Shown piece after piece: positions 1-64,000 of a stretch of 64,000 nucleotides of DNA. Under the pieces are notes generated by a model. The model was not told the DNA's origin. It did no database searches and saw only the letters and a list, made by a program, of their open reading frames with translations. The translations under genes were made by a program, and so were the position numbers. Numbering within the stretch: the stretch's first letter is position 1; the number at the start of each line of letters is the position of its first letter. The stretch comes from an uncultured Methanosarcinales archaeon. Its GTDB lineage: Archaea; Nanobdellota; Nanobdellia; Woesearchaeales; UBA11576. The stretch spans positions 3,099 through 67,098 of the forward strand of contig CAZLYC010000006.1 of assembly GCA_964563755.1 (NCBI GenBank). The letters run 5' to 3'.

Positions 1-1643
1 ATTATGCCGCAGCTTTCGCATACAGGAACAGTGGTCTTGTCAGAGTCGAACCTCTCCTTGAGGAGGAGGCTTGCTCCGTGCGCTATGAATGTGTCTTTCT
101 CCATCTCTCCGAGCCTTAGTCCGCCTTCTTTTGCTCGTCCTTCTGTAGGCTGCCTTGTCAGGAGCTGGATTGGTCCTCTTGCTCTGCTGTGTATCTTGTT
201 TGCTACCATGTGCTTGAGCTTGAGGTAGTACATGTTGCCTATGAATATCCTGGCATTCATCTGCTCGCCTGTGATTCCGTTGTACATAGTCTCTGTTCCG
301 GTCTCCCTGAAGCCGAATGTCTTGAGCTCTTTTCTTAGTGCTCCTTCGTCTTCGGCCGCGAAAGTGGTTCCGTCGATGTATCTTCCTGCGAGTGCACCGA
401 CCTTAGCTCCTACGAGCTCTATCAGGTGCGAGATTGTCATTCTTGACGGTATTCCGTGCGGGCTGAATATCAGGTCAGGAACTATGCCTGATGCTGTGAA
501 TGGCATGTCTGACTGTGGAAGTATGATTCCGACAACGCCTTTCTGCCCGTGCCTTGATGTGAACTTATCTCCAATCTCTGGCACTCTTGAATCTCGAAGT
601 CGTACCTGCACCAGCTTGTTTCCTTCGCCATTCTCTGTTATCATGACAAAATCGACAATGCCTTCTTCGCCGTGCTTGAGAGATACTGAGCTTTCTCTCC
701 TTACGTTCGATGAGAGGTTGTACTCGTCCATCGAGCTTAGGAATCTTGGCGGTGATGACTTTCCTATTATGACATCTCCCTCTCCAACTTTTGCTTCAGG
801 GTATATTATTCCCTCTTCTTCGAGGTATCTGTAGTCAACTTCTGACTTGTATCCCTTGATATCCTTGTCAGGTATGCAGATATCATCTGTCAGTCCTCCT
901 GCGTATCGCAGCTCTTCTGCGACTGCTGGCCTGAAGTATGCTGACCTTCCAAGTCCCCTGTCTACAGAGCCCTTGTTTATGACTATCGCGTCTTCTATAT
1001 TGTAGCCCATGTAGCTCATTACCGCTAGGACTATGTTTTGTCCCGCAGGGTGCTCCTGGTAATCAGATATGTCATGCATCAGCGTCGATACGATGGGTAT
1101 CTGCGGCGTGTGGAGAAGATTGACGTCCATATCCATCCTGACCGCGAAGTTCGATGCGTAGAATCCTATCGCCTGCTTCTGGTTCTTTCCACCTATCGCA
1201 AGCTTTGTTGAGTGGCAGTAATTGCCGTATGGCACGAGAGCTGTAGTCAGTCCGACGAGTGCAATAGGATGTATTTCCATATGCGTGTGTTCTGGTGTCA
1301 GCTCGTTCTCGAAGAATGCGATAAGAGAGTTCTCCTCTTCAGCCGCGTCAAGGAACTCGACGACTCCCTGCTTCAAGAGGTCGTCCCAGGTTATCTCGCC
1401 CTTAGAGAGCTGCTGGACATGCTTGTCTGTGAGCATCGACTTGCCGTTCTTTATCACGATAAGAGGCCTTATTACCCTTCCTTTTGTACCGTCAACAAAT
1501 ACTGTGTCCGATTCTTTGTCGTAGGTTATGTTTGCATTGATAGGTACGTTGCCTTTCCTTCTTTCATCTATGAAGGTAGTCATGAATCTCTTAGGGTCGT
1601 CTATCTCTCCCTTGTATTTGTTGTTGACGAAGACTTCTGCCAT
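1..1643 (-). CDS. rpoB1: DNA-directed RNA polymerase subunit B' (Rpo2C, C-terminal half of split RpoB). The 3' end runs off the window edge, about 50 aa missing
   Basis: A minus-strand frame stays open from an ATG at 1643..1641 to position 1, so the M-to-stop ORF track does not list it. My translation contains GDKFTSRHGQKGVVG, HGIPSRMTI and the C-terminal EGGLRLGEMEKD...VPVCESCG motifs of Rpb2/RpoB'. It starts 13 nt after the rpoB2 stop. Confidence 0.9.
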   Translation of the reverse strand, partial: MAEVFVNNKYKGEIDDPKRFMTTFIDERRKGNVPINANITYDKESDTVFVDGTKGRVIRPLIVIKNGKSMLTDKHVQQLSKGEITWDDLLKQGVVEFLDAAEEENSLIAFFENELTPEHTHMEIHPIALVGLTTALVPYGNYCHSTKLAIGGKNQKQAIGFYASNFAVRMDMDVNLLHTPQIPIVSTLMHDISDYQEHPAGQNIVLAVMSYMGYNIEDAIVINKGSVDRGLGRSAYFRPAVAEELRYAGGLTDDICIPDKDIKGYKSEVDYRYLEEEGIIYPEAKVGEGDVIIGKSSPPRFLSSMDEYNLSSNVRRESSVSLKHGEEGIVDFVMITENGEGNKLVQVRLRDSRVPEIGDKFTSRHGQKGVVGIILPQSDMPFTASGIVPDLIFSPHGIPSRMTISHLIELVGAKVGALAGRYIDGTTFAAEDEGALRKELKTFGFRETGTETMYNGITGEQMNARIFIGNMYYLKLKHMVANKIHSRARGPIQLLTRQPTEGRAKEGGLRLGEMEKDTFIAHGASLLLKERFDSDKTTVPVCESCGI

Positions 1644-1655
1644 TTCATGCACCCC

Positions 1656-3149
1656 TCATATTAGCTTGAGGCCAAGGCCTTTGAGCGATTTCATTAGCTC
1701 TTCCTCTGGCGTCTCAAGCGATACTTTCGCGAGGACTGCAAGGTTCTTCCTCAGTCCTATGTTGGTTCCTTCAGGAGTTTCCATGCAGCAGAGCCTTCCT
1801 GCGTGCGTTGGATGCAGTTCTCTTGCCTCAAAATTCTCCTGTGATGCTGACAATGGCGATACTACTCTTTGCAGGTGCGACATCGTCTCAAGGTAGTTGA
1901 GTCTCTGTATTCTCTGAGAGATTCCCTTCCTTCCTCCGACCCACGCGCCTGTGGCCATTGATGAATATATCCTCTGTGTCAATAGCTTGTCCCTGATTAT
2001 GACTTTTATTGACGGGAACTTGCCTCTCTTGACTATCCTCTGGAAGTTGTATAATAGGTCGTTCACGAGGACTTTGAGGTTCACTGTGAAAAGGTCTGCG
2101 AGAAGGTCTCCAGAAAGTTTGAGCCTCTTGTTCGCATAGTGGTCCTTGTCGTCAAGTGGCAGCTCTCCTGCAGAGACCAGTATGTATCTCTTTATGAGCT
2201 TACACAGGTTGTATGCCTTGAGTATCCTGTCCTTCGGGTTCATGCCGAGGTGAGGCAGCAGGTATTTGTCGAGTATCTCTTTCATCCTCTCTATCCTTAT
2301 CTCCTTTGCCTGGGTTATGCCTGTCTTCTTCGCTATGTAGTCCATGGCATCCTCGTCGGTCTTGATATCCGCGAATTCAAACAGGTTGACAAGGACAGAA
2401 TCGAACTGCCTTTCCTTTGAGATGAAGGTCATTATGTCCTCGTCCTTTGTGAGGCCGAGAGCTTTTATTATGACGATGAGCGGTATCCTCCTTACCCTTG
2501 TGAATGTGAGGTAGAATATGCCGTCCTTGAGCTTCTCGAATGTGTGCGGTATCTTGAATGAAGCGCCTTCAGAGAACATCTTGCCGACGTATTCTGATAC
2601 GCCGATGCTCTCCTTGTCTATTAGGAGCTTGTTCGCTGCCAGGTCCTCGACGCTGATGAGGACTTTCTCTGTGCCGTTGATTATGAAGTATCCGCCAAGG
2701 TCCGCGGGGTCTTCACCGTGCGCCGCAAGCTCTTCCTTTGACATCTTGTGGAGATGGCAGTACTTTGACTTGAGCATTATAGGTATCGATCCTATCTGTG
2801 TCGTGAATGATTCTCTCTGCACGCCGTTTATGTGTGCGCTCACTTCTATGAAGCATGGCGCAGCGTAGCTTATCCTTCGGAGTCTTGCTTCGACGGGGAA
2901 CACGTTCCTCTTTGAGCCGTCTGCCTCTGTTATCTCTGGCTTTGTTACCCATATCTTGTCGAATTTTATCTTGAATTCCTCGACATTATGCGGGATTATT
3001 GTCGGCTCGACTATCTTGTTCGCATCGACTATCTTCTGCAGCTCCACGTCTATGAAGTTGTTGAATGATGCTATGTCCGATTCGACAAGCGTTGTGCCTT
3101 CGAAGAACTTCTGGACAAGGATGTCTGATTTTTTTGTATGTTCACTCAT
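1656..3149 (-). CDS. rpoB2: DNA-directed RNA polymerase subunit B'' (Rpo2N, N-terminal half of split RpoB)
   Basis: 513-aa ORF with the ...RLCCMETPEGTNIGLRKNLA... motif conserved in Rpb2. The likely start is the internal MSEHTKK, which overlaps the rpoH stop by 8 nt. The track start at 3197 would overlap rpoH by 56 nt. Confidence 0.88.
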   Translation of the reverse strand: MSEHTKKSDILVQKFFEGTTLVESDIASFNNFIDVELQKIVDANKIVEPTIIPHNVEEFKIKFDKIWVTKPEITEADGSKRNVFPVEARLRRISYAAPCFIEVSAHINGVQRESFTTQIGSIPIMLKSKYCHLHKMSKEELAAHGEDPADLGGYFIINGTEKVLISVEDLAANKLLIDKESIGVSEYVGKMFSEGASFKIPHTFEKLKDGIFYLTFTRVRRIPLIVIIKALGLTKDEDIMTFISKERQFDSVLVNLFEFADIKTDEDAMDYIAKKTGITQAKEIRIERMKEILDKYLLPHLGMNPKDRILKAYNLCKLIKRYILVSAGELPLDDKDHYANKRLKLSGDLLADLFTVNLKVLVNDLLYNFQRIVKRGKFPSIKVIIRDKLLTQRIYSSMATGAWVGGRKGISQRIQRLNYLETMSHLQRVVSPLSASQENFEARELHPTHAGRLCCMETPEGTNIGLRKNLAVLAKVSLETPEEELMKSLKGLGLKLI

Positions 3150-3378
3150 CCGCAACACCTCGGTAGAATATGGCCTTGCCTGCTGTGGGAGAGTCACGTT
3201 CTATCTTTATGACGTCTCCTGACTCGACTTCCATGCCTGCGAGCGCTGGGTCATTCTTCTTTATAGAAGGCAGCTCGTTCAATGTCACATGGTATTTTTC
3301 TAGAAGTTCATTTTTCTCCTTTTCGGAGAGCTTCTTATGTTTCGGTATGAGTACATGCTGGATTGATGGTTTCGTCAT
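3142..3378 (-). CDS. rpoH: DNA-directed RNA polymerase subunit H (Rpo5)
   Basis: 78 aa, HVLIPKHKKLSEKEKNELLEKYHVTLNELPSIKKNDP...GDVIKIERDSPTAGKAIFYRGV matches the RpoH/Rpb5 C-domain. Classic rpoH-rpoB2-rpoB1 gene order. Confidence 0.88.
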   Translation of the reverse strand: MTKPSIQHVLIPKHKKLSEKEKNELLEKYHVTLNELPSIKKNDPALAGMEVESGDVIKIERDSPTAGKAIFYRGVADE

Positions 3379-3417
3379 TTTTGACCCTCTCCTGCGCTCT
3401 CGCCCTGCTCTTTTAAC

Positions 3418-3557
3418 AGGCTGGACGGGACTTTCGAACCTCTTGTTTGAGGCTATTCGAACCCGTGACCACTCGATTTCCTCCCGTTTAGGGTAAAAGT
3501 CGAGTGCTCTATTGCCCGGCTAAAGCATTTTATGCCACCAGACTGAGCTACCAGCCT
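3418..3557 (-). tRNA. tRNA-Lys(UUU)-like gene, about 140 nt, with putative introns in the D-loop (about 26 nt), the anticodon loop 37/38 (about 16 nt) and the T-loop 59/60 (about 25 nt)
   Basis: Minus-strand read: acceptor AGGCTGG/CCAGCCT (7 bp), TA, D-stem GCTC...GAGC with an extra GGCATAAAATGCTTTAGCCGGGCAAT in the D-loop. Anticodon stem CTCGA/TCGAG with loop CTTTTA plus insert. T-arm ACGGG TTCGAA[TAGCC..GGTTCGAAAG]T CCCGT. Discriminator G. Folded by hand only. Confidence 0.6.
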
Positions 3558-3593
3558 AAATGAGCTTTATTTTATAGTTCTTGCCAAAAAATA

Positions 3594-3747
3594 CGCCCTG
3601 GCCGGGACTTTCAGGTTGGTTGCGATTTTTATATGGTTTCTAGCTTGATTCATAGTATTGTTCAACTCAAGCTGTGCGTAACCAACTTTTTGAACCCGGG
3701 TCGGAGCCGTGACAGGGCTCCATGATAGGCCACTACACTACCAGGGC
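3594..3747 (-). tRNA. tRNA-Asp(GUC) with an intron of about 81 nt in the T-loop (position 59/60)
   Basis: Minus-strand read GCCCTGGTAGTGTAGTGGCCTATCATGGAGCCCTGTCACGGCTCCGACCCGGGTTCAAA[..81 nt..]TCCCGGCCAGGGCG is nearly identical in exons to archaeal tRNA-Asp as recalled from memory (M. jannaschii). The intron has an internal long stem, GTTGGTTACG...CGCAACCAAC, and ends in GAAAG like the T-loop intron of the neighbouring tRNA. Confidence 0.75.
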
Positions 3748-4149
3748 TTGTTTTGTATTTGGCAGTCGTAAATCAGTCTATGGACTAAGAGTCGTACTAA
3801 TTGGCCCTTGCTCGCCACAGAAAGATTTAATGACCATAATCTGCCCAAATTTTAACAATTTAAAAAGATTTCGTTTATAAACGTAAACAGCGGTTTTTTA
3901 TTTGTTTTTGATTTATTTCAAAAAGCGCATAATCTGCTTAAACAAGCCATATGCTCGTTTAAACTGTTGTCACCGAAAAGTTTAAATATGTGCTTCGCCA
4001 TGATTTGGTAGTTCTTAGATTATCGTAGCATTGGTTACCATTAGTCCTAACTATATTATTAGAGGTATTTCAGCGTAAAAATCACGTAGTGCGCGGAAAA
4101 GTTCCTCATCCTCACAAAGTGAGGGTTAAACAAGCGGGGGTTTGGAAAA

Positions 4150-4251
4150 ATGTCAGACTGGGAAATGGTAATGAGAGATGATGACGACTTTGACAGCGAC
4201 TTCGATAACGACGATTCAGACGGCGATGATGACGGCGACGACAAGTGGTAA
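4150..4251 (+). CDS. Candidate micro-ORF: 33-aa hyper-acidic peptide MSDWEMVMRDDDDFDSDFDNDDSDGDDDGDDKW
   Basis: ATG preceded by a GGGGG motif about 8 nt upstream and an inverted repeat CCTCAC..GTGAGG. Followed by a T-rich tract. Not in the ORF track (shorter than 60 aa). Coding status is unproven. Confidence 0.3.
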   Translation: MSDWEMVMRDDDDFDSDFDNDDSDGDDDGDDKW

Positions 4252-4516
4252 GTCAAATCTTTTGTTTTTTTAACTGATTATTTTCTTTTTAGCCACCACC
4301 GAAATCCAGCTTAAGCTATATGCTATTTTCTTTTTTTAACGCACAAAGAACTGACTAATTATTCAGTCGCTTGATCGCATCTTGTCTGCGCACTCTTTAC
4401 AATAGAAATAGTCTTTTTCGACGACAGATCTCTTATGGCACAGTCTGCAGGTTATTACTCTCTTGTACCCTGTTATCCTGGGCAATGTGCTTACTGGCCT
4501 TCTTGTTGACATTTTA

Positions 4517-4810
4517 TTACTCCTTGAACATGCTCCAGCAAGGATATTTCATGCCGGTGTTCTTTGACCATTTGTGCAGCTCTGATACCTGCTTCTGCTT
4601 TACATCAAGCCTTGCGAAAAGCTTGTCATCGCAGTATAATGTGTATGTTCCATCTGACAGGTCTTTCGCTGTCCTTTGGAATGCTGTAACAAACTCTGCA
4701 GCAGATGTGACATCCTTGCCACTGAGCTTCATTGAACCCAACTTCTTATTGGTGTCCAATTTCGCGAATGATATGTTTAACGAGTCACATACGGTGGATT
4801 TTGGCATCAT
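4517..4810 (-). CDS. Hypothetical protein (97 aa)
   Basis: ORF on the strand shared by the downstream gene cluster. No recognisable motif. Confidence 0.4.
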   Translation of the reverse strand: MMPKSTVCDSLNISFAKLDTNKKLGSMKLSGKDVTSAAEFVTAFQRTAKDLSDGTYTLYCDDKLFARLDVKQKQVSELHKWSKNTGMKYPCWSMFKE

Positions 4811-5077
4811 CTCATCTCCCCCATTGGCCTTTGACCTTGTATTTCTCGTCGGTAAGTATGATTGAATACATGTCGAGCAGCGACTTCTGTTTCCAGTGCG
4901 TATATCTTAGGCCGGTGTATACCGCCACTAGCGCCAAAAACATCATTACTGCAAGAACGTTGTCCATGGACAGTAGAAAAACGTCTTGAGTATTTAACTA
5001 TTGCGGAAAAATACGCTCTATTGGTTGAAACCATGCCTGGTGTTCAGGATAATATAGAAAAAAAGCATACAAAAAGA

Positions 5078-5416
5078 TTATTCTGCTGGGCAAGGCGAGA
5101 ATTCACAGTTAGGTCCTGTCCTTCCGACAGCGCTTCCGTCAGGGCAAAGCTTTGCCTCTTCTGTGCAGGCCTTCTGTTGTGCAGGGCATTCCCCTCTAAA
5201 ATAAGCCCATTCATCGCAGACTGTCCCGTCCTTCAACGTGCAGATTCCTCTCTGCCCGCCATCAGTGTCAGTCTCCATGGTCAGTGTTCCGCCGTCATCT
5301 ATGCACTTGACAGATGCGGGGTTTGCCATCTGCGGAGGGTCATTTGCGGTAGGTGTTTCGCTGCAACCCACAAGCAGGAGTGCTGCAATCAATGTTAATA
5401 TTGTCATGATTTTCAT
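5078..5416 (-). CDS. Lipoprotein with a DUF333 (putative hemolysin-like) domain
   Basis: Signal and lipobox MKIMTILTLIAALLLVGCSE, then ANPASVKCIDDGGTLTMETDTDGGQRGICTLKDGTVCDEWAYFRGEC, typical of DUF333. Start placed at the internal MKIM. Confidence 0.6.
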   Translation of the reverse strand: MKIMTILTLIAALLLVGCSETPTANDPPQMANPASVKCIDDGGTLTMETDTDGGQRGICTLKDGTVCDEWAYFRGECPAQQKACTEEAKLCPDGSAVGRTGPNCEFSPCPAE

Positions 5417-5497
5417 TTGTATCACAGCTATTGCAAAGCATATCAGATATATAAATTTAGATATGGCTTCAAGGATGTTCAAAGCTATTTGTGTGAA

Positions 5498-5857
5498 TCA
5501 GTTCTGAGTATAATCGTGCCTGCACTGAGTGTATCTCTTAGAATTAGTATCTAGGTGCCCAGCATCCCTGCAGGAGTTCATGCAAAGCTGCCTTGTCTTG
5601 TTGTCTGTCTCGTTCTTTGCGCAGTCGTTTGTGCAAAAGAAAGTCAGGCATTCTATATCATACGACCTCATTATCATTGCGCGTGTGACAGCAGTTTCGC
5701 TTGCGAATCCTTCCTTGATATCATTCTTGTCTGCGAAAAGTTTCTCACAGGTAGGACAGCCTTTCACCATGAACCAATATATCAGCAACAATACTAAAAT
5801 GATGACTAGAGAGAATGATATCCAGAAAACTAAATCGCTCTTTTTTGGTCGTTTCAT
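5498..5857 (-). CDS. Cys-rich membrane-anchored hypothetical protein
   Basis: N-terminal TM helix (LVFWISFSLVIILVLLLIYWF) followed by many Cys residues (CPTCE, CLTFFCTNDC, CMNSC). Confidence 0.45.
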   Translation of the reverse strand: MKRPKKSDLVFWISFSLVIILVLLLIYWFMVKGCPTCEKLFADKNDIKEGFASETAVTRAMIMRSYDIECLTFFCTNDCAKNETDNKTRQLCMNSCRDAGHLDTNSKRYTQCRHDYTQN

Positions 5858-5932
5858 GAAAATATCCGCTTGGAATATGATATTTAAATGTTTTGTAGGC
5901 AGTGCTGACAGTCTCTATATATGGTATAGGTA

Positions 5933-6379
5933 TTATTTGCCGAATATCAGTCCATACAGCTTCTCTATCCGTTTTCTTGACAGCACATCTTTGTCTTTTT
6001 CGCTTCTTTCAAGTCGACGGTACTCTCTGTTTACCGCCCTTACACATTCATCTTTCTTTTCTTTATCTTGTACGCCGTGGCTCTCAAGCTGAGTGTACGC
6101 GAGGCAGAGAGTTATGAGTGTCTCTGCGTCTGGCCTTGTTGTCCTTGATGCGCGCTTTTGCGAACAGTCTCTTGCTAAACTATAGTACTCTACTGCTTTG
6201 TCTCTTTCTCCGAGATCTTCCAGTTGATACGCGACTCCAAGATAAAGATCAGACTTCCTGTTGGCACAGAGACGGTGCGCTATCTCTGGTTTACCGTTTC
6301 TGTTCATTAGGACAAACTGTTTTATGTCAAGCCCAAGCTTGAATGCGTCATCATGTTCAAGTATCTTCTCAACACCCAT
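5933..6379 (-). CDS. Hypothetical protein (148 aa), helical and charged
   Basis: ORF in the same orientation as its neighbours. No motif recognised. Confidence 0.45.
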   Translation of the reverse strand: MGVEKILEHDDAFKLGLDIKQFVLMNRNGKPEIAHRLCANRKSDLYLGVAYQLEDLGERDKAVEYYSLARDCSQKRASRTTRPDAETLITLCLAYTQLESHGVQDKEKKDECVRAVNREYRRLERSEKDKDVLSRKRIEKLYGLIFGK

Positions 6380-6503
6380 CTATAAACCCCCTCACGTGTA
6401 AAATTTAGTCGATTTTCAAGAGGTGCTTCTTAAATATTTCTTTTTCAAGAAGTAAAAAAGATTTTCATGCTGAATGATATGATAAGATAATAGAATAAAA
6501 AAA

Positions 6504-6947
6504 TTAGTCTGAGCCAAGCATCCTTAGTATCTTGTCCAGCTTTGCGTTTATCTGGTCGAGCCTGTCAGGTGATTTATCAGATCTTTCTCGCCTTTCTTCA
6601 GGTCGTCTCTCTTCTCTTGTATCAGTTCGTTCGTTTCTCCTGAAGCAGTCACTGCAGTAGACTGGCTTGTCTGTTGTAGGTTTGAATGGTACCTGGCATT
6701 CCTTGCCGCACTTGTCGCATGTTACGTCATGCATCCTAAGGTGTTCTCTTTTGAATCCGCCAGAACCTCTGTCACCGAATCTTTTGTTCCTGTCAAATCC
6801 CCTGGATCCTCCAGAGCCCCTGTCTCCAAATGTTCTTTTCCCGCGGCTCTCAAAGCTTGGAGAACCTCTGTCATCATCCCTTCTTCTGAAACTTGGTTTT
6901 CTCTTGAAATCTCTCATTTTGACCTCGTAAAAACTTAATGATGACAA
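6504..6947 (-). CDS. RGG/RG-repeat protein with a C-terminal C-x2-C-x17-C-x2-C zinc ribbon (putative RNA-binding)
   Basis: Repeated GDRGSGG(S/F) units, visible as DNA tandem repeats around 6730-6860. Zinc ribbon CDKCGKECQVPFKPTTDKPVYCSDC. Immediately upstream of the DEAD-box helicase on the same strand. Confidence 0.55.
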   Translation of the reverse strand: MSSLSFYEVKMRDFKRKPSFRRRDDDRGSPSFESRGKRTFGDRGSGGSRGFDRNKRFGDRGSGGFKREHLRMHDVTCDKCGKECQVPFKPTTDKPVYCSDCFRRNERTDTREERRPEERRERSDKSPDRLDQINAKLDKILRMLGSD

Positions 6948-6998
6948 AAAAGAAACATATCCTATTTATAAACATATGTTTGATTGCAGAATAAGAGT

Positions 6999-8219
6999 TT
7001 ATCTTCTGCCGAACCTTCTTCCATGCCTGTGCTGTGGTCTGAATCCTCTATGTGTTTTGGGTGGTGGCTTGGCTGCGCTGCCTACTGCGGTCTTTGCGCG
7101 CTCTGAATGGTATACATGGTCCATTACTTCGATGTTCTGACGTATCAGCCTTTCAATGTCTCTAAGGAAATTACGTTCGTCTGCTGCACAGAATGAATAT
7201 GCTGTGCCTTCTGCTCCTGCCCTTGCAGTGCGTCCTATCCTATGGACATAGTTTTCAGGATCATTTGGGAGTTCAAAATTTATGACGTGAGATATGTTTT
7301 CTATGTCGATGCCGCGCGCAGCTATGTCTGTTGCGACAAGGACCTTGGTTCGTCCTGACTTGAAATCAGACAGTGCTTTTGTTCTGTTTGTCTGTGATTT
7401 GTTGCCGTGTATGGCGTCAGCACGGATATTGTTATGGTTAAGGAAAGCTGCAAGCTTGTTCGCACGGTGCTTTGTTCTTGTGAATATCAATACGCATGTC
7501 AGATGCTTCTGCATGAGCAGGTTGAGCAACAGCTTGTCTTTGAAATTAGCGTCAACGAAGAATACACATTGTTTTACACGGTCTACTGTGGTTGCCTGCG
7601 GTGCGACAGCTACATGGACCGGATTCCTAAGAAGCTGCCTGGCAAGATGATCCACTTCAGGCGACATTGTCGCTGAAAAGAAAAGCGATTGGCGCTTCTG
7701 CGGCAATCTGGATATTATTTTTCTTATATCATGTATGAATCCCATGTCAAGCATCCTGTCTGCTTCATCCAGGACAAAGAATTCTATATTGTTCAGGTTT
7801 ATGAATCGTTGATTCATGAGGTCCAGCAGCCTGCCAGGTGTAGCGACGAGTATGTCGACTCCCTTTGATAGATTTTGGACCTGCAAGCCTTGTCCGACTC
7901 CCCCGAAAATGACAGTGTGCCTGAATTTTAGGAATGTGCCATATGCTGCAAAACTTTCTCCTATCTGTGCTGCAAGTTCTCTTGTTGGAGCGAGCACAAG
8001 CGCACGGATTGTCCTCGGATACTTTTCTTGCATTCTTTGGAGTATCGGCAGTACAAATGCTGCAGTCTTGCCTGTTCCTGTCTGCGCTATGCCTATCAGG
8101 TCTCTGCCTTGAAGAAGGTCAGGGATTGATTTTTTCTGGATAGGAGTAGGTTCAGTATACCCTTGTTTAGCCACTGCTCTTTGTAGCGGCTCAATCAGAT
8201 TTAGTTCTTTGAATGACAT
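6999..8219 (-). CDS. ATP-dependent DEAD-box RNA helicase
   Basis: Q-motif, [18 protein letters not shown] ([13 protein letters not shown]), SAT and [10 protein letters not shown] motifs. Confidence 0.92.
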
Positions 8220-8260
8220 CTCTTTGAAATAAACAAAGGCTCCTGTTTTTAAAGGTGCTG

Positions 8261-8650
8261 TTATTTCTCGTAAAATCCAAAGAAAGGCAGTCTTTTCTTC
8301 TTGAGATATGCCAGAAGTTCTTCTCTTGTGTGGAATTCATACTTTACATCCGTAGGAGTTTTATAGTTCTCACATTTTTCCTGCTCATACTCCCTGCAGA
8401 GCATGGGCCTTGTGCTGTACTCTTTGCATCTTCCTTTTTTTAGTGGCTTGCATGGCGTGTTGAATCGCACATACCACTTGTGTTGTTTTCCAATCCACAC
8501 ATAGACATTCTTGTGTAGAAGGTACCATAAGATGTTATCGAACTCTTCTTCTGTTGTTGGCATGTCTAGTCGCACATTGATGTATTCGCAGCATTTTGTG
8601 CACTTTCCGCACAGTTTCTTGTTTTGTTGGTCTTCGTCAAGCTTTTTCAT
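8261..8650 (-). CDS. YkgJ/UPF0153-family putative zinc- or iron-chelating protein (CxxCxxCC)
   Basis: CGKCTKCC motif plus downstream Cys residues. Confidence 0.55.
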
Positions 8651-8653
8651 GGT

Positions 8654-9193
8654 TTATTGCTTGGTCAATGTCGCAGAACTTGCAGCTATTCCATTGCCGG
8701 TTATCATGCCTGAAAGCTCTTTGTCATCTAGTATGCCGATAAATTGCAATTTTGGGAAATAGAGGTCAGGGTCTCCGAAGTCCATGTTGATTATTACAGA
8801 GCCGTCATTTCTTGTGTTGCCTGTGATTTTCATCTCAAAATAACCTCCTGTCTGAGGTGTGCACTCCCCAGTGCCTGTCAGGAATATATTATTTACTCCA
8901 GATATTGTTCCTGTGCCGGTTATTTTATCTCTGGATTGTAGAAGTTCCATGCTTATAGGTCCTTGGTATCTCATGACTTTCATATTTGTGCATACCGCAC
9001 CTACATCTACACCGATATCATAGGTGCCTTCCCAATTGCCCATCACCGATATGTTTTTTTGTATTGCTGGCACATCAGATGTTGTATCTGCTGCAGGCAT
9101 AACTGAGACAGGAATTTTTCGCTCCTTTTCAGCACAACCAATAATGAAGATAGCAACTAGAATCACTAAAATGAGTGCGCTCTTTTTCATCAT
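8654..9193 (-). CDS. Lipoprotein, hypothetical
   Basis: Signal and lipobox MMKKSALILVILVAIFIIGCAE. Gly/Thr-rich beta-like body. Confidence 0.55.
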   Translation of the reverse strand: MMKKSALILVILVAIFIIGCAEKERKIPVSVMPAADTTSDVPAIQKNISVMGNWEGTYDIGVDVGAVCTNMKVMRYQGPISMELLQSRDKITGTGTISGVNNIFLTGTGECTPQTGGYFEMKITGNTRNDGSVIINMDFGDPDLYFPKLQFIGILDDKELSGMITGNGIAASSATLTKQ

Positions 9194-9324
9194 TCACAAA
9201 AACGCATTAGAAGTATAAAAGAGTATCTCCATTTTGTAACTATTTCGTAAGTCGACAGGATACTTTCGGAAGTTCTTTATTTTTCGAAGCGAGATTTAAA
9301 TAAATTATTTCCAAGCAGTTTTGG

Positions 9325-10152
9325 ATGCTCGCTAAAGGTTTTCGTCGTGCCTATAGGGCACTCTCGCTCTTTGTACTCGGTTCTCTTGCGTGTCATAACT
9401 ATCTTGCTTACAGGACGCTGTGGAGGGATTACCGGACAGAGCAGGTTAGCATAACATCAGAGTCGAATCTATCGGATGTTGTCAGGACTGCGGAAGGTGA
9501 TAACATCAAGGAAAGAATAACTGAAGTCATAAATGAAAAGATTCTGTTTCATTATTCTGCTCAGAACGACACTCTGAGGATGCAGCTTCTTGATTTTCTC
9601 AGCAATGATAACGAACAGGTATATGGTGAAAAGCTATCTCTTGAAGAGAAAGTCAGACTTGCTTTGAAGTTTAGCACATCGCTACAGTACAACTACAAGG
9701 CGAATTTCCTCTATTACGCGGCCCAGAGCAAGAACCCTCTTGAGTTCCCTAAGAAAAGCATAGAAAGCATAGTCGAATTTACAAGACTTGGACTGATGAC
9801 ACCTGAAGATCTGGTCGATTATAAGCAAGTGGTGTGCCTGCAGTATGCAGAAGTCTTCGCTCATGCATTGCATGAAATAAACGCAGTCTCAAAGAATCCT
9901 GAAGAGCTGACCGTCGGCACTATTGTTTTTGTTCCAAATGTCAAATCTGATTATGGCGCATTCTATAACATAGCATTATCATTCGTGAACCATACATTGT
10001 TTTCCGAATGGAGGGCGAGCGAGCCTCATGCGATAAATATTGTTGCAGCGAAAGATAAGATATACATAGTTGATCCGCAGCTGAAATCTGTCGAGCAAAA
10101 AGAGACGCTGGAGATAAACAGGGAATACGCTTCAGAGCTCAACAGGAAATAA
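9325..10152 (+). CDS. Hypothetical protein (275 aa) with an N-terminal hydrophobic segment. Possibly a papain/transglutaminase-like fold, but this is speculative
   Basis: Long ORF. A Cys (VVCLQYAEVF) followed by a His and an Asp is only weak support. Confidence 0.45.
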   Translation: MLAKGFRRAYRALSLFVLGSLACHNYLAYRTLWRDYRTEQVSITSESNLSDVVRTAEGDNIKERITEVINEKILFHYSAQNDTLRMQLLDFLSNDNEQVYGEKLSLEEKVRLALKFSTSLQYNYKANFLYYAAQSKNPLEFPKKSIESIVEFTRLGLMTPEDLVDYKQVVCLQYAEVFAHALHEINAVSKNPEELTVGTIVFVPNVKSDYGAFYNIALSFVNHTLFSEWRASEPHAINIVAAKDKIYIVDPQLKSVEQKETLEINREYASELNRK

Positions 10153-10206
10153 CCTCAAAGAGATTTTGTTAGTATTTTATATATACCCTGAATTTTCCTA
10201 AATAAA

Positions 10207-10482
10207 ATGGTTAAAACAGACAAGCTCTATATGCTTCTTGAAGAGATGTTGGATTGCGCCCTGGAATGCAATGAAAGAAAACTCAAGAAGCTTAACAGGT
10301 CTTACGAGTCTTTGATGCAGGGAGAATACTTTGATACACCTACTTCGTTAAATCCTGATTATGACAATTTCAGACAATCGTGTCTTCTTTCCTGCACCAT
10401 GTTGCATGCGTGTGCAGAGTTTATCTATGACGCGAAGGAGAGGCTCGATAGGATTTCTAGGAATATAAAAAAGAGATATTAG
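10207..10482 (+). CDS. Hypothetical protein (91 aa)
   Basis: ORF only. Confidence 0.3.
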   Translation: MVKTDKLYMLLEEMLDCALECNERKLKKLNRSYESLMQGEYFDTPTSLNPDYDNFRQSCLLSCTMLHACAEFIYDAKERLDRISRNIKKRY

Positions 10483-10495
10483 AAAGAAAGTTTAA

Positions 10496-10624
10496 TCCCC
10501 GCGGCCGGATTTGAACCAGCAACCTTCCGGTATCCGCTGTCCCGCTGTCCTTCAGTGGCCTTGCCATTGTCTGCGGGGGCTGTAGTAGCTACAGCCGGAC
10601 GCTCAACCATTAAGCTACGCGGGG
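10496..10624 (-). tRNA. tRNA-Tyr(GUA) with a canonical 37/38 intron of about 57 nt
   Basis: Minus-strand read CCCCGCG TA GCT..AGC G TCCGG CTGTAG[CTACTACAGCC...GGAT]A CCGGA AGGTT GCTGG TTCAAAT CCGGC CGCGGGG A. Exon and intron pair (GGCTGTAG/CTACAGCC) as in a BHB motif. Confidence 0.72.
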
Positions 10625-10818
10625 ATTGTGAAAAGATTTGATGATGAAAATGTGGATTTTCAGTCTGTTTTTAAAGGTTTCTGTAGTTATAGTATAACGT
10701 CCCGCTGAGCGAAGCAAAGCGGGACTGGATTGCGCGTGCCAGCTGAGCAAGAACAGCTGTTTTACAGGTTTCTGTTATTATTCGAAATATTATTAAATCA
10801 GGCAATCACTTTTTTTGC

Positions 10819-11460
10819 ATGGTTTCCAGAAAAGACAAACAAAGGATGAGCAGTTTCATTACAGGACTCATTGAAGATGCAGGCAGTTTTGATGTGCTAT
10901 CTGCTAATGTAAGTGATATTCTTTTAAGGCAGAAGGAAGTTGAGGACCCTGCGGATGTCCATATTCTACTGCATAATGCCAAGATGAGCATAGATGACTG
11001 CAAGAAGCAGATATATCATAATCAAGGCCAGGGCATCTACACTGCAAATATATTCTATAAAGATGGGGACTCTTTCTTTGTCAGGCTTGCCGGCAAAGGT
11101 CATTTCAAGGGTGATGACAGGAGCCTGAAGAATTATGGTCCTGAAGATCTTAACAGGATGGTGCATCTTAGGGGTCTTGAGAAGTTGGTGCTTGATATGC
11201 AGGATCCGTGCAACTCTTTAGTATATTACCAGCCTAAGACAGAGAGATTACAGGAATCTCTGAGGGAATTTGATATGGTCGAAGTGATACTTGATTATAG
11301 CCATGTAGGTCGTTTCGACCCAGGTTATGGTTTTGCGCATAATGGCCCTTCAAAAGATTACAGGATAGCTAAAGAAGAAAGTTTGATGCAGGATGGAAAC
11401 TTGGATTTCATGGACTGCAGGAAAAACGGCAGGCTTCTGTATCTTTCAAAGAAAGAGTGA
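10819..11460 (+). CDS. Hypothetical protein (213 aa)
   Basis: ORF with no recognised motif. Confidence 0.45.
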   Translation: MVSRKDKQRMSSFITGLIEDAGSFDVLSANVSDILLRQKEVEDPADVHILLHNAKMSIDDCKKQIYHNQGQGIYTANIFYKDGDSFFVRLAGKGHFKGDDRSLKNYGPEDLNRMVHLRGLEKLVLDMQDPCNSLVYYQPKTERLQESLREFDMVEVILDYSHVGRFDPGYGFAHNGPSKDYRIAKEESLMQDGNLDFMDCRKNGRLLYLSKKE

Positions 11461-11541
11461 TTTTCTTTATTTAACCCGCAGACACAAGAAAAGTTTATAT
11501 ACAACAATAACTTAACGATTGTTAATTTGGAGGTGTTTTGC

Positions 11542-11943
11542 ATGTTTGAAAGACAGAAAGAGAAGGTAGGACCTTACCTTTACTTTTGGTTCAGGGTGCT
11601 TGTAGGATTGCTGTTCATGCAGCATGGAGCGCAGAAACTCTTTGGAGTGTTAGGTGCTCAACAGTCTGTGGAACTTATGAGTCTTATGGGACTTGCAGGG
11701 ATTGTTGAATTTGTTGGAGGATTAGCTATAGCAGTCGGTTTCTTCACAAGGCCTGCAGCGGCATTGTCTGGAATCCAGATGCTTACGGCGTATTTCATGG
11801 CACACGCGAGTAAGGCCTGGGCACCCATAGTTAACAATGGTGAGCTGGCATTGCTTTTCTTCGCAACATTCCTTGTATTGTATTGGCACGGAGCTGGAAA
11901 GTGGGGCCTTGAGAAAGCTATTCTTGGCAAAGAGCTATGCTGA
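11542..11943 (+). CDS. DoxX-family membrane protein
   Basis: GLLFMQHGAQKLFG motif and multiple TM helices. GGAGGTG sits 6 nt before the ATG at 11542. Confidence 0.7.
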   Translation: MFERQKEKVGPYLYFWFRVLVGLLFMQHGAQKLFGVLGAQQSVELMSLMGLAGIVEFVGGLAIAVGFFTRPAAALSGIQMLTAYFMAHASKAWAPIVNNGELALLFFATFLVLYWHGAGKWGLEKAILGKELC

Positions 11944-11955
11944 AAAAATATTTTT

Positions 11956-12534
11956 TTATTTTATTTTTTCAATCACCTTATTGATCAGATTCACAATCTC
12001 TTTTTTCTTCTCGTCGTTGAATGAAAGGCATCTGTCGATATGCCAGACTTTTGTCTTTATCCCGCAGAATTCAAGTGCGAATGATTTTATCATACGTGCA
12101 GGAACATTGCCAGTCAACTTGTAATACCATGCCGGACCGCCGCTTGTCATGAATACAAATGCAGTTTTGCCTTTGAGCAGCCCTACCGGTCTGCCGTTGA
12201 TGTACTCGAACGCGTAGCCTGAGACGAAAACCTTGTCGATGAATCCCTTGAGTATCGCAGGCATCGAGCCCCACCACAAAGGATATATGAATATCAGGAG
12301 GTCAGCATTCTTTATCTGCATCTGAATTGTCCTGTTCTGCTTGCTGACACTTCTCTTGCCTGCAGTGTAATGCTCATCTTCATGCAGCACAGGGTCGTAT
12401 TTCATCTTGTACAGGTCAAGCAACTCGTAATCAATGCCTTGTATCTCAAAGTCAGAAGTAAGCTCTTCAAGTATGAATTTGCAGTGCCCGCCAGTGTTCG
12501 GATGGGCGTATATGATTAAAGATTTCATTTTCAC
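11956..12534 (-). CDS. Flavodoxin-like fold NAD(P)H dehydrogenase (quinone) family protein
   Basis: SLIIYAHPN...LIFIYPLWWGSMPAILKGFIDKV is typical of the Flavodoxin_2/NQO1-MdaB family. Confidence 0.7.
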   Translation of the reverse strand: MKMKSLIIYAHPNTGGHCKFILEELTSDFEIQGIDYELLDLYKMKYDPVLHEDEHYTAGKRSVSKQNRTIQMQIKNADLLIFIYPLWWGSMPAILKGFIDKVFVSGYAFEYINGRPVGLLKGKTAFVFMTSGGPAWYYKLTGNVPARMIKSFALEFCGIKTKVWHIDRCLSFNDEKKKEIVNLINKVIEKIK

Positions 12535-12552
12535 ACCTCTTTTTATGAAATA

Positions 12553-13092
12553 TTATTTCGTCAGCTCTTTCCAGTTCGCTACATAGTGAGCGTATCGCTT
12601 GTCGAATACTTCTTTTGGTGTTATCGCGATACCGAGCGAGTCAAAAGCAGTTTTTATCTCTGATAGCGCTTTATCCTTTTCTTGTTTATCTGTCTTTCGC
12701 TCTATTTCCAGTATGTTTCCGTACCCTTTGTTTGAGTCAACGCAGACAGAAAGACCTTTCCAGTCGAATGAGTATCTTTTTCTGAACCATTTTACCTTGA
12801 CAGGATAACCCAGCATAAGAAACATAGTCTCCAGCTTCTCAAAATCTTGCTTTGGGAAAATAATCTCTATCTCTTCCCTCTGTTCAGCATGCATCTTGCC
12901 TTTCTTGAGCCAGATTTTCGAGTATTCGCTGTTCTTCTGTATCCTGACATCTACTGGCGCGTCAAAGTAATACGTGACCTGTTCGTCAGGATTTGATCGG
13001 CCGCACTGTTTTGAGAAGAAGTCAATCAATCTAAAATATTCATCATCTGTCAGAAAGCTTCGGACTTCAACCTCTATTTTTTCATTTGCCAT
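12553..13092 (-). CDS. CYTH-domain protein (class IV adenylyl cyclase / triphosphatase-like)
   Basis: N-terminal EIEVEVRSFL (the ExExK-like start of CYTH), about 180 aa of charged beta-rich sequence. Confidence 0.5.
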   Translation of the reverse strand: MANEKIEVEVRSFLTDDEYFRLIDFFSKQCGRSNPDEQVTYYFDAPVDVRIQKNSEYSKIWLKKGKMHAEQREEIEIIFPKQDFEKLETMFLMLGYPVKVKWFRKRYSFDWKGLSVCVDSNKGYGNILEIERKTDKQEKDKALSEIKTAFDSLGIAITPKEVFDKRYAHYVANWKELTK

Positions 13093-13396
13093 TCTTTTTG
13101 AGTATCCTCATCCCTTCTTTCTTAAGCCAGTCATGGAATTCGTAAGCGGTCTTTGCGCTGCAGAATACCTGAGATGACTTGTCGAGTCCTTGTATCTTGT
13201 AGTCATGTCCTACCAGCCATTGCATGAAATCAAGCCTTGTGTGCGCGCATTCTTCCTGGCATTGGATCTTGAATTCATCATATTCTGGAGTGTCTTTCTG
13301 CATCCTGTTGAGTTCAAGCTGGTATGGACATTTTACGTCTTTGCAGTATTCCCGTGATTGATACTCTACAATCCCATCTATGCTCTTACCTGCCAT
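13082..13396 (-). CDS. Hypothetical Cys-containing protein (104 aa), overlapping and co-oriented with the CYTH gene
   Basis: 11-nt overlap with the downstream CYTH ORF suggests co-transcription. Confidence 0.45.
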   Translation of the reverse strand: MAGKSIDGIVEYQSREYCKDVKCPYQLELNRMQKDTPEYDEFKIQCQEECAHTRLDFMQWLVGHDYKIQGLDKSSQVFCSAKTAYEFHDWLKKEGMRILKKNGK

Positions 13397-13615
13397 GTCT
13401 TACCCCGATTTTATTTTGCCTGCCAGGTTTAAATAACTTACTTGATTGTTTTAAAAGACAAAAAAGAGTTAAAATGCTATTTTTCACCATAAAAGCAGTT
13501 TAAAACGAATTCTAGAGCTTTTATTTGGTCACTCACAAGTAACAATAACACAGATAAGCTTATAAATCATGAATGCCTACTTTTTGTTAGGGGGATTGAA
13601 ATTAAGGCAGAGGAA

Positions 13616-14137
13616 TTGGATAAACTGATTGTTAGGCATTCTGAAGATATTGAATATAGCAACGTGAGTATTGACAGATGTTTAAAAAGCGCTGGCAGCA
13701 TCGATGACCAGGTTCACAGATTAAATCATCTTATCATAGTTTCAGACTTCGTGGATCTAGATGACTTAGATAATGGCTACATAGCTGTCGCTCAAAAAGC
13801 GATGCTTTGCAATAGCAGACCTATTGATATGGCTATCAAGCAGTTGTCTTATCCCGTCTCAATCGAAGCATTCTACAATATCCGCATTTTGAATAACGCT
13901 GATGGACTGATTGAAGAACAGGTCAGGGCAGACCTGTCAGGTTCCAGAAGGTATTTGATACGTAATGAAGAAGGAAAACATCTGCTTTTTGATAAGATGG
14001 ATGGCAATATGCTTTCCAGGTCAGTTTATTCTTTGACAGAGTTGATCCATCTAAAAGAGCAGGGCGCACAAGGAAGATTATTCGTGAAAGAATTCGAGTC
14101 ATTATACCGTTCTGTCAATCCCTATAACCCGTTCTAA
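13616..14137 (+). CDS. Hypothetical protein (173 aa)
   Basis: ORF only. Confidence 0.45.
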   Translation: MDKLIVRHSEDIEYSNVSIDRCLKSAGSIDDQVHRLNHLIIVSDFVDLDDLDNGYIAVAQKAMLCNSRPIDMAIKQLSYPVSIEAFYNIRILNNADGLIEEQVRADLSGSRRYLIRNEEGKHLLFDKMDGNMLSRSVYSLTELIHLKEQGAQGRLFVKEFESLYRSVNPYNPF

Positions 14138-15098
14138 GGTCAGCATATCTTCTAGTATTTATTCTGATTCCTTCATAATATCGCTCAATAGACAGGCAAA
14201 CATTGACAATATCAGAATCATCAGATACTATCGTAACTCTTTCGTTACGGTGATTCCACACCCACACCAACAAGTTTATGTCTGCTTTCCTAAGATTCTT
14301 GAAGTCATCTTCATCTTTATTTACGTCTGCAGACCGCCATATAGAAACCAGTTCTTTGATAATTTTCGGTTCAGGGGGCGGGACAGTCACGATGTGAAAA
14401 CGGTTAAGCGCATCTATCATGGACTTGTTTCTGTCATATTTTGGTTTTAATTCACTTACGACCTTATCGATTACAATCATGTTTCCGCCGACATCAAAAT
14501 TGAATGATTTTGCATCAGGATAAGCGTCAATGATATTTATCAAGACACTAGTATCAAATGCAACTTGACCGTTGTTGCCTCTCAATTTCACATCGCACAA
14601 AGGTATCTGCAGGTCTTTTTTTGACAATACCGCCAAGATATTATCGATATGTTTTAAGTAATCGTGCATCAGCACATCCATCTGATTGAGCAAAACTGCA
14701 ACTCTTCTTTCATCTATTTCAGCTCTTGTCATATGGTAAATCTGTTCAACCTGTTTGCTTGATGCAACTATCTTCTTTACTATGTTGCTTATCTGAACGG
14801 AATAGGCCTGCTTGATTTCAGGCATCATCTCGTTTAGTTTATCCAATCCGTCAGCTTGTCTTTCAAGCCTTCGCCTCTGTAATGAACCGAGTTTTGTAAC
14901 AAGCGAATAAATCTCATCTTTTTCTGAATCATCGAGACCATTCTTTTCTTCAGGTCTTGTGCCAGACTCAAGAATCATAAAATCAGTTATTTCCTTGGCT
15001 ATGTCTAGCTCACGCACAACATATTTTTTTTTAACAAGAAGAAAATTCTTGATTGCTCTTTTAGTTTTCCATCTGAAGCCAAACATCAATATCAACAA
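14115..15098 (-). CDS. PIN-domain protein with an N-terminal coiled-coil/helical extension of about 180 aa
   Basis: C-terminal QVAFDTSVLINIIDAY...IVIDKVVSEL...VTIVSDDSDIV resembles the acidic-residue pattern of PIN nucleases. Confidence 0.55.
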   Translation of the reverse strand: MLILMFGFRWKTKRAIKNFLLVKKKYVVRELDIAKEITDFMILESGTRPEEKNGLDDSEKDEIYSLVTKLGSLQRRRLERQADGLDKLNEMMPEIKQAYSVQISNIVKKIVASSKQVEQIYHMTRAEIDERRVAVLLNQMDVLMHDYLKHIDNILAVLSKKDLQIPLCDVKLRGNNGQVAFDTSVLINIIDAYPDAKSFNFDVGGNMIVIDKVVSELKPKYDRNKSMIDALNRFHIVTVPPPEPKIIKELVSIWRSADVNKDEDDFKNLRKADINLLVWVWNHRNERVTIVSDDSDIVNVCLSIERYYEGIRINTRRYADLRTGYRD

Positions 15099-15237
15099 AG
15101 CACAACCTGTTTTAAATATTTATCGGGCAGAAACACGCAGCTTTCTGGGCAGGATCTGTTAGTTAGTTTTATGCAAGGTAAAGTAAAGACCAAAACAATT
15201 ATAAACAAACTCCATTTATAAAGAACAAAAGAGGTGA

Positions 15238-16545
15238 ATGAAAGTGAGTTTCGATTATATTGACCTGAAGTATCTTCCTTCTCCTGATGATCTTATTGCA
15301 GAATATTACCTTGAGCCTAACAAGGGAGTTAAGTTCGAAAGGGCTGCGAATCATATTGCCGCAGAGTCAAGCATCGGGACATGGACAGACATTTCTACGC
15401 TTTCACCGATTACAGCTTCAAGGCTGAAGCCTCATGTATATGATATTAAGAAGGATTTCTGGGGCAAGAGAGGGACGATTAAGGTCGCGTACAGCCCGGA
15501 GCTTTTTGAGGCAGGAAACATGCCTGAGATACTGTCGAGCATAGCAGGTAATGTTTTCGGGATGAAGGATGTGCAGAACTTGAGGCTTAATGATATTCGT
15601 TTTCCTGAGAAGATAATGAAAAAGTTCAAGGGTCCTAAATTTGGCATTGAAGGCATAAGGAAACTTCTGAAAGTTCCAGAGAGGCCTCTTTGTGGGACAA
15701 TAATCAAGCCGAAAGTCGGTCTTGATGAGTCTATGCACGCAAAGGTCGCGTATGAGGCCTGGATGGGCGGGCTTGACATAGTGAAGGATGATGAGAATCT
15801 CAGCAGCATGTCATTCAACAATTTCCAGAAACGCGTACAGCTCACCCTAAAAGCAAGGGACAAGGCTGAGAAAGAGACAGGGGAGAAGAAGATGTACATG
15901 GCGAACATCACTTCAGAGACTGATGAGATGAAGAAGCGTGCTGATTTCATCAGGAGGAATGGCGGTGAGTATTTCATGATTGATATCCTTACAGTCGGAT
16001 GGGCAGGATTGCAGACTATGAGGAATTACGATGAGAAACTGAAGATGGTCATCCACGCCCACAGGGCGATGCATGGCGCGCTTACAAGGAACCCAAGGCA
16101 CGGAATCTCGATGCTTTCAATAGCTAAATGCGCAAGGCTGATTGGAGTGGACCAGTTGCACATAGGTACTGCAGCAGTGGGAAAGATGCACGGCTCTGCT
16201 ACAGAAGAGACTGAGATAGAGACTGAAGTCGAGACATACTGGTTCAAGCCAGGTCAAGGCAGTTCTGCGCTTGAGCAGCAATGGAACGGCATAAAGCCGG
16301 TGCTTGCTGTCGCGTCCGGAGGCCTTCATGCTGGCATGACAGAGAAACTGGTTAAGCTCATGGGAAAGAATATCGTCGCGCAGTATGGCGGCGGAGTTCA
16401 TTGGCATCCCGAAGGGACCAGGAAGGGTGCGATGGGTGTAAGACAGGCAATAGACGCCGTGAATCAGGGAGTCACGCTTGAAGAATACGCTAAGTCACAC
16501 AAGGAACTGAAAGATGCTTTGGATAAGTTCGGGATGGTTAGATGA
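15238..16545 (+). CDS. rbcL: Ribulose-1,5-bisphosphate carboxylase/oxygenase large subunit, form III (archaeal type)
   Basis: GGLDIVKDDENLSSMSF (active-site Lys region), KMVIHAHRAMHGA, GGGVHWHP motifs. 435 aa. Confidence 0.93.
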   Translation: MKVSFDYIDLKYLPSPDDLIAEYYLEPNKGVKFERAANHIAAESSIGTWTDISTLSPITASRLKPHVYDIKKDFWGKRGTIKVAYSPELFEAGNMPEILSSIAGNVFGMKDVQNLRLNDIRFPEKIMKKFKGPKFGIEGIRKLLKVPERPLCGTIIKPKVGLDESMHAKVAYEAWMGGLDIVKDDENLSSMSFNNFQKRVQLTLKARDKAEKETGEKKMYMANITSETDEMKKRADFIRRNGGEYFMIDILTVGWAGLQTMRNYDEKLKMVIHAHRAMHGALTRNPRHGISMLSIAKCARLIGVDQLHIGTAAVGKMHGSATEETEIETEVETYWFKPGQGSSALEQQWNGIKPVLAVASGGLHAGMTEKLVKLMGKNIVAQYGGGVHWHPEGTRKGAMGVRQAIDAVNQGVTLEEYAKSHKELKDALDKFGMVR

Positions 16546-16554
16546 GGTGTCAAG

Positions 16555-17004
16555 ATGCAGAATCTAGCAGCCATAAGAGGCGCGATTTTTGAGGCCTTGA
16601 AGAGAGGCGAAGAGACTTACTCGATGTATGATCGCTTCAGCAAGGAAGCGAAGGACAAGCTAATAGCTGATTTTTTCAGGGGACTTGCTGATGAAGTCAG
16701 GAGCCATATGACACGATTGAAGAACCTGAATATACATTCTATAGCTAAATTCGGCCTGACAATAAGGTTCGAGACTACTCCTTTTTCAATAGATGAGAAG
16801 CATATTATGGGACTGATTGACAAGGATGGTTCAAAAGAGCTCTTGAAACTTGCGATAGATGAAATCAATGCAGACATAGAATATTATAATCACATAGCTG
16901 AGCATTCAGTATTTCCTGAGACAAAGAGGATGTTTCGGGTAATAGCTGACAAGGAGCTCGACCACAAGAGCAAGATGAAGGCATTGATGGATCTTCTTGA
17001 ATGA
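16555..17004 (+). CDS. Ferritin-like (diiron-carboxylate type) hypothetical protein
   Basis: Two E-x2-H motifs (EVRSH, ELDH) on predicted helices. Starts 10 nt after rbcL. Confidence 0.4.
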   Translation: MQNLAAIRGAIFEALKRGEETYSMYDRFSKEAKDKLIADFFRGLADEVRSHMTRLKNLNIHSIAKFGLTIRFETTPFSIDEKHIMGLIDKDGSKELLKLAIDEINADIEYYNHIAEHSVFPETKRMFRVIADKELDHKSKMKALMDLLE

Positions 17005-17009
17005 TATTT

Positions 17010-19589
17010 TTATATGTCAAATTTCGGGAAAAGGAATCTTTTCATAAGTTCTGCTGAGATTAGATAGAACAGGACTATTATTCCTATCAGCACAAGTATC
17101 TGGGCAGGCATGTGGACGAACCCGAAGAACTTTGCTCCTGCAGCAGTATATGTTATGCCTATCGCAGTCATCGCTGTCAGTATAGAGCCGAAAAATAAGT
17201 ATTTGCTCGGCTTGCTCCTGAAAAGGTGGCGCTTTGTCCTTATTGCGAAGAGTATGACTACCTCTGAAAGACAGGATTCTACAAACCACGCTGTCCTGAA
17301 AAGGTCAGGATTGACTTTAAGGATGAAGAGCATTGGAAGTATCAATGCAAGATCGAATACGACGCTAAGCATTCCAAAGTATATCATGAATTTAGATATC
17401 AGGTTGATGTTCCATTTCTTGGGTTTCTTCAGGAATTCATCGTCAACATTGTCAGTGGACACTGCAAGCGCAGGCATGTCGCTCAGGAAATTATTCAAGA
17501 GTATCTGGGCAGGCAGCAAAGGTATGAATTTCATGAATAGCGAGGATATTGCGACTGTATACATGTTGCCATAGTTTGCGCTTATGGTATTCAATATGTA
17601 TTTTGTTATGTTGCCGAATGTTTTTCTTCCTTCCCTTATGCCGTGTGCGAGTATCTTAAGGTTCTTCTCAAGCAGGACAACATCTGCCGCGTCTTTTGCT
17701 ATGCCTGCTGCGGAATCGACTGATATTCCCACGTCAGCTACACGCAGGGCAGGAGCATCATTGACTCCGTCACCCAGGAATCCGAGTACGTGTCCTTCTT
17801 TCTTAAGCGCGGATACTATCTTGTATTTCTGTTCAGGAGTTATACGTGCGAAGACGTTGTAATGTTCGCAGGTCAGTTCAAACTGTGCTTCGTCAAGTTT
17901 TTCGAGGTCGTCTCCTGTGATTGCTCTATCTTCTACCATGTATATTCCGACCTGTTTGCAGATGTTGAGTGTTACACGTGGTGAATCTCCGCTTATGACC
18001 TTGACCCCGACTCCGAGGTGCTGGTACATTGCAAGGGATTCCCTGACTCCTTTCTTCGGCGGATCTATGAACAGCATGAAGCCAAGGAGGTTCATCTCTT
18101 TCTCGTCGCTCCTTTTTGTCTCGCTCTTCGCGACATGTTTTTCTGCGATGGCTATTACACGGTACCCTTCGTTCTCGTATTTCTCGAATTTTGATGTTAT
18201 TGCGTCATGGAGCTTCCTGTCGAGTTTGACTTTCTTGTTTGCGTATTTTGCTGTTGTGCATGCGGCAAGTATCGATTCTGGAGCTCCTTTCGCTATGAGC
18301 GTGTTCCTGTTGCCCTTTCTCGCAACTATGCTCATCCTTCTTCTGTCAAAGTCAAATTCGTTTTCATCTATTATAGTGTATGAACTGGCTATTGAAGACA
18401 GGGCATGATGTGCTTTTTCGTGTATTGCTTTTTCATGTATCGCTCTATCGATAGGGCTTGAGAAGACAGATGATGAATTGTTTCCTTCGGTTGTGCTGCA
18501 TAGGATGCCATAGAGGAGAATAGCATTGTCCTTCTTTCCGTTAAGATCCACGTATTCGTGGAGCGAGAGCTTGCCTTCTGTCAGAGTTCCTGTCTTGTCG
18601 CAGCAGAGCGTATCTATATTCCCGAGGTCTTCGACAGACTGGAGCCTTTTGATTATGACCTTCTCCTTTGACATCTTCAAGGCGCCTCTTGACAGCGCCA
18701 TTGTTATTATTATAGGGAGCGCTTCAGGAGCTATCCCTACAGCGAGCGCGAGCGCGAATATGAATGATGGGAATATCCCTTTTCCCAGGACAGCATTGGC
18801 GAAGAAGATGAATGCAGTCATTCCGAGAGTGACTTTGAGGAGGAAGTTGCTGAACTTCTTCATGTTTATCTGGAAATCTGTCTCGGGAGGTTTTTGTTTG
18901 AGATATGCTGCTGTCTTGCCGAAGAGAGTATCTTTTCCTGTCGATATGACGACACCATAGCCCAGGCCTGTAGCAACAGATGAACCCATAAATGCTATGT
19001 TGCATAGGTATTGGGGCAGTGAGCGCTCCGCGCTTACTGTACTGACCTTCTTTATGACCGGCAGGGATTCTCCGGTGAGGGAAGATTCGTCTGTTGACAT
19101 CTCTTCCACATGTATAAGACGTATATCTGCAGGTATTATGTCTCCTATGTTGAGATGCACTATATCTCCGGGAACTAGTTCCCGGGCATCTACCTCTATG
19201 ATTTTTCCGTCGCGCAGCGTCTTTGCTTTCAGGCTTATGTATTGCCTGAGCTCTCTTATCGCATTCTCTGCCTTGTATTCCTGCATGAAACCAAGAATCG
19301 CATTTAGCAATACTATTGCCAGTATGACTATGCCATCAATTTTTTCATGCATGAAGAATGAGATTATTGATGCGGCAATCAGCAGGAGTATTAGTGAGTT
19401 CTTGAATTGGGACAGCAATATGGAAAGGCCTTGCCTCGTGCCGCCATAGAGTATCTCATTAGGCCCGTGTTCTGAAAAACGTTTCTTTGCTTCTTCATGG
19501 CTCAGGCCGTTTATAGAAGTATCAAGATGTGACAGTAGCTCTCTTACTGGCAGCGCCCAGAGAGCTATCCTCCCTCTTTTTTTAAGCAT
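17010..19589 (-). CDS. P-type cation-transporting ATPase (P2/P3-type, Ca2+/Mg2+-like)
   Basis: CCDKTGTLTEGK phosphorylation motif, KGAPE, GDGVNDAPAL, N-terminal Cation_ATPase_N-like region, 859 aa, about 10 TM segments. Confidence 0.9.
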   Translation of the reverse strand: MLKKRGRIALWALPVRELLSHLDTSINGLSHEEAKKRFSEHGPNEILYGGTRQGLSILLSQFKNSLILLLIAASIISFFMHEKIDGIVILAIVLLNAILGFMQEYKAENAIRELRQYISLKAKTLRDGKIIEVDARELVPGDIVHLNIGDIIPADIRLIHVEEMSTDESSLTGESLPVIKKVSTVSAERSLPQYLCNIAFMGSSVATGLGYGVVISTGKDTLFGKTAAYLKQKPPETDFQINMKKFSNFLLKVTLGMTAFIFFANAVLGKGIFPSFIFALALAVGIAPEALPIIITMALSRGALKMSKEKVIIKRLQSVEDLGNIDTLCCDKTGTLTEGKLSLHEYVDLNGKKDNAILLYGILCSTTEGNNSSSVFSSPIDRAIHEKAIHEKAHHALSSIASSYTIIDENEFDFDRRRMSIVARKGNRNTLIAKGAPESILAACTTAKYANKKVKLDRKLHDAITSKFEKYENEGYRVIAIAEKHVAKSETKRSDEKEMNLLGFMLFIDPPKKGVRESLAMYQHLGVGVKVISGDSPRVTLNICKQVGIYMVEDRAITGDDLEKLDEAQFELTCEHYNVFARITPEQKYKIVSALKKEGHVLGFLGDGVNDAPALRVADVGISVDSAAGIAKDAADVVLLEKNLKILAHGIREGRKTFGNITKYILNTISANYGNMYTVAISSLFMKFIPLLPAQILLNNFLSDMPALAVSTDNVDDEFLKKPKKWNINLISKFMIYFGMLSVVFDLALILPMLFILKVNPDLFRTAWFVESCLSEVVILFAIRTKRHLFRSKPSKYLFFGSILTAMTAIGITYTAAGAKFFGFVHMPAQILVLIGIIVLFYLISAELMKRFLFPKFDI

Positions 19590-19700
19590 ATGACAGAAAC
19601 AGGCTATTTATTATTTAAATATTGCCTCTGTATACTGTTCAATAAGCGCATATACGAACTAAACAGAAATAAAAATAATTCTCTCTTTGGCAAAAAGAAA

Positions 19701-20618
19701 ATGTTTAATAGCATGACTGCAAATGATATGGTCATGGCAGAGTTGATTGATGGAAAGCTTGTTTCTGATAAGATTCTTGAGAAAGTGAAGTCTGAAGTAG
19801 ATTCGTTGAAAAGCAGATATGGTGCTGCTCCCTCGCTTCATGCGATTATTGTCGGTGATGACCCTGCTTCTCAGACATATGTAAGGATGAAAAAGAATGC
19901 CTGCAAGAAGACAGGCATGGATTCTGAGACGCATGCTCTTCCTGCAGATATTTCACAGAGGAGTCTTGAAGCGCTCATTGGCAGGCTTAATGAGAATGAA
20001 GAGGTCAGCGGGATACTTGTCCAGCTTCCGCTCCCAAAGCATATTGATAAGAACAGCATAATGGACTCGATACATCCTGACAAAGATGTGGACGGTTTTA
20101 GTAAGACCAATGTAGCGAAGCTTTACAGGGGAGAGGATTGCCTTGAACCTTGCACGCCAAGGGGAGTGCTTGTTCTTCTGGACCATTACAAGATTCCTGT
20201 TGAAGGCAGGGAATTGGTAATAATTGGCAGGAGCGATATCGTCGGGAAACCTTTATCGATTATGCTCTCAGGAACAAGAAGGAATGCTACAGTGACTCTT
20301 TGTCATTCAAAGACGCACAATCTTCAGTATTATTCTTCATCTGCAGACATACTTATTGCTGCGATAGGCAGGCCAGAGTATGTCAAGAGTGAGATGGTGG
20401 AAAAAGGTGCTGTGGTGATTGACGTTGGGGTCAATCGTGTTGATGATATCTGCGCAGATAAAGGATATCGTCTTGTAGGAGATGTTGATTTCAATAATGT
20501 TTCAAAGAAAGCTTCTTACATAACACCTGTCCCTGGCGGGGTAGGCCCTATGACCATAGCGTGTCTGATGGAGAACACATTGAAAGCTTACAAGATTCAG
20601 AAAGGAATGCTCTCATAA
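19701..20618 (+). CDS. folD: Bifunctional methylenetetrahydrofolate dehydrogenase/cyclohydrolase
   Basis: HAIIVGDDPASQTYVRMKKNACKKTG, ILVQLPLP, CTPRGV, GRSDIVGKP, VTLCHSKT, DVGVNRV motifs. Start moved to the ATG at 19701; the 5' extension from 19590 is unlikely to be coding. Confidence 0.88.
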   Translation: MFNSMTANDMVMAELIDGKLVSDKILEKVKSEVDSLKSRYGAAPSLHAIIVGDDPASQTYVRMKKNACKKTGMDSETHALPADISQRSLEALIGRLNENEEVSGILVQLPLPKHIDKNSIMDSIHPDKDVDGFSKTNVAKLYRGEDCLEPCTPRGVLVLLDHYKIPVEGRELVIIGRSDIVGKPLSIMLSGTRRNATVTLCHSKTHNLQYYSSSADILIAAIGRPEYVKSEMVEKGAVVIDVGVNRVDDICADKGYRLVGDVDFNNVSKKASYITPVPGGVGPMTIACLMENTLKAYKIQKGMLS

Positions 20619-20713
20619 GCAATGCCTCCTAGCGAACAGCTCACTACTCTTCTATTTGAATCGCAGTTGGGCTACCGAAGACAGATATGACATCCATGTG
20701 AGCGAGGCATTGC
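20619..20713. repeat. GC-rich palindromic repeat element, type B (TIR GCAATGCCNC...GNGGCATTGC)
   Basis: Near-identical to the reverse complement of 61496..61590. Shares the core CTTCTATTTGAAT(C/T)GCAGTT. Abuts the folD stop. Confidence 0.65.
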
Positions 20714-20731
20714 GACAAAAGTTAAAGTTAC

Positions 20732-20835
20732 GCACCGCCATGGCCGCTCGCTCCTATTGCTAATCAAAGTGTTTATCTGAGTACACCGTTAATCAGAAAG
20801 AAAAATATGCCAGCTCGCTAGGGCTTTGGCGGTGC
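20732..20835. repeat. GC-rich palindromic repeat element, type A (ends GC(A/G)CCGCCAA(T/A)GCC...AGCGAGCGGCCNTGGCGGNGC)
   Basis: Reverse-complement copy of the elements at 38425, 53439 and 61385. Contains the core CTGAGTACACCGTTAATCAG. Confidence 0.65.
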
Positions 20836-20841
20836 TATTTT

Positions 20842-22365
20842 TTATTCCCATTCCATCGTAGCTGGTGGCTTGTTTGAGATATCATACACCACTCTATTGA
20901 CTTCAGGTATCTCGTTTGTTATTCTCGTAGACATCTTCTCAAGCAGTTCGTAAGGTACTTTAGAAAAATTTGCAGTCATTGCGTCTTTTGATTCGACAAT
21001 CCTTATTGCGACAGGGTATTTGTAGCTTCTCGCATCTCCCTGTATTCCGACACTCTTTATCGGCAAGAGCACAGCGAATCCCATCCAGACATCATTGTAA
21101 AGTCCAGCGTTCTTTAGTTCATCTTCTACTATATAACTTGCTTTTCTTGTTATCTCTGCTCTTTCTGGCGTCACTTCACCTAGTATTCTTACTCCAAGAC
21201 CAGGACCGGGAAAGACATGTCGGGTTATTATTTCATTGTCCAATCCTATGTTGCGGGCCAGCTTTCTGACTTCATCTTTGTAGAGTTCGCGTAGTGGTTC
21301 GTAAACTTCTAGTTTCATGTTATCAGGCAGCCCACCGACATTATGATGGGATTTTATCTTCGATGAGTGCTTAGTGAGACCGCTCTCTATCCTGTCAGAG
21401 TATATCGTGCCCTGCACAAGCACTTCTGCGTTTTCTTTTTGCGCAAGTTCATCGAACACATCGATGAATGTCTTGCCTATCGATTTTCTCTTGAGTTCGG
21501 GGTCTTCTACTCCCTTTAGAGCTTCAAAGAATTTGTCTCGTGCGTCAAGCACTCTTAAATCAAGAGCATATTGTGAGAATATCTTCTCTATTGTCTCTGT
21601 CTCCTTGTGTCTCATGAGTCCTGTGTCGACGTATGCGGCGACAAGCTGCTTTCCTATGACCTTGCTTAGTATTATCGCTGCTGTCGATGAGTCAACCCCG
21701 CCAGATAATCCGAGTATCGCTTTTCTTTTTCCTATCTTCTGTGCTGCCTCTTGTTCTATTATTGATATTATGTTTGTTACATCCCATTCCTTCTTTGCAT
21801 GGCAGATATTGAGTGCGAAGTTCTCAAGGATCTTGTTTCCATTCGGCGTATGTGTGACCTCAGGGTGGAATTGAACGCCGTAAAGTTTCTTTTGTTTATT
21901 TTCAAATGCTGCGATTGGTGAATCTTTTGTTGATGCTGTCGTAACATATCCTGAAGGCAGCGATTCGACTATGTCTTTGTGGTTCATCCAGACTTTTTCT
22001 ATGCTGAGAATACTATTAAGCAATTTTCCATCTAGGACTTTCAAGGATGTGACGCCATACTCTCCTGAGTCACCAGGACTGACTTTGCCTCCGCTCATCT
22101 GGGCTATGAGCTGGTGTCCGTAGCATATGCCAAGTATGGGAACAGAGATATCCAGCAGGTCTTTATCGCACTTGGGTGATTCTTTGTCATATACAGATGA
22201 TGCTCCACCTGAGAGGATGATACCTTCAAGTCCATCTATCTTCTCTAACTGTTCTTTGCTCGTCGTTGCAGGAAGCACTTCCGAGTACACTCCTATGTCT
22301 CTTATCCTCCTAGAAATCAGGTGGGCGTACTGGGAGCCGAAGTCCAGCACTATTATCCTTTCCAT
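20842..22365 (-). CDS. guaA: GMP synthase (glutamine-hydrolysing), fused GATase plus ATP-pyrophosphatase, bacterial-type single polypeptide
   Basis: GATase triad region (GICYGHQL), SGGVDSS PP-loop, C-terminal GMP synthase dimerisation domain. 507 aa. Confidence 0.9.
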   Translation of the reverse strand: MERIIVLDFGSQYAHLISRRIRDIGVYSEVLPATTSKEQLEKIDGLEGIILSGGASSVYDKESPKCDKDLLDISVPILGICYGHQLIAQMSGGKVSPGDSGEYGVTSLKVLDGKLLNSILSIEKVWMNHKDIVESLPSGYVTTASTKDSPIAAFENKQKKLYGVQFHPEVTHTPNGNKILENFALNICHAKKEWDVTNIISIIEQEAAQKIGKRKAILGLSGGVDSSTAAIILSKVIGKQLVAAYVDTGLMRHKETETIEKIFSQYALDLRVLDARDKFFEALKGVEDPELKRKSIGKTFIDVFDELAQKENAEVLVQGTIYSDRIESGLTKHSSKIKSHHNVGGLPDNMKLEVYEPLRELYKDEVRKLARNIGLDNEIITRHVFPGPGLGVRILGEVTPERAEITRKASYIVEDELKNAGLYNDVWMGFAVLLPIKSVGIQGDARSYKYPVAIRIVESKDAMTANFSKVPYELLEKMSTRITNEIPEVNRVVYDISNKPPATMEWE

Positions 22366-22633
22366 GAGGTTTACACTTGTTTTTCGGCTTATTTATACTT
22401 TGTGTAGCAATATAAAGGAAACACGGTTTTGCGCCGGTGCTGAGTTAAAAGAAAGGAGAGAAAACGTAATTCTTTCGTATAACATCTCAAAACGAATGAT
22501 TTTTGCGTTTTGATAAAAAAATTACGAGCTAATTTTATAGTATTTGCGTGCGTTATAGTCTACAAGGAAGTGCATCTTCAAAAGAATTCCAGGTGTTGAG
22601 AGATAGAAGAAAGATAGAAGAGCACGATTCAAA

Positions 22634-23137
22634 TTGGGTGAGACCTTGACCAGACCTGCGCTAAAGGGTAATCTGGATATTGACGACACTGTCCGCGGCT
22701 ACATATGCCCGACTTGCGGCGTATCACATGAGACATATTTCTCGCTTGATGACGGCGTGGAAGAATCTCCATCTAAACCTGTCGCAACGCTTGAGGTATG
22801 TTCAGAGCTTGAGGACAAGATAGTTTCTTGCGAAAACGGCTTCATGATGTCAAAGATGAAGCTTGTCGAACACAACATGGAAGTTTCTGATAAGGACCTT
22901 ATCATGTATCTTCCGGGAGACCATCTGTACTGCCCTGCATGCGACACAAAGCATGAAGGTGACTACATAGAGGTCAGTTATTCTAGCGACCCAGGGAAGA
23001 GCATAGTGCAATGCCCTGACGGGAGGATGATGCCTAAGGACGCATTATTGAGCCACAGCCACAGGAAACTGCTTGAGAGGATAGAGAAGAGATCCAATTC
23101 AATCATAAGGATAGGCAACGGTTACAAGAGTATCTAG
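22634..23137 (+). CDS. Hypothetical protein with two CxxC pairs (zinc-ribbon-like)
   Basis: CPTCG...C..C and CPACD...CPDG. Start codon uncertain. Confidence 0.45.
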   Translation: MGETLTRPALKGNLDIDDTVRGYICPTCGVSHETYFSLDDGVEESPSKPVATLEVCSELEDKIVSCENGFMMSKMKLVEHNMEVSDKDLIMYLPGDHLYCPACDTKHEGDYIEVSYSSDPGKSIVQCPDGRMMPKDALLSHSHRKLLERIEKRSNSIIRIGNGYKSI

Positions 23138-23150
23138 GAGGGATGTTACG

Positions 23151-23486
23151 ATGTCTGACGGGAATGAGAGGAAAAACAGGATTGAAGATTATCTGAAGAC
23201 ACTTACGCCGGAGGAAAGAGAGAGGCACAAGGAGCTTATAGAGGAATGCAGGCAAAGAGAGAAGGATATCAGGGAAAGCTATGATAATGCCCGCGAGTCA
23301 ATCAAGGAAGTGAAGAAAAATTATGAGATGATAGGTGAAAACCTCAAGAAGATGTGCGAGTTCTACGGGGAGCTTGAGAAGCTTGTCGAAGTCGCTGATA
23401 AGATGAACAAGGCGACGGACAGCTTGGAAGGAGTATATGCGGCATATTTCCTGATGAACAGGAAAGACGGCAAGAAATATTCTTAA
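23151..23486 (+). CDS. Hypothetical coiled-coil protein (111 aa)
   Basis: Charged heptad-like sequence. 14 nt after the previous ORF. Confidence 0.45.
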   Translation: MSDGNERKNRIEDYLKTLTPEERERHKELIEECRQREKDIRESYDNARESIKEVKKNYEMIGENLKKMCEFYGELEKLVEVADKMNKATDSLEGVYAAYFLMNRKDGKKYS

Positions 23487-23527
23487 GGAATCGCCATAAA
23501 TAGGACCTATTAAAAATTATTTTCAAA

Positions 23528-24760
23528 TCATTTCTGTTTTGGTTCTCCTATGTAGCAAGCATTCTTATCTGGTTTCTTGTATCTTCCTCTTGCCTGCTCC
23601 CTGAACTTGACCATTGCTGAATATACCTGGTTGACATAGTTGACTGTCTCACCTATGAAGGGTATGCCATGAGTCCCATTGTTGCCTGCATTCTGCAGCG
23701 CAGTCGGGCTTGCATTGTACCCTGCTGCTGCAATCCTGAAGTCTCCATTGTATTTTTTCAGCAGGTCTGCATGATGATGCACAGCAGCGTCAATAGTCAT
23801 TATCACAGATAATCTCTCGTCAACTTCTGAGAGATATTGGTCTAGCAGTATCTGTTTCTCGCGCTCTTTCTGTTCTTTTGTCTTAATCTGCATCTTCGTC
23901 GCTCTTGCTACCCTCTCTTCATATGCCTGTCTCTGCTCTATCTCGCGTATCCTCTGCGGAACCTGTTTTGATGCGAGGTCTATGTAATTTGTATATTCCG
24001 CATGTGCTGCGTTGAGGTTTCTTTCGAAAACCTCTGCCTCTGCTATGAGGTAGAAGTATTTTTCTATGTCTGCTGAATTAGATGATATGAAATTTCTTAC
24101 ATCATCTCTTATTTTGTCAGGTGTCGAATCCTGGCCTATCATCCTCTCAAGCTTTGAGAGCAGTGTGCCTCTTATCTCTGACGATGCTTTCCATTTGTCC
24201 CTCGCCTTCCAGAGGTTCTGCCTGCCTATTTTCCAGCTGTAAGGCTCGTTCGTCCTAAGACCATATCTCTGTCCTGTAGATTCTATGAACTGTGCATCGC
24301 CTAAAGCTCCGGCAGGTGAGACTATGACTTTGCCGAATCTTGATTCCTGCCATATTATTGCTAGTGTGAACATCGGGTCGACCGGCCATATCTCAGCATA
24401 TCTCTCGACAGATTCGAGTATGTAAGGGAAGTATTTTCTTGCATCCGGGTTTGACCTTAGGAACTGCTCAAAATCATAGCTGCTCTCTGTGCAGAGTGAT
24501 TCTTTCAGTTTGCTCTGTGCATCGTCTGCCCTGCTCTCGCATTCAATTATGTCTACTGAGTGCCTATTCACTTGATCGTCCAGGCAAGATATATTATGTT
24601 TCAATGAAGCGTTCTCCTGCGTAAGCATCTCTATCTCTTGTGCGTGCCGCTTCAAGAGTTCCTGCCTGTCTTTGAACAAATCAGAATTCAAAATACTATG
24701 AGTTCCGATGGCTGCTGCGCTTATTCCTGCTACGATGATTGCTTTTTTGATTATATTCAT
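23528..24760 (-). CDS. Secreted or membrane-anchored lytic transglycosylase (SLT domain) protein
   Basis: N-terminal hydrophobic segment. SLT catalytic region IIWQESRF...SPAGALGDAQFIESTG (E-S...AGAxG.MQ pattern), and a C-terminal ...AAAGYNASP... segment whose assignment to the SLT fold is uncertain. Confidence 0.72.
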   Translation of the reverse strand: MNIIKKAIIVAGISAAAIGTHSILNSDLFKDRQELLKRHAQEIEMLTQENASLKHNISCLDDQVNRHSVDIIECESRADDAQSKLKESLCTESSYDFEQFLRSNPDARKYFPYILESVERYAEIWPVDPMFTLAIIWQESRFGKVIVSPAGALGDAQFIESTGQRYGLRTNEPYSWKIGRQNLWKARDKWKASSEIRGTLLSKLERMIGQDSTPDKIRDDVRNFISSNSADIEKYFYLIAEAEVFERNLNAAHAEYTNYIDLASKQVPQRIREIEQRQAYEERVARATKMQIKTKEQKEREKQILLDQYLSEVDERLSVIMTIDAAVHHHADLLKKYNGDFRIAAAGYNASPTALQNAGNNGTHGIPFIGETVNYVNQVYSAMVKFREQARGRYKKPDKNACYIGEPKQK

Positions 24761-24913
24761 TTCAACACCGATTTTATATCAACACTATGTTAGAACAAGC
24801 TGAAGAGGCTTGCCTTCCCTCTGTTTTTTCTGCGTTAAAAAAATGCTCTGCGCAGAATTATAAATGTTTCGGTCAGGCAAAGATTTAAATATATTCAATA
24901 AGACCTTAAGCCC

Positions 24914-25795
24914 ATGAAAAAAGAAGTTGATGCTGCTGTCATGAAGATGATGCTGTCTGCAGAGGAGAGTGAGATAACAGAGCATAACATATACAGGAAG
25001 CTTTCTGAGTCTATAAAAGACACGCACAACAGCAAGGTACTGAAAAGCATATCTGATGATGAGTTCAGGCATTACAATTTCTGGAAATCGATGACAGGTG
25101 TCGATGTCCCGCAGAGCAAGTTAAGATTCTGGAAGTATTATCTTATATCCAAGGTTTTTGGAATTACATTCGGAACAAAGCTGATGGAACGTGGAGAAGG
25201 CGCTGCACAGCAGAAGTATGACAAGCTTGCCGAGCATGTGCCTCATGCGAAGCAGATAGAGGCTGATGAGAAGAAGCATGAGAAGCTGCTGCTGGATATG
25301 CTTGACGAGGAGAAATTAAAGTATGTCGGTTCTATTGTCCTCGGCCTTAACGATGCTCTTGTTGAACTTACTGGCGCTTTGGCTGGTTTCACTCTTGCTT
25401 TCAAGAATTCGAACATAATAGCTATTGCTGGATTGATAACAGGCATCGCAGCTTCATTCTCGATGGGCGCTTCAGAGTATCTCTCGACAAAATCAGAGAA
25501 AGGTGATGGTAAGAACCCTTTCAAGGCATCCATATATACAACTCTCGCTTACATTCTGACCGTGTTTTTCCTTGTGTTTCCATTTATGATTATGAGTAAC
25601 CCTCTTATTGCGCTTGCGATAACTTTGGTCAATGTCATGATTGTAATCACAACGTTCACTTTCTACATATCTGTCGCTCAGGACATAAGTTTCAGGTCGA
25701 GATTCACTGAGATGACCCTGATAAGTCTGGGTGTTGCAGCATTCTCTTTCGGAGTGGGATTCATTATTAGAACAGTCTGGGGAATAGAGATATAG
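24914..25795 (+). CDS. Erythrin-VIT1 iron transporter (MbfA-like: N-terminal ferritin-like domain plus VIT1/CCC1 membrane domain)
   Basis: N-terminal rubrerythrin-like helices with E..H pairs. C-terminal GLNDALVELTGALAGFT motif and TM helices of the VIT1 family. Confidence 0.72.
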   Translation: MKKEVDAAVMKMMLSAEESEITEHNIYRKLSESIKDTHNSKVLKSISDDEFRHYNFWKSMTGVDVPQSKLRFWKYYLISKVFGITFGTKLMERGEGAAQQKYDKLAEHVPHAKQIEADEKKHEKLLLDMLDEEKLKYVGSIVLGLNDALVELTGALAGFTLAFKNSNIIAIAGLITGIAASFSMGASEYLSTKSEKGDGKNPFKASIYTTLAYILTVFFLVFPFMIMSNPLIALAITLVNVMIVITTFTFYISVAQDISFRSRFTEMTLISLGVAAFSFGVGFIIRTVWGIEI

Positions 25796-25813
25796 TTCAT
25801 TCTAAATAAATAA

Positions 25814-25916
25814 GCAGTTCTGCAGCCGCCTAGCGAGCGTCATACAATTATTTTATTTGAATTGCAGTTCTGCAACCGAAAACAGTTATATGATTAATGC
25901 GAGCGCGGCTGCAACA
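25814..25916. repeat. GC-rich palindromic repeat element, type B variant
   Basis: GCAGTTCTGCAGCCGCCTAGCGAGCG...ATTTTATTTGAATTGCAGTTCTGCAACCGAA...GCGAGCGCGGCTGCAAC. Shares the core with 20619, 48212 and 61496. Confidence 0.6.
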
Positions 25917-25940
25917 GTATAGAAGCACATTAAAAAAAGT

Positions 25941-27050
25941 TTATTCTTTAAGCACCAGTTCCACAATCGCTTCTGTGTGCGGAGTCTGGGGAAAAAGGTC
26001 AAACATTGCTGCGCTCTTTAGCTGATATTCCTTGAATTTTGGTATGTCTTTTCCAAGCTGCTGGATATTGCATGATATATATAGTATTACTTTAGGCTTG
26101 AGCATCTTTAACTCAAGTATGGTCTTCGGGTGCATGCCTGATCTCGGCGGGTCTGTTATTACGAAGAGCGGTTCTGGAAGTTCAAGTTTTTTCAGCTGCA
26201 TCGCGTCAAGAAGCACGGCCTTTGTGTTTGTCGCATTGTTCATTTTTATATTCTCATTTGCTGCATCTATGCATTGCTTCACGCTCTCAACCGTCGTTAC
26301 TCCTTTAAAAAGCGGCGAATTGTTTATCCCAAAAGTGCCTATCCCGCCATAAAGGTCAAGTAGGTGCGAATTCTTCGTGTCATACTTCTTGAGCAGTTCA
26401 TTGCAGTAACTGTGCATCGTTTCAGCCATCTCGTGGTTGTTCTGTGAGAATCCCTGCACAGAATAGATAAAATTGTTACCAAGATAGCTCTCTTTCAGCA
26501 TGTCTTTTCCCTTGACTACAAAGAAATCATCGGATACGCTGATGTCTGTTATTGACGGCGCATAAGTGACGATTATATTATTAGCAGTGGTTTCTTTCGC
26601 GAACTTCTTTATCTTCTCTATCGCTTCACCGACTCTTGTTGAGTCGCTGTTGAGAACAAACGAGATTGATGAATCATTCTGGGGTGTCCGTATGACAGCA
26701 TATCTAAACGTGCCTGATTTCCTGCTCACATCGAAATAATCAGGCTCCCTGAAGAATTCCCTAACCTCTTTCATAAGGATATTTAGCTTCTCATTCGATA
26801 TTGCGCACGAATCAACAGTCACTGTCTCTTTCCAGTCGCCTTTCTTGCGGAGACCGACCCCGTTCTTTGAGAAGACAAAGTCCATCCTGTTCCTGTAGCC
26901 ATACTCATTAGCAGAGAATACTTCGATGTCATCCTGTCCTATCAGTGCTGCAAGAAGTTTTTTCTTGTGATCGAGCTGCGCAGGATAGTCTATGTGCTGG
27001 GTTGAGCAGCCGCCGCATCTTCCAAAGTAAGGGCATCTTGGTGTCGCCAT
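25941..27050 (-). CDS. RNA (uracil-5-)-methyltransferase, TrmA/RumA family (TRAM plus class I SAM MTase)
   Basis: N-terminal Cys cluster CPYFGRCGGC, SAM-binding DLYGGIGTF, C-terminal catalytic DPPRSG. Start set at MATPRC. Confidence 0.8.
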   Translation of the reverse strand: MATPRCPYFGRCGGCSTQHIDYPAQLDHKKKLLAALIGQDDIEVFSANEYGYRNRMDFVFSKNGVGLRKKGDWKETVTVDSCAISNEKLNILMKEVREFFREPDYFDVSRKSGTFRYAVIRTPQNDSSISFVLNSDSTRVGEAIEKIKKFAKETTANNIIVTYAPSITDISVSDDFFVVKGKDMLKESYLGNNFIYSVQGFSQNNHEMAETMHSYCNELLKKYDTKNSHLLDLYGGIGTFGINNSPLFKGVTTVESVKQCIDAANENIKMNNATNTKAVLLDAMQLKKLELPEPLFVITDPPRSGMHPKTILELKMLKPKVILYISCNIQQLGKDIPKFKEYQLKSAAMFDLFPQTPHTEAIVELVLKE

Positions 27051-27106
27051 GTATATTCCAATAGTTGGCGAAAGATTAAAATATCTTCCTAACAGAAGAG
27101 TCAATC

Positions 27107-27583
27107 ATGGAGCATTCAATCAAAGTGGGCTTCAGTTTTGGGCTTACCTCAGGCATCATAACTACTCTTGGCCTCATGGTCGGCCTTAATTCAGGCACAC
27201 ACTCGAGAATTGCAGTCATAGGAGGCATACTCACTATCGCGATAGCTGATGCGTTCTCTGATGCTCTTGGCATCCACGTGTCTGAAGAGGCGGAGAATGT
27301 TCACACCCAGAAGCAGGTGTGGAAGTCTACTGTTTCAACTTTTGTCACAAAGTTCATCATCGCATTGACTTTTCTTGTGCCTGTTCTTTTGCTCGACCTT
27401 TCTGCAGCAGTAATTGCAGCTGTATGCTGGGGTCTTCTTGCTCTCGGTTTTTTCAGCTACAGGATGGCGAGGGAGCAAAAAGAGAAGCCGATGAAGATAA
27501 TAGGCGAGCACATCGCAATAGCGATACTTGTGGTTATAGCAACTCATGCTGTCGGAAAAGCCATATCTTTGGTTTTAGGCTGA
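27107..27583 (+). CDS. VIT1/CCC1-family small membrane protein
   Basis: GLMVGL...IADAFSDALG motifs and TM helices. A second VIT-family gene flanks the MTase. Confidence 0.55.
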   Translation: MEHSIKVGFSFGLTSGIITTLGLMVGLNSGTHSRIAVIGGILTIAIADAFSDALGIHVSEEAENVHTQKQVWKSTVSTFVTKFIIALTFLVPVLLLDLSAAVIAAVCWGLLALGFFSYRMAREQKEKPMKIIGEHIAIAILVVIATHAVGKAISLVLG

Positions 27584-27685
27584 TTCATCTTCTTTATAAC
27601 CTCTGACCTGGTCAGCATTATGGCTTTAAACCGTCGCTTATGACCACCACAACCTTTATATACACCTTATTTTTTCAAAAGGAAC

Positions 27686-28123
27686 ATGGGAAAGAAATCT
27701 AATGGTATCAAATCAGGCGCAAAATGCGAAAAAAGGCGTCTTCAGTCTAGATGGAATAATAAATGGTTCGTAAGAAGGATTATGGACCTTAAAAGGAAGT
27801 CAGACCCGCTTTTGGGCTCATCCCAGGCCAAGGGCATCGTTCTGGAGAAGGTTCAGCTCGAAGCAAAGCAGCCAAACTCAGCTATGAGGAAGTGCGCTCG
27901 CGTCCAGCTAATCAAGAACGGAAGGCAGGTCACAGCATTCATGCCAGGTGACGGCGCGCAGAAGCTTATCGACGAGCACGACGAAGTACTGATTGAGTGC
28001 ATCGGCGGAAAGATGGGCCGATCCAAGGGAGATATTCCTGGAGTCAGATGGCAGGTCATAAAAGTTAATGATCAATCATTAAGAGCGCTTCTCTCTAAAA
28101 AAATTGAGAAGGCAAGGAAGTAA
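27686..28123 (+). CDS. rps12: 30S ribosomal protein S12 (uS12)
   Basis: [28 protein letters not shown]...KVNDQSL. Archaeal S12. Confidence 0.93.
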
Positions 28124-28127
28124 AAAA

Positions 28128-28727
28128 ATGGCAATTCTAGCGTTCAACAGATGGAGCACAGACGGGATAACTGTCCAGGATCCAGGACTCAAGGCTTACA
28201 TGAACCTCAATCCGAGGATTGTGCCAAAATCATCTGGAAGGAACGCAAAATTCAGGTTCTACAAGTCAGCTAACATGTTTGTCATTGAGAGACTTATGAA
28301 CAGGCTCATGAATTCAGGCCACAAGGCTAAGAAGCACCTGATAACATCATACTCTCACACAGGTAAAGGCAATACTTCATTCAATATAATGGAAGATACC
28401 CTGAAGATGATTGAACAGAGGACAAAGCAGAACCCTATAGCTGTCGCGGTAAAAGCGATTGAGAATGCGGCGCCTAGGGAAGAGATATTGACAATAGAGT
28501 ATGGCGGAGCCAAGTATCCTAAGGCAGTCGAGATGTCTCCTCAGAGGCGTGTCGATTATGCATTGAAGCTGATAATACAGACTGCGAAGCAGAAGTCTTT
28601 CAATTCTAAGAAAGGCATAACTGCTGCCCTTGCAGAGGAGCTCGTCGCAGCTTTCCAGAATTCAAATATGTCAGGCGCAATAGCGAAGAAGCTTGAGCTT
28701 GAGAGACAGGCAGACAGTTCACGATAA
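28128..28727 (+). CDS. rps7: 30S ribosomal protein S7 (uS7)
   Basis: Immediately follows S12. IVPKSSGRNAKFRF...ERLMNRLM...NPIAVAVKAIENAAPREE. Start at MAILAF. Confidence 0.9.
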   Translation: MAILAFNRWSTDGITVQDPGLKAYMNLNPRIVPKSSGRNAKFRFYKSANMFVIERLMNRLMNSGHKAKKHLITSYSHTGKGNTSFNIMEDTLKMIEQRTKQNPIAVAVKAIENAAPREEILTIEYGGAKYPKAVEMSPQRRVDYALKLIIQTAKQKSFNSKKGITAALAEELVAAFQNSNMSGAIAKKLELERQADSSR

Positions 28728-28763
28728 GGATATTACTTTTTTATTGATGGGTGTTGGTGTAAG

Positions 28764-29141
28764 ATGTCAGAAGAATCTATTTTGTGCAACAGTTCTAAGC
28801 TGTACAGTAAGATGGATAGCTTCAGCCAGTATGACAAACCCAGCAAGGTCATGAAGGTCTTGTCGAGTATGAGGAATCTGGTCAAAGTGTCGAGGGAAGC
28901 ATACACATCATTCTCAAATATAGCTGCCTATGCAGGGATAAAAGTAGGCATTGATAGGGATGTTAATGCTATATACGTCAGGAACGAGTTCGGGCCCCTC
29001 GCAGCAGTACCCCTATTCAACGGAGTTTCAGCAATAGCCTTCTCATACAACTGCGATGACAAGAAGCAGTTCGAGACCCTGTGCGGCAAGCTGAAAAATG
29101 CTGGCTTGGATGTACAGACAATCGATTCCAGGTTCGACTGA
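28764..29141 (+). CDS. Hypothetical protein (125 aa)
   Basis: ORF only. Confidence 0.45.
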   Translation: MSEESILCNSSKLYSKMDSFSQYDKPSKVMKVLSSMRNLVKVSREAYTSFSNIAAYAGIKVGIDRDVNAIYVRNEFGPLAAVPLFNGVSAIAFSYNCDDKKQFETLCGKLKNAGLDVQTIDSRFD

Positions 29142-29486
29142 TTTTTTGCTGTTTTCTCTTAGGATTTCCATAATACCTTCTTTGTTGCACTTTCCAGATT
29201 AGTATCGGAAATACTATACTGGAAAAGACCGAGATTTATAAATAATCGAAAGATTTTCTGAAATTTTCAAAACGTTAAAATGAAGTTATGAGTCTTAAAA
29301 AATGATTTAAAGAGTATCGGAAATTTCGGAACATGGGGAAAAAACGGAATGTTTATATAACAGTTCTACCTAGGTAAAGTACATTAGGTTAAATGAGAAG
29401 AAGTCGATAAAAAATAAGTAAAAAAAGGCGATAAAGAAGACACATTGTGGAAGAAAAAAATCATACTCTTTGGGGGTGGTTTGGAC

Positions 29487-29532
29487 CTGCTTGCGTGCCG
29501 ATGCCTCTGTGCGCAAGCAGAATCCATTTTTT
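29487..29532 (+). terminator. Stable hairpin (9-bp stem CTGCTTGCG/CGCAAGCAG, 16-nt loop) followed by a T7 run. Either a terminator-like element or a 5' regulatory element
   Basis: Seen directly. Lies within the 300-bp gap upstream of a small membrane-protein ORF. Confidence 0.3.
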
Positions 29533-29533
29533 T

Positions 29534-29761
29534 ATGACAACGACAATCGAAACAAGGATTTCTCGTTTTTTCCTTCTGGAATTCACAAAAGAGATAGCTA
29601 AGACCGCAGTTCTATGCGTAGCTCTGTCTATAATATGGCTCGCAGTCATGGGTCTTGTAAACTGGTACAACCCTGCTTTTCACGTCGTAGCTACACTCTC
29701 TTCTGTTGTAATGGTCAGGACAGGCAACAGCTGGGGCATACTCGAGAAGTTAATTGATTAG
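29534..29761 (+). CDS. Small membrane protein (75 aa; start moved to the ATG after the hairpin)
   Basis: Two hydrophobic helices. The longer track ORF would include the hairpin and T-run. Confidence 0.4.
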   Translation: MTTTIETRISRFFLLEFTKEIAKTAVLCVALSIIWLAVMGLVNWYNPAFHVVATLSSVVMVRTGNSWGILEKLID

Positions 29762-29844
29762 ACCGTAAACAAGGCATGGATGATATTCTGACTACGCCGG
29801 CAAGGTAAATAAACTTTATAAATGGAGTTCTCTATGGTGCTTAC

Positions 29845-30861
29845 ATGAAAATTGCCGAGAAGATAGCTGAGGAAGCCATAGATGAACTTATGATGGCAGG
29901 CATAGCGTTTCTGCTTGTAGTGACAGGGATAAACTACTTCAACATGGAGTGGGCATGGACATCGCTTATCGGCAAGACAGGGGCAGCTGCAGGGATCGCA
30001 AGCTCTGCCGCAGCGACAGAGTTCTCGACTATGATAACTGCCTTGACAAATGTTTTCCCATTCAAGTATCTTTTCGTGCAATATAATTTCTGGGGTGCGC
30101 TTGTCCTCGCGGTCGTCCTGACAGCGATAGGCGTCGCTCTAAAAGCATTCACTGTGAAGACCAAGGGCAAGTTCATAATAGACCTGGGCTCGAATATCTA
30201 CATGCCTGCTATTTTCAGCTTCATATCCATAATAGCGTTGCAGGTTTGGTCATCATTGAGGATAGATGAGTACCTGACGACACATAAGCTCGCAAGACCA
30301 GAGTTCAGCTCAGGATACTTCATCTGGCAGACATACGGCCAGCTGTTTCTCATAGGCGCATCATTGCTTGTCATCGGCGCGATTGTGAAGCTCATTGCTG
30401 AGAAGAACAAGTACCGGAAGCTTCTCGTCGTAGGTGACACGATGTTCAACGGCGCTTTCGTCCTGATAATATATTACCTGATAATCAGGATACTTGCGCT
30501 CGAGTTCATGCTGAATGCTGAAGTAGGTAAGATACTCGGAGTGTTTATCCTTTCAAACCAATACTCTAATTTCACGCTTCTTGCGTGCGTATTCCTGTTC
30601 ACAGGAGGCGTCGCGATAAAGAATTATGGTATAGCTGTGCTTAAGCATGAGAAGAATGAGATGCACGCAGCTGCTGCCCAATACCAAAGGGAACACATGC
30701 AACGAGAGTATGGCGCGCATCCTATAGGTACTGAGAAATATGAGGAACCGCATCTCAAGGTCACACCGTACCACCTAAGACATCCTGCTTATTCAGACCC
30801 GCATCATCCTGTGCACAGGTATGTGCATCCTGATGCTCACTATAAGCGTAAACGTGAATAG
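29845..30861 (+). CDS. Polytopic membrane protein with a His/Pro/Tyr-rich C-terminal tail
   Basis: About 8 TM segments. Tail HPIGTEKYEEPHLKVTPYHLRHPAYSDPHHPVHRYVHPDAHY. Confidence 0.55.
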   Translation: MKIAEKIAEEAIDELMMAGIAFLLVVTGINYFNMEWAWTSLIGKTGAAAGIASSAAATEFSTMITALTNVFPFKYLFVQYNFWGALVLAVVLTAIGVALKAFTVKTKGKFIIDLGSNIYMPAIFSFISIIALQVWSSLRIDEYLTTHKLARPEFSSGYFIWQTYGQLFLIGASLLVIGAIVKLIAEKNKYRKLLVVGDTMFNGAFVLIIYYLIIRILALEFMLNAEVGKILGVFILSNQYSNFTLLACVFLFTGGVAIKNYGIAVLKHEKNEMHAAAAQYQREHMQREYGAHPIGTEKYEEPHLKVTPYHLRHPAYSDPHHPVHRYVHPDAHYKRKRE

Positions 30862-31089
30862 ACTAATCGATTGCTTTTCCTAAGAAAAAAAGTTAGGGCC
30901 TTTTACGGCCCCCAACACGTATTGGTGAATCCTGTATCCTCATTTCCAGATCATGTTTATCACTGGAGCTTCTCTATACAGGATAATCGTTATTTAGCAT
31001 TACATGTATAAAAATATTACGAAAATTACCACCAAACAGTAGATAAAAAAGCGAAAATTTTATAAATCATCCTTACAGAAAAAGTTGCC

Positions 31090-31359
31090 ATGGACGAAAG
31101 AAGATCATTATATGACATTCTCATGGATGATTTGAAATATTGCGATGAAAACAGCCTCAGGGCAAGGAAGTACACAGGATATCATTCGCAAGATTATGAT
31201 AATTACATGCATATGACCCTGAACGGAAAAGTGATACAGGACAAGGGAAAGATTGCAGGTATAGCTATGACTGTCATAAAAGACGCTTTTGATTGCGGTT
31301 ATGACATTTCAGATTATGTTTCACAGTTCAAGAATTTCTGTGAAGAGAACAAATTGTGA
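31090..31359 (+). CDS. Small protein, paralog 1 of a tandem pair with the conserved C-terminus DAFDCGYDISDYVSQFKNFCEENKL
   Basis: C-terminal 30 residues nearly identical to the next ORF. Confidence 0.5.
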   Translation: MDERRSLYDILMDDLKYCDENSLRARKYTGYHSQDYDNYMHMTLNGKVIQDKGKIAGIAMTVIKDAFDCGYDISDYVSQFKNFCEENKL

Positions 31360-31382
31360 TTAATATCATCCAAGGTCAAAAC

Positions 31383-31748
31383 ATGGCTGATGAAAAGACA
31401 ATAATCGATAATGAACTCAGTGAGAGGACAGTCATAAGCAGGAACACCCTTGAAAGGACAGTACAGGTAAGGATAAGAGATGATTCTGCAGAGGAGTTTA
31501 ATCTTCATGACAGGTTATGCGCAGAGCTAAGGCTCACTGCAAGGGACAACTACAAAAGTCCTGCTTCAGGACATACTTCTGATGATTGTAACAGGCATTA
31601 CTGGGGCATCGTCGAATACGCCCATATACCTTCAGAGAAAAAGGCAAAGCTGCTTGAAGGAGTCATAAGGGATGCATTCAACTGCGGCTATGATGTTGGT
31701 GATTACTTGAAGCATTTCAAGAGATTCTGCGAAGATAACAAGCTTTAA
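31383..31748 (+). CDS. Small protein, paralog 2 of the tandem pair (C-terminus DAFNCGYDVGDYLKHFKRFCEDNKL)
   Basis: Start set at the first ATG (MADEK). The track's start at 31356 corresponds to an overlapping GTG. Confidence 0.5.
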   Translation: MADEKTIIDNELSERTVISRNTLERTVQVRIRDDSAEEFNLHDRLCAELRLTARDNYKSPASGHTSDDCNRHYWGIVEYAHIPSEKKAKLLEGVIRDAFNCGYDVGDYLKHFKRFCEDNKL

Positions 31749-31766
31749 TAAAATAACTGATGCTAT

Positions 31767-32618
31767 TCAAAAGAAATTCTGGAATAGCCTCGTCGTCACA
31801 CAGACTTCCAGCACTGCTGCCAATAATACAAGAGCTATAGCGATAAGCATCAGGAGCGTCGCGTCTTTAAAGACATTCTTGAACGCTTTTGATCCTTTTT
31901 TCTCATGCATTATTGCCTTTGACACCACTCCTCCTGCTATCGCTGCGAGCATGAACCCGCTTATCTCTGGAAGGAGGTGTATCAGGAAGAAACCGAACGC
32001 CTGGAAGCCCTGCATAAGATTCTGCGTCAAAGTATTTATGGCGAATACTATGAAGTTGGCGAACACGCTCGCATTGAGTATTATGAGGAATATTGCGCTT
32101 GCGCCATAGAAAAAAGAAAGGACGAAACATATCATGAGTACAAGTAGTCCGTGCGCAAAAAGCCCGAGTATCTGCGAGAATGTCGGCTGTATGCTCTCAT
32201 CGACGAACGCTTTCACAGCATCCTGCGTCACTCCTTGGTCAAGGTTGAGAAATGTCATCTGGAACTCAAAAGCATCGTTGTATAGCGGCTGGTTCGTGTA
32301 TAGAAGAAGCCCGACAAAGACGAATGCGACAAAGACTCCTAGGAATGAGAACATGTACACTTCATATATGTCCTTGTGATTGCTGAAGAAGTTCTTAAGC
32401 CCGAACCTGACCTCTATCTTCTCTTCCATGCGGAGCAGCATTATCAGCGTCGGGGTAAGCAGCAGTGTTGTCAGGAACACTACAGATACTGACATGCTAT
32501 CCTTGAAGAAGAATAAGGATAGTAGGAATGCTACAAAAGTAAAGAAAAATCCAAAAATAAAGGCAAGGTAAGGCCTGTGCCTTACCTTTGCCGGATTAAA
32601 AAGGTCTTCTAAAACCAT
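31767..32618 (-). CDS. SpoIIM/DUF95-like integral membrane protein
   Basis: Six TM helices with a pattern (ILNASVFANFIVFAINTL...GFFLIHLLPEISGFMLAAIAGG) reminiscent of the stage II sporulation protein M family. Confidence 0.45.
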   Translation of the reverse strand: MVLEDLFNPAKVRHRPYLAFIFGFFFTFVAFLLSLFFFKDSMSVSVVFLTTLLLTPTLIMLLRMEEKIEVRFGLKNFFSNHKDIYEVYMFSFLGVFVAFVFVGLLLYTNQPLYNDAFEFQMTFLNLDQGVTQDAVKAFVDESIQPTFSQILGLFAHGLLVLMICFVLSFFYGASAIFLIILNASVFANFIVFAINTLTQNLMQGFQAFGFFLIHLLPEISGFMLAAIAGGVVSKAIMHEKKGSKAFKNVFKDATLLMLIAIALVLLAAVLEVCVTTRLFQNFF

Positions 32619-32629
32619 TGTTTAAATTA

Positions 32630-35335
32630 TTAGAATCTGTCTCTCCTGTTCGCTCTGTCCTTCAGGTAAGACTCGAGTCCCATGCCATCACTGCTCCTGC
32701 TTCCTAAAAAGTCTATTGCGGCAGGTCTCTTTCTCTTGTCGCCCTTGCTCCAGCCATACTTGTAAAGCGTTCCCATGACAAGTGCCATGAGCAGCATAGC
32801 TATTATGAGCGTCGACCAGTTTATGCTGAGTGCACTCATGAAGCCAGAGGCCTTTCCAATGCCTGCTGCATGTCCTTCGTCTTCACCAGACGTGACAGCC
32901 TGCTGTTCTTCTGACTCTGGTAATGGCTGTCTAGCCGCAGATACTGTGTCTGTTCCTGTAGCTGTATCATCCTGTGTCTCCTCCGTTTTTTCCGTTTTTT
33001 CAGTGCATGATCTCGTGTCTGTCTTCTTTGCGTCACTGCTGCAGTCGTTTATGTCGACGCATGTCCTTGCCTGTTTACCGTCAGAGCATGTTGTCCATGC
33101 TGTGCAGCTCCAATCAGCTGTGCAGCTTCCTGCAGAAGTTGTCGTTGAGCTGGTTCCTCCATGCCCTCCGTGTCCTCCCTGGACTCCGCTCTGCTGTGTC
33201 GCTACCGCAAGCGCCTCTGTGCTGCTGTAGGTCTTGCCGTTAGCCAAGCTAGTTACTGAAGCTAATATGCTATATGCACCTTGCTCCGCTGGCGCGTTGA
33301 ATGCGTGCGTGTATTTTCCGTCGTCAGCGATTGCTACATCCGTGGTCACATTGCCCGGCAAGAGCAATGATATGCTCTCTTCAGGGACGAGTGACCCGTT
33401 GTCATAGATGACAAGGCCTGATGCTGTGACTGCTGCTCCTGGTGTCGCCGATGTCGGGTTGAGGTCAAGAGCCACTATGTACTTGTAAGTCACTTCTATC
33501 TGGTCTTGTGCTTCATTAGAATTGTTCAATGTGTCAACTGCCTGCACCTTTAGGGTGTATGTTCCAGTTGCTGTGTTCGGCGTAGTCTCGACTGATGCTG
33601 TGTACGTGTCGCCCAATTTCTCTAGGGAGATGGGTTGGGTAGTATCGTCAGGAGCGACTAGCTCCGCATTTACCGTCTCAACTCCGCTGATGTCAGTCAC
33701 ATCGAGGCTTAGCTGTAATGTATCGCCTCTTGCGAATGTATCAGGGTTTTCCATCTGTATGTCTGGGCCTGTCAAGTCAACAACAGATATCGTTCTCTCG
33801 TCGCTTGTTCCTGCGTTTCCCGCATCGTCGACACATTGAACCTTCCACCTATGCGCTCCTAGCGCGACTATCTTCTGCCATTCTGTCTCACTGTTTCCCT
33901 GCGACAATTGCTGTTCCTGTCCAATATCGTCTATGTATACATTGCAATCCATCTCGTTGTCGTAGTTGTCCTGCACCATATACCTGAAGCTGACATGCAC
34001 GTCGCTTGTTGCTGCGTCTTCTGGCGCTACGAGCTCTACTGTCGGCGGGGTTCTGTCCACAATGATTCGATAGGTCTGCTCAGCCTTGTTGCGGACTGAA
34101 TCCTCAGCCATCACAGTGAATTCGCTCGGTCCTTCCGGCCATTCTGACACGTCTATGCCAAAGATGCTTTCCACTTCTGTCTTGTTGCCGTCAATTACAA
34201 GCCAAACCTTGTGCAGTTGGTAGTTGTCTGTGACTTCAACCTGAAGTGCTGTCGTCGACGCTATGATGGTGTCATTCTCTGCATTCTTCAGCTGTATGCT
34301 TGGAGGCGTCTTGTCCAATGTATAGCCCCAAGTCCCGCTGCTGCCTTCGAGGCCTGCAGCGTCTGTGCATCTCATCTTCCACTCATGTTGTCCTTCTGCG
34401 ACGTCAGCGCTCGGTATGAACACTACGTCCATGTGCGGTGCTGCTATGTCTTCCATGTACTCTGTGCCATCTATGTCCATATCACAAGTCATCTCTGGTG
34501 CTAAGTTGTCTGCTGCAAAGAAACTGAAATTCTTTGCGAGGCCGATTATGGCCCCATCCACTGGGGATACTAGAGTTACGCTTGGTGGAACGCCATCTAT
34601 GGTTATTGTGCCGCTGTACTCTGATTCCTCTCCGCCGTTGTTGTATGCGGAGAAGTCGAAGCATACCTGCTGCTCGTTGTCATAGCTGGAGAGGTCTATC
34701 TCTCGTCCATACAGCCCATTTGACTGGGCGAGCTGCAATGTATGGTCCTGCGGTGTTATATTCTCGTCGTAATTGCATCTTACATAATGGAAAGTCACAT
34801 TCTGTATTCCTGTCTCAGGGTCTGTTGCATTTACGCTTACAAGGTATTCAGAATCTCCTTCCTTAACGAATCCTCCATCGACAGGATGAGTATCCTGTAG
34901 CGAAGGGGCTGTGTTGTCATTAAGGATGTCGAACGGGAACGTGTATGTATGAGTCTGTGAATCTGGGTCTGTCATGGTCACGAGGACTTCTTTATGGGTG
35001 TCTGCATCGACAAGGTCTGCTTTTCCGAGGAATTCGAATGATGACAGGATGACGTTTGTCGCTATGCTGCCTTCTTTCCATTCTGCTATGCTTCCTGCGA
35101 ATGATTCAGACCAGCCCTTGTAATCTACAAGTGCAAGTATGCTGAATCCTGCAGGGCTTGCCTGGACCATCTTGACTTCATAGCTTCCCCTAAAGTTGCT
35201 TATGTTGAGTTCGAAGCTTACATGGTTGGTCTCATATGCCTGCGCTGGTGCGAGTGTGACTGTTGTCTCGCCCGCGACAAATATAGAATTGAGTAAAACC
35301 ATTAAAACAAATATTACGCTTACACCTCTTTTCAT
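32630..35335 (-). CDS. Giant cell-surface protein (901 aa) with a C-terminal transmembrane anchor. S-layer or adhesin-like
   Basis: Signal peptide, many beta-rich Ig-like segments, Cys-rich module (SCTADWSCTAWTTCSDGKQARTCVDINDCSS), acidic linker, C-terminal TM helix and basic tail. Confidence 0.7.
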   Translation of the reverse strand: MKRGVSVIFVLMVLLNSIFVAGETTVTLAPAQAYETNHVSFELNISNFRGSYEVKMVQASPAGFSILALVDYKGWSESFAGSIAEWKEGSIATNVILSSFEFLGKADLVDADTHKEVLVTMTDPDSQTHTYTFPFDILNDNTAPSLQDTHPVDGGFVKEGDSEYLVSVNATDPETGIQNVTFHYVRCNYDENITPQDHTLQLAQSNGLYGREIDLSSYDNEQQVCFDFSAYNNGGEESEYSGTITIDGVPPSVTLVSPVDGAIIGLAKNFSFFAADNLAPEMTCDMDIDGTEYMEDIAAPHMDVVFIPSADVAEGQHEWKMRCTDAAGLEGSSGTWGYTLDKTPPSIQLKNAENDTIIASTTALQVEVTDNYQLHKVWLVIDGNKTEVESIFGIDVSEWPEGPSEFTVMAEDSVRNKAEQTYRIIVDRTPPTVELVAPEDAATSDVHVSFRYMVQDNYDNEMDCNVYIDDIGQEQQLSQGNSETEWQKIVALGAHRWKVQCVDDAGNAGTSDERTISVVDLTGPDIQMENPDTFARGDTLQLSLDVTDISGVETVNAELVAPDDTTQPISLEKLGDTYTASVETTPNTATGTYTLKVQAVDTLNNSNEAQDQIEVTYKYIVALDLNPTSATPGAAVTASGLVIYDNGSLVPEESISLLLPGNVTTDVAIADDGKYTHAFNAPAEQGAYSILASVTSLANGKTYSSTEALAVATQQSGVQGGHGGHGGTSSTTTSAGSCTADWSCTAWTTCSDGKQARTCVDINDCSSDAKKTDTRSCTEKTEKTEETQDDTATGTDTVSAARQPLPESEEQQAVTSGEDEGHAAGIGKASGFMSALSINWSTLIIAMLLMALVMGTLYKYGWSKGDKRKRPAAIDFLGSRSSDGMGLESYLKDRANRRDRF

Positions 35336-35875
35336 GTTGAAGACCTCTTAATCCAAGAGGCTACTGCAACTAAGCATCAACAGTACAGTGCATGACACAG
35401 CTGTCTGTATAGTTCTGCTTGCTGTTCGCCTCTTTTTTTTTATTAGTCCCTGCAGAAGTAGTACGCTTCCTACACGTCTAGCCCCTGCTGTGACATTATC
35501 AATGTGATGGTCAAAAGTAGTCTCTTGGCCCTACCCGTTAGGCCTTGATGTCGCTGATGTAGCCAAAGTATGACTTTCGTATACTAGTATTGAAGAACTT
35601 AGAATAAACCAGTATTTAAATCTTTCGTTCGGTGTGTTGATGGAACTGCTAATGCTTCGTAATAGCACGTTAAAAAGAATACCCTGAGGATTCATACAAA
35701 ATAGTCATACAAAAAAACTGATTTCAAAAGATGAAAATTGATACCATTAAAGAATAGCAAAACTATTTAAGTAACTATGTTTTTGTAAGAAGAAAGGGGG
35801 CTTAGCTATTAATAGGACAGATGAAGCGTAGCTTCTTTAAAATTCATGTTCAAAAGTATCGGAGGGTTAGATAAA

Positions 35876-38374
35876 ATGGCAACAAAGATTTGGCTATACT
35901 TTGTTTTTGTATTGGTTCTTGCGTTCGGCGTTTCCGCAGTAGGCAACGTCAGCATCGCTGAGAACAGCATATCCTTGTCAGGATATCCGGGGACAATAAA
36001 CAGCTCTGGGATAATAAACGTCGCGGATATCGGCGCTTCAGCACTATCTGGCATAGTAGTTAACGCCACAGCTCTCAACGGAGTAGGCGGAACGATACCT
36101 GCCAGTGCCTTGATGCTTGTGCCTAACACTCTCAACCTGAATGCAGGCGAGAGCAGGCCAGTCGCTGTCGTTTTCACAGTCCCTTCCGATAAGAAAGCAG
36201 GCAGTTACACAGGCACTCTTAGTGCTGTGTTCTCTACAGCACATCAGGATACTGCTTCATTGACAGTCACAGTCAACCCTGTTAATGATTTCTCTGCGTC
36301 CTCGACAACACCTTCGATTGTACCGGGACTCTCAGGAAAGATCACAGTCACAGTTACAAACGCAGGCAACACAGACCTGAACGGAATGACATACAGCGTG
36401 ACACAGTTCACCTCCGGAACAAACACGCTCGCTGTCTCAGGCAGTGCCACAGGAAACCTGAATGTCGCGTATGGCGCAAGCCAGACATTTGACCTGAACT
36501 TCGCGCCTTCCTCCTCACAGGGAGTCGGCACTTACACAGGCACAGTCACTATAACGCACGGCTCAGTCACAAAGACTATAGGCCTAAGCCTAAGTATAGT
36601 CCCTATCAACAGGCAGATTTCAGCGACAACAACAAACGCTGCTGTTGTCATACACAGGACATTGCTGTTTGTAATGGACACAGATTCAGGAGTCCTGAAG
36701 CTCAACAACACAGGAAATTATCCTCTGTCTGGAATAACCATAAGTCCATCTAATCTTACAGGGCCTTCAATAATATCTTCTTCATCTGTCTCGATAAGCG
36801 AAAACAATTTTGCGCTAAATGTCGGAAGCGGAAAAGATGTTATGATAACCCCTCTGGTTCCTGCGTCAACAACTGCCGGAACATACACAGGCTATCTCAC
36901 AGTGTCTTTCGGCGGTACAAGCCCATTGACAGTCCCTTTCACAGCAGTGATTAAGGATGCTTCAGCATCTGTATCTCTTGGTACAGTTGAATACGAATCA
37001 GCTGAAAGGGGAACTAACGTGAGCAAGTCAGTCACGATAGTCAACAATGGAGATTTTGCTCTAACAAGCGTTACTCTTACTACGAACGCGCCGAATACAT
37101 GGATAACAGGCACAGTGCCTTCATTCCTTGATGTAGGCGGAAGCTTCCAGGTCACAGTCACTTCGACTGTCCCAACAGGCGTAAGCTCGACTGGCGAGAA
37201 GATAGGTTCACTGATATTCAGCTCAATTGAGCTAAGTAAGAGCGTGGACATAAAGGCCAAGGCGCCTTCGATGCTTGAATTCGACAATGTCAAGGTGAGC
37301 ATAAACGACGGATCATATGACTCTGTCTCTGAAGGAGGCACAGTTGATGATGACGCAAAGCCAGGCCACGTATTCTCAGTCAAGGTCAAGCTCGCCAACT
37401 TATTCAGCGATGATGACGATGAGATATCAGACATACAGGTCGATGCGTTGTTCATAGGCGCCGGAGAGGATGGCGATGATATTGACGGAGAGTCTGAAAC
37501 ATTTGATATAGATGGCAGCGATAAGAGCGAAGAGATTGAGCTGGAATTCGACAGCGATATCATAGACTGGGAAGCCGCGACAGGAAAGCTTGCTATGGAG
37601 CTCATAGCAGAAGGAGAGGATGACAATGGCGGAATCCACAGGGCCACATTCAACTTCTCGATAAATCTTGAGAGGGAAGACAGCGCTGATTTCCTCTTCA
37701 CAAGGTTCGATGTGCCTAACACAGTCATGTGCGGAAATACATTCACAATATACGCTGACGTCAAGTCCATCGGCGAGAAGAGCGATGACGAGGTCATCTT
37801 CAAGCTCAGCGCACCAGGATTGGGCGTGAACTTCGAGAAGACCTTAGAGATGGGCGCGTATGACGGCGAAGAGTGCGACGCATTGGATGATGAAGACGAG
37901 GAAGACTGCACAGATTTCAGCTACTCTGAGACATTCACCGTACCTGCTGATGCTCAGTCAGGCGATGTGAGCGTAATGGCAAAGATATACAGGGACAACG
38001 GCAACAAGCAGACTGATGAACAAACAGAGACAGTCAAGATAGACTGCGGGCATTCTGGATCGAGCACAAGCTCAACTTCAAGCCAGAGCACGACATCGTC
38101 ACAGACAACATCAACTAAACCAAAGACTACAACTTCAGACACTACAAAGACCACAAGCTCTGACGTAGATGTGCTTTACACATCAAGCAGCACGCCTTCA
38201 GCAAAGCCAAGCTCAGCTACCGCGTCTGTGTCCACAAGGATAACCGACACAACAGAGAAGAAGAGCTTCACAGACAGTAACGCTTATCTTGCATTGCTTT
38301 CTGTGTTGAGCATAGTGGCGATAATAGGGATAATCACCCTGTTGCTGTTCACATTCACAGCACCGAAGGAATAA
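35876..38374 (+). CDS. Giant cell-surface protein (about 830 aa) with a Thr/Ser-rich stalk and a C-terminal TM anchor. S-layer-like
   Basis: Signal peptide MATKIWLYFVFVLVLAFGVSA, Thr/Ser/Gly-rich beta repeats, acidic DDDDE segment, STSSTSSQSTTSSQTTSTKPKTTTSDTTKTTSS stalk, C-terminal TM. Transcribed divergently from 32630..35335. Confidence 0.7.
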   Translation: MATKIWLYFVFVLVLAFGVSAVGNVSIAENSISLSGYPGTINSSGIINVADIGASALSGIVVNATALNGVGGTIPASALMLVPNTLNLNAGESRPVAVVFTVPSDKKAGSYTGTLSAVFSTAHQDTASLTVTVNPVNDFSASSTTPSIVPGLSGKITVTVTNAGNTDLNGMTYSVTQFTSGTNTLAVSGSATGNLNVAYGASQTFDLNFAPSSSQGVGTYTGTVTITHGSVTKTIGLSLSIVPINRQISATTTNAAVVIHRTLLFVMDTDSGVLKLNNTGNYPLSGITISPSNLTGPSIISSSSVSISENNFALNVGSGKDVMITPLVPASTTAGTYTGYLTVSFGGTSPLTVPFTAVIKDASASVSLGTVEYESAERGTNVSKSVTIVNNGDFALTSVTLTTNAPNTWITGTVPSFLDVGGSFQVTVTSTVPTGVSSTGEKIGSLIFSSIELSKSVDIKAKAPSMLEFDNVKVSINDGSYDSVSEGGTVDDDAKPGHVFSVKVKLANLFSDDDDEISDIQVDALFIGAGEDGDDIDGESETFDIDGSDKSEEIELEFDSDIIDWEAATGKLAMELIAEGEDDNGGIHRATFNFSINLEREDSADFLFTRFDVPNTVMCGNTFTIYADVKSIGEKSDDEVIFKLSAPGLGVNFEKTLEMGAYDGEECDALDDEDEEDCTDFSYSETFTVPADAQSGDVSVMAKIYRDNGNKQTDEQTETVKIDCGHSGSSTSSTSSQSTTSSQTTSTKPKTTTSDTTKTTSSDVDVLYTSSSTPSAKPSSATASVSTRITDTTEKKSFTDSNAYLALLSVLSIVAIIGIITLLLFTFTAPKE

Positions 38375-38424
38375 ATATTTTTAATTTAATATTTTTTATA
38401 TTTCTTATTTTCTATAACACTTAG

Positions 38425-38529
38425 CAGCGCCGCCAATGCCCTTTCGAGCTAGCATATTTTCTATCGGATTTGCTGTGTACTCAGATTTAGATTTGATTTT
38501 GCTATCAGAGCGAGCGGCCGTGGCGGCGC
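38425..38529. repeat. GC-rich palindromic repeat element, type A
   Basis: GCAGCGCCGCCAATGCCCTTTCGAGCTAGC...GTGTACTCAGAT...AGAGCGAGCGGCCGTGGCGGCGC. Confidence 0.65.
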
Positions 38530-38546
38530 TATAATTATTATTAATA

Positions 38547-39026
38547 TTATTTAGGCAAGTCGTTTAGAACTCTTATCCCATATTTCTTCAAATGATTCTC
38601 TGCCTTTGTCGTGAATATGTGATGCTTGTCCCGCGTCAATATGTTGGCGCGTATCCTTAGGCCAAGCACAAGCAGCACCGCGTCACTAGGGTCTTTTACT
38701 ATCCCAAGAAGTCCTGGGTCGAACTCTGAGACGTATGCCTTCTCCCTGTCTTTCTCGCCAGGAGATACGTTGACAGGTATGTTGGTGATGAGCTTCTCTT
38801 TAAGGAAGTTCCTGACGTGGTGGTTTATCTTGCCGTGCATGAGATGATGTTTCAGCACAAGCTCTATGAGGTTGAAGCTGGACATGCCGACTTTTTTTGC
38901 CTTGCAGAAATCGGTTAAGTGGTTGTACCTATCCTTCTCGAACATGTGCATGATGAAGCATGTGTCAAGGAGGTATTCTGCCTCTCCTGACTTAGGCAGC
39001 GCGTCGATGAGCTCCTGCATTATCAC
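38547..39026 (-). CDS. PIN-domain protein (VapC-like nuclease fold)
   Basis: YLLDTCFIMHMF (the first acidic motif of PIN) and ILTRDKHHI near the C-terminus. Confidence 0.55.
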   Translation of the reverse strand: MIMQELIDALPKSGEAEYLLDTCFIMHMFEKDRYNHLTDFCKAKKVGMSSFNLIELVLKHHLMHGKINHHVRNFLKEKLITNIPVNVSPGEKDREKAYVSEFDPGLLGIVKDPSDAVLLVLGLRIRANILTRDKHHIFTTKAENHLKKYGIRVLNDLPK

Positions 39027-39433
39027 TCGCTCGTTATAGAACCTGTCTTGAACTCGATGACCTTCTTCTTCATCTTGTTCAGGCTCTCAAGATATCCTGT
39101 ATGTGTCCCGTATCCTTTAAGCCTGGACTTGTCATCCTTAAGCCTGTTGAGGAATGCCTTCATCCTCTCCATAAGCTCTTCGTCGTGCTCTATGACCACG
39201 CTTATGAAGCTGTCAAGTATGTCCTGCGCATCAAGCACTCTGTTCTGCGCCTTTTCATAGACCTGTATCTTGGTTATTATATTCTTGACATCCTCTTCAA
39301 CGTTATCAAGTTTGGTAGAATAGACAAGGCATTTTTTGCCTCCGTCATCGAAGAAAACTTTTATGTCCGCTCCAGACTTCATGGAGAAATTCTCCACTTC
39401 CATCTTCTGGACTGTGATTCTGACACATTTCAT
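39023..39433 (-). CDS. Hypothetical protein (136 aa) encoded immediately upstream of the PIN gene with a 4-nt overlap. Putative partner
   Basis: Start/stop overlap ATGA-type coupling with the PIN gene. No motif recognised. Confidence 0.5.
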   Translation of the reverse strand: MKCVRITVQKMEVENFSMKSGADIKVFFDDGGKKCLVYSTKLDNVEEDVKNIITKIQVYEKAQNRVLDAQDILDSFISVVIEHDEELMERMKAFLNRLKDDKSRLKGYGTHTGYLESLNKMKKKVIEFKTGSITSE

Positions 39434-39471
39434 GGGGTGAACCTCTTGTTATTTATCGTAGGCTTGAAAGC

Positions 39472-39639
39472 TCAAGCGTCAGGTATCTGCCTGTGCCCTA
39501 CTTCATCAAGGACGTCCTGTGCAGTCTCATCCTTTTTTATTGAAGACGAGCCGCAGAAAGGGCACCTGTTTGGCAGCCTTTCTGTCTTAGGCGAAAATTT
39601 ATATCTGCAGTCTAAGCATCGGAACTTCATTGTCATCAT
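39472..39639 (-). CDS. Small zinc-ribbon protein (about 55 aa)
   Basis: MKFRCLDCRYKFSPKTERLPNRCPFCGSS (C-x2-C-x17-C-x2-C). Start placed at the internal Met. An AT-rich TATA-like sequence lies upstream. Confidence 0.45.
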   Translation of the reverse strand: MMTMKFRCLDCRYKFSPKTERLPNRCPFCGSSSIKKDETAQDVLDEVGHRQIPDA

Positions 39640-39754
39640 CTCTTTTAGGGTTTTGGTTTTTGAAGGGCATTTCAGTATATAAATATTTTTAGAGAAATAG
39701 TTATTTACTACTAAGTAACAAAAATCGTAAGATTTATAAACCGTCAACGACATA

Positions 39755-42724
39755 TTGTTTGAAGGGGATACTTTGGAAGTTACACCGCCACCTTTACCTA
39801 AGAACCGGACTCAATCAGCAGTAGATGATTCTTCATCAGATGATGATGTGACCAAGAAAAGGAAGTTGGATGAGCTTATGCAGCAGATTGAGATAAGCAA
39901 GGCAAAGTCTGCTTATCACGATTCTCCACAGACAAACGAACCTGAGATAGATGCTTCTGCTGTAAGCATGGTTGAGCAGGAAAATCCTGTAGCGTACCCT
40001 TCAGAACAGGGTAACGCTCAATTTGTTCCGCAGGAAGAGCCTGTCGAACAGAAACAAGAAGCGCAAGAAGAAGGCCAGTATATTTCAAAGGATGATATAG
40101 ATTCTATTTTCAGCAATCAGATGCCCAATCCAGGGATTGCCGCGGCGATTCAAGAAGAGGTCGACCCGCAGAAAAGGGACACTGTCAACATGGGACATGT
40201 CCAGCAAGATACTACACCAGTAGTTTATCATCAGCCGCCAGCTCCAAGGGATACTGTCAACATGAATCAGGTTCAACAGAAATTGGATAGGTCTGCTGAT
40301 TATGCAGGGCAGACTCCAAGAGATACAGTGAAGATGGCTTACTCATTTCCGCAGGAAGAATCTTCTGTCAGCGGAGTGTCTCATGCTAACATTCGATTAG
40401 CGGATTCTGACTCTCAGGGTTTTAATGCGAACACGCAAGTGGTAGCGCGCACCAGAACACGCAAAGTCGGAAATCTGACTTTGACTGTCGGCGTTCAGAA
40501 AGACCAGGGGCAGAGGAAATATGATGAGGACAACCATCTTGTGTCTCTCGAGAATCTCATTTTCGCTGTAGCGGATGGTGTCGGTGGTCATCTGAGGGGA
40601 GACGAAGCGAGCAAAGCTGCAGTAGATATCATGAAGAATTTCTATCATGAGAAGGTCATAATCAATGAGAAGAAATCCAAGAAGGAACGCAGAGGGACGA
40701 TCAGCATACTTGATGATGCTACTGAAACCTGCCACGAAGTAATCCTTGGGAAGAATGGGCTGAAGAAAGGTGAGAAAGTCCAAAGCAGCAGCTATGATAT
40801 GATGGGGACAACACTGACAACTCTTGCAGTTTCTGGCAATAAGGCATACATAGCTCACGTCGGTGATTCGAGAATCTACAGGTTCAGGAGGAATCCGAAG
40901 ACCAAGAAACTCGAGGGCGAGCAGCTTACTGAGGATCATGATGCTCTTACACAGAGCCTGAAACTCGCGAAGGATGAGACCGAGAAGCAGGACTCTTTCG
41001 CTTACTGGAAGAACAAGAACGTGCTCACCCAGGCAGTCGGCATGCCGCATGACGCTGGCAGGCTCGAGGTCTGCAAGAGGACTGAGAAGATAAAGGACAA
41101 GGACATATACCTGCTTTGCAGCGACGGGCTTACAAAACCATTCACAAATCATGATGATATGAAGACAGACACAAAGAAGATTGGTGAGATAATAGATAAG
41201 CACATAGATTCTCCACAAAAGTGCTGCGATGCGCTTGTCAGTGCGGCACTTGAAGGCGGAAGCGATGATAACATAACTGCGATGATAGTCTCTTTTGAGA
41301 ATAAAGGTTTTGATTACACAAAGATACTAAAACCTGTGGCTGCTGCAGCGACACTCACAGCATTCGTGGCGACAGTCGCGACAGGCGGATATTTAACATA
41401 TGATTGGCTGTCAAACAGGAAGAGCGCAGAGGTTGCAAAACCAACGACTGCTGCTGTGCAGGTTGTCGAGAAGAAAGAAGATATAGAGCTTGCCAGGCTT
41501 CCCGCTTATGTGCCTGCACCAGTTCCATTGCCGGAGAAACTTACGCCAGAACCTGTTGTTCCTGCTCCTCAACCAGTTGAAGTGAAGCCAGAACCCGTGG
41601 TTCCGACAGCAGTTGCAGAGCAGGTAGTCACTGCTCCAGCACCAGTTCAGCAGCAAGAGAGTTTAGATGCACTTGAGCAGGCATGCAGAGATACTGCTCA
41701 TGAAAGATTTGTCAAGATAATCAAGGATAGCAAGCCGAGGTCTAAAGTAAGGAAGTACAATCTGCTGCCTGACAGCTCAGGAACTCCTTCAGACCAGTGG
41801 GCAATAAACGCTGGAACGTACGAAGCCAACAAGAACGCGAAGCATCCTTGGAAAGGCGGCAAGGCTACAAAAGCGCAGCGTGAGCGTGCGAAAAAGTACA
41901 TACTCGATCACACAGGAAATCCTGTTATGTTCTTGACCCTGAACAGGGCAAGTGAGTTCACAATACGGGACATAAACCCAAGACGTGTCGATGCAGGTAT
42001 AGTCCCTGAATGCAGGCCTTATCAGGCTAAGATTACTTCTGAGAAAGGAAGTAACGACCACATTGATGATAGAGTATTGCCTGGTGAACTAAGACAAGGC
42101 CCGAACTCTGATGATGACAGAACAAGATATGCTGCTGTAACAGATGATGATTCAATTCTGCCTCAGCAGGAATATTCAGCAGTGCAGCGCACAGTTATAG
42201 AGCATCTCTACAAGGAATTCGCTTTCGGGAAGAAGATTAGCGAATCGCAGATGGCAGAAAAAGCAAGTGAATATGGTATACATAAACTGACTGCCTCTTC
42301 TGCAAAGGAAGTCTATCTTAATTTGGCGCTTGCGCGCGATGATGTTGATTATGAACCAGAGATACTGCTTACAGAAGTTGTAGATGACAATGAGTTTATG
42401 CCTTCTGATGAGTTCGGTCCAGAGCTGCTTTTGGAGGACATCCTCTATGAGCCGGTCAAGGCGATGAGCAGGGATGCAGAAAACTGCTTGAAGAATGGCC
42501 AGTGCGAGCTCGCATTGCCGGAGTACACCGGAGACAGCCAAGAGCAGTGGGCCCTTGCGAAGTCAACCATGGATAAGAGAGTTGCTGATTACAAGTCTCA
42601 GCAGATGAAGCAGCAGTGGGAAGCATCATGCAAAAACCGAAATCTTGCAGATCAGTGGAAAAATGCGTGCAAGGATAGGGAACAGAGATTTTCTCAGCCG
42701 ACTGAATACAGGCTTGCGGCTTAA
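39755..42724 (+). CDS. Membrane-anchored PP2C-family Ser/Thr phosphatase with a low-complexity N-terminus, a Pro-rich linker and a C-terminal domain of about 380 aa with unknown function
   Basis: PPM motifs FAVADGVGGH, GTTLTTLAVSGNKAYIAHVGDSRIY, LCSDGL, GGSDDNITAMIV. One TM helix after the phosphatase domain. The frame opens on TTG at 39755; the first in-frame ATG is at about 39878. The start is uncertain. Confidence 0.78.
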   Translation: MFEGDTLEVTPPPLPKNRTQSAVDDSSSDDDVTKKRKLDELMQQIEISKAKSAYHDSPQTNEPEIDASAVSMVEQENPVAYPSEQGNAQFVPQEEPVEQKQEAQEEGQYISKDDIDSIFSNQMPNPGIAAAIQEEVDPQKRDTVNMGHVQQDTTPVVYHQPPAPRDTVNMNQVQQKLDRSADYAGQTPRDTVKMAYSFPQEESSVSGVSHANIRLADSDSQGFNANTQVVARTRTRKVGNLTLTVGVQKDQGQRKYDEDNHLVSLENLIFAVADGVGGHLRGDEASKAAVDIMKNFYHEKVIINEKKSKKERRGTISILDDATETCHEVILGKNGLKKGEKVQSSSYDMMGTTLTTLAVSGNKAYIAHVGDSRIYRFRRNPKTKKLEGEQLTEDHDALTQSLKLAKDETEKQDSFAYWKNKNVLTQAVGMPHDAGRLEVCKRTEKIKDKDIYLLCSDGLTKPFTNHDDMKTDTKKIGEIIDKHIDSPQKCCDALVSAALEGGSDDNITAMIVSFENKGFDYTKILKPVAAAATLTAFVATVATGGYLTYDWLSNRKSAEVAKPTTAAVQVVEKKEDIELARLPAYVPAPVPLPEKLTPEPVVPAPQPVEVKPEPVVPTAVAEQVVTAPAPVQQQESLDALEQACRDTAHERFVKIIKDSKPRSKVRKYNLLPDSSGTPSDQWAINAGTYEANKNAKHPWKGGKATKAQRERAKKYILDHTGNPVMFLTLNRASEFTIRDINPRRVDAGIVPECRPYQAKITSEKGSNDHIDDRVLPGELRQGPNSDDDRTRYAAVTDDDSILPQQEYSAVQRTVIEHLYKEFAFGKKISESQMAEKASEYGIHKLTASSAKEVYLNLALARDDVDYEPEILLTEVVDDNEFMPSDEFGPELLLEDILYEPVKAMSRDAENCLKNGQCELALPEYTGDSQEQWALAKSTMDKRVADYKSQQMKQQWEASCKNRNLADQWKNACKDREQRFSQPTEYRLAA

Positions 42725-43422
42725 GATTGTTTGACTTGTTTAGATATATTCCAGAAAAACTGGAAATATTTCCTGAATGTTTCTGCGAAAGAAGGGTCAA
42801 CGATTTCTATCAGCACAATCTCTTTCTGTTTTGAGAAAAGGTAGACTTTATTGGAGAACGTCAGGAAAGCTGTTTCGAAAACAGTGCCTTTGGGCAGGTA
42901 TCTGATCTCTTTAGGCCTGAATTCTTCGTTTTTGTATTCTTCTGTCTGTATCATCTTCCAGTTTAGCTGGTTGAGTTTTGGTATGTATTGATACTTCGAT
43001 TCTCCCATCTGGTCTATTAGATATCCTCCTCTGCCCATGAGGAAAAGTTCGCTTTTCTCTCTCAATGCAGAGGTGACTAGATGCTGTATTGCTTTAATGC
43101 CGAACAGTATGTTGACTTCGAGCTTGTCTGACTCTTTTCTTTTGAGGTCTGGAACTATCTTCTTGAAATTAAGATACTTATCATAAGCCTCTTTAGCTAT
43201 CAATGATGCGTCGATTATAGAGTATATCTCGGTGTTCTGAACATGTTTCTTGGATACCCACCCTTTCTTAAAAAGGCTGTTAAGGACGTCATAAACTGTC
43301 CTTCTCTCAATGTTAAGCTCGGATGCTATACTTGGAGCTGACAGTTCGCCCCTTTCTGCAAGAAGGGAGTATATTCTGGCTTCTTTATCGGTAAAGCCTA
43401 TATCCATCATTTCTTTAATCAT
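42721..43422 (-). CDS. TrmB-family transcriptional regulator
   Basis: N-terminal wHTH GFTDKEARIYSLLAERGELSAPSIASELNIERRTVYDVLNSLFKKGW is typical of TrmB. C-terminal sensor-like domain. Confidence 0.7.
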   Translation of the reverse strand: MIKEMMDIGFTDKEARIYSLLAERGELSAPSIASELNIERRTVYDVLNSLFKKGWVSKKHVQNTEIYSIIDASLIAKEAYDKYLNFKKIVPDLKRKESDKLEVNILFGIKAIQHLVTSALREKSELFLMGRGGYLIDQMGESKYQYIPKLNQLNWKMIQTEEYKNEEFRPKEIRYLPKGTVFETAFLTFSNKVYLFSKQKEIVLIEIVDPSFAETFRKYFQFFWNISKQVKQS

Positions 43423-43476
43423 GTGGTGAATAAATCACCACTTAAATATAAATTTTTCGTTTGCTGAATTTTTGCA

Positions 43477-44181
43477 ATGCGCTTCGAAAGAAGGATAGCG
43501 GAACTGTACGATGAAGTTGTGAGGGCAGGATATCATAACAATGCTAAGTACGTCTCTGCACTGCTAAAGATCATTCAACCAGGTTCTTCAGTACTTGAAC
43601 TTGGATGCGGTACTGGTGAAATACTAATACCTCTTGCTGAAAATGGGATTGCATGCGAAGGAGTGGATAGTTCAAAGGAAATGATTGAGAAACTAAGAAA
43701 AAAGAACAAAAAAATACCTGTTTACTTAGAGGATATCAGAACGCACGTCCCGAATAAAGAATATGATTATGTGATTTCCTGTTCTGGACCGTTCTCAATA
43801 AAAGAAGAGTATAATGGTAAACTGGAGCTCGAATCATATTTACTAAAGACAGATGAAGTATTAGAATGTCTGAAGAAGTACTCTGACTCGAGTAAAGAAG
43901 GCATTCTCGTTAACAAGGGAAACAGTAAAGATGGCACAAAAATCATCCTTCCGGGAGGAAACAGATATGTGCATAGAGAGATAAGGGAAAGAGACCTGAT
44001 GATAATGGTGCATATTTTATTTGAGAAGAATAACAAAATTTCTGAGATTACACACCTAAAAAGAAGATACGACCTTGATTTAGTAACAGCACATCATCGT
44101 TCAGCACATTATCGTTTAGTACATCATCGTTCAGCACATTATCATTCAAAAGAAAACCCATTTTATCTTATGTATAGTTAA
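43477..44181 (+). CDS. Class I SAM-dependent methyltransferase
   Basis: VLELGCGTGEILIPLA (motif I), acidic motif II. The C-terminus carries a DNA tandem duplication encoding HHRSAHYRLVHHRSAHYHS. Confidence 0.65.
   Translation: MRFERRIAELYDEVVRAGYHNNAKYVSALLKIIQPGSSVLELGCGTGEILIPLAENGIACEGVDSSKEMIEKLRKKNKKIPVYLEDIRTHVPNKEYDYVISCSGPFSIKEEYNGKLELESYLLKTDEVLECLKKYSDSSKEGILVNKGNSKDGTKIILPGGNRYVHREIRERDLMIMVHILFEKNNKISEITHLKRRYDLDLVTAHHRSAHYRLVHHRSAHYHSKENPFYLMYS
44091..44150. repeat. 30-bp tandem duplication (2 units) inside the 3' end of the methyltransferase gene
   Basis: ACATCATCGTTCAGCACATTATCGTTTAGT / ACATCATCGTTCAGCACATTATCATTCAAA. Confidence 0.5.
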
Positions 44182-44212
44182 AATAATAAATAAAAAAAAT
44201 TAAGATTTATTT

Positions 44213-44785
44213 TTAATGCGCGAGCCTTAGGTTAGCACGCTGGCTTGGCCTTATCTTCTCTGCGCCTTTTCCTTTGCGGTAGAGTCCTCTTGATCTCTTT
44301 CCAGACGATGTCAGTCCTCTGTTCACTCTGCCTTTCTGGTCTACCATGAAGCTGAGCTGCTTGTCTGCGATTATCTGAGGATGGTCTCTGTCTACCAGTA
44401 TGACCTCGAACCAGTAATAGATACCGTCTCGTGCCAGCCAGTATGAATTGAGAACTTCGCAATTAGGGTATCCGCTGTTCGCCCTCTGCTCTGCAACTGT
44501 CTGGTATGCAAGGTTAAGAATCTTGAGTCGTCTCATGGCCTTGCTTCGTCTTCCGCCTTTGAATTTCTGTCTCAGGCGTCCTCCTCTTTCGACTCTCTGC
44601 CTTACGACGAATATGCCGGGCTTCGCCCTGTATCCTAGCGACCTTGCCCTGTCCATTCTTGTAGGTCTTTCAATCTTTACAGTGGCTGGTCCTTGTCTCC
44701 ATTCGATGAGTCTTGCTCGCCAAATCTCTGGCATCTTATTTGAGGGCTTGTTCCATGCCTCTCTTACGTATTTTAGGTATCCCAT
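44213..44785 (-). CDS. rpl15e: 50S ribosomal protein L15e
   Basis: MGYLKYVREAWNKP...RPTRMDRARSLGYRAKPGIFVVRQRV...SYWLARDGIYYWFEVILVD is the L15e family signature. Confidence 0.9.
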   Translation of the reverse strand: MGYLKYVREAWNKPSNKMPEIWRARLIEWRQGPATVKIERPTRMDRARSLGYRAKPGIFVVRQRVERGGRLRQKFKGGRRSKAMRRLKILNLAYQTVAEQRANSGYPNCEVLNSYWLARDGIYYWFEVILVDRDHPQIIADKQLSFMVDQKGRVNRGLTSSGKRSRGLYRKGKGAEKIRPSQRANLRLAH

Positions 44786-44948
44786 CTTAGGCCTCCGTTA
44801 TTGTTCTCTTGGCCAAATTCAGGCAAGCCATCGCCCACATCTTTGGCACATTGGTGAAAAAAGAGGTTATTTATAAAGGTGTTGGAACAAAGTTTTTAAA
44901 TCAAAACCATCTCAAACCAGTCATTATGACTTTTAACGAGGGTTTTCT

Positions 44949-46424
44949 TTGACAGAGAAAAAGAATCTTGCGGTGATAGCCTCTAGGCTGAAATGTGTTG
45001 ATGCTGTCAGTGTTGAGGCTGAACGCTGGATTGACAAGTATGCGAAGCTGAATTACAATGTACACTTGCTGGCAGGTAAATTTGGTGAACCTGTGTCCAT
45101 GCCTCACTTCGAGCTGCCTGAGATGAATTATGAGAATCCTGAAGTGAGAGGAATCAAGCGCATAATATTCGGGGCAAAGCTTGATAAGGAAGGCAGGAAA
45201 GCAGCAATCATACTTCTTAACAATCTTATTAACAGGATAAAGGGTCCTCTCAAGAATTATCTGGTAAAGAACCACATAAGTGTCCTTAGCATAGAGGATG
45301 CCCTTCTATCACAGAAGAATCTTCCTCTTGCGCTCGCAGTTTCGCAGATAGTCAATGAGTTGAGGCTGCCAACGATAAGCAGGTATCATTATCTTCCGTG
45401 GGACACGACATATTTCACCAAGTTCGATAACCTGCCAAAAGTACTTTCAGTCATCCCTCCTGTAGGTAAGAATATTGTGCATGTGACGAACAACAGCGCT
45501 TCTAAGGCTATGCTTTCTGAGAAGAAGAACATCATATCAAGAGTCATACCTAACACAGTGGACCTTGACAAGGTAAGGAAGTTCGATGATTACAACAGCG
45601 ATTTCAGGAAGGAGCTTGGCATAAAGGATGACCAGCTGATATTCCTTCAGCCTACAAGGGTCAAGAGGAACAAGTCAGTCGAGCGCTCAATAAAGCTTGT
45701 CGCTGAGATAAACGACATAATGAAAAAAGACAATGTCCTGATACTCACCGGCTCTCCTGTGTACTCAAGGGGGAACTATTTTGAGGAGATAGTGAGAAGG
45801 ATAAACAAGCAGAACGTGAAGGTCATATTCGCGAATGACCGCATATTCCTTGACAGGCACCAGAATCCAAACAAGAAGTTCTATTCCATACATGATGCAT
45901 ATGTCCATGCGGACATCGTTCTCTATCCGAACACAAGCAACGCGTTCGGGAATCCTATAATCGAGGCTGCAGCCTACAAGAAGCCGGTGATAGTCAATAA
46001 TTTCCCTAACCTCAAGGATTTCATGGACAAGGGGTTCAAGTTCGTCGTAATGGACCAGAAAGTCGATGCCGGGCTTGTCTCTGATACTTACGAGCTTCTT
46101 GTGAATAAACAGAAGATGGATGATATGGTAAACAATAATTTTGAGCTTGTCAAGAAGCATTACTCATCAGAGGTGCTTGATGACGCATTGATGCCGATAC
46201 TGAACGAGATTGATGTCGAAGAGCAGCCAAGACAGAACATATTCACTAAAGTCACCGGGCTTATCTGGCATAAGAGCAGCCATCCCGTGCCTCAGAAGGA
46301 AGTGCGTAAGACTGTTCAGGTGAATATCCAGATCAAGCACGTGAAAAAAAGCAGCAAAGGTAACGGCTTGATGAACAAGAAAGGCGGCTACAAGGAGCCT
46401 ATGAAAGATGAGCAGAAGAAATGA
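44949..46424 (+). CDS. Glycosyltransferase family 4 (GT-B fold)
   Basis: C-terminal Glycos_transf_1 region HADIVLYPNTSNAFGNPIIEAAAYKKPVIVNNF (E-x7-E). Confidence 0.72.
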   Translation: MTEKKNLAVIASRLKCVDAVSVEAERWIDKYAKLNYNVHLLAGKFGEPVSMPHFELPEMNYENPEVRGIKRIIFGAKLDKEGRKAAIILLNNLINRIKGPLKNYLVKNHISVLSIEDALLSQKNLPLALAVSQIVNELRLPTISRYHYLPWDTTYFTKFDNLPKVLSVIPPVGKNIVHVTNNSASKAMLSEKKNIISRVIPNTVDLDKVRKFDDYNSDFRKELGIKDDQLIFLQPTRVKRNKSVERSIKLVAEINDIMKKDNVLILTGSPVYSRGNYFEEIVRRINKQNVKVIFANDRIFLDRHQNPNKKFYSIHDAYVHADIVLYPNTSNAFGNPIIEAAAYKKPVIVNNFPNLKDFMDKGFKFVVMDQKVDAGLVSDTYELLVNKQKMDDMVNNNFELVKKHYSSEVLDDALMPILNEIDVEEQPRQNIFTKVTGLIWHKSSHPVPQKEVRKTVQVNIQIKHVKKSSKGNGLMNKKGGYKEPMKDEQKK

Positions 46425-47070
46425 TTCGACAGATGAAGAGGATATCGACAGTTCAATCCCTCAGCTGGCTGTCGAGAAGGATGTAATATACGAAGTGCCA
46501 AAAGGCTGTCCTATTTGCGCCTCTGATGTGAAAGGCAATGATTTCTACAAGTATTTCTGTGCTCATTGCAATGTATTGTTTGACAGGAAAGACCTGGTGG
46601 GGAAGGGAAAGCGCGGAGTCAGGAGGACAAAGCTGTCCCAAGCAGAAAGGGAACTTCTGGCGAGAAAAAGGAAAGAGCTCAGTGAGAAGATAGATGATAA
46701 GTTCAGGCAGAAGACAGAAGAGGTCATAGAGAGGATTGAAGAGCCTCCGATAGAAGAGCCTGCTGTTGAACCTGAAGAGGAAGAGATTCCTGAAGGCACA
46801 GAAGAACCAGCTGAAGAGACTGAAGCAGAACAGGAAGTTGAAGAGCCTGCCGAGGAAGTGCATGAAGAGAAAAAAGAAGAATATGAACTTGAGTCAGAGG
46901 ACAGGATAATAGCTTCATCACAATCTACAAAGATGCATGCAGGGAACTGTCATTTTATCAGGAAGATACACCCCAATAACAGGCTCTATCTTAAGTCTAT
47001 GGAAGACGGTGAAGAGCAGGGCTATGCTGCCTGCGTATGCTTGAGACGTTTAAAGGCTCTTAAAAGGTAA
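46408..47070 (+). CDS. Zinc-ribbon protein with an acidic linker and a C-terminal Ada-like metal-binding domain
   Basis: N-terminal CPICAS...CAHCN. C-terminal STKMHAGNCHFIRKIHPNNRLYLKSMEDGEEQGYAACVCL resembles the Ada Zn-binding domain. Overlaps the GT4 gene by 17 nt. Confidence 0.5.
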   Translation: MSRRNDSTDEEDIDSSIPQLAVEKDVIYEVPKGCPICASDVKGNDFYKYFCAHCNVLFDRKDLVGKGKRGVRRTKLSQAERELLARKRKELSEKIDDKFRQKTEEVIERIEEPPIEEPAVEPEEEEIPEGTEEPAEETEAEQEVEEPAEEVHEEKKEEYELESEDRIIASSQSTKMHAGNCHFIRKIHPNNRLYLKSMEDGEEQGYAACVCLRRLKALKR

Positions 47071-47152
47071 AATACGTATAAACGACCAAAAAGTCAATTT
47101 TCTTACGTTTTCTTGAGTAAAATGAAAAAATTACGTGAAATAGTTTATTTAT

Positions 47153-48202
47153 TTGAAAAACAGCATATCCTGTATGCAAAACAATAAGCTAGTCTTGACT
47201 CTAGAAGAGCTAAAAAAGGAAGGCAGGCCGCTCTACATATTAGGCCATAAGGGCGTCTGTTATGATTCACTAGGCAGCGCTTTCGGCCTGGCGCATATAG
47301 CGAAGCATGTCGGCCTTGAGGCAAAGGTCTGCGGTGAGCATACGCAGGACTGGGGCTATCCGCAGAACAATATACTGTATAACCAGCTTGAGCTGGAGAG
47401 CAAGATACATTCTCCGTCAATCATCACTGAAGAAGATTCTGTCGCTTTCGTGGATGTATATCCAAAAGGTACTAACGGTTATGAGACGAATGGGAAGCCA
47501 GTCATAGTCATCAATCATCACCCGATAGATGACTGTCCAGTATCCCTGGGTGAAACAAAGACGGTTGACATAAGGGAGACAGGCTCTACAGTTGGCATGA
47601 TAACTGATTACATGATGGATCCGGAACTGAACATAGTCGAGCCAGACTCCGCTCTTGCGACATTGATGCTTTACGGCATGCGCGTGGACACAAAACGCGG
47701 ATTGAGGATGACTGAGCTGGACTACAGAGCAGCAGCATACCTTTCTAAGCATGCTGATCTTGATACTGTGCAGAAGATAGAATCCAAGAGTTATCCTCAG
47801 GAGATGCTAAACATCATGAAAGGCATGAACGAGAAAGAAGTCGGTAAGTATCGTATCGCTGTCGTTAAAGTTCCTAAGCCAGGTATGGTCCCGCAGCTTG
47901 CGGACGTGCTCAATAGCTTTGAAGGATGCGTTGTGAGCATGATTGTAGCAAAGGTGGAAGAGGCAGGTGAGAGGGATTGGTATGTTTCAGGCAGGAGCAA
48001 GAAGCCTGCATGCAATGTTGGGGATCTCGTCAAGGAACTATTTGGCTCCGGCGGCGGTCATTGGTACTCCGGCGGGGCTTCATTGACGAGCCGTGATGTG
48101 TATTCCCGGTTCAAGGTTGATGAGAACAAGAACTCGTCAGTCCTAAGGCAGGTCATGAACGCGCTTGTCAAGAGACTGAAAGTGCTGTCGAACGAGAAAT
48201 AA
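47153..48202 (+). CDS. DHH/DHHA1 phosphoesterase (NrnA-like nanoRNase / pAp phosphatase)
   Basis: DHH-family motifs (LGHKGVCYDSLGSA, VIVINHHP) and DHHA1 GSGGGHWYSGGA. Alternative start at 47174. Confidence 0.75.
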   Translation: MKNSISCMQNNKLVLTLEELKKEGRPLYILGHKGVCYDSLGSAFGLAHIAKHVGLEAKVCGEHTQDWGYPQNNILYNQLELESKIHSPSIITEEDSVAFVDVYPKGTNGYETNGKPVIVINHHPIDDCPVSLGETKTVDIRETGSTVGMITDYMMDPELNIVEPDSALATLMLYGMRVDTKRGLRMTELDYRAAAYLSKHADLDTVQKIESKSYPQEMLNIMKGMNEKEVGKYRIAVVKVPKPGMVPQLADVLNSFEGCVVSMIVAKVEEAGERDWYVSGRSKKPACNVGDLVKELFGSGGGHWYSGGASLTSRDVYSRFKVDENKNSSVLRQVMNALVKRLKVLSNEK

Positions 48203-48211
48203 AAAAAGAAA

Positions 48212-48300
48212 AGCCGCCAAGCGAGCGTCAGATAACCTCTCTGTTTGTATTGCAGTTCAGCAACCGAATACAAGAACATAATCAGCAGCGAGCGCGGCTT
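48212..48300. repeat. GC-rich palindromic repeat element, type B variant
   Basis: AAGCCGCCAAGCGAGCGTCA...TATTGCAGTTCAGCAACCGAATACAAG...CAGCGAGCGCGGCTT. Confidence 0.6.
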
Positions 48301-48308
48301 TTCTCAAT

Positions 48309-48417
48309 GCAGCGCTGCCACTACAGCTCGCTTCTACAGGGATATAGATTCTTTGTCTAAGTACACAGTTCATTAGAACTGTGTTTCTACAGCTCGCAGT
48401 GGTATTGGCAGCGCTGC
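48309..48417. repeat. GC-rich palindromic repeat element, type A-related (long inverted repeat GCAGCGCTGCCA...TGGCAGCGCTGC)
   Basis: Arms GCAGCGCTGCCACTACAGCTCGC / GCGAGCTGTAG..TGGCAGCGCTGC around a GTACACAGTTC..GAACTGTGT core. Confidence 0.55.
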
Positions 48418-48473
48418 TATTAGGTGAATTGCCAAAAGAAATAATGATATAAAAAAATATTTTAATAAAAAAA

Positions 48474-49214
48474 TTACTTGTTCATGAAGTTCTCGCGTAT
48501 GAACGTCGCCATAGTCTCGTTTCCTGCTGAGACATAGATGTCGTACGCTGTCTTGACAAGACCTTGCCTCATGCATTCGTCGCCAAGCTTTGTGAGCCTG
48601 TCAGGGTCTCCTGCCAGCTGGTAGGCTTTTGCCGCGTAGTTGAAGAACGGATGCTTGAAGCAGCTGTCTCCTAGCTGTATGAGCTTCTCTTTGCTGTCGA
48701 GGAACGAGAATATCTCGAGTGCCGAGTCCCATTTCTCGCGCTTCATGCACTCATCTCCCACTATGATGAGCTTCGACCTTTCGTTAAGTGCCTTGAATGC
48801 TTTTATCGCGTCTGAGAATCTGCTTTCTTTTATGCATTTATCGCCTATTCTTGAGAGCTTGCCCTTGTCTTCAGAGAGGACGTACATGTCGACTGCCTCT
48901 GCGAACTGGCCGATGTTCTCATAGTTCTCGCCTATCTTCGCGAGCCTTTCCTTGTTGCCTACGAACATGAATGCCTTGACTGCCTGGGCTATCTTTCCTT
49001 TCCTGAGGCACTCTTCACCGACTTCGTTCAGAAGTTGTTCGCGTGTCTCCTGGTCGAACATTGAGAGGTTCATCGATTCGATGCCCTTGTCAATCAACGC
49101 AGGGACAAGTTTGCCGAAATTCTTTGTGTTAGAAGACGATTTGGAAGTCGTCTGTTTCACGCTGTCAAGCGTGCTTCCTACCACTCTTTTTACGATAGGA
49201 TCGTATTCCGCCAT
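48474..49214 (-). CDS. Helical repeat protein (about 5 tandem units of roughly 37 aa, ...A.KAF....L...GD.C...)
   Basis: Periodic repeats: LAKIGENYE / LSRIGDKCIK / LIIVGDECMK / LIQLGDSCFK / LTKLGDECMR. Confidence 0.5.
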   Translation of the reverse strand: MAEYDPIVKRVVGSTLDSVKQTTSKSSSNTKNFGKLVPALIDKGIESMNLSMFDQETREQLLNEVGEECLRKGKIAQAVKAFMFVGNKERLAKIGENYENIGQFAEAVDMYVLSEDKGKLSRIGDKCIKESRFSDAIKAFKALNERSKLIIVGDECMKREKWDSALEIFSFLDSKEKLIQLGDSCFKHPFFNYAAKAYQLAGDPDRLTKLGDECMRQGLVKTAYDIYVSAGNETMATFIRENFMNK

Positions 49215-49374
49215 GTTGCATTACCTCTGTTTTTTCTTTTATTATAATGGATTTTGCCTAAGCATTCCTTGTTTATAAACATATCTTTTTTGTTTTCACT
49301 CGAGAGTTTTTAAAATAACTGTGCTTAAAAAATGAGAATTGAAAAAGTAATAAAAAATTATTTAAAAAAAATAT

Positions 49375-50214
49375 TTAGAACTCGACCTCGAGCTCAGGTG
49401 CCCTGTTTACATCCTTGACTGTGACAGTCACTTCCTGTGAAACAGTCGATATACCGTCGCTGACTGATACTGTGACTTTATGTTCACCAGAATCAGCGTA
49501 GCCTGCTTCCTTTGTGTTGGATGTCATCCAGCCAGAGTATGTGAAGGTAAGCTTGTCGCCATCCTTGTCTGTCGCCCTTGGCGAGAAAACGACTTTCTCT
49601 CCTTCATTGACTGTTACGTCTGCAATCTTCTCGAGCTCTGGCTTGTTGTTCTTTGGGTCTACAACTATCTTTATCTGCTTTGTAGTTGTTGCCTTTCCGT
49701 CAGTTACTGTTATCTCAGGGTAATATACTCCTGCATCACCGACTCTTGTCTGCCATCTGCCTGCGCTGTCCAGAGGCTCGTCAAAAGTGTATTTGAGTTC
49801 GTCTCCGTCGGCATCTGTTGCTTTGACATTGAGCTTAACAAGGTCTCCCTCTGTGACTGAAAGTGTCGGTAGGTTCTCATCGACAACTATTGCCCTGTAT
49901 GGTGACTGCTTGAGCTCTGTTGTAGTCTTTTCTTCAACAACTTCCTCAGTTACAGCCTCTCCTACTGGCTTGTATGCAGATTTTGTTTCAGTTGCTTCTT
50001 CAGCCCCTTCTACATCTTCTTCTGCAGCCTCTTCATCAGCCCAGAAATCCTCACTGTCTTCTGTGTCATCCTCAAGGTCAGACACATCTATCTCAACTTC
50101 CTCGACAGCATCTCCTGTCGGAGAGTCTGGTGCCTTGTAACCTTGGCAACCGAGAATTGAGAGCAGCATTAGCGTGACGCCAAGAACTGCGAATACTGAT
50201 AGATTCCTACTCAT
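49375..50214 (-). CDS. Lipoprotein with an acidic N-terminal tract and two Ig/cadherin-like repeats (DxDGD..Y/T.F type)
   Basis: Lipobox LLSILGC. Repeats VTEGDLVKLNVKATDADGDELKYTF and VNEGEKVVFSPRATDKDGDKLTFTY. Confidence 0.6.
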   Translation of the reverse strand: MSRNLSVFAVLGVTLMLLSILGCQGYKAPDSPTGDAVEEVEIDVSDLEDDTEDSEDFWADEEAAEEDVEGAEEATETKSAYKPVGEAVTEEVVEEKTTTELKQSPYRAIVVDENLPTLSVTEGDLVKLNVKATDADGDELKYTFDEPLDSAGRWQTRVGDAGVYYPEITVTDGKATTTKQIKIVVDPKNNKPELEKIADVTVNEGEKVVFSPRATDKDGDKLTFTYSGWMTSNTKEAGYADSGEHKVTVSVSDGISTVSQEVTVTVKDVNRAPELEVEF

Positions 50215-50411
50215 CTAAAAACCACCTCGCGATTTTTTCAGCATGATTATGCTTTTTTATCATTCCAGAATAGAGCATTCGTATATAAATTTTATGGTAG
50301 TAACAATTTTGCGTAAGTAGTCATCATATAGAGACTATTGGAATATCATTTGTTTCGTCTCAACATTATGGTAAAAAATATATTTATACATCAGAGAGTT
50401 TTTGCCATATC

Positions 50412-52886
50412 ATGATTCTGAAATCGCTCCGCCTGAAGAACATACGCAGCTATACTGACCAGAGGATTGAGTTTCCAAAAGGATCCATACTTCTCGCAGG
50501 GGATATAGGCAGCGGGAAATCATCCATACTGCAGGCAGTGGAGTTCGCTTTGTTCGGCGCAAGGCGTGACTCTTCAGGAGATGCCCTCTTGAGGAAAGGT
50601 GAACGGGAAGGAGAGGTCGAGCTGAGCCTTGAGCTTGATGGCTCCGCTATAATAATACAGAGAAGGCTCAAGAGACAGAAGGATTCTGTAGGCCAGGAGT
50701 CTGGATTCATAATGCTGGATGGCAACAAGACAGAAGGGACAGCAATAGAGTTGAAATCAAAAGTTCTCGGGCTTATAGGCTACCCGAAGGAGCTTCTGAC
50801 AAAGTCAAAATCACTGATATATCGTTTCACAGTATATACTCCACAGGAGGAGATGAAGCAGATCCTCTCAGGCGCGGATGAAGAGAGGATAGATACGCTG
50901 AGGAAGGTATTCGGCATAGACCGTTACAAGAACCTTTCAAGAAACGCTGAATTGTATATACGGAGCATAAAGGAGAAGAAGAAGGAGCTTTCAGGTATTA
51001 TGCTCGGTCTTGATGAGAAAAAGAAAGAGGTTGATATCAGGAAAGCGGATATTGATAGGCTTGAGAGATCAAGGCTCAAGCTGCTTCCGCTGCTTGACAG
51101 GGCATCAGCAAATAAGGCAAAAGTAAGAGAGGAGATTGCAGAAACAGAGAAAAAGATGATGATGCTCCACGAGCTAAGGAAAAAAGTCGAGCTACAGGAT
51201 GCGCGTTTCATGGAGATAATGCGCAACAGGAACAAGAACAAGTCAGACTTGGATGCTGTAGAGGCATCAATATCTTCTATCAAATCGAAGCTCCAGCAGT
51301 CAAATGCGGACAGCACAGCATATCCTGCTGTCGATGTTGTTGAGAAGGAAATATCTGCATATGAAAAAGACATAGCTATACTATCACGGACAATCACCGA
51401 GCTTTCAGAGAGGAGAAAGCATGTCGACAGGCGTGCGGAAGAGCTGAAGAAGGAAATCGAGGCCAAATCTTCAAGGATCAGCATCTCAAGAGAGAAGGAA
51501 ATCCTCTATAAGACGCTGCTTGATGAGTTGAAGGACAAGGATATCATATCAAAGGCGATTGAAGAGGTCGGCATGAAACTGAAGGATGCTGAAATGATTA
51601 TAGTAGAGCTTGACTCGAGAAAGAGGCAGTCAGAGTCCCTTAAGGACAGCATCTCATCGATGGATGTATGCCCGACCTGCCGCCAGGAAGTGAGCCTTGT
51701 GCACAAGCAGGCTATACTACAAGAAGAAGAGAGGAAGATAAGCAAGATTTCTTCTGAGATGAAAGCTCTCAATACAGAAAAAGAGCGCATCAAAGCGATG
51801 CTAAACTCTCATGATAACCGACTTAAGATACTTAATGAGAAAGAGCGAAGGCTAGCAGCGGTCGATGCCGAGCTTGCCAATGCAAATGCCCTGAAAACAG
51901 AGCTTGAAAGCATAAAAAAGTCGCGCGCGACCCTTGACACTGAGAACGCAACCATAATTTCAGCGCTTGCAGGGCTTGATCAGCAGGTGATAGACAGCAA
52001 GTCAAAGTCGCTTGAGGAAAAGAAGGCACTGCTGAAAGCAATCAACAGGCACAATATTGAACTTAAGGAGATTCAGCACAACAAAGCGATGCTTGAAGAC
52101 AAGCAGCGCATGAAGGACGGCCTATTGAAGATCCAGGATCAGATAAAGGAAGAGATCAAGCAGGTGAATATCAAGAAGCTCAAGCTTAATGATGAGATCT
52201 GCAGGAACCTTTCTGTCGAAGTTGAGTTCAAGCAGAAGAGGGTTGAATTCGAGAAACTTCTTGACGAGGAGAAGAAACTTGAATTGAGGCTCGGAGAACT
52301 CAGCAAGGAGATTGAAGGCATCAGCAGGCACGTATCGAGCCTTGATAATGATATCATGGTGAAAGAGAATGCATTTAGAAGGCACGAATCGCTGACTGCG
52401 GTGCAGGAATGGCTTGAGAAGATGTTCCTGAACCTGATGATGACTATGGAGAAGCATATAATGGCCCGCGTCCATACCCAGTTCAGCGAGCTGTTCTCAA
52501 AATGGTTCAGCCTGCTGATAGAAGACCAGGGGATATCTGTGCGGATTGATGAAAGTTTCTCTCCTATAATAAATCAGAACGGGCATGATACTAACATGGA
52601 TCATCTCAGCGGAGGCGAGAAGACATCTATAGCTCTTGCCTACAGGCTTGCATTGAACAAAGTGATTAACGATATGATGAGCAGCATCAAGACTCGAGGC
52701 ATAATAATGCTTGACGAGCCGACAGACGGCTTTTCCTCAGAGCAGCTCGACAAAGTGAGGACTGTCCTGGAAGAGCTTGATGTCAAGCAGATGATAATAG
52801 TTTCGCATGAGTCGAAGATAGAATCTTTTGTTGAACACATAATCCGTGTGCAGAAGGACGAGCATGTTAGTAAGATTATTTCTTGA
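50412..52886 (+). CDS. rad50: DNA double-strand break repair ATPase Rad50
   Basis: Walker A GDIGSGKSSIL, long coiled coil, central zinc hook MDVCPTCRQEV, signature LSGGEKTSIALAYRLAL, Walker B IIMLDEPTDGF. 824 aa. Confidence 0.85.
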   Translation: MILKSLRLKNIRSYTDQRIEFPKGSILLAGDIGSGKSSILQAVEFALFGARRDSSGDALLRKGEREGEVELSLELDGSAIIIQRRLKRQKDSVGQESGFIMLDGNKTEGTAIELKSKVLGLIGYPKELLTKSKSLIYRFTVYTPQEEMKQILSGADEERIDTLRKVFGIDRYKNLSRNAELYIRSIKEKKKELSGIMLGLDEKKKEVDIRKADIDRLERSRLKLLPLLDRASANKAKVREEIAETEKKMMMLHELRKKVELQDARFMEIMRNRNKNKSDLDAVEASISSIKSKLQQSNADSTAYPAVDVVEKEISAYEKDIAILSRTITELSERRKHVDRRAEELKKEIEAKSSRISISREKEILYKTLLDELKDKDIISKAIEEVGMKLKDAEMIIVELDSRKRQSESLKDSISSMDVCPTCRQEVSLVHKQAILQEEERKISKISSEMKALNTEKERIKAMLNSHDNRLKILNEKERRLAAVDAELANANALKTELESIKKSRATLDTENATIISALAGLDQQVIDSKSKSLEEKKALLKAINRHNIELKEIQHNKAMLEDKQRMKDGLLKIQDQIKEEIKQVNIKKLKLNDEICRNLSVEVEFKQKRVEFEKLLDEEKKLELRLGELSKEIEGISRHVSSLDNDIMVKENAFRRHESLTAVQEWLEKMFLNLMMTMEKHIMARVHTQFSELFSKWFSLLIEDQGISVRIDESFSPIINQNGHDTNMDHLSGGEKTSIALAYRLALNKVINDMMSSIKTRGIIMLDEPTDGFSSEQLDKVRTVLEELDVKQMIIVSHESKIESFVEHIIRVQKDEHVSKIIS

Positions 52887-52914
52887 ACAGAATTTTTAAA
52901 GAAAAAATAAAAAT

Positions 52915-52988
52915 GGGGCTACGAGGATTCGAACCCCGGTCGGACGCACCCCAAGCGCCAGTGATAGCCAAGCTACACTATAGCCCCG
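52915..52988 (-). tRNA. tRNA-Pro (GGG anticodon read; UGG also possible), intron-less
   Basis: Minus-strand read GGGGCTA TA GTGT..CAC T GGCGC TTGGGGT GCGTC CGAC CGGGG TTCGAAT CCTCG TAGCCCC A. A canonical 74-nt cloverleaf. Confidence 0.85.
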
Positions 52989-53044
52989 ATATGAAACCAA
53001 GAAAACAACAAGTCTTATTTAAAGGTTATTTAAGAATATAAAAA

Positions 53045-53365
53045 TCATTGTCTTTTCTTTATGCTCATCTTTCTTGTAACGATAATGAGGAATATCGCAA
53101 AGAAAGCGAACACTATGAACAGTATTGAACTCATTCCTGAGAATCTGCTTGATTCTTGTGATGCTGCGTCATAGACAGATAATCCGGTTATTACAGGGTT
53201 GTCTATCAATGTCTTGAGGACAGTGAATACCATGAGAACACCTATTATCACTATCATTCCAGTCTTCCAGCTCAGGTATCTCCTACTAAGGCTGCTGAGA
53301 TGCTGTGGAGGTATGTCTTCCGGTGAAGGCACAAACATGTTCTTTCCAAGAGCTCTTCCTTTCAT
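53045..53365 (-). CDS. Small two-TM membrane protein, hypothetical
   Basis: Two hydrophobic helices, with a basic C-terminus. Confidence 0.4.
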   Translation of the reverse strand: MKGRALGKNMFVPSPEDIPPQHLSSLSRRYLSWKTGMIVIIGVLMVFTVLKTLIDNPVITGLSVYDAASQESSRFSGMSSILFIVFAFFAIFLIIVTRKMSIKKRQ

Positions 53366-53438
53366 AAGAATTCCATAAATATTTCCAGTATTTAAACATT
53401 TTCTTTAAAAAGAGAAGGCAAGAGCAGAGAATCAATTT

Positions 53439-53544
53439 GCAGCACTGCCACCGCACTAGCGAGCTATCTACTATGCTGTCAGATTAATGGTGTACTTAGA
53501 TATCTACCCTGATTTTCTATCGAAGCGAGCTGCCGTGGCGGTGC
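53439..53544. repeat. GC-rich palindromic repeat element, type A
   Basis: GCAGCACTGCCACCGCACTAGCGAGCT...GGTGTACTTAGAT...GAAGCGAGCTGCCGTGGCGGTGC. Confidence 0.65.
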
Positions 53545-53557
53545 GAACTTTTATGTT

Positions 53558-53652
53558 GCAATGCCGCGCTCGCATTGATTGTTGCTCTGTTGTTGTTTGC
53601 CCAACTGCGTCATGTTCCGTTGTTGCTACTGCTGCTCGCAAGGCGGCATTGC
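53558..53652. repeat. GC-rich palindromic repeat element, type B variant
   Basis: TIR GCAATGCCGCGCTCGCA...GCTCGCAAGGCGGCATTGC. Internal CCCAACTGCG matches CGCAGTTGGG of copy 20619. Confidence 0.6.
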
Positions 53653-53762
53653 TCTTTATTCGGGCTCTGCTACCCGCATTTACGGCTATTATAAGAAGTA
53701 TGAAAGAAAGATTTATAAATAATATTTACTGTGGGATGGCTATTCCCGAAGAGGTGCCCACC

Positions 53763-55259
53763 ATGGAGAAAAGAGTGTTTTTGCTATTGTCTATAGCTAT
53801 TCTTATATGCAGCGCTTTCGCATATGCAGAAGTCATTCCAGCGCCGCCGTTCTTCATCAGCCTTGAAGCTGTGAACAACAAGATTGCAGACCCTGTGAAG
53901 GACTATGCTGAGTTCTATGTTGTTGTCGAGAACAAAGGCGAGATAAAAGATACATTCAAGCTTCTTTATCTTGAGGACCCTAAGTGGTCTTTCCAGGCGT
54001 TGCCTGATCCTATAAGCAGGCAGATAACTGTGCTGCCCGGCGAGACAGGCAAAATACACATCCTTGTCAAGGGTAATGTCGGGTATGGGATGCATTGGAT
54101 AAGGGTTTCTGTAGAATCTGTGAAGACAGGGAAGATATCGGAGGATGTTATGAAGATCCAGGTTGGAAAGAGTGTGCCTTACGTCACTCCAGAGCCTGAT
54201 TTTGACGTAGATGTTTCTGTTCCTTCTCAGATGGACCCGAAAGGGACTTACACAATACTTGTCAACTTGAAGAATAATAATGCGAGGCTTCTTGAGGATG
54301 TTGATATCAAGCTATCAAGCAGCATAGTCAATGAAGAGACAAAAGCGACTGTCAATCCTAACGAGACCAAGAGCGCTTCTTTTGCAGTGCTCCTTATGGA
54401 CAACATAATGCCCCAGCAAGACCAGCTGCACGTCGTCGTCACATACCAGAACGAGACGTTCTATGAGGGCGACCACAATTTCGAGGTCGTCGAGTACATG
54501 CCTCCTTTCAAGACTGATGTGAAGGTCGAGAAGAAGTTCCTGAGGCAGGTCAGGACTATAACAATAACTAATGATGGCAATGTCTTAAAAGATGATGCTG
54601 TGAAGATAGAGACGTCTCTTAAGGAGAAGTTCTTCTCAAGAGCAGTGCCTAAATTCAGCACAGTGAAGGAAAACGGGAAGTATTACTTCTCATGGCCTGC
54701 TTCTCTTCAGCCGAATGAGTCGATGGAGATAAAGCTGACCACAAGCTACAGGATACTGTTGCTTTTTGCGCTTGCCATACTTGTCTGGCTCGGATACAGG
54801 CTCGCGACTTCAAACCCCTTAGTGGTGATGAAGAAGGTGACCGCGGTCAGGAAACATAATGGCGCGATATCTGATTTCTCTGTCGTGATAAAGCTAAAGA
54901 ACAGGGGGAACGAGAAAGTATCCACAATAAGGGTCATTGAGCGGGTGCCGAGGATGGTCAAGCTCAAGCAGGATTCTTTTGAAGGTTCTATGCATCCTGT
55001 GAAGATGCACACGCATGACAGGGAAGGCGCGTTGTTGGAGTACAGGTTCGGTGAGATTTCGCCAGGTGATGAGCGTATAATAAAGTACAAGGTCTATTCT
55101 GCCTTGCAGATATTCGGCTTGTTCACAATGAAGCCTACTGTCGCGGAGTTCCTGACAAAGAAGGGGGCCAAGAGGACTTCACGCTCTAACAGCGTGACTG
55201 TGGGTTCTGATGAGCCTGCACCCAAGGCTAATATCGTTCTTAATGCGAAGAAGAAATAG
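53763..55259 (+). CDS. Exported beta-rich protein with a C-proximal TM segment, hypothetical
   Basis: Signal peptide MEKRVFLLLSIAILICSAFAYA. TM YRILLLFALAILVWLGYRLA. The track ORF start at 53487 lies inside the repeat elements and was rejected. Confidence 0.55.
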   Translation: MEKRVFLLLSIAILICSAFAYAEVIPAPPFFISLEAVNNKIADPVKDYAEFYVVVENKGEIKDTFKLLYLEDPKWSFQALPDPISRQITVLPGETGKIHILVKGNVGYGMHWIRVSVESVKTGKISEDVMKIQVGKSVPYVTPEPDFDVDVSVPSQMDPKGTYTILVNLKNNNARLLEDVDIKLSSSIVNEETKATVNPNETKSASFAVLLMDNIMPQQDQLHVVVTYQNETFYEGDHNFEVVEYMPPFKTDVKVEKKFLRQVRTITITNDGNVLKDDAVKIETSLKEKFFSRAVPKFSTVKENGKYYFSWPASLQPNESMEIKLTTSYRILLLFALAILVWLGYRLATSNPLVVMKKVTAVRKHNGAISDFSVVIKLKNRGNEKVSTIRVIERVPRMVKLKQDSFEGSMHPVKMHTHDREGALLEYRFGEISPGDERIIKYKVYSALQIFGLFTMKPTVAEFLTKKGAKRTSRSNSVTVGSDEPAPKANIVLNAKKK

Positions 55260-55295
55260 ATATAAAATAATTTAAAATATTTTTTTATTCTATTT

Positions 55296-55874
55296 TTATC
55301 TGTTTCCGAAGTAGAAGAACTTCTCTATGGATACGTCTTCGGATTTGTAGCTGCCGCTCCTTGCGTGCGCTGTACTGGTCGTTGGCTGCGGCCTTACTGA
55401 ATGAGAAGGTATCTCGCTTCCTGGCTTGAACTGTGTCTGGCCTTCCTTGGCGTCCTTGTTCTTCAGAGGAGGAGAGACAACAGGGTTCTCCTTCAGGTTC
55501 TTGACCTGCTCTTTAAGGTCTGCAAGGTCAGTGAGCATGCTCATGATCTTGAGCGATAGGTCTCTCATCTGTTCGCCGTGGACATTGACTATACTAGTCA
55601 TCTTGCTAAGAGTCGTCTGCTGCTGTCCGACGAGCTTTTCAAACTCTCTCATAAGTTCGTCTTGCGGCACATTGCTGCTTACAGTGAAACTTTCCTGCAC
55701 AGGCGGGAGGGATTCTGCCTGCATCGTAACAGCAGGGGATACTAAGTCTGCCGCGCCGGACTCTACCTGCTGTGCAGCTTTTCTCATCGCATCATCCATC
55801 GTCGTTGATTGACCGTGCTTCATGAGCTCTCGGGCCAGGTTGCTTATCTTCTGGAATTTAGAAATATCGTCCAT
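55296..55874 (-). CDS. Hypothetical coiled-coil protein (192 aa)
   Basis: ORF only. Confidence 0.45.
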   Translation of the reverse strand: MDDISKFQKISNLARELMKHGQSTTMDDAMRKAAQQVESGAADLVSPAVTMQAESLPPVQESFTVSSNVPQDELMREFEKLVGQQQTTLSKMTSIVNVHGEQMRDLSLKIMSMLTDLADLKEQVKNLKENPVVSPPLKNKDAKEGQTQFKPGSEIPSHSVRPQPTTSTAHARSGSYKSEDVSIEKFFYFGNR

Positions 55875-55906
55875 TTCCTACACCTCATGTCTGCCTCTCT
55901 TGATGT

Positions 55907-56989
55907 CTAAAAGCCTAATCTCTGGAGCATTTCTAGGTCCCTTAATATATTAATCTTTTCTTTTTCAAAATGCGTGAATACCAAGTGCACTTTGTTGATA
56001 TCTATCCTCTCGGCGCCTGCTTCAAGCTTGAGTATTTCATGCAGCTGTTTCAGGCTGAGCTTCGCCTTTTTAAGCAGCGCATGGTCTTTCTTGTCGACAA
56101 GCTCCCACTTCTGTATGTTCCTGCGTATCTTCTCAAGGTAATCACGAAATATCTGCATGTCCTCTATGTGTATCTGAAGCAGCCTTTTTGCTTTTACATC
56201 ATGCTTCTTGGTCCTCTCGCTGCGAAGCAGGCTTACTATTTGTGATATATCTTCTATCTCTTTGCGTATCAAATCATCTTCCTGTCTAAGCATATCTGGC
56301 GAGAACCGGTGGTGTTGCTTCCTGAATATCTCTTTGAATGTTTTTTCAGAACTTCCGAGAGTATCGGCGATTTCAGGAATGTGCTGCTTGAGTTTTGCTA
56401 TACTTACATGCCATCCTTTGCCAGGTGTATGCGCAAGCCTGTGCTCTTTCATCTCTTCTATCACGTATCTTACTGCGTGGTCTCTTGTATCATGTGCGTT
56501 TCTCATTCGTAAGAAACGTTTCATAATGTCAAGGTATTGGTTCTGGCATTTTATAGAATCATACATGCGAGGATGATTGCTGTTGGCGAAAGCATGATAT
56601 ACATATAGTTCTGCTGCGATGAACAATGCTCTCTGTTTTCGTACATGGTTGTCGCCGAGGCCTCTTGTCACGACAATCACATTCCCGATATTGCCATGCC
56701 TCGCCTTGTCTATGCCGCTTGGCTCAAATTCCCACATTTTTGTGGCGCCGAGAGATGCGTGCTTCAGTATTATCTGGGATGTGCTGACATGCGCAGGCTT
56801 GAGCTGCTGCTTGCGCTTCATTGTCTTGTATATCTTTGACAGATAAGAATTTATCTCAAGCGCTATAAGCCGCTTGTAACCCTCTTTCTCTTCCTTGCTC
56901 ATCATTCCGTATATTTGTCTTATCATGTTTTGTCTTATCCTGTTCAGTCTTGTAAAATCATATTGTCGTGCTGAACTTTTCGCTTCCAA
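55907..56989 (-). CDS. Hypothetical protein (360 aa, basic and helical). The start may be the downstream Met near 56926
   Basis: Long ORF. The N-terminus overlaps the 3' end of the flavin-reductase gene by 32 nt. Confidence 0.5.
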   Translation of the reverse strand: MEAKSSARQYDFTRLNRIRQNMIRQIYGMMSKEEKEGYKRLIALEINSYLSKIYKTMKRKQQLKPAHVSTSQIILKHASLGATKMWEFEPSGIDKARHGNIGNVIVVTRGLGDNHVRKQRALFIAAELYVYHAFANSNHPRMYDSIKCQNQYLDIMKRFLRMRNAHDTRDHAVRYVIEEMKEHRLAHTPGKGWHVSIAKLKQHIPEIADTLGSSEKTFKEIFRKQHHRFSPDMLRQEDDLIRKEIEDISQIVSLLRSERTKKHDVKAKRLLQIHIEDMQIFRDYLEKIRRNIQKWELVDKKDHALLKKAKLSLKQLHEILKLEAGAERIDINKVHLVFTHFEKEKINILRDLEMLQRLGF

Positions 56990-57449
56990 GATATATCAGC
57001 CGTTTCTTGTCATTGTTATTCTGTTCTTTTATTACCTTGCCGACAAAGAATATGTGGTCTCCGGCATCGAAAGCGTCTATGACTTCGCATTCAAGGAATG
57101 CTGATGCTTCTCCTATCCTGCAGCAGTCTATTGTCTCGCATTCTTCTTTTGTGAGTCCTGACTTCATGAATTTGTCGACGTGCATGCCTGAGTTCTTTCC
57201 GCAGAATATGACTTTTTCCTTGAGTTCATGCGGGACGAAATTGACGGCGAATACCTTGCTTTCCTGTATCAGTGCGCATGAGAATCTGGACTTGCCTATG
57301 GAAATCCCATATAGCTTTGGGTCGAAACTGAGAGGACTGTGCCATGCAACTGTCATGATGTTGTCTTTGGTCATCTCTTTCCCGAACAGGCTGGTCTTTC
57401 CTCTTGTGCTTACAATTACCGCCTGTGCAGGGTATGGCGAGTCGAACAT
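56958..57449 (-). CDS. Flavin reductase-like domain protein (FMN-binding split barrel)
   Basis: AQAVIVSTRG...NIMTVAWHSPLSFDPKLYGISIGK...FAVNF pattern of the Flavin_Reduct family. Confidence 0.68.
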   Translation of the reverse strand: MFDSPYPAQAVIVSTRGKTSLFGKEMTKDNIMTVAWHSPLSFDPKLYGISIGKSRFSCALIQESKVFAVNFVPHELKEKVIFCGKNSGMHVDKFMKSGLTKEECETIDCCRIGEASAFLECEVIDAFDAGDHIFFVGKVIKEQNNNDKKRLIYLGSEKFSTTI

Positions 57450-57470
57450 GGCAAAACCACCTCAAGAGGT

Positions 57471-58259
57471 CTAGATTTCTTTACTTAAATCAAGGTATCC
57501 TTTCTTGCCTGCCTTGTGTATGTGATGTGTGCCTTCGAAATCACCCATCTTTATCACGCCTATTACCAGGAAAAGGACGAATACAAAATACTGGGCGTAA
57601 AATAGTTCGAAGTTCAGAGGCAGGTTTATGATATCTATCAGTATCATCGGTGTCGTAGAGAAGACTGACGCCCTGAATACATTGCCGAAGGTTATCTCGA
57701 ATTTGGCTATTCTGGCTATTATGAATGCGACGGCTGCCGCAAGCATTATGATGAGCAGTATCTTTATAGCATAGGCAAGATAGAATATGAACAGCAATGA
57801 CGGCAGCAACAAGAGTAGCAGCAGCACGACAATCCCTTCATTGTTGAGGAGGTTCTTGTATTCCTTAAGAGCATATTTGTCTATGTCTCCCATGACGCCT
57901 TTGACATACATATAATCATCAGTTATAAGGAATCTTCCTTCTTCGAGTTTACCTGTAGATTTTCTTGTGTCTACAGTTACGAAAGGGTCATTTTGAGGTA
58001 TTGACATCTCTTTCTTCATTGTTGTATTGAAACTCACCTCAAGCTTCTCGAAATTCGACATCTGTGTGCTTACAAAGCTGCCTATGACTGGCAGCATGAT
58101 TATTATTGATATGAAGAATGCCAGGAAAACGAATGAGAAAAGGTAGCCGAATACGCTTCTCATGCTTTTTTCTTTCAGTTCTGCGTATTTCCAAGGGAGC
58201 AAGGATAATCCAAGTGTCTTGAAGAAAGGTATTGGCACATATTCCCGGATAGGTTTCAT
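57471..58259 (-). CDS. Polytopic membrane protein, hypothetical
   Basis: About 5 TM helices including an LLLLLL tract. Confidence 0.5.
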   Translation of the reverse strand: MKPIREYVPIPFFKTLGLSLLPWKYAELKEKSMRSVFGYLFSFVFLAFFISIIIMLPVIGSFVSTQMSNFEKLEVSFNTTMKKEMSIPQNDPFVTVDTRKSTGKLEEGRFLITDDYMYVKGVMGDIDKYALKEYKNLLNNEGIVVLLLLLLLPSLLFIFYLAYAIKILLIIMLAAAVAFIIARIAKFEITFGNVFRASVFSTTPMILIDIINLPLNFELFYAQYFVFVLFLVIGVIKMGDFEGTHHIHKAGKKGYLDLSKEI

Positions 58260-58425
58260 TTTCGCACCTCGTTTTTCTTGGTTGGACCAAAGCAGGCCAT
58301 GTTTAAAAACTTTGTCATAGCCTCCAATAACTGCTTTTTAGAGGTTTAAATCAGTTTTCATGCATCAGGACGAATAGAAAAAGGTTTATATAATATAGAA
58401 ACAATATTTTTGCGGGGGTCGAGAG

Positions 58426-59112
58426 ATGGCGAGGGTTTACGCTTCTTTAAGTGCTGTAGCCGACAAAAGCAAGATAGGCAGCAGTCTGGAGATTGCGCTT
58501 AAGTCAGGCATCGATGGTGTTCATTTTGACATACTTGATGGCAGCATGATTGGCAGCAAGACTCCATACACTCCTGATTATTTTGCGAAGGTCGCTAATT
58601 TCTGCAGGACAAGATCTGACAAGTCTGATTTTGCATTAGAAGCGCACATAATATCAAAGGAACCTGGACTCCTGATTGACTCTTACATCAAGGCCGGCGC
58701 GAACAGGATATCTGTCCCGTATGAAGCTTACGAGGCAAATACAAAAGAATTGCTTGACCTGTTAAGGTCATTGAAAGGTCAAGCGAAGGCAGGAGTGTCT
58801 TTCTATGTTAATGAGATGTCAAAACCTCTTGATTTCAATATCATGATGACCGCAAACTACATACTCCTCGCAGGCTCTAAGACAGTCACAGATACTGCTC
58901 CTATGATGCCCGCAGCGTTAGGGCACGTGCAGAACATATCTTCGATGAAAAAGAGATATAATCCATCGCTTGAACTTGTTGTTGGAGGCGGAGTTACAGA
59001 AGGGAACGTAAAAGGGTTAAAAGATGCCGGTTCAGATATTCTTGTATTAGGAAATTTCCTTTGGAGTTCAGAGAAGCAAGTTGAGTTCATCAAGAAGGTG
59101 AAGGGTTACTGA
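58426..59112 (+). CDS. Ribulose-phosphate 3-epimerase-family TIM-barrel protein (divergent)
   Basis: GVHFDILDGSMIG (compare HxDxMDG.F.PN of RPE) and C-terminal VVGGGV...GSDILVLG. Confidence 0.55.
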   Translation: MARVYASLSAVADKSKIGSSLEIALKSGIDGVHFDILDGSMIGSKTPYTPDYFAKVANFCRTRSDKSDFALEAHIISKEPGLLIDSYIKAGANRISVPYEAYEANTKELLDLLRSLKGQAKAGVSFYVNEMSKPLDFNIMMTANYILLAGSKTVTDTAPMMPAALGHVQNISSMKKRYNPSLELVVGGGVTEGNVKGLKDAGSDILVLGNFLWSSEKQVEFIKKVKGY

Positions 59113-59710
59113 CCTGCTTACTGGTTTGCGATGCGGATTTGCTCTCAGGAACTGCCTTTTTCTCTGGATGCGCCTTGCATATGAATATGAGGTCTTTATC
59201 CTCCTGGACTATTTTCTTAACGCGGAAGTTGATTATTATGAGCTTTGTTATCTCATCTATCTGCTTCGATTTCCGGAGCAATGTTATGACAAACCTGTCC
59301 TTACCGACCCTCCTCATCTCCATTATTGCTTTTCTTATGTCTGTGAAATTATGTATTGATGTCACGCTTATGACTACATCAAAAGATTTGTCAGGGAAAG
59401 GTATAGCTTCAGCGGCTGCGACAGTGAATTCCTTTCCGGGATGCTTCTTTTTTGCTATGTCTATCAGTTCCTTGCTTGGGTCTATGCCGAAGCATTTCGC
59501 ACTCCATACAGACGTCGATATACCTGTTCCGCAACCTACATCAAGAAGGCGCTCGTTCTTTTTAGGCACATCCGCCCCAAGTGCAGCCACTATCTCTATC
59601 ATCTTGTTAAGCTGCTCTTCTGTATGGAGCTCGTCATAGCCCTGCGCTATATTATCATAATACTTGTCCATGCAGATATTTCTGTGCCCGGGCTTTATTA
59701 ATTTAATCAC
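59090..59710 (-). CDS. Class I SAM-dependent methyltransferase
   Basis: LLDVGCGTGISTSVW (motif I), DVVISVTSIHN (motif II/III). Confidence 0.7.
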   Translation of the reverse strand: MIKLIKPGHRNICMDKYYDNIAQGYDELHTEEQLNKMIEIVAALGADVPKKNERLLDVGCGTGISTSVWSAKCFGIDPSKELIDIAKKKHPGKEFTVAAAEAIPFPDKSFDVVISVTSIHNFTDIRKAIMEMRRVGKDRFVITLLRKSKQIDEITKLIIINFRVKKIVQEDKDLIFICKAHPEKKAVPESKSASQTSKQVSNPSPS

Positions 59711-59808
59711 TTAAGTGACCCTGAAATGCATTTTAAGTATGCCGAAACTTGATATAAATAAACAGGGCAATGACAAAGTTTAAATAACAAAAATCAATCA
59801 GCAGGGGC

Positions 59809-60066
59809 ATGTTTGAATTCAAGAAGTACAGGTTGCTGCTGCTCGGCATATTGGCTATATGCGCTGGAGCATTCCTTCTTGCGGAAGCGAGTTCGAAGCA
59901 AGCAAGGTGCGAGAGCCTGGGCGGACAGCTTGTCCAGCTGCTCGACATGGATACTAAGGAAGGTTGTGCGCAGGTTAAGGTCATGTTCATCTTCGCTTAT
60001 TCCGCCATAGCGATAGGCATAGCTCTTATCGTTTCTAATTTTGTCAAGAAACAAGGGAAGCGCTGA
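59809..60066 (+). CDS. Small membrane protein (85 aa)
   Basis: Two TM helices. The stop overlaps the next start (ATGA). Confidence 0.4.
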   Translation: MFEFKKYRLLLLGILAICAGAFLLAEASSKQARCESLGGQLVQLLDMDTKEGCAQVKVMFIFAYSAIAIGIALIVSNFVKKQGKR

Positions 60067-60938
60067 TGACACCCAGGCTTGAGCTTGAAGACGATATCGA
60101 TGACAGCGCGAAGAGGAATAAGATAATATCCCTCATTTCAAAGTACACAAGACACAAGTTCGTTAAGCTTGTCCAGCGCGGCAATGCCGCAATATTCTGT
60201 GCGCTGAAGATTGCATTGACAGAAAGCAATAGGAAGTTCATTCTCGTGCCTGACCAGGGAGGCTGGATTTCTTTTCTCACTTATCCGCAAATCCTTGGTT
60301 TTGATATAAGAAAAGTCAAGACCGACAAGGGCATCATTGACCTTGCACATCTTGAGAAAGAGTCAAAAGACTGCGCTGCATTTCTTGTGACGAGCTTCGC
60401 AGGTTATTTTGCAGAGCAGCCTATGGAAGAGATATCAAAAATCTGCAGGAAGAACGGATGCCTGCTGATTGAGGACGCTTCTGGCGCGATAGGCGACAAG
60501 ACCCTTTGTGACGGAAAGCTCTCGGATATCATAGTCGGAAGCTTCGGCCAGTGGAAGCCAGTGAACAACTGCTACGGCGGGTTCATTAGCGTTAAAGATA
60601 AGGGATTTTTTGAAAGGTCAAAAGATATTTTTTCGACAACAAATTTTTTCCCGGATTACGATTTACTGCTTAAGAAACTGGAAGCCGTGCCTGAGAGGTT
60701 GAAGAGCATGATCGCTCTCGCAGATGAGACAAAGAAAGAGCTATCAAAAGAGTTTCCTGGTTTGGAGTTGATGCATCCCGGTCGCAGGGGCCTTAATATA
60801 GCTATAAAAATAAGAAGCGATAAGGATAAAAAGGACATTGACTCTTACTGCAAGAAGAAATGTTTTAATTACGTTGAATGTCCTGAATACGCAAGGACCA
60901 ACGAAGATGCTATCGTGATTGAACTGAAACGCATTTAG
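60066..60938 (+). CDS. PLP-dependent aminotransferase-like protein (DegT/DnrJ/EryC1-like fold), unusually short (290 aa)
   Basis: NAAIFCALKIAL (compare taAlhlaL), LIEDASGAIG (compare IEDaAqahG), SFGQWKPVN (putative PLP-Lys region). Confidence 0.45.
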   Translation: MTPRLELEDDIDDSAKRNKIISLISKYTRHKFVKLVQRGNAAIFCALKIALTESNRKFILVPDQGGWISFLTYPQILGFDIRKVKTDKGIIDLAHLEKESKDCAAFLVTSFAGYFAEQPMEEISKICRKNGCLLIEDASGAIGDKTLCDGKLSDIIVGSFGQWKPVNNCYGGFISVKDKGFFERSKDIFSTTNFFPDYDLLLKKLEAVPERLKSMIALADETKKELSKEFPGLELMHPGRRGLNIAIKIRSDKDKKDIDSYCKKKCFNYVECPEYARTNEDAIVIELKRI

Positions 60939-60971
60939 AGGTGATGTAAGATTCTAAGAGAACCAGAAAGC

Positions 60972-61355
60972 ATGGAAGAAGTCATCTATTTCACGCAGCG
61001 TGATGTAGGCAACGGCTTTGCAAAAGCTTGGGTATACAAGGGACCGTGTCCAAAGTGCGGCAAAGGCAAGATGGGTAAGCCTGTCGAGAAGGGCAAGGTT
61101 AAGATACGAGCTAAGGAGTATGTCTGCCCTGAATGCAACTATACTGTCGAGAAGAAGGAGTATGAGGATACACTTGAGTGTGAGATAAAGTATACCTGTC
61201 CTGGATGCAAGTTCGTAGGTGAGACAAAGGTTCCTTTCAAAAGGAAGACGTTTGAAGGTATGAAAGCAATCGTATTCCTCTGCGAGAAATGCAAGATAAA
61301 GATTCCGATAACAAAGAAGATGAAGTCAAAGGGAGATCCGGACGACGACGAATAA
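60972..61355 (+). CDS. Multi-zinc-ribbon protein (four CxxC pairs)
   Basis: CPKCG...CPECN...CPGCK...CEKCK. Confidence 0.5.
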   Translation: MEEVIYFTQRDVGNGFAKAWVYKGPCPKCGKGKMGKPVEKGKVKIRAKEYVCPECNYTVEKKEYEDTLECEIKYTCPGCKFVGETKVPFKRKTFEGMKAIVFLCEKCKIKIPITKKMKSKGDPDDDE

Positions 61356-61384
61356 TTTTTTATATTTATTATTTCTATAACAAG

Positions 61385-61488
61385 CGCCGCTAATGCCATT
61401 GCGAGCTGGCGAAACAATCTTCTGATTAACGGTGTACTCAGATTAACTATGTTTAATCATATCTAAGCGAGCGGCATTTGCGGCGCGA
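61385..61488. repeat. GC-rich palindromic repeat element, type A
   Basis: GCGCCGCTAATGCCATTGCGAGCTGGC...GGTGTACTCAGATTAA...AAGCGAGCGGCATTTGCGGCGCG. Confidence 0.65.
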
Positions 61489-61495
61489 AAACGTT

Positions 61496-61590
61496 GCAAT
61501 GCCACGCTCGCAATGACAATAACATCGTCTTCGGCTGCCGAACTGCAATTCAAATAGAAGTATAATCTGAAGCTCGCTAGGTGGCATTGC
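61496..61590. repeat. GC-rich palindromic repeat element, type B
   Basis: TIR GCAATGCCAC...GTGGCATTGC. The reverse complement is about 85% identical to 20619..20713. Confidence 0.65.
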
Positions 61591-61596
61591 TTATAT

Positions 61597-61746
61597 TTAT
61601 TTGAGCACTGTCTTGCAGGTTATACATACCTGCGCGTCCTTCTCATCATCCCACTCAGTGGTTATTCCCCACTCTATCTTGGTCTCGCACTTTGGGCAGC
61701 GGGGCTCTAAGTGCTCTACGGAGTTGAAGAAATCGACGCCTTTCAT
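61597..61746 (-). CDS. Candidate small zinc-ribbon protein (49 aa)
   Basis: MKGVDFFNSVEHLEPRCPKCETKIEWGITTEWDDEKDAQVCITCKTVLK (C-x2-C-x19-C-x2-C). Not in the track (shorter than 60 aa). Confidence 0.3.
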   Translation of the reverse strand: MKGVDFFNSVEHLEPRCPKCETKIEWGITTEWDDEKDAQVCITCKTVLK

Positions 61747-61863
61747 TTTTTTATAGTCAAGTATGCTGTCTTCCGGATTTGTTTTCCAAATAGATATAGG
61801 TTATATCTGAAAAGAATACGTGTAAACTGGATTTAAAAAGGTTTTCTTTAAAGATTATATAAT

Positions 61864-62655
61864 TCACTCAAGAAAGTCGGTAGGTATTGCGTCTCTGAGG
61901 TATTTGATGTCAAAGTCCTGCTTGCCTTCAAGCACGGTCCTGCAGAGCAAAGCTATGTCGTAGAGATCTTTGTGGACTTTGTAGAAGCATACGTCAGGGT
62001 AGTTCTTTGCGAATTCATCTACTGTCATGTTCTCGAACGTCTCGCTCTCTTTTATTATGTGCTGTAGTTTGTATTGTAGGTCCTGGTTGGCAAGAAGGTC
62101 GAAGTTCTCATCCTGGAATGTCTCCCATTCTTCCTTGCATCTTCCTCTGATGTGGCCGTCTTTCTCAAACCTTCTCAGTCTCCTTGACTTGTTGGCCATT
62201 ATGTCCTCTATGCGATGGACAAGTATGTTGTAAGGCAGGCCTTCCTTGGTCATTGTCTTTGCGTTGTCTATCTCTCTTGATTTCCAGTCCTTGTGTTTGC
62301 CCAGGTAGGGTTTTGAGAATCTTGCGACGTGGATATAGAATGTTTTCCCGTCCTCTTTTGTAGCGACTTCGTGCGAGCCTCTTCCCTTGGACAGTATTGA
62401 AGGGTATCCTTGTGCAGCCATCCTGCAGGCGATATCTTTTCCAAGAGTATCCTTGAATTCTGCCGCAGACATCTGGTGCATGAATAATATGTCAACATCA
62501 TTTGTTGGGCGATACAGTTTAGGGTCAGTGCAGTACAGCTGGCAGGCTATTCCTCCGACTATGACAAGCTTCCTCTCAGGATTTCTCTCATTTATTTCCG
62601 TGAGAGTCTTTATCGAACTCTGCACGACTCTGTCTTCTAGGCTGAATTGCGCCAT
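61864..62655 (-). CDS. Nucleotidyltransferase-fold protein, AbiEii/DUF1814-like
   Basis: LVIVGGIACQLY...RPTNDVDILF matches the GGxA...R.S/T.D(I/V)D signature of minimal NTases of the AbiEii type. No AbiEi-like partner gene is adjacent. Confidence 0.45.
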   Translation of the reverse strand: MAQFSLEDRVVQSSIKTLTEINERNPERKLVIVGGIACQLYCTDPKLYRPTNDVDILFMHQMSAAEFKDTLGKDIACRMAAQGYPSILSKGRGSHEVATKEDGKTFYIHVARFSKPYLGKHKDWKSREIDNAKTMTKEGLPYNILVHRIEDIMANKSRRLRRFEKDGHIRGRCKEEWETFQDENFDLLANQDLQYKLQHIIKESETFENMTVDEFAKNYPDVCFYKVHKDLYDIALLCRTVLEGKQDFDIKYLRDAIPTDFLE

Positions 62656-62797
62656 CTGGAATACATCTCTATTTCAACACCGATTTTCTTTCCTTGCTTT
62701 GAAAAAATAATAAGCGCTTGCTTTTAAAGGTTTTGTTGCTCAAGAAAAGAGCTTAAAAAGCCTAAAAACACATTTAAACGAAGAATAAGCGTCTTGT

Positions 62798-64000
62798 TCA
62801 ACCGAAGAACTGGCCCAGCTTGCTCTGTTTCTTCTCTCCGACAAGCTCTTCTGAGCTGTAGCCGAATACCTCGAATATCTTCTCTACTGCGGGTATGACC
62901 TGGTTAGTTATGTAGTAGTCTGCATCATACTCTCCTTTCTTGACCTCGCCAGGCAGCTTTGCCCTGTCACGTATCTTCTCTTTTCCTGAAGTGACTACAT
63001 AATCTATTATCATGCCTGGGTATATGTCGACTCCTTTTGCCTTGAGCCGTTTAGCCGCTGCTACATGAGGACCGACTGATCCGTAAGACTCTATGCCTTT
63101 CGTGAGTTGTGTTGATATTGTAACATCCTCGGTTGCGCAGTTCTTGTCTTTCAGGTCGTTCACGACTTTCCTGACGTACTCGTATGCTTTCTTGACATTG
63201 TTCTCCTTGAGTATTATCCCTATCACTTCTTCCTGCGTCCTCTTTGCGATTGGGCTGACATTCCTCCTTACTGTCTCGAATCCCTTAATCTTTATGTTGT
63301 CCTCTTCATCTATCAGTGCGTATTTTTTCTTCGCTCCTGCCTCTGCCTCTTTTATCGATACGAACAATGCTCTTTTGTAGCTGCCCTGGAAATCGAGTTC
63401 CATCATTCCCGGAAGCTTCGTGTTTATGTCCTCGCAGAACTTGAGCGCGTCTTCCTTTGTCTTGCCTTTGAGGTGAAGGAATATTGAATCAGTGTCTGAG
63501 TACAGCACGTCAAAGCCTTTTTCTTTCGCGCCATCTATCACCTTGTGGATGTAGTGCCTTCCGTATGCTGTGACGCTTCTTGCGCAGTCCTTGTTGTACC
63601 ATCTGGCCGCGAAGAAACCGAGGTAACCGTAGAATGAATTGGACAATGTTTTCAGTGATTCCTGTCTTGCGTCAAGGAATACTTTCTTCTTCTTGTCCGC
63701 GGTCTTCATTATCTCCTTGACCCTCATCCTCCTTGTGATTATGTCTTTTAGGACTGATGAGAAGAATCCTTCTTTCTTCTTGCAGAACCATAGTTCTTTG
63801 TCTTCTATCGGGACTTTCTCTTTTCCCTTGCAGCAGTCGCAGTTGAGTGTCTCTATGCTTATGTTATGTGACACAATTATAGACGGGTAAAGGCTCCTGA
63901 AGTCGAACACGACAAGATTCTCGTAGAGTCCAGGCTTAGGTTCAAAAACGAATGCTCCTTTTATCCTCTCGCTCATCCTTGTCTCGAGGACGTCATTGTG
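62798..64000 (-). CDS. polB: DNA polymerase family B, C-terminal part. The gene continues beyond the right window edge
   Basis: Motif A-like DFRSLYPSII, motif C YSDTDSIFL, KKKYA region. The frame stays open upstream of the listed Met to position 64000. Confidence 0.9.
   Translation of the reverse strand, partial: HNDVLETRMSERIKGAFVFEPKPGLYENLVVFDFRSLYPSIIVSHNISIETLNCDCCKGKEKVPIEDKELWFCKKKEGFFSSVLKDIITRRMRVKEIMKTADKKKKVFLDARQESLKTLSNSFYGYLGFFAARWYNKDCARSVTAYGRHYIHKVIDGAKEKGFDVLYSDTDSIFLHLKGKTKEDALKFCEDINTKLPGMMELDFQGSYKRALFVSIKEAEAGAKKKYALIDEEDNIKIKGFETVRRNVSPIAKRTQEEVIGIILKENNVKKAYEYVRKVVNDLKDKNCATEDVTISTQLTKGIESYGSVGPHVAAAKRLKAKGVDIYPGMIIDYVVTSGKEKIRDRAKLPGEVKKGEYDADYYITNQVIPAVEKIFEVFGYSSEELVGEKKQSKLGQFFG

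What the first reader, a model, noticed from the sequence alone, without database searches (positions are those of the whole stretch)
3418..3747. Two adjacent tRNAs (Lys-like, Asp) with non-canonical T-loop (59/60) introns. The Lys gene apparently has three introns
tRNA-Asp (3594-3747) has exons nearly identical to known archaeal tRNA-Asp but carries an insertion of about 81 nt between T-loop positions 59 and 60, with a long internal stem. The neighbouring tRNA-Lys(UUU)-like gene (3418-3557) shows insertions in the D-loop, at 37/38, and again at 59/60. Both T-loop introns end in GAAAG before the T60 exon. Multi-intron tRNAs with non-canonical intron positions are restricted to a few archaeal lineages and require a broad-specificity splicing endonuclease. 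They are also a plausible blind spot for automated tRNA finders.
Basis: partly seen in the sequence, partly recalled or inferred. Interest (0 to 1): 0.55.

Follow-up and report, generated by a model that had tools for sequence, protein, structure and literature searches.

The report
Intron-split tRNA-Asp and tRNA-Lys genes
Two neighbouring transfer-RNA genes of an uncultured DPANN (Woesearchaeota-like) archaeon are broken up by one and three short enzyme-spliced introns, a known archaeal arrangement that the two general RNA finders tried here fail to detect.

Summary
On the minus strand, tRNA-Asp(GUC) (3747..3594) carries one 81-nt intron at T-loop position 59/60. tRNA-Lys(UUU) (3557..3417) carries three introns: 26 nt in the D-loop (19/20), 16 nt at 37/38 and 25 nt at 59/60.

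Removing them in silico gives perfect 73- and 74-nt cloverleaves. [quoted passage not shown]

The gene order tRNA-Asp, tRNA-Lys, rpoH, rpoB'' recurs in seven related Woesearchaeota/Nanoarchaeota genomes. There the same three sites are occupied or empty in different combinations. One relative has both genes intron-free, with the predicted exon junctions. The closest relative also has a three-intron tRNA-Lys. Exon stems and the BHB central helix covary.

"GAAAG" at the end of both T-loop introns follows from BHB geometry: YGAA pairs with the T-loop UUCR, and AG lies in the bulge. ARAGORN and the Rfam tRNA model miss both genes.

This is a known kind. 59/60 and multiple introns are published for DPANN archaea, and three-intron tRNAs for Thermoproteales. 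These are new members, not a new mechanism. Splicing and the genome's EndA type were not tested.

The parts
3594..3747 (-). tRNA-Asp(GUC) gene, 154 nt, with one intron. Mature product is 73 nt and no CCA is encoded.
   Evidence: in-silico spliced sequence called tRNA-Asp(gtc) by ARAGORN. Orthologues in L001-L007.
3608..3688 (-). 81-nt BHB intron at T-loop 59/60 of tRNA-Asp. Central helix H is UUCA (nt 54-57, 3694..3691) paired with UGAA (3613..3610). The bulges are AA|A and AG|U. h is the T-stem. h' is 7 bp after one A.C mismatch.
   Evidence: (the unique BHB-consistent splice solution).
3417..3557 (-). tRNA-Lys(UUU) gene, 141 nt, four exons (20, 18, 22 and 14 nt) and three introns. Mature product is 74 nt.
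   Evidence: Orthologues.
3512..3537 (-). 26-nt D-loop intron of tRNA-Lys between G19 and U20. H is GUCU/GGGC, the bulges are GG|U and AA|U, and h' is GGC/GCC. h is the D-stem, offset by an A14.A21 mismatch, so this is a relaxed HBh'-like motif.
   Evidence: An orthologous intron at the same site occurs in L001, L002 and L006 tRNA-Lys and in L005 tRNA-Asp.
3478..3493 (-). 16-nt canonical 37/38 intron of tRNA-Lys. H is CUUU/GAGG, the bulges are UA|C and AA|A, h is the anticodon stem and h' is 2 bp.
   Evidence: Introns at the same site occur in L001 (48 nt) and L005 (14 nt), and ARAGORN reports canonical introns in tRNA-Lys of L011 and L013.
3431..3455 (-). 25-nt T-loop 59/60 intron of tRNA-Lys, a strict hBHBh' motif. 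H is UUCG (3461..3458) paired with CGAA (3436..3433). The bulges are AA|U and AG|U, h is the 5-bp T-stem and h' is 6 bp.
   Evidence: (0 of 20000 shuffles as good). The minimum-free-energy fold shows two opposed 3-nt bulges.
3142..3378 (-). rpoH (RNA polymerase subunit H, Rpb5 C-terminal domain), immediately downstream of tRNA-Lys. Context gene that anchors the synteny.
   Evidence: PF01191, E 2e-25.
1656..3197 (-). rpoB'' (N-terminal half of a split RNA polymerase subunit B). Context gene, used to fetch the orthologous loci.
   Evidence: 88% identity to a Nanoarchaeota MAG; 67-73% to Woesearchaeota and related DPANN MAGs.

Best explanation
These are two functional, intron-containing archaeal tRNA genes, tRNA-Asp(GUC) with one intron and tRNA-Lys(UUU) with three, in a DPANN (Woesearchaeota/Nanoarchaeota-type) genome.

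Proposed mechanism. Each gene is transcribed as a precursor. At every exon-intron boundary the RNA folds into a bulge-helix-bulge motif: two 3-nt bulges on opposite strands, 4 bp apart. For the 59/60 introns the 4-bp helix pairs the conserved T-loop UUCR (nt 54-57) with YGAA near the intron's 3' end, and the T-stem serves as the outer helix. For the D-loop intron the helix pairs D-loop GYCU with intron GGGC. For 37/38 it pairs anticodon-loop CUUU with intron GAGG.

The archaeal splicing endonuclease (EndA) would cut after the second nucleotide of each bulge, and an RtcB-type ligase would join the exons. The products would be mature 73-nt and 74-nt tRNAs.

What is shown here: gene structure, BHB geometry, conservation and covariation. 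What is inferred from the known pathway: cleavage by EndA, ligation, and use of the tRNAs in translation.
For: 1. In-silico removal of the four inserts gives canonical cloverleaves that ARAGORN calls Asp(gtc) and Lys(ttt).
2. All four junctions have a fully paired 4-bp helix with 3-nt bulges in the exact register. The chance per intron is 0.014-0.083. The same register rule reproduces the canonical 37/38 intron of the window's tRNA-Tyr.
3. The synteny tRNA-Asp, tRNA-Lys, rpoH, rpoB'' is kept in L001-L007. L007 has both genes intron-free with exactly the predicted junctions, and L004 tRNA-Lys and L002 tRNA-Asp are also intron-free. L001 (88% RpoB'' identity) has a three-intron tRNA-Lys at the same three sites, with largely different intron sequences.
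4. Across 18 orthologous introns the central helix is 4/4 paired in 15 and 3/4 in 2. It covaries with the exon: A57-U three times, G57-C four times, G57.U once.
5. Spliced orthologues keep the cloverleaf in 100% (Lys) and 95.9% (Asp) of cells. Each has 9 pairs with compensatory changes, with 0 of 500 shuffles as good, and the signal collapses when partners are slid.
6. Literature: a BHB is two 3-nt bulges separated by a 4-nt helix (PMC6379350). 59/60 introns occur in the DPANN archaeon ARMAN-2 (PMC3239211). Archaeal tRNA genes hold up to three introns (PMC8450103). Disrupted tRNA genes are enriched in DPANN lineages, and a Woesearchaeota genome was among those surveyed (PMC5829648).
Against: - There are no transcript data, so splicing is inferred.
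- No EndA or RtcB gene was found in the window (about 50 of the 68 ORFs called were scanned against Pfam). The rest of the genome is not available, so the enzyme partner is assumed.
- Two motifs are relaxed: an A.C mismatch at the base of h' in tRNA-Asp, and an A.A mismatch next to the 3' bulge of the Lys D-loop intron.
- The thermodynamic minimum-free-energy fold of the Asp precursor leaves the AU-rich 4-bp helix open. The full cloverleaf-plus-three-BHB structure of pre-tRNA-Lys evaluates at -42.8 kcal/mol against an MFE of -62.5 kcal/mol.
- It is not known whether the genome holds other, intron-free copies of these tRNAs.
Confidence: 0.9

Rival explanations
1. The genes are pseudogenes: former tRNA genes inactivated by random insertions and no longer producing functional tRNA.
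For: Standard finders do not call them. There is no expression evidence. Two of the four BHB motifs are imperfect.
Against: - The exons are intact and give perfect cloverleaves after splicing.
- The insert boundaries fall in the BHB register at all four sites.
- The same sites are interrupted in orthologues spanning 67-88% RpoB'' identity, while exon stems show compensatory changes. That pattern indicates purifying selection on the spliced product.
- Random insertions would not land repeatedly at 19/20, 37/38 and 59/60.
Confidence: 0.04
2. The inserts are self-splicing (group I or group II) introns, or other mobile elements, rather than endonuclease-spliced BHB introns.
For: Group I introns in tRNA genes hide those genes from annotation in the similarly reduced Patescibacteria (PMC13011429, abstract seen). 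Group I introns have also been reported in archaea (PMC6125680, title seen).
Against: - The inserts are 16-81 nt here and 13-168 nt in relatives, far below ribozyme size (my own knowledge of group I and II intron sizes).
- No Rfam intron family matches.
- Every boundary fits the BHB geometry instead.
- No repeated copies occur elsewhere in the window or the fetched loci.
Confidence: 0.01
3. The inserts are not removed. The genes encode enlarged tRNA-like RNAs with expansion segments.
For: None beyond the lack of transcript data.
Against: - An 81-nt insert inside the T-loop and a 26-nt insert inside the D-loop would disrupt the D-loop/T-loop interaction that forms the tRNA elbow (established tRNA structural knowledge).
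- Insert sequence and length are not conserved, and the inserts are absent from orthologues. That argues against a function in the mature RNA.
Confidence: 0.01

Closest known systems
ARMAN-2 (Candidatus Micrarchaeum acidiphilum, DPANN) pre-tRNA-Cys(GCA) with a 59/60 intron and pre-tRNA-Pro(GGG) with 53/54 plus 59/60 introns (Fujishima et al. 2011, PMC3239211)
   Same: Same superphylum and the same non-canonical 59/60 T-loop position. Boundaries are BHB or relaxed BHB, there is more than one intron per gene, and the genes were found only by dedicated searches.
   Different: Here there are three introns in one gene, in the D-loop, anticodon loop and T-loop, and the host is a Woesearchaeota-type lineage. 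ARMAN-2 uses an epsilon2 EndA. The EndA type here is unknown, and Kaneta et al. 2018 report alpha4 enzymes with an L3 loop in multiple DPANN lineages.
Multi-intron tRNA genes of Thermoproteales (Sugahara et al. 2008, as cited in PMC4033280 and PMC8450103)
   Same: Up to three BHB introns per tRNA gene at canonical and non-canonical positions. Intron presence or absence turns over quickly among relatives.
   Different: A different phylum and a different enzyme type, (alpha-beta)2 EndA with the Crenarchaea-specific loop. In Thermoproteales similar intron sequences recur in different tRNAs, which points to transposition. Here no intron sequence is repeated in the window or the fetched loci.
[quoted passage not shown] 2018, PMC5829648)
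   Same: The same lineage was surveyed with tRNAscan-SE 2.0. [quoted passage not shown] It also reports incomplete tRNA sets that suggest undetected disrupted genes.
   Different: That paper's text, as held here, gives no gene-level description of a three-intron tRNA-Lys or of the Asp-Lys-rpoH locus. The comparative presence/absence pattern across seven genomes is worked out here.
Canonical archaeal 37/38 BHB introns, for example the tRNA-Tyr(GUA) gene in this same window at 10624..10496
   Same: The same motif and the same cleavage register (2|1 within each 3-nt bulge, 4-bp helix).
   Different: Canonical introns lie only in the anticodon loop and are handled by ordinary tRNA finders when intron search is on.

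Membership tests
Archaeal BHB (endonuclease-spliced) tRNA introns | Two 3-nt bulges on opposite strands, separated by a 4-bp helix at the exon-intron boundaries | tested here: met
   All four window introns have the 4-bp helix fully paired with 3-nt bulges in register. The definition is from PMC6379350.
Archaeal BHB (endonuclease-spliced) tRNA introns | Flanking helices h and h' (strict hBHBh'), or at least one of them (relaxed hBH or HBh') | tested here: met
   Lys 59/60: h 5 bp, h' 6 bp (strict). Lys 37/38: h is the 5-bp anticodon stem (the unbroken paired run counted by the script is 7), h' 2 bp. Asp 59/60: h 5 bp, h' 7 bp after an A.C mismatch. Lys D-loop: h' 3 bp, h is the D-stem offset by an A.A mismatch (relaxed).
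Archaeal BHB (endonuclease-spliced) tRNA introns | Removing the intron at the bulge cleavage sites restores a canonical tRNA | tested here: met
   The spliced products are perfect cloverleaves, called Asp(gtc) and Lys(ttt). The junctions are identical to those of the intron-free orthologues in L007, L004 and L002.
Archaeal BHB (endonuclease-spliced) tRNA introns | The motif is maintained by covariation in related sequences | tested here: met
   18 orthologous introns: 15 with 4/4 and 2 with 3/4 helix pairs. Exon nt 57 covaries with the intron partner as A-U, G-C or G.U.
Archaeal BHB (endonuclease-spliced) tRNA introns | Cleavage by EndA and ligation by RtcB in vivo or in vitro | not testable with these tools
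   No transcript data or enzyme assay is available. No EndA was found among about 50 of the 68 ORFs called in the window.
Functional tRNA gene (as opposed to a pseudogene) | Cloverleaf stems conserved through compensatory substitutions among orthologues | tested here: met
   Lys: 100% of cells paired and 9 pairs changed on both sides. Asp: 95.9% paired and 9 such pairs. 0 of 500 shuffles reach these values, and slid controls give 25-54% paired.
Host with a broad-specificity EndA ((alpha-beta)2, epsilon2, or alpha4 with L3 loop) | The genome encodes an EndA with a specificity loop | not tested
The expectation rests on Kaneta et al. 2018.
Group I / group II self-splicing introns | A conserved ribozyme core of several hundred nucleotides | tested here: not met
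   The inserts are 16-81 nt and have no Rfam intron hits at gathering or E-value thresholds.

The most novel reading that the evidence does not exclude
In this Woesearchaeota clade the same three sites (D-loop 19/20, 37/38, T-loop 59/60) are used in two different tRNA genes. They are filled or empty in almost every combination among close relatives, with unrelated intron sequences and lengths of 13-168 nt.

The most novel reading is ongoing, site-directed intron gain and loss, for example reverse splicing or ligation by the EndA/RtcB machinery into loops whose conserved sequence (UUCR, GYCU) supplies half of the BHB helix. This would be driven by an alpha4-type EndA with the DPANN 'L3' loop. 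It would make this clade a natural system for studying how non-canonical tRNA introns arise outside the Crenarchaeota.
Probability: 0.12. Interest if true: 0.5.

Novelty: new member of a known kind. Interest (0 to 1): 0.3.

Why it matters
Practically, these genes are invisible to ARAGORN and to the Rfam tRNA model. Genome annotations and completeness or tRNA-complement estimates for DPANN metagenome-assembled genomes will therefore under-count tRNAs unless BHB-aware tools or manual curation are used. Kaneta et al. 2018 raised exactly this concern.

Biologically, the locus gives a clean comparative series, from zero to three introns in the same orthologous gene across seven genomes. That series documents rapid turnover of non-canonical introns in a lineage whose splicing endonuclease has not been characterised. 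It does not reveal a new mechanism.

Tried and rejected
- **ARAGORN.** The default run over the window and a run with intron search on the raw region found neither gene.
- **Rfam.** At gathering threshold it found neither gene. At the E-value threshold it found only the 5' part of tRNA-Asp, at 20 bits.
- **Thermodynamic folding.** The MFE of the Asp precursor does not form the AU-rich 4-bp helix. The designed cloverleaf-plus-BHB structure of pre-tRNA-Lys is 20 kcal/mol above the MFE. My first constraint string for tRNA-Asp had wrong D-stem and anticodon-stem coordinates, so I do not use its energies.
- **Spliced-alignment script.** The dynamic-programming aligner gave spurious introns for divergent orthologues. 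I replaced it with a BHB-driven search and hand curation.
- **Relaxed BHB scan of relatives.** The scan of L001-L013 without the h' criterion was too noisy to use. I kept only its plain ARAGORN lines, which show tRNA-Tyr, tRNA-Asp and tRNA-Lys upstream of rpoB'' in the Altiarchaeota (L011) and Micrarchaeum (L013) loci too.
- **Source contig.** Looking it up through the exact RpoH protein found nothing.
- **Supplements of Kaneta et al. 2018.** They are not held, and Sugahara 2007 is not held.
- **C/D-box guide RNA in the 81-nt intron.** I looked by eye and found no C box at the 5' end, so I rejected the idea.
- **Repeated or mobile introns.** blastn-short of the four introns against the window and 80 loci found only the orthologous D-loop intron in L001.
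- **L005 tRNA-Lys D-loop intron.** It fits the BHB poorly (2/4), so its boundaries remain uncertain.

Full report
**What is there.** The flagged region reads as two tRNA genes on the minus strand.

tRNA-Asp(GUC) runs 3747..3594. Its acceptor, D and anticodon arms and the 5' half of the T-arm are contiguous up to T-loop nt 59 (…CCGGG UUCAAA). An 81-nt insert follows (3688..3608), then U60, the 3' T-stem, the 3' acceptor strand and G73.

tRNA-Lys(UUU) runs 3557..3417 and is cut into four exons of 20, 18, 22 and 14 nt by three inserts:
- 26 nt in the D-loop between G19 and U20 (3537..3512)
- 16 nt at the canonical 37/38 site (3493..3478)
- 25 nt at 59/60 (3455..3431)

Removing these inserts in silico yields 73- and 74-nt sequences. 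ARAGORN calls them tRNA-Asp(gtc) and tRNA-Lys(ttt), with perfect stems.

The unspliced genes are not found by ARAGORN, with or without intron search, or by the Rfam tRNA model at its gathering score. A permissive Rfam search sees only the 5' part of tRNA-Asp, at 20 bits.

**Are the inserts BHB introns?** Archaeal EndA recognises two 3-nt bulges separated by a 4-nt helix (PMC6379350). I used the following register. On each strand, reading 5' to 3', there is an outer helix, a 4-nt helix strand, a 3-nt bulge cut after its second nucleotide, and then the other outer helix.

This rule reproduces the canonical 57-nt 37/38 intron of the window's own tRNA-Tyr(GUA) at 10624..10496. Applied at the junctions dictated by the exons, all four inserts have a fully paired central helix:

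| Intron | Central helix | Bulges | Outer helices |
|---|---|---|---|
| Asp 59/60 | UUCA/UGAA | AA\|A, AG\|U | h T-stem 5 bp; h' 7 bp after an A.C mismatch |
| Lys 59/60 | UUCG/CGAA | AA\|U, AG\|U | h 5 bp; h' 6 bp (strict hBHBh') |
| Lys 37/38 | CUUU/GAGG | UA\|C, AA\|A | h anticodon stem; h' 2 bp |
| Lys 19/20 | GUCU/GGGC | GG\|U, AA\|U | h' 3 bp; h D-stem offset by A14.A21 (relaxed) |

With shuffled intron sequences, a 4/4 helix in that register occurs with frequency 0.014, 0.039, 0.083 and 0.039. All four together by chance is therefore of order 1e-6.

An independent exhaustive search over BHB-consistent excisions recovers the canonical mature tRNA-Asp as the only solution. It also recovers the canonical tRNA-Lys, as the first of three solutions listed. 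A strict BHB scan of the whole window on both strands, followed by in-silico splicing and ARAGORN, returns only these two genes.

YGAA is the intron strand of the central helix that pairs with T-loop UUCR (nt 54-57). The following AG are the two intron nucleotides of the 3' bulge, before U60.

**Organism and comparative evidence.** Downstream on the same strand lie rpoH (3378..3142; PF01191) and rpoB'' (3197..1656). RpoB'' is 88% identical to a Nanoarchaeota MAG (L001) and 67-73% identical to MAGs L002-L007, most of them labelled Woesearchaeota. The window therefore comes from a DPANN archaeon.

In L001-L007 the order tRNA-Asp, tRNA-Lys, rpoH, rpoB'' is kept. The introns vary:

| Locus | tRNA-Asp | tRNA-Lys |
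|---|---|---|
| L007 | intron-free | intron-free |
| L004 | 59/60 intron | intron-free |
| L002 | intron-free | D-loop intron only |
| L006 | 59/60 | 19/20 + 59/60 |
| L005 | 19/20 | D-loop + 37/38 |
| L003 | 37/38-region intron (43 nt) + 59/60 (168 nt) | anticodon-stem intron (23 nt) + 59/60 (83 nt) |
| L001 | 59/60 (19 nt) | 19/20 + 37/38 (48 nt) + 59/60, as in the window |

The intron-free orthologues carry exactly the exon junctions predicted for the window.

Of 18 orthologous introns at the three sites, 15 have a 4/4 central helix, two have 3/4 and one (L005 Lys D-loop) has 2/4. Exon nt 57 covaries with its intron partner: A-U three times, G-C four times and G.U once.

Intron sequences are otherwise unrelated, apart from the D-loop intron shared with L001. 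None recurs elsewhere in the window or in the 80 fetched loci.

Alignments of the spliced orthologues keep the cloverleaf in 100% (Lys) and 95.9% (Asp) of cells. Each has nine pairs with changes on both sides, with 0 of 500 shuffles as good, and slid controls give 25-54% paired. This is the signature of functional genes, not decaying pseudogenes.

**Mechanism.** Shown here: the gene structure, the BHB geometry, the conservation and the covariation. Inferred from the established archaeal pathway: transcription of precursors, cleavage of each bulge by EndA, exon ligation by RtcB and release of the introns.

No EndA gene lies among the roughly 50 window ORFs scanned against Pfam, out of 68 called. 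The rest of the genome is not available, so the enzyme type was not tested.

Kaneta et al. 2018 (PMC5829648) report alpha4-type EndAs carrying an 'L3' loop in multiple DPANN lineages. [quoted passage not shown] A Woesearchaeota genome was in their survey. They also note incomplete tRNA sets that point to undetected disrupted genes.

Two of the four motifs here are strict hBHBh'. From my own knowledge of archaeal EndA, which reads the BHB rather than the mature tRNA domain, these should be cut by any archaeal enzyme wherever they lie. The other two are mildly relaxed, so a broad-specificity enzyme is plausible but not strictly required by the evidence.

**Rivals.**
- Pseudogenes: contradicted by the intact exons, the register-perfect boundaries and the compensatory evolution.
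- Self-splicing introns: excluded by size (16-81 nt) and by the absence of Rfam intron matches.
- Retained expansion segments: implausible inside the D- and T-loops, and inconsistent with the non-conserved, dispensable inserts.

**Comparison with what is known.**
- 59/60 introns, and two introns in one T-loop, are described for the DPANN archaeon ARMAN-2 (PMC3239211).
- Up to three introns per gene are known in Thermoproteales and handled by tRNAscan-SE 2.0. Its BHB models were trained on Crenarchaeota, Euryarchaeota and Thaumarchaeota (PMC8450103; PMC4033280).
- DPANN tRNA disruption was surveyed by Kaneta et al. 2018, with a Woesearchaeota genome in the sample.

The finding is therefore a correct and well-read example of a known phenomenon. 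What is new is at the level of members: a three-intron tRNA-Lys and a 59/60-intron tRNA-Asp at a conserved locus, with a presence/absence series across relatives.

**Verdict.** Novelty is 'new member of a known kind'. Interest is modest (0.3). The main value is for annotation of DPANN genomes and as a comparative system for intron turnover.

Noticed in passing
window 10496-10624 (-): tRNA-Tyr(GUA) with a canonical 57-nt 37/38 BHB intron (10588..10532) and a C1-G72 pair. Rfam finds it at 54 bits, but the default ARAGORN run misses it. With tRNA-Pro(GGG) at 52914-52987 (-), three of the four tRNA genes in the window carry introns, five introns in all.
   Followed up: yes
L011 (Altiarchaeota MAG) about 2020-3761; L013 (Micrarchaeum MAG) about 3027-3867: ARAGORN finds tRNA-Tyr (with intron), tRNA-Asp (intron-free) and a tRNA-Lys-type gene with a canonical 31-32-nt intron upstream of rpoB'' in these distant DPANN genomes too. 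The tRNA cluster is therefore old, and the 37/38 intron of tRNA-Lys may predate the D-loop and T-loop introns.
   Followed up: partly
L003 3198-3483 and 3545-3725: This Woesearchaeota relative has unusually long 59/60 introns (168 nt in tRNA-Asp, 83 nt in tRNA-Lys). It also has a 23-nt intron inside the 5' strand of the tRNA-Lys anticodon stem (about 30/31). The 83-nt intron contains repetitive GTTGGC/AGCTGTT-like motifs.
   Followed up: partly
window 25941-27104 (-): An ORF matches tRNA (uracil-5-)-methyltransferase (PF05958, E 6e-28). This is a possible m5U54 writer in a genome whose T-loops are interrupted by introns. Its actual substrate (tRNA or rRNA) is unknown.
   Followed up: no
window 15238-16545 (+): RuBisCO large subunit (PF00016 and PF02788, E 1e-87). 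By my own recollection this is the form III-type enzyme often reported in DPANN genomes; the form was not determined here.
   Followed up: no
window 62798-63976 (-): A family B DNA polymerase ORF of 392 aa covers only Pfam positions 43-451 of the catalytic domain and starts just after a stop codon near the window end. It could be a split PolB gene or an interruption. The upstream part lies outside the window.
   Followed up: no
window 23528-24760 (-): A 410-aa protein carries a bacterial-type lytic transglycosylase (SLT) domain (PF01464, E 6e-14), which is unusual for an archaeon. It may act on a bacterial cell wall.
   Followed up: no
window 3748-4362: About 600 nt upstream of tRNA-Asp have no convincing ORF and no Rfam match. 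The stretch is AT-rich with several TATA-like runs. The only ORF of note is a 33-aa, highly acidic one at 4150-4251 (+). No function is assigned.
   Followed up: partly

Follow-up and report, generated by a model that had tools for sequence, protein, structure and literature searches.

We conclude that a 64 kb stretch of archaeal DNA, analysed at its full length and here called the window, carries a real and previously undescribed family of intergenic elements of about 100 nt, and that each copy has a hairpin fold, on one strand only, with tandem G·A/A·G pairs in the middle of the helix. The elements form a single superfamily of two subfamilies, A and B, which share a common architecture and interior length; the superfamily is lineage-specific, and its host is a Woesearchaeota-like DPANN archaeon with a tiny genome. 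Overall, the family looks more like structured RNA than like the remnant of a classical transposon.

Profile HMMs built from the copies recovered ten elements with nhmmer across the 64 kb, five of type A (E 9e-33 to 4e-30) and five of type B (E 1e-30 to 1e-23), all of them intergenic. This agrees, give or take a few bases, with the ten elements that had been placed by an earlier inspection of the DNA (the sequence-only reading), as do the two orientations, with six copies on the plus and four on the minus strand. No eleventh copy was found in the 64 kb by profile HMMs and a covariance model run without filters. The ten copies, with element lengths of about 95-110 nt, span 44 kb and fill about 11% of the window's non-coding DNA (1005 of 9221 intergenic bases). 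Their signature, GCGAGC-N58-63-GCGAGC, occurs eight times in the window, against 0.04 occurrences expected from shuffles. At 49.5% GC the elements are richer than coding sequence (45.2%) and other intergenic DNA (36.1%) in the window, although the earlier description of them as far more GC-rich than their surroundings was overstated. Identity between copies is 59-80%, corresponding to 20-41% divergence, and a near-identical pair is absent.

Both types are built in the same order: outer stem, bulge, GCGAGC, an interior of 60-61 nt, GCGAGC, and outer stem again. The outer stem, P1, is GC-rich and 9-17 bp long, and its differences between copies are compensated; the bulge is of 3 nt, with the consensus CUA, and lies in the 5' arm in every case. 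The two hexamers pair as G-C, C-G, G·A, A·G, G-C, C-G, and because they are a direct rather than an inverted repeat, the fold is strand-specific. The bulge and the GA motifs share one strand in 14 of 14 copies; moreover, a covariance model built from A copies scores all B copies at 24-34 bits in the sense direction and at no more than 10.8 bits in antisense. Among P1 mismatches G·U and A·C are equally common (4 versus 4), which counts against an RNA reading and implies that nothing but the bulge and the tandem G·A makes the fold strand-specific. DNA can hold both of these features stably as well, a further point against reading the folded strand as RNA. The sequence-only reading had correctly given the ends of type A and its core, GGTGTACTYAGA, and the ends (GCAATGCC and GGCATTGC) and GCAGTT core of type B. 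It had missed that the inner motif, which reads GCGAGC in both arms, is repeated directly rather than inverted, and that A and B have a single architecture and interior length in common. The interior measures 60-61 nt in 14 of 14 copies and contains a short invariant core. That its length is fixed despite 59-80% identity points to a constraint on every copy rather than to recent copying. Its secondary structure is weakly conserved, and the longest match of any interior to the rest of the window, 12 nt, is not above chance.

The pairing itself is under selection. The comparison as a whole covered only 14-17 sequences, from the window and from relatives. In type A 92% of cells are paired, with six pairs changed on both sides, and in type B 91.5%, with seven such pairs; in neither case did any of 500 shuffles match, and slid controls were 19-48% paired. 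The P1 stems of the B copies differ in sequence and pair perfectly. The hexamer helix also covaries: one relative (L014) has GCATGC/GCATGC, with A-U/U-A in place of G·A/A·G, and pairing is likewise maintained where the hexamers of relatives read GCGCGT/ACGAGC. This strong compensatory variation in the closing stems bears out the original proposal of a dispersed, hairpin-forming intergenic family.

Eight of the ten window copies lie in sense orientation 0-56 nt past a stop codon, and the position of copies at gene ends, first noticed beside folD and guaA, is confirmed. The type B copy at 20619..20713 (+; E 3.5e-29) begins at the first base past the folD stop codon. Its P1 is GCAATGCCTC/GAGGCATTGC, its bulge CTA and its interior 60 nt, and its hexamers, GCGAAC/GTGAGC, represent a compensated change from G-C to A-U. 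Tail to tail with it, across an 18-nt spacer, lies the type A copy at 20732..20835 (-; E 1.2e-32; covariance model 111 bits; interior 61 nt), 6 nt past the guaA stop codon. The solo type B copy at 25814..25916 (+; E 1.1e-26; P1 proper at 25821-25913, TGCAGCCGC/GCGGCTGCA; interior 60 nt) occupies a convergent junction, 18 nt past the stop of a 293-aa gene. The solo type A copy at 38425..38529 (+; E 8.9e-33; hexamers TCGAGC/GCGAGC; interior 60 nt) is found downstream of an 842-aa S-layer-like gene.

The remaining copies form three pairs. At the first, the type B copy at 48212..48300 (+; E 2.5e-25; interior 61 nt), whose P1, AGAAAAGCCGC/GCGGCTTTTCT, reaches 48207-48304, lies 9 nt past the stop of a DHH-family gene; its tail-to-tail partner, 8 nt away, is the type A copy at 48309..48417 (-; E 3.5e-30), with a P1 of 16-17 bp and a compensated change, UCUAA/UUAGA, in the inner helix. 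The second pair lies in a divergent junction between the genes for a 106-aa membrane protein (-) and a secreted protein (+), and consists of the type A copy at 53439..53544 (+; E 2.1e-31), with CTTTAAAAAG about 31 nt upstream, and, after a 13-nt spacer and tail to tail, the type B copy at 53558..53652 (-; E 1.4e-23). An identity matrix showed this B copy to be the one in the window closest to the B-type elements of two relatives, L035 and L016. The third pair joins the type A copy at 61385..61488 (+; E 1.4e-31; P1 GCGCCGCTAATGCC/GGCATTTGCGGCGC; interior 60 nt), tail to tail across 7 nt, with the type B copy at 61496..61590 (-; E 1e-30), which lies 6 nt past the stop of a 49-aa zinc-ribbon ORF (61597-61746, -).

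As the sequence-only reading had observed, A and B stand side by side at four loci. Including a further pair in the relative L006, every one of the five pairs joins an A to a B, tail to tail. Because this order is present also in the divergent junction, the arrangement would seem to be intrinsic to the pair rather than imposed by gene context. The spacers differ in sequence and in length (7-18 nt for the window pairs, about 13-16 nt for the pair of L006), implying that the pairs have not recently moved as units.

The window has only three occurrences of an AT box pattern, all of them 7-19 nt upstream of A copies: TTTTTTATATTTCTTATTTTCT at 38392..38413 (+), 13 nt upstream of the copy at 38425; TTTTTTTATATCATTATTTCT at 48437..48457 (-), 19 nt upstream of the copy at 48309; and TTTTTTATATTTATTATTTCT at 61356..61376 (+), which begins at the first base past the stop of a 127-aa gene and ends 7 nt upstream of the copy at 61385. 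The first box, whose locus was aligned with the one at 61385, could serve as the upstream gene's T-run terminator, as the element's TATA box, or as both. T-runs 3' of the elements are inconsistent. About 12 of the 17 convergent junctions in the window have no element, so the elements are not general terminators.

Relatives whose Rad50 is 55-57% identical have single, diverged members. Some of these share a gene junction with a window copy, in one orientation or the other, and other junctions are empty, such that one junction may carry a pair, a solo copy, a copy in the other orientation or nothing. A copies in L002 and L004 lie about 6-12 nt past the stop of the upstream ORF. The divergent junction that holds a B-type element in the window has one in L035 too and, weakly, in L039, again in either orientation; TTTATATT in L035 has its centre about 26 nt upstream of P1. 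A conserved TATA-like block, common to L016 and L038, lies upstream of a B-like region, and in L016 the B-like element runs antisense to the genes on either side. Together with the pair at 53439/53558, this element and the solo B of L035 are outside any gene's sense 3' UTR. Junction occupancy varies among genus-level relatives, at a distance where intergenic DNA cannot be aligned; this is how mobile or dispensable DNA behaves, and it counts against the interpretation that we favour below.

Several known systems resemble the family in part. REPs are repeats of 20-40 bp, one end of which carries the tag GTAG or CGTC; they are associated with RAYT transposases and typically form tail-to-tail and head-to-head dimers (PMC3733652). 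Like REPs and their BIME or REPIN assemblies, our elements are dense, GC-rich, imperfectly palindromic intergenic repeats, often past stops and between convergent genes; they are single or, as in REP and BIME, in dimers of unlike types in inverted, tail-to-tail orientation; their structure is conserved above their sequence, and their copy number differs between relatives. By analogy, a role as an RNA hairpin at mRNA 3' ends is plausible. However, they are 89-109 nt long, with a structured interior of 60-61 nt, invariant cores, a module of bulge and tandem G·A, and an archaeal host. Neither tag was found at either end (A begins GCA or GCG and ends GC, and B has the ends given above), nor did about 50 window proteins include an IS200/IS605-type tyrosine transposase of the RAYT kind. 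Size and the missing tag lead us to reject REP membership. Of the two interpretations in the sequence-only reading, MITE-like mobile elements and structured RNA, the second is the better fit, given a bulge and tandem G·A confined to one strand, an interior of constant length, and TATA-like boxes upstream of several copies.

MITEs, including archaeal ones, are likewise small dispersed non-coding sequences with inverted repeats at their ends. In our elements, by contrast, the terminal repeats covary rather than keep their sequence, the inner hexamers are direct rather than inverted, and the copies, though old and diverged, have kept their structure intact. The best direct repeat flanking each element averaged 3.3 nt, against 3.4 nt at 2000 random positions, with none of 6 nt or more; a scan of about 50 window proteins found no transposase, integrase or reverse transcriptase, and no autonomous element or cognate insertion sequence was found in any locus fetched. 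With target-site duplications no better than random, no transposase in the window, compensated terminal repeats and no close copies, the features specific to MITEs were not found.

The GC-rich stem, the 3-nt bulge on one strand and the tandem G·A/A·G within a helix also recall kink-turn RNAs, which L7Ae-family proteins bind and which include box C/D and H/ACA sRNAs, rRNA and L7Ae mRNA leaders. An archaeal host is expected to encode L7Ae-family proteins. In a K-turn, however, the tandem G:A pairs directly follow the bulge (PMC6298567), and here two Watson-Crick G-C pairs separate the CUA bulge from G·A, A·G, so the defining order of a kink-turn is absent. No element matched Rfam at the gathering score, and matches to snoRNAs were at chance level (E 0.5-5). 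Box C/D was rejected on this result and on the absence of C (RUGAUGA) and D (CUGA) boxes, and H/ACA because no guide or pseudouridylation pocket separates P1 from the G·A helix; the triplet ACA is found 3' of the closing stem in four of six B copies (five in the window and that of L006) and in no A copy. The archaeal bulge-helix-bulge, with two 3-nt bulges on opposite strands of a 4-bp helix, was rejected as well, the elements having a single bulge in the 5' arm and none in the 3' arm. Nor are the copies fragments of tRNA or rRNA: Rfam and ARAGORN give only two genuine tRNAs, elsewhere in the window.

The interpretation we favour, tentatively and at somewhat less than even probability, is that the elements are transcribed hairpins that behave much like REP/BIME: by way of a basal module that binds protein, they would function either as small RNAs or at the 3' ends of mRNAs. 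The folded strand would be RNA. Where a copy abuts a stop codon, transcription of the upstream gene would include it at the mRNA's 3' end, and copies with an AT or TATA-like box, or in a divergent junction, would be transcribed from promoters of their own. The basal module of P1, bulge and tandem G·A may serve as a protein-binding cap that blocks exonucleases, and so could set the 3' ends of RNAs, shield them, and insulate tightly packed convergent genes, as in bacterial REP and BIME. The family presumably spread by a duplicative process, with adjacent copies perhaps tolerated only as A with B because a same-type inverted pair would be a long perfect palindrome. In favour of this interpretation are the selected pairing, the strand specificity, the fixed interior length, the sense position of eight window copies behind stop codons and the candidate promoters; against it weigh the many element-free convergent junctions, the inconsistent T-runs, the copies outside any sense 3' UTR and a tail-to-tail order that holds even in a divergent junction.

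An alternative, which we consider possible but rather unlikely, is that the elements are multicopy independent small RNAs, trans-acting or serving as RNP scaffolds, each an RNA of about 100 nt with a gene of its own or released from a 3' UTR by processing. The stem, bulge and tandem G·A would bind protein, and the interior, in which variable stretches of fixed length surround the invariant core, would have a specific function such as target recognition. The fixed interior length and invariant cores are consistent with this, as are the restriction of the AT or TATA-like box to positions upstream of A copies (three of three occurrences), the TATA-like boxes about 26-31 nt upstream of P1 at the divergent-junction copies of the window and L035, the maintenance of a B-type element at that junction, and the antisense element of L016 following the block conserved with L038. 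On the other hand, at least five copies lie so close behind a stop codon that a promoter would not fit, the distance from AT box to P1 varies (7-19 nt), and a consistent terminator after the elements is absent; the weakly conserved interior structure, and interior matches of at most 12 nt to the rest of the window, also argue against it. A bolder version, less probable again, is a new archaeal class of small RNA with a non-canonical K-turn-like platform for protein binding and a functional interior of 60 nt in two flavours, kept at low copy throughout a clade of Woesearchaeota, with amplification in one lineage to perhaps 100 copies or more.

Doubtful to the same degree as independent small RNAs is selfish, non-autonomous mobile DNA, whether MITE, REPIN or foldback element, or single-stranded DNA hairpins moved in trans by an HUH-type or other enzyme. 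A and B would then be transposon ends, a pair an internally deleted element and a solo copy half of one, and the conserved motifs would be recognition features for the mobilising enzyme. Enzymes of this kind are known to recognise single-stranded DNA hairpins that likewise contain tandem G·A pairs and bulges. The pairs, all unlike and tail to tail, present the shared module outward like imperfect terminal inverted repeats, and dimers in tail-to-tail or head-to-head order are typical of REPs (PMC3733652). Large differences in copy number between relatives, junctions either occupied or empty, and a strictly intergenic, mostly convergent location, where insertion does least harm, point the same way. 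Against mobility stand the absence of target-site duplications and, among about 50 window proteins, of any transposase, integrase or reverse transcriptase, the variable length and sequence of spacers within pairs, and six plus versus four minus copies, without the orientation bias that lagging-strand mobilisation might give. Furthermore, copies that have diverged by 20-41% all keep their pairing, motifs and exact length, as decaying relics in a compact genome would not. Finally, it is very improbable that the elements are double-stranded DNA sites for proteins of chromatin, replication or recombination, since the hexamers, although direct repeats at a fixed spacing as expected of half-sites 66 bp apart, change in relatives with pairing preserved, and the compensated changes in P1 and the hexamer helix need intramolecular pairing that a duplex site does not explain.

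DPANN archaea are uncultivated and have very small, tightly packed genomes; to our knowledge, almost nothing is known of their non-coding RNA. Because every copy keeps its pairing, motifs and exact length, it is unlikely that 11% of the window's non-coding DNA is neutral. The pattern GCGAGC-N60-GCGAGC within a GC-rich stem offers a simple handle for finding further copies and choosing test constructs. If the elements are mobile DNA, they would represent a REP-like archaeal system served by an undescribed mobilising enzyme. If they act as RNA, they would reveal an undescribed way of shaping transcript ends, or a new system of small RNA and protein, in DPANN archaea; and if the small-RNA class is real, there would be a new RNP family, or an RNA multiplying in the manner of a mobile element, in organisms whose genomes are among the smallest known.

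All ten copies that the sequence-only reading had placed in the window were recovered by profile HMMs built from the copies, with E values of 1e-23 to 1e-33. The five type A copies lie at 20732-20835 (-), 38425-38529 (+), 48309-48417 (-), 53439-53544 (+) and 61385-61488 (+), and the five type B copies at 20619-20713 (+), 25814-25916 (+), 48212-48300 (+), 53558-53652 (-) and 61496-61590 (-). The profiles had no other scoring match in the 64 kb, and a covariance model run with filters off found no further family member in the window. The end and core motifs quoted in that reading were also correct. Its description of the elements as far more GC-rich than their surroundings was too strong: they do stand out from AT-rich DNA, but at 49.5% GC they compare with 45.2% for coding and 36.1% for the remaining intergenic sequence. 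Pairwise identity among the window copies is 59-77% for A and 55-73% for B, and they are no closer to one another than to copies from other metagenomes. A covariance model built from A alone matched every B copy over its full length in the sense orientation, at 24-34 bits, and the antisense of B at no more than 10.8 bits. We conclude that types A and B are one dispersed superfamily, and that all ten of its window copies are intergenic.

Both types are built alike. On the defined strand, the 5' arm of an outer closing stem (P1, 9-17 bp) is followed by a bulge of 3 nt, CUA in most copies, and then by the hexamer GCGAGC; the interior separates this hexamer from a second GCGAGC, after which the 3' arm of P1 completes the fold. 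The hexamers are direct repeats that pair antiparallel as G-C, C-G, G·A, A·G, G-C, C-G, so that the middle of the helix is a tandem G·A mismatch, which is stable in such a context. Because the complementary strand has tandem C·U/U·C at the hexamer positions and its bulge on the opposite arm, the fold is strand-specific, and bulge and G·A pairs share a strand in 14 of 14 clear copies. Size is fixed as well, the interior measuring 60 nt in 10 of these copies and 61 nt in the other 4. The A and B interiors have little obvious sequence in common; each has its own fixed spacing, CGAGCT-N24/25-GTGTACTYAGA-N23-AGCGAGC in type A and GCGAGC-N25-GCAGTT-N29/30-GCGAGCG in type B.

The closing helices are under selection to pair. 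Eight type A sequences have 92% of their cells paired, with six pairs altered on both sides; for eight type B sequences, two of them from relatives, the figures are 91.5% and seven. For neither type did any of 500 shuffles match the observed values, and sliding the partners lowered pairing to 26-48% (A) and 19-39% (B). P1 of the B copies is perfectly paired despite unlike sequences (CTCCG/GAGGC, CGCCG/GCGGC, CACCG/GTGGC and AAAAGA/TCTTTT). The hexamer helix also covaries: it reads GCGAAC/GTGAGC in B20619, the type B copy at 20619, GCGCGT/ACGAGC in one relative, and GCATGC/GCATGC in another, where A-U/U-A replaces G·A/A·G. Mismatches in P1 are equally divided between G·U (4) and A·C (4) and thus give no indication of the strand. 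With eight sequences of each type, structure in the interior is less clear than in these basal helices. RNAalifold settles on nothing there beyond a 5-bp helix in A (UCUGA/UCAGA around an invariant GGUGUAC, with one variant fully compensated) and a 4-bp hairpin around AGUUNN in B.

Known classes did not accommodate the elements. At the gathering threshold Rfam returned two tRNAs from the whole window and nothing else, the elements matched no tRNA or rRNA model, and when one A+B locus was scanned permissively, the only matches were to snoRNAs, at chance level. One of them, to the C/D-box RNA sR30 (E 0.48), lies within a 49-aa zinc-ribbon ORF and is probably spurious. A tRNA-like or permuted tRNA was rejected, as the invariants of the T-loop and D-loop are missing and CUYAGAU is not framed by a conserved anticodon stem; the elements also lack the core motifs of the hammerhead and other ribozymes, C/D boxes, an H/ACA pocket and, having one bulge only, the bulge-helix-bulge motif. 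Guide RNAs were discounted too, as no interior has a match longer than 12 nt elsewhere in the window. In a K-turn the bulge is followed immediately by tandem G:A pairs (PMC6298567), whereas here two G-C pairs intervene, so that the elements are at most K-turn-like. Integron attC sites do not fit: GTTRRRY/RYYYAAC core sites are missing, and the neighbours, which occur in both orientations, are housekeeping genes. Of MITEs, one of the possibilities raised by the sequence-only reading, the copies show neither the target-site duplications nor the conserved terminal repeats, and no transposase, integrase or reverse transcriptase occurs among the roughly 50 window proteins. Nor are these REPs, whose unit size and GTAG/CGTC tag (as defined in PMC3733652) they do not share.

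Convergent gene junctions hold five of the six loci, and the genes on either side of the sixth (53439/53558) are transcribed divergently; about 12 other convergent junctions of the window have no element. Eight of the ten copies are sense and begin 0-56 nt past a stop codon, at distances of 0, 6, 9 and 18 nt for B copies and 6 nt for A20732. The stop codon before B61496 belongs to the zinc-ribbon ORF (CPKC...CITC; 61597-61746, minus strand), which sits between a 263-aa gene and B61496 and is absent from the ORF list; the related loci L016, L017 and L038 have a 50-aa gene in its position. An A-rich, AATAAA-like stretch lies directly 5' of most B copies and of A20732 (AAATAAATAA, AAATAAATATAA, GAATAAAGA or GAAATAAAAAAAGAAA; for B copies, for example, at 25802-25813, 61591-61603 and 53653-61). 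This stretch could reflect a preferred target or belong to the element, or it could be no more than stop codons and AT-rich spacer. An AT box, T5-7ATAT(T/C)N1-3TTATTTCT, precedes three A copies by 7-19 nt (38392..38413, 48437..48457 and 61356..61376), and these are its only occurrences in the window. The box could be a T-run terminator of the upstream gene, a TATA box of the element, or both. An independent family of small-RNA genes would account better for such promoter-like boxes, and for copies in divergent or antisense positions, but it leaves the copies abutting stop codons unexplained unless they are processed out of mRNAs; we consider it unlikely.

A relaxed A pattern identified three true homologues (L002, L004 and L006) in 241 million metagenome records; L006 has a B copy as well. 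Run SRR14492172, from the source environment, contains the same guaA/folD locus as the window. The strict A pattern had no match in a 185,579-species genome collection and the A pattern none in viral contigs, where 17 B-pattern matches were all due to chance in GC-rich contigs. Loci anchored on GuaA from Aenigmatarchaeota MAGs, the closest in the species collection (67-69% identical), had no elements, and syntenic contigs with Rad50 55-57% identical never had more than a single member, which was diverged. The clear B-type element of L035 (nhmmer 7e-7, CM 1.8e-4) occupies the same divergent junction as the 53439/53558 pair, on the strand opposite to B53558; upstream of its P1, at a distance of about 26 nt from the centre, is TTTATATT. 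The matching junction holds a weak minus-strand member in L039 and is short (about 130 nt) and empty in L016, L017 and L038. At the junction matching the 48212/48309 pair, L014/L015 have the GCATGC variant, and L016 and L037 have nothing. That junction in L036 (7667-7981, about 310 nt) contains three unrelated hairpins, such as CAGCTTTGGT...ACCAAAGCTG and AAATTTCGA...TCGAAATTT; all are without GCGAGC, so the same sites may host different hairpin families in other lineages. Elements nested in an additional outer helix occur in L014 (7690-7850; GCTGCG/CGCAGC) and L039 (5960-6150, minus strand; GCGATGCGACC/GGTCGCATCGC), both with extra small hairpins, the L039 region folding at -78 kcal/mol (z = -2.6). 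A degenerate B-like element in L016 runs antisense to the genes on either side and is preceded by a TATA-like block that is conserved in L038. A 30-nt block beside the element, CAGGATTCAGGTnTTTAAAAGCTTTATTGT (L016 17985-18020), is nearly identical in L038 within an otherwise diverged intergenic region and is likely a promoter, possibly bidirectional.

Wherever copies are paired, at four loci of the window and on the L006 metagenome contig, an A copy stands tail to tail with a B copy; the spacers measure 7-18 nt at the window loci and about 13-16 nt in L006. This unlike-type rule would be explained most simply if inverted pairs of a single type were unstable. Selfish DNA, mobilised as a single-stranded hairpin or as a transposon with A and B as its two ends, would account for intrinsic tail-to-tail pairs and for the patchy distribution. 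It leaves unaccounted for that the copies, old and diverged as they are and in a compact genome, have all kept their pairing, motifs and exact length; we consider this reading, too, unlikely.

The host is a DPANN archaeon. Its RpoB is split, since one ORF (1656-3197, minus strand) spans Rpb2 domains 1-3 only; the window also encodes a RuBisCO large subunit, presumably form III (15238-16545, plus strand), a protein with an SLT lytic-transglycosylase domain, unusual in archaea generally (23528-24760, minus strand), and an S-layer-like protein matching the "PACE-CTERM" family. Relatives of its Rad50 are at most 57% identical and are named Woesearchaeota or Nanoarchaeota by their sources. An apparent split in PolB was an artefact of the gene running past the window end. 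A tRNA with an intron of about 55 nt, apparently tRNA-Tyr (GTA) (10496-10624, minus strand; 54 bits with the Rfam tRNA model), was missed by ARAGORN in its bacterial setting. The tRNA-Pro gene downstream of rad50 is a plain 74 nt (52914-52987, minus strand); the corresponding region of L016 (12560-12745) and L035 is about 130-190 nt with tRNA-like ends, and may be a tRNA gene with several introns. Two 33-nt direct repeats, 72 nt apart and 79% identical, in a 989-aa PP2C-domain gene (40174-40278, plus strand) probably encode a repeated protein segment.

Overall, these elements are a real family of intergenic hairpin repeats or multicopy structured RNAs, described neither in Rfam nor in the literature searched, and unusual, as far as this small sample goes, in their fixed 60-nt interior, their direct-repeat tandem-G·A helix and their DPANN setting. 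We tentatively propose that the folded strand is RNA, with the elements transcribed either as the 3' end of an mRNA or from AT/TATA boxes of their own, and that the basal module of P1, bulge and tandem G·A may form a protein-binding, exonuclease-resistant cap. Such behaviour would resemble that of REP/BIME elements, although the structure is different and more elaborate. Because bacterial REPs are both mobile and functional, a role as an RNA cap would overlap with the small-RNA and selfish-DNA readings.

What the first reader, a model, noticed from the sequence alone, without database searches (positions are those of the whole stretch)
23528..24760. SLT-domain lytic transglycosylase encoded in an archaeal context
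The 410-aa protein has an N-terminal hydrophobic anchor or signal, a coiled-coil segment, and a clear soluble-lytic-transglycosylase catalytic core (WQESRF...AGALGDAQFIESTG). Archaea lack murein, so a peptidoglycan-cleaving enzyme implies either activity against bacterial cell walls (predation, symbiosis or competition, as proposed for some small-genome archaea) or a repurposed function. The gene is likely bacterial in origin.
Basis: partly seen in the sequence, partly recalled or inferred. Interest (0 to 1): 0.55.

Follow-up and report, generated by a model that had tools for sequence, protein, structure and literature searches.

The report
Split lytic transglycosylase in a Woesearchaeote
A small-genome archaeon (Woesearchaeota) stably carries and maintains a membrane-anchored enzyme of the type that cuts bacterial cell walls. 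This kind of gene has been reported in these archaea before, but this copy belongs to a tiny, undescribed family whose catalytic domain is interrupted by a 138-residue helical insert.

Summary

With the insert spliced out, the SLT match becomes one continuous stretch.

The contig is truly archaeal (Woesearchaeota): split RpoB'', PolB, an intron-bearing tRNA, and native composition for this gene. The gene lies in a block (S7-S12-VIT1-TrmA ... SLT ... FolD) that is collinear in other Woesearchaeota assemblies. It is under purifying selection (dN/dS about 0.14), yet it is the fastest-evolving gene of that block.

The tight family is tiny: 9 representatives among 1.84 billion clusters. It is shared only with Myxococcota, Bdellovibrionales and "Deltaproteobacteria" MAGs, where the gene sits beside PBP1C or an Amidase_3. 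The transfer is ancient and its direction is unresolved.

SLT proteins in Woesearchaeota and Pacearchaeota, read as anti-bacterial or episymbiosis enzymes, have been published since 2013-2015, so the headline is not new. Only the split, small, anchored architecture is. Activity and substrate remain untested.

The parts
24683..24760 (-). Residues 1-26: N-terminal hydrophobic segment (MNIIKKAIIVAGISAAAIGTHSILNS). It is a signal-anchor or Sec signal peptide. K5-K6 precede the hydrophobic core, which suggests N-in/C-out topology.
   Evidence: Highest hydropathy in the protein. Every family member has a hydrophobic N-terminus. AF2 predicts helix 4-24 at low pLDDT. Cleavage versus anchoring was not testable here.
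24485..24682 (-). Residues 27-92: long alpha-helical stalk or coiled coil. About 63 residues, roughly 9 nm if fully extended (inference).
   Evidence: AF2 predicts a single helix 27-89, with pLDDT 72-84 over residues 31-70. There are weak coiled-coil-type Pfam hits: KLRAQ, Tropomyosin, DivIC. The sequence is poorly conserved (11-30% identity). The four archaeal members share a 7-residue (one heptad) segment that all bacterial members lack.
24236..24484 (-). Residues 93-175: conserved pre-domain (YD..F.....P.A.KYFPY) plus the N-terminal half of the SLT domain. It contains catalytic Glu139 (codon 24344-24346), Ser140, and the motif II equivalent G154-D-A-Q157.
   Evidence: Pfam SLT stretch 119-172 maps to profile positions 4-57. 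E139, S148, A152, G154, Q157 and T162 are invariant in 19 diverse sequences. This is the most conserved segment, at 63-67% identity to all relatives.
23822..24235 (-). Residues 176-313: a 138-residue, highly charged, all-helical insert that interrupts the SLT domain. It has no known domain. W176, R180, A186, R197 and Y256 are invariant within the tight family, and Y256 is invariant across all 19 sequences.
   Evidence: Splicing it out turns two SLT stretches into one continuous match (profile 4-107/117, 61.1 bits). It also gives a gapless alignment to the T7 gp16 LT domain (E 5.8e-9, versus 0.098 unspliced). AF2 predicts helices 174-207, 214-227, 229-265, 267-288 and 295-313 at pLDDT 81-92. 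The insert alone has no significant Pfam hit. Relative P0011 carries a LysM domain at this same insertion site.
23585..23821 (-). Residues 314-392: C-terminal half of the SLT domain. It carries D314-x-R316-L-S, G339-D, the motif III equivalent Y348-N349-A-S, G365-I-P367, and E-T-x-N-Y375-V-N.
   Evidence: Aligns to the second halves of MltD-like 8rhe and T7 gp16. D314, R316, G339, Y348 and I366 are invariant. Identity to relatives is 46-51%.
23528..23584 (-). Residues 393-410 plus the stop codon: basic, low-confidence C-terminal tail. Relatives carry a CC/C motif here; the window protein has a single Cys402.
   Evidence: pLDDT below 50 for residues 394-410.
24761..24913 (.). 153-bp divergent intergenic region between the SLT gene and the VIT1-rubrerythrin gene. 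It presumably holds both promoters. A GGTG Shine-Dalgarno-like element lies at 24766-24769, and A/T-rich TATA-like stretches are present.
   Evidence: Read directly from the sequence. No functional test was done. The same divergent VIT1/SLT arrangement occurs in L015 and L016.
24914..28727 (.). Context: the conserved archaeal block flanking the gene. It comprises VIT1-rubrerythrin (24914-25795 +), TrmA-like methyltransferase (25941-27104 -), small VIT1 (27107-27583 +), S12 (27686-28123 +) and S7 (28104-28727 +). FolD lies on the other side at 19590-20618.
   Evidence: The block is collinear with Woesearchaeota loci L007 and L008. Neighbours are 52-84% identical, whereas SLT is 33-38%. The VIT1-Rbr, SLT, RuBisCO and CYTH genes are shared with L015.

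Best explanation
This is a native, vertically inherited Woesearchaeota gene for a membrane-tethered, outward-facing family-1 (GH23/SLT) lytic transglycosylase.

Shown: the fold, the intact catalytic Glu139 and core motifs, the split-domain architecture, archaeal residence, purifying selection, and the peptidoglycan-related context of the bacterial homologs.

Inferred mechanism: the N-terminal hydrophobic segment holds the protein in the archaeal membrane, N-in. The helix of about 63 residues acts as a stalk that projects the catalytic domain outward. Glu139 acts as the single acid/base that cleaves the MurNAc-beta-1,4-GlcNAc bond of bacterial peptidoglycan, forming 1,6-anhydro-MurNAc. The 138-residue helical insert, which emerges from the loop between the motif II helix and the D-x-R-L-S helix, is a family-specific accessory module. 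It probably serves substrate or partner binding, or gating of activity: a relative carries a LysM at the same site, and one Tyr in the insert is invariant.

Because the archaeon is not expected to make murein, the likeliest role is local opening or digestion of the wall of a bacterial partner or prey at the cell-cell contact, or of wall debris. The rapid divergence of the non-catalytic parts fits a surface protein that tracks its partners.
For: - **Catalytic residues.** E139, G154, Q157, Y348 and others are invariant across 19 divergent sequences.
- **Archaeal residence.** Archaeal markers flank the gene. Composition is native. An independent assembly is identical across both junctions. Synteny holds in L007, L008 and L015.
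- **Selection.** dN/dS is about 0.14 between two Woesearchaeota orthologs, and the catalytic halves are the most conserved segments.
- **Peptidoglycan link.** Bacterial family members lie directly after PBP1C (L013) or two genes upstream of an Amidase_3 (L002). P0011 carries a peptidoglycan-binding LysM inside the insert site.
- **Export.** The N-terminal anchor is conserved, and distant relatives carry Tat-like RRxF motifs.
- **Literature.** The same interpretation has been proposed for other SLT proteins of Woesearchaeota and Pacearchaeota (PMC8204110, PMC9723730, PMC10936187). Archaeal peptidoglycan hydrolases of other families have been shown to kill bacteria (PMC12352652).
Against: - No activity, substrate or localisation data exist for this family or for any DPANN SLT protein.
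- No recognised wall-binding domain is present.
- A membrane-tethered enzyme would have to pass the outer membrane of a diderm partner to reach its murein.
- Nothing else in the 64-kb window points to peptidoglycan use or host attack: there are no recycling genes and no pore-forming toxin.
- The AF2 model is only moderate (mean pLDDT 72.7; 58-66 around residues 141-170).
- Signal peptide versus anchor is undetermined.
- Whether this Woesearchaeote truly lacks any murein-like polymer cannot be judged from 64 kb.
Confidence: 0.55

Rival explanations
1. The enzyme is real and exported, but its job is nutritional scavenging. It digests free peptidoglycan or wall debris (necromass) in sediment or water to release sugars and amino sugars, rather than breaching a living partner.
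For: The catalytic evidence is the same as for the best explanation. Woesearchaeota are described as fermentative recyclers of cell compounds (PMC9723730). No toxin, adhesin operon or secretion machine is linked to the gene.
Against: The enzyme is tethered by an anchor rather than released, and no anhydro-MurNAc or MurNAc catabolic genes lie nearby. The window is only part of the genome, so this absence is weak evidence.
Confidence: 0.2
2. The domain has been repurposed. It acts on a non-murein glycan (chitin, chito-oligosaccharides, an exopolysaccharide, or the archaeon's own surface glycans), or it works as a hydrolytic lysozyme or chitinase rather than a lytic transglycosylase.
Against: The same protein family in bacteria sits beside PBP1C and a MurNAc-L-Ala amidase. 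A relative has a LysM in the insert. The best sequence and structure matches are true lytic transglycosylases. The archaeal and bacterial catalytic halves are 63-67% identical, which argues against a change of substrate.
Confidence: 0.15
3. The gene is not archaeal: it reflects bacterial contamination, mis-binning or a chimeric assembly.
For: Sources label several close homologs as Myxococcota or Deltaproteobacteria. SLT domains are overwhelmingly bacterial.
Against: The gene lies mid-window between archaeal markers on the same contig. Its GC, GC3, codon usage and tetranucleotide profile match the neighbours. A second assembly is 100% identical across both junctions. Three further archaeal contigs from other samples carry the ortholog in the same gene neighbourhood. 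The bacterial homologs are only 33-42% identical and have 57-72% GC, against 44% here.
Confidence: 0.02
4. The gene is a remnant of a virus or mobile element, for example a virion-associated or conjugation-associated lytic transglycosylase like T7 gp16 or VirB1.
For: The best PDB sequence match is the T7 gp16 LT domain. PHROGs hits include internal virion and lytic tail proteins.
Against: The hits cover only the generic catalytic motif region. The neighbours are housekeeping genes with no integrase, capsid or secretion genes. The locus is syntenic across divergent Woesearchaeota, and composition is native.
Confidence: 0.03

Closest known systems
Family-1 bacterial lytic transglycosylases (catalytic domains of E. 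coli Slt70, MltC, MltE/EmtA and P. aeruginosa Slt and MltF; Pfam PF01464, CAZy GH23)
   Different: The domain is interrupted by a 138-aa helical insert that none of these structures has. No NCBIfam subfamily cutoff is reached: 25.9 against 234, 22.1 against 508, and 16.2 against 375 bits. There is no lipobox, LysM, superhelical U-domain or ABC-type domain. The N-terminal anchor plus long stalk is also different, and the host is an archaeon.
[quoted passage not shown] 2021 fam00969, PMC8204110; AR20 in Castelle 2015; GH23 genes in Vigneron et al. 2022, PMC9723730)
   Same: It has the same catalytic domain type, occurs in the same archaeal lineages, and would have the same proposed role: binding or degrading the walls of bacterial partners.
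   Different: Those are described as large proteins of up to about 3,000 aa. This one is 410 aa, membrane-anchored, and has a split SLT domain. It belongs to a tight family of about ten sequences shared with Myxococcota-like bacteria.
N-terminal lytic transglycosylase domain of phage T7 gp16 (PDB 7eyb, 6yt5)
   Same: It is the best sequence match in the PDB once the insert is removed: 86 residues gapless, E 5.8e-9, sharing (Q/T)ESRF, G..QF..T and DxRL.P...A.
   Different: gp16 is a 1,318-aa internal virion protein. It has no insert, anchor or stalk, and the genomic context here is not viral.
Modular archaeal peptidoglycan hydrolases shown to kill bacteria (Strock et al. 2025, PMC12352652; GH25 of Aciduliprofundum, Metcalf 2014)
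   Same: All are archaeon-encoded enzymes that target a polymer the producer lacks, and this class is noted to be prominent in Nanoarchaeota.
   Different: Those were defined by a catalytic domain plus a Pfam wall-binding domain (M23, GH25 and others) and are often on plasmids or small contigs. This protein has no recognised binding domain, is chromosomal and syntenic, and is a glycan-strand cleaver.
Coiled-coil-bearing cell-wall hydrolases and regulators such as PcsB and EnvC (analogy recalled from memory, not tested)
   Same: Each combines a long helical or coiled-coil element with a wall-cleaving module at the membrane. Helical elements can gate the active site.
   Different: The catalytic folds are unrelated (CHAP, LytM). 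No FtsEX partner is seen near the gene. The resemblance is architectural only.

Membership tests
Pfam SLT (PF01464) / CAZy GH23 / family-1 lytic transglycosylases | Significant match to the SLT profile above the curated threshold | tested here: met
   52.1 bits against a cutoff of 21.3, E 5.7e-14. With the insert removed: 61.1 bits, profile positions 4-107 of 117.
Pfam SLT (PF01464) / CAZy GH23 / family-1 lytic transglycosylases | Catalytic Glu followed by Ser/Thr (motif I, E-S) | tested here: met
   E139-S140 in WQESRF. E139 is invariant in 19 sequences, and position 140 is S or T. It aligns with the TESRF of T7 gp16.
Pfam SLT (PF01464) / CAZy GH23 / family-1 lytic transglycosylases | Motif II G-L-M-Q, motif III A-Y-N-x-G, motif IV Y...V (motif definitions recalled from Blackburn and Clarke, from memory) | tested here: inconclusive
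   The G and Q of motif II are kept (G154, Q157) but the motif reads G-D-A-Q. Motif III reads G-Y-N-A-S, with Y348 and N349 conserved. Motif IV reads N-Y375-V-N-Q-V. The core positions are kept and the flanking ones deviate.
Pfam SLT (PF01464) / CAZy GH23 / family-1 lytic transglycosylases | Lysozyme-like alpha-helical fold with a substrate groove | tested here: met
Pfam SLT (PF01464) / CAZy GH23 / family-1 lytic transglycosylases | Contiguous catalytic domain of about 120-150 residues | tested here: not met
   A 138-residue insert (176-313) splits the domain between profile positions 57 and 58.
Pfam SLT (PF01464) / CAZy GH23 / family-1 lytic transglycosylases | Non-hydrolytic cleavage of MurNAc-GlcNAc yielding 1,6-anhydro-MurNAc | not testable with these tools
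   This needs enzyme assays with muropeptide LC-MS.
Named bacterial LT subfamilies (MltC, MltD, MltE, MltF, Slt70, Borrelia BB0259) | Score above the NCBIfam equivalog or exception cutoffs, plus the characteristic accessory domains | tested here: not met
   BB0259 25.9 against 234 bits, MltD 22.1 against 508, MltC 16.2 against 375. Pfam finds no LysM, lipobox or accessory domains.
DPANN large extracellular murein-like LT-domain proteins (fam00969, PMC8204110) | SLT domain in a Woesearchaeota or Pacearchaeota genome | tested here: met
DPANN large extracellular murein-like LT-domain proteins (fam00969, PMC8204110) | Very large multi-domain extracellular protein (up to about 3,000 aa) | tested here: not met
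   The protein is 410 aa with a single (split) domain. A family HMM found no paralog in the window.
DPANN large extracellular murein-like LT-domain proteins (fam00969, PMC8204110) | Sequence clustering with fam00969 members | not tested
Modular archaeal peptidoglycan hydrolases (Strock et al. 2025) | [quoted passage not shown] | tested here: not met
   Only SLT is found and no binding domain. The definition is read from the paper.
Phage virion-associated LTs (T7 gp16-like) | LT domain at the N-terminus of a large internal virion protein, in a viral genome | tested here: not met
   The similarity is limited to the catalytic motifs. The neighbourhood is housekeeping and syntenic.

The most novel reading that the evidence does not exclude
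The anchored, stalked SLT lineage with a helical insert may be a DPANN invention that was later exported to bacteria. Three observations point that way. More distant proteins with the same body plan are DPANN-encoded. The two archaeal clades branch basally when rooted on those distant proteins. All bacterial members share a one-heptad deletion in the stalk relative to the archaeal and DPANN sequences.

If that is right, a wall-cleaving enzyme first tuned in archaea for use against bacteria was then picked up by Myxococcota and Bdellovibrionota-type (predatory-lineage) bacteria. The insert would act as a contact-dependent gate or partner-recognition module.
Probability: 0.15. Interest if true: 0.6.

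Novelty: new variant of a known kind. Interest (0 to 1): 0.35.

Why it matters
Whether Woesearchaeota live on bacteria, and how, is still inferred only from genes like this one. This copy is a tractable test case. It is small (410 aa) and has a single domain with a clear catalytic residue. It is chromosomal, syntenic and under purifying selection in several lineages, so it is not a passing acquisition. A zymogram or muropeptide assay of the ectodomain, with E139Q and insert-deletion controls, would say directly whether a DPANN archaeon makes an active murein-cleaving enzyme and what the insert does.

The tiny cross-domain distribution (Woesearchaeota plus Myxococcota and Bdellovibrionales MAGs) also gives a concrete ancient inter-domain transfer to date and to polarise. 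The general idea is already in the literature, so the gain is incremental rather than conceptual.

Tried and rejected
2. **afdb50 fold library.** It was unavailable.
3. **AF2 of the spliced catalytic domain.** Run as a single sequence, it gave pLDDT 42, so it is unusable and was not searched.
4. **Taxonomy of the nearest second-tier relatives.** Looking up P0018-P0025, P0028 and P0049 through cluster names returned no organism names. The deep root of the insert-bearing lineage therefore stays open.
5. **Phylogeny.** A neighbour-joining tree with 200 bootstraps leaves the archaeal/bacterial branching unresolved (support values of 56, 11 and 7). No maximum-likelihood software was available.
6. 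**Composition as a clue to direction of transfer.** Every copy matches its own genome, so this is uninformative.
7. **Peptidoglycan synthesis or recycling genes, toxins, and a second SLT in the window.** None were found.
8. **Viral origin.** PHROGs gave only generic catalytic-motif hits.
9. **The two small ORFs downstream of the gene, on the opposite strand (22634-23137 and 23151-23486).** They have no informative domains and are not conserved in related loci. I judged them unrelated.
10. **Literature search for a described coiled-coil or insert-bearing SLT in Myxococcus.** Nothing relevant turned up.
11. **Pseudomurein as substrate.** I consider this unlikely on chemical grounds, from general knowledge and untested here. 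Its N-acetyltalosaminuronic acid has no C6 hydroxyl for 1,6-anhydro ring formation, and its linkage is beta-1,3.
Full report
**1.
Pfam SLT (PF01464) matches at E 5.7e-14 and 52.1 bits, against a gathering cutoff of 21.3. The quoted strings sit at residues 137-142 (WQESRF) and 150-163 (AGALGDAQFIESTG).

The N-terminus, MNIIKKAIIVAGISAAAIGTHSILNS, is the most hydrophobic stretch of the protein and is preceded by two lysines. Pfam gives it only weak coiled-coil-type hits.

**2.
Pfam reports the SLT match in two stretches. The best one (residues 119-172) covers only profile positions 4-57 of 117. In PDB sequence searches, residues 105-175 and 314-358 align to consecutive, adjacent parts of an MltD-like protein and of the T7 gp16 transglycosylase domain.

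I tested this directly by deleting residues 176-313 in silico.
- The SLT match becomes a single stretch over profile positions 4-107 and rises to 61.1 bits.
- The T7 gp16 alignment becomes gapless over 86 residues, and E improves from 0.098 to 5.8e-9.

The 138-residue insert is highly charged (26 K/R, 23 D/E). It is predicted as five helices at pLDDT 81-92 and matches no known domain.

**3. The catalytic machinery is conserved.**
I aligned 19 sequences spanning the tight family and distant relatives. E139, S148, A152, G154, Q157, T162, D314, R316, G339, Y348 and I366 are invariant, and so is one tyrosine inside the insert, Y256. Motif II reads G-D-A-Q instead of the canonical G-L-M-Q, and motif III reads G-Y-N-A-S. 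The key positions are retained and the flanking ones deviate.

No curated LT subfamily model comes near its cutoff (BB0259 25.9 against 234, MltD 22.1 against 508, MltC 16.2 against 375). The protein is therefore an SLT-domain enzyme but not a member of any named subfamily.

**4. The gene is archaeal, native and old.**
The window carries several archaeal markers:
- a split RpoB'' (1656-3197);
- family-B DNA polymerase (62798-63976);
- Rad50;
- an S7e-type S7;
- form III-like RuBisCO.

It also has a tRNA with a roughly 57-nt intron in the anticodon loop (10496-10624). RpoB'' is 85-92% identical to many proteins that sources name Candidatus Woesearchaeota or Nanoarchaeota.

The SLT gene looks native. 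Its GC (0.444) and GC3 (0.472) match its neighbours, its synonymous-codon fit is among the best in the window, and its tetranucleotide distance from the window mean is at the 54th percentile. An independent Logan assembly of 2,169 bp is 100% identical across the gene and both junctions.

Most tellingly, the ortholog lies in the same neighbourhood in other archaeal contigs. In two Woesearchaeota MAGs (L007, L008) the order [338-aa protein]-S7-S12-VIT1-TrmA-like ... SLT ... FolD is collinear with the window. In L015 and L016 the same divergent VIT1-rubrerythrin gene abuts the SLT gene, and L015 also has RuBisCO and a CYTH protein nearby. Contamination or chimerism is effectively excluded.

**5. 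Selection.**
Within that block the neighbours are 52-84% identical to the window's proteins, while SLT is only 33-41% identical. The divergence is concentrated in the non-catalytic parts:

| Segment | Identity to relatives |
|---|---|
| Anchor | 0-35% |
| Stalk | 11-30% |
| Insert | 23-28% |
| SLT N-terminal half | 63-67% |
| SLT C-terminal half | 46-51% |

For the closest archaeal pair (L007 and L008, 73% amino-acid identity), dN/dS is about 0.14. dS is near saturation at 1.28, so the figure is approximate. The enzyme is therefore maintained in archaea, while its non-catalytic parts evolve fast. That pattern is expected for a surface protein that interacts with changing partners, but this last step is inference.

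**6. Family and distribution.**
A word-indexed search of 5.8 billion proteins found only about ten full-length relatives. An exhaustive profile search of 1.84 billion cluster representatives found 9 at E<=1e-30, fragments included, against 8,812 generic SLT hits at E<=1e-3.

Four members are archaeal: the window, P0002, P0005 and P0008. Most of the others are bacterial, from MAGs named Myxococcota, Deltaproteobacteria or Bdellovibrionales, in unmistakably bacterial contexts:
- PilZ proteins and response regulators (L002-L005);
- a sigma-70 domain protein (L006);
- an Amidase_3 two genes downstream of the SLT gene (L002-L005);
- a PBP1C immediately upstream (L013).

P0004 and P0006 sit on short contigs and are unplaced; P0004 has a bacterial-type (VasI/PDZ) neighbour. 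The link to murein-synthesis and murein-cleavage genes supports peptidoglycan as the family's substrate.

Every copy has the GC content of its own genome: 57-72% in bacteria and 45-47% in the other archaeal loci, against 44% in the window. The inter-domain transfer is therefore ancient.

A bootstrapped NJ tree gives 100% support for the family and for each archaeal pair (window + P0002; P0005 + P0008), but only 56% and 11% at the nodes that would decide direction.

More distant relatives (E 1e-28 to 1e-14) share the plan of anchor or Tat-like signal, coil, 'YD..F' box, SLT N-terminal half, helical insert of variable length, and SLT C-terminal half. Of these, P0046 is named a DPANN archaeon, and P0040 sits next to a fused PriS-PriL primase and an archaeal ribosomal-protein operon. 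P0011 has a LysM domain inserted at the very same site. All bacterial members lack a 7-residue (one heptad) stalk segment that is present in the four archaeal members and three DPANN outgroups. This is a weak hint that the bacterial set is the derived one.

**7. Most likely mechanism.**
The following are shown:
- an intact GH23/SLT catalytic core;
- an N-terminal export or anchor segment;
- a long helix;
- a conserved, structured insert;
- long-term maintenance of the gene in a Woesearchaeota lineage;
- a murein-related context in the bacterial relatives.

The rest is inferred. The protein is held in the archaeal membrane N-in. The stalk of about 63 residues (about 9 nm if extended) presents the catalytic domain outside the cell. 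Glu139 cleaves the MurNAc-GlcNAc bond with 1,6-anhydro ring formation. The insert serves binding or gating. Because the producer is not expected to make murein, the target would be a bacterial partner, prey or wall debris.

I put about 0.9 on 'active-site-competent SLT-fold enzyme' and about 0.95 on 'native archaeal gene'. I put about 0.6 on 'substrate is bacterial peptidoglycan' and about 0.55 on the whole chain as stated.

Points against the full chain:
- there is no binding domain;
- a diderm partner's outer membrane would be a barrier to a tethered enzyme;
- the window holds no peptidoglycan-recycling or toxin genes;
- GH23 contains chitinases and lysozymes;
- there are no experimental data.

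**8. Comparison with what is known.**
SLT or GH23 genes in DPANN archaea are an established observation. They were first noted in a few genomes (Rinke 2013; Castelle 2015, AR20). They were then described as a family of large proteins, up to about 3,000 aa, widespread in Woesearchaeota and Pacearchaeota and proposed to bind or degrade bacterial walls (PMC8204110). They were reported again as 'large lytic murein transglycosylase' in putatively predatory Woesearchaeota (PMC9723730) and in ODZ DPANN MAGs (PMC10936187).

Archaeal peptidoglycan hydrolases of other families have been shown experimentally to kill bacteria. That census required a Pfam wall-binding domain and would not have counted this protein (PMC12352652).

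The present gene differs from the described DPANN proteins in four ways: its small size, its anchor-plus-stalk, its split domain, and its tiny cross-domain family. I found no paper describing such an insert-bearing SLT.

**9. Verdict.**
What is new is modest: an undescribed architectural variant (split SLT with a conserved 138-aa helical insert), good evidence for long vertical maintenance under purifying selection in Woesearchaeota, and an ancient exchange with Myxococcota/Bdellovibrionota-like bacteria of unresolved direction. Interest is about 0.35, and the class is a new variant of a known kind.

Noticed in passing
window 10496-10624 (-): A tRNA gene with a roughly 57-nt insertion in the anticodon loop, i.e. 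an archaeal-type intron. Rfam finds it (54 bits), but ARAGORN did not report it in the mode used.
   Followed up: partly
window 15238-16545 (+), 12553-13092 (-): RuBisCO large subunit (435 aa) with a CYTH-domain protein nearby. It is 80% identical to the RuBisCO on L015, and the CYTH protein is 61% identical to its L015 counterpart. This is probably the form III nucleotide-salvage type reported for DPANN. The form was not determined here.
   Followed up: no
window 20842-22365 (-): A single 507-aa GMP synthase ORF. Its sequence shows the amidotransferase and ATP-pyrophosphatase parts fused, as in bacteria, rather than as two separate genes. No domain scan was run.
   Followed up: no
window 32630-35335 (-), 35846-38374 (+), 49375-50214 (-): Large proteins with Ig-like, PKD or cadherin-like repeats (901, 842 and 279 aa). 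They are candidate surface adhesins of the archaeon. They could be relevant to partner attachment but are not linked to the SLT gene.
   Followed up: no
window 39755-42724 (+): A 989-aa protein with a central PP2C/SpoIIE-type phosphatase domain and long unannotated flanks.
   Followed up: no
window 22634-23137 (+) and 23151-23486 (+): Two small ORFs convergent with the SLT gene. One is a 167-aa protein with two CPxC...H pairs (zinc-ribbon-like). The other is a 111-aa charged helical protein with a weak hit to phrog_4068. Neither is found in the related loci L007, L008 or L015.
   Followed up: partly
L007 11367-13829 (-), L008 9147-11594 (-): In the two other Woesearchaeota MAGs, an 815-820-aa protein with no Pfam domain lies tail-to-tail 5-20 bp from the SLT gene. 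The window has no detectable homolog, and GuaA plus the two small ORFs occupy that side instead.
   Followed up: partly
proteins P0011, P0019, P0040, P0046, P0102 (second-tier relatives); loci L017, L018: A wider set of 260-400-aa SLT proteins has a helical insert of variable length at the same site. Some have Tat-like RRxF(L/I) signals. One (P0011) has a LysM inside the insert. At least two are encoded by DPANN archaea, and P0040 lies next to a fused PriS-PriL primase.
   Followed up: partly
alignment A1 columns 94-100 (window residues about 52-58): A seven-residue (one heptad) segment of the stalk is present in all four archaeal members and in the DPANN outgroups P0040, P0046 and P0049. It is absent from every bacterial member, which makes it a possible shared derived deletion of the bacterial clade.
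   Followed up: partly
window 24914-25795 (+) and 27107-27583 (+): Two VIT1/CCC1-type iron-transporter genes flank the locus. The first is fused to a rubrerythrin or ferritin-like N-terminal domain. Both are conserved next to the SLT gene in related archaea.
   Followed up: no
window 31767-32618 (-): A SpoIIM-family membrane protein (283 aa) in an archaeal genome.
   Followed up: no
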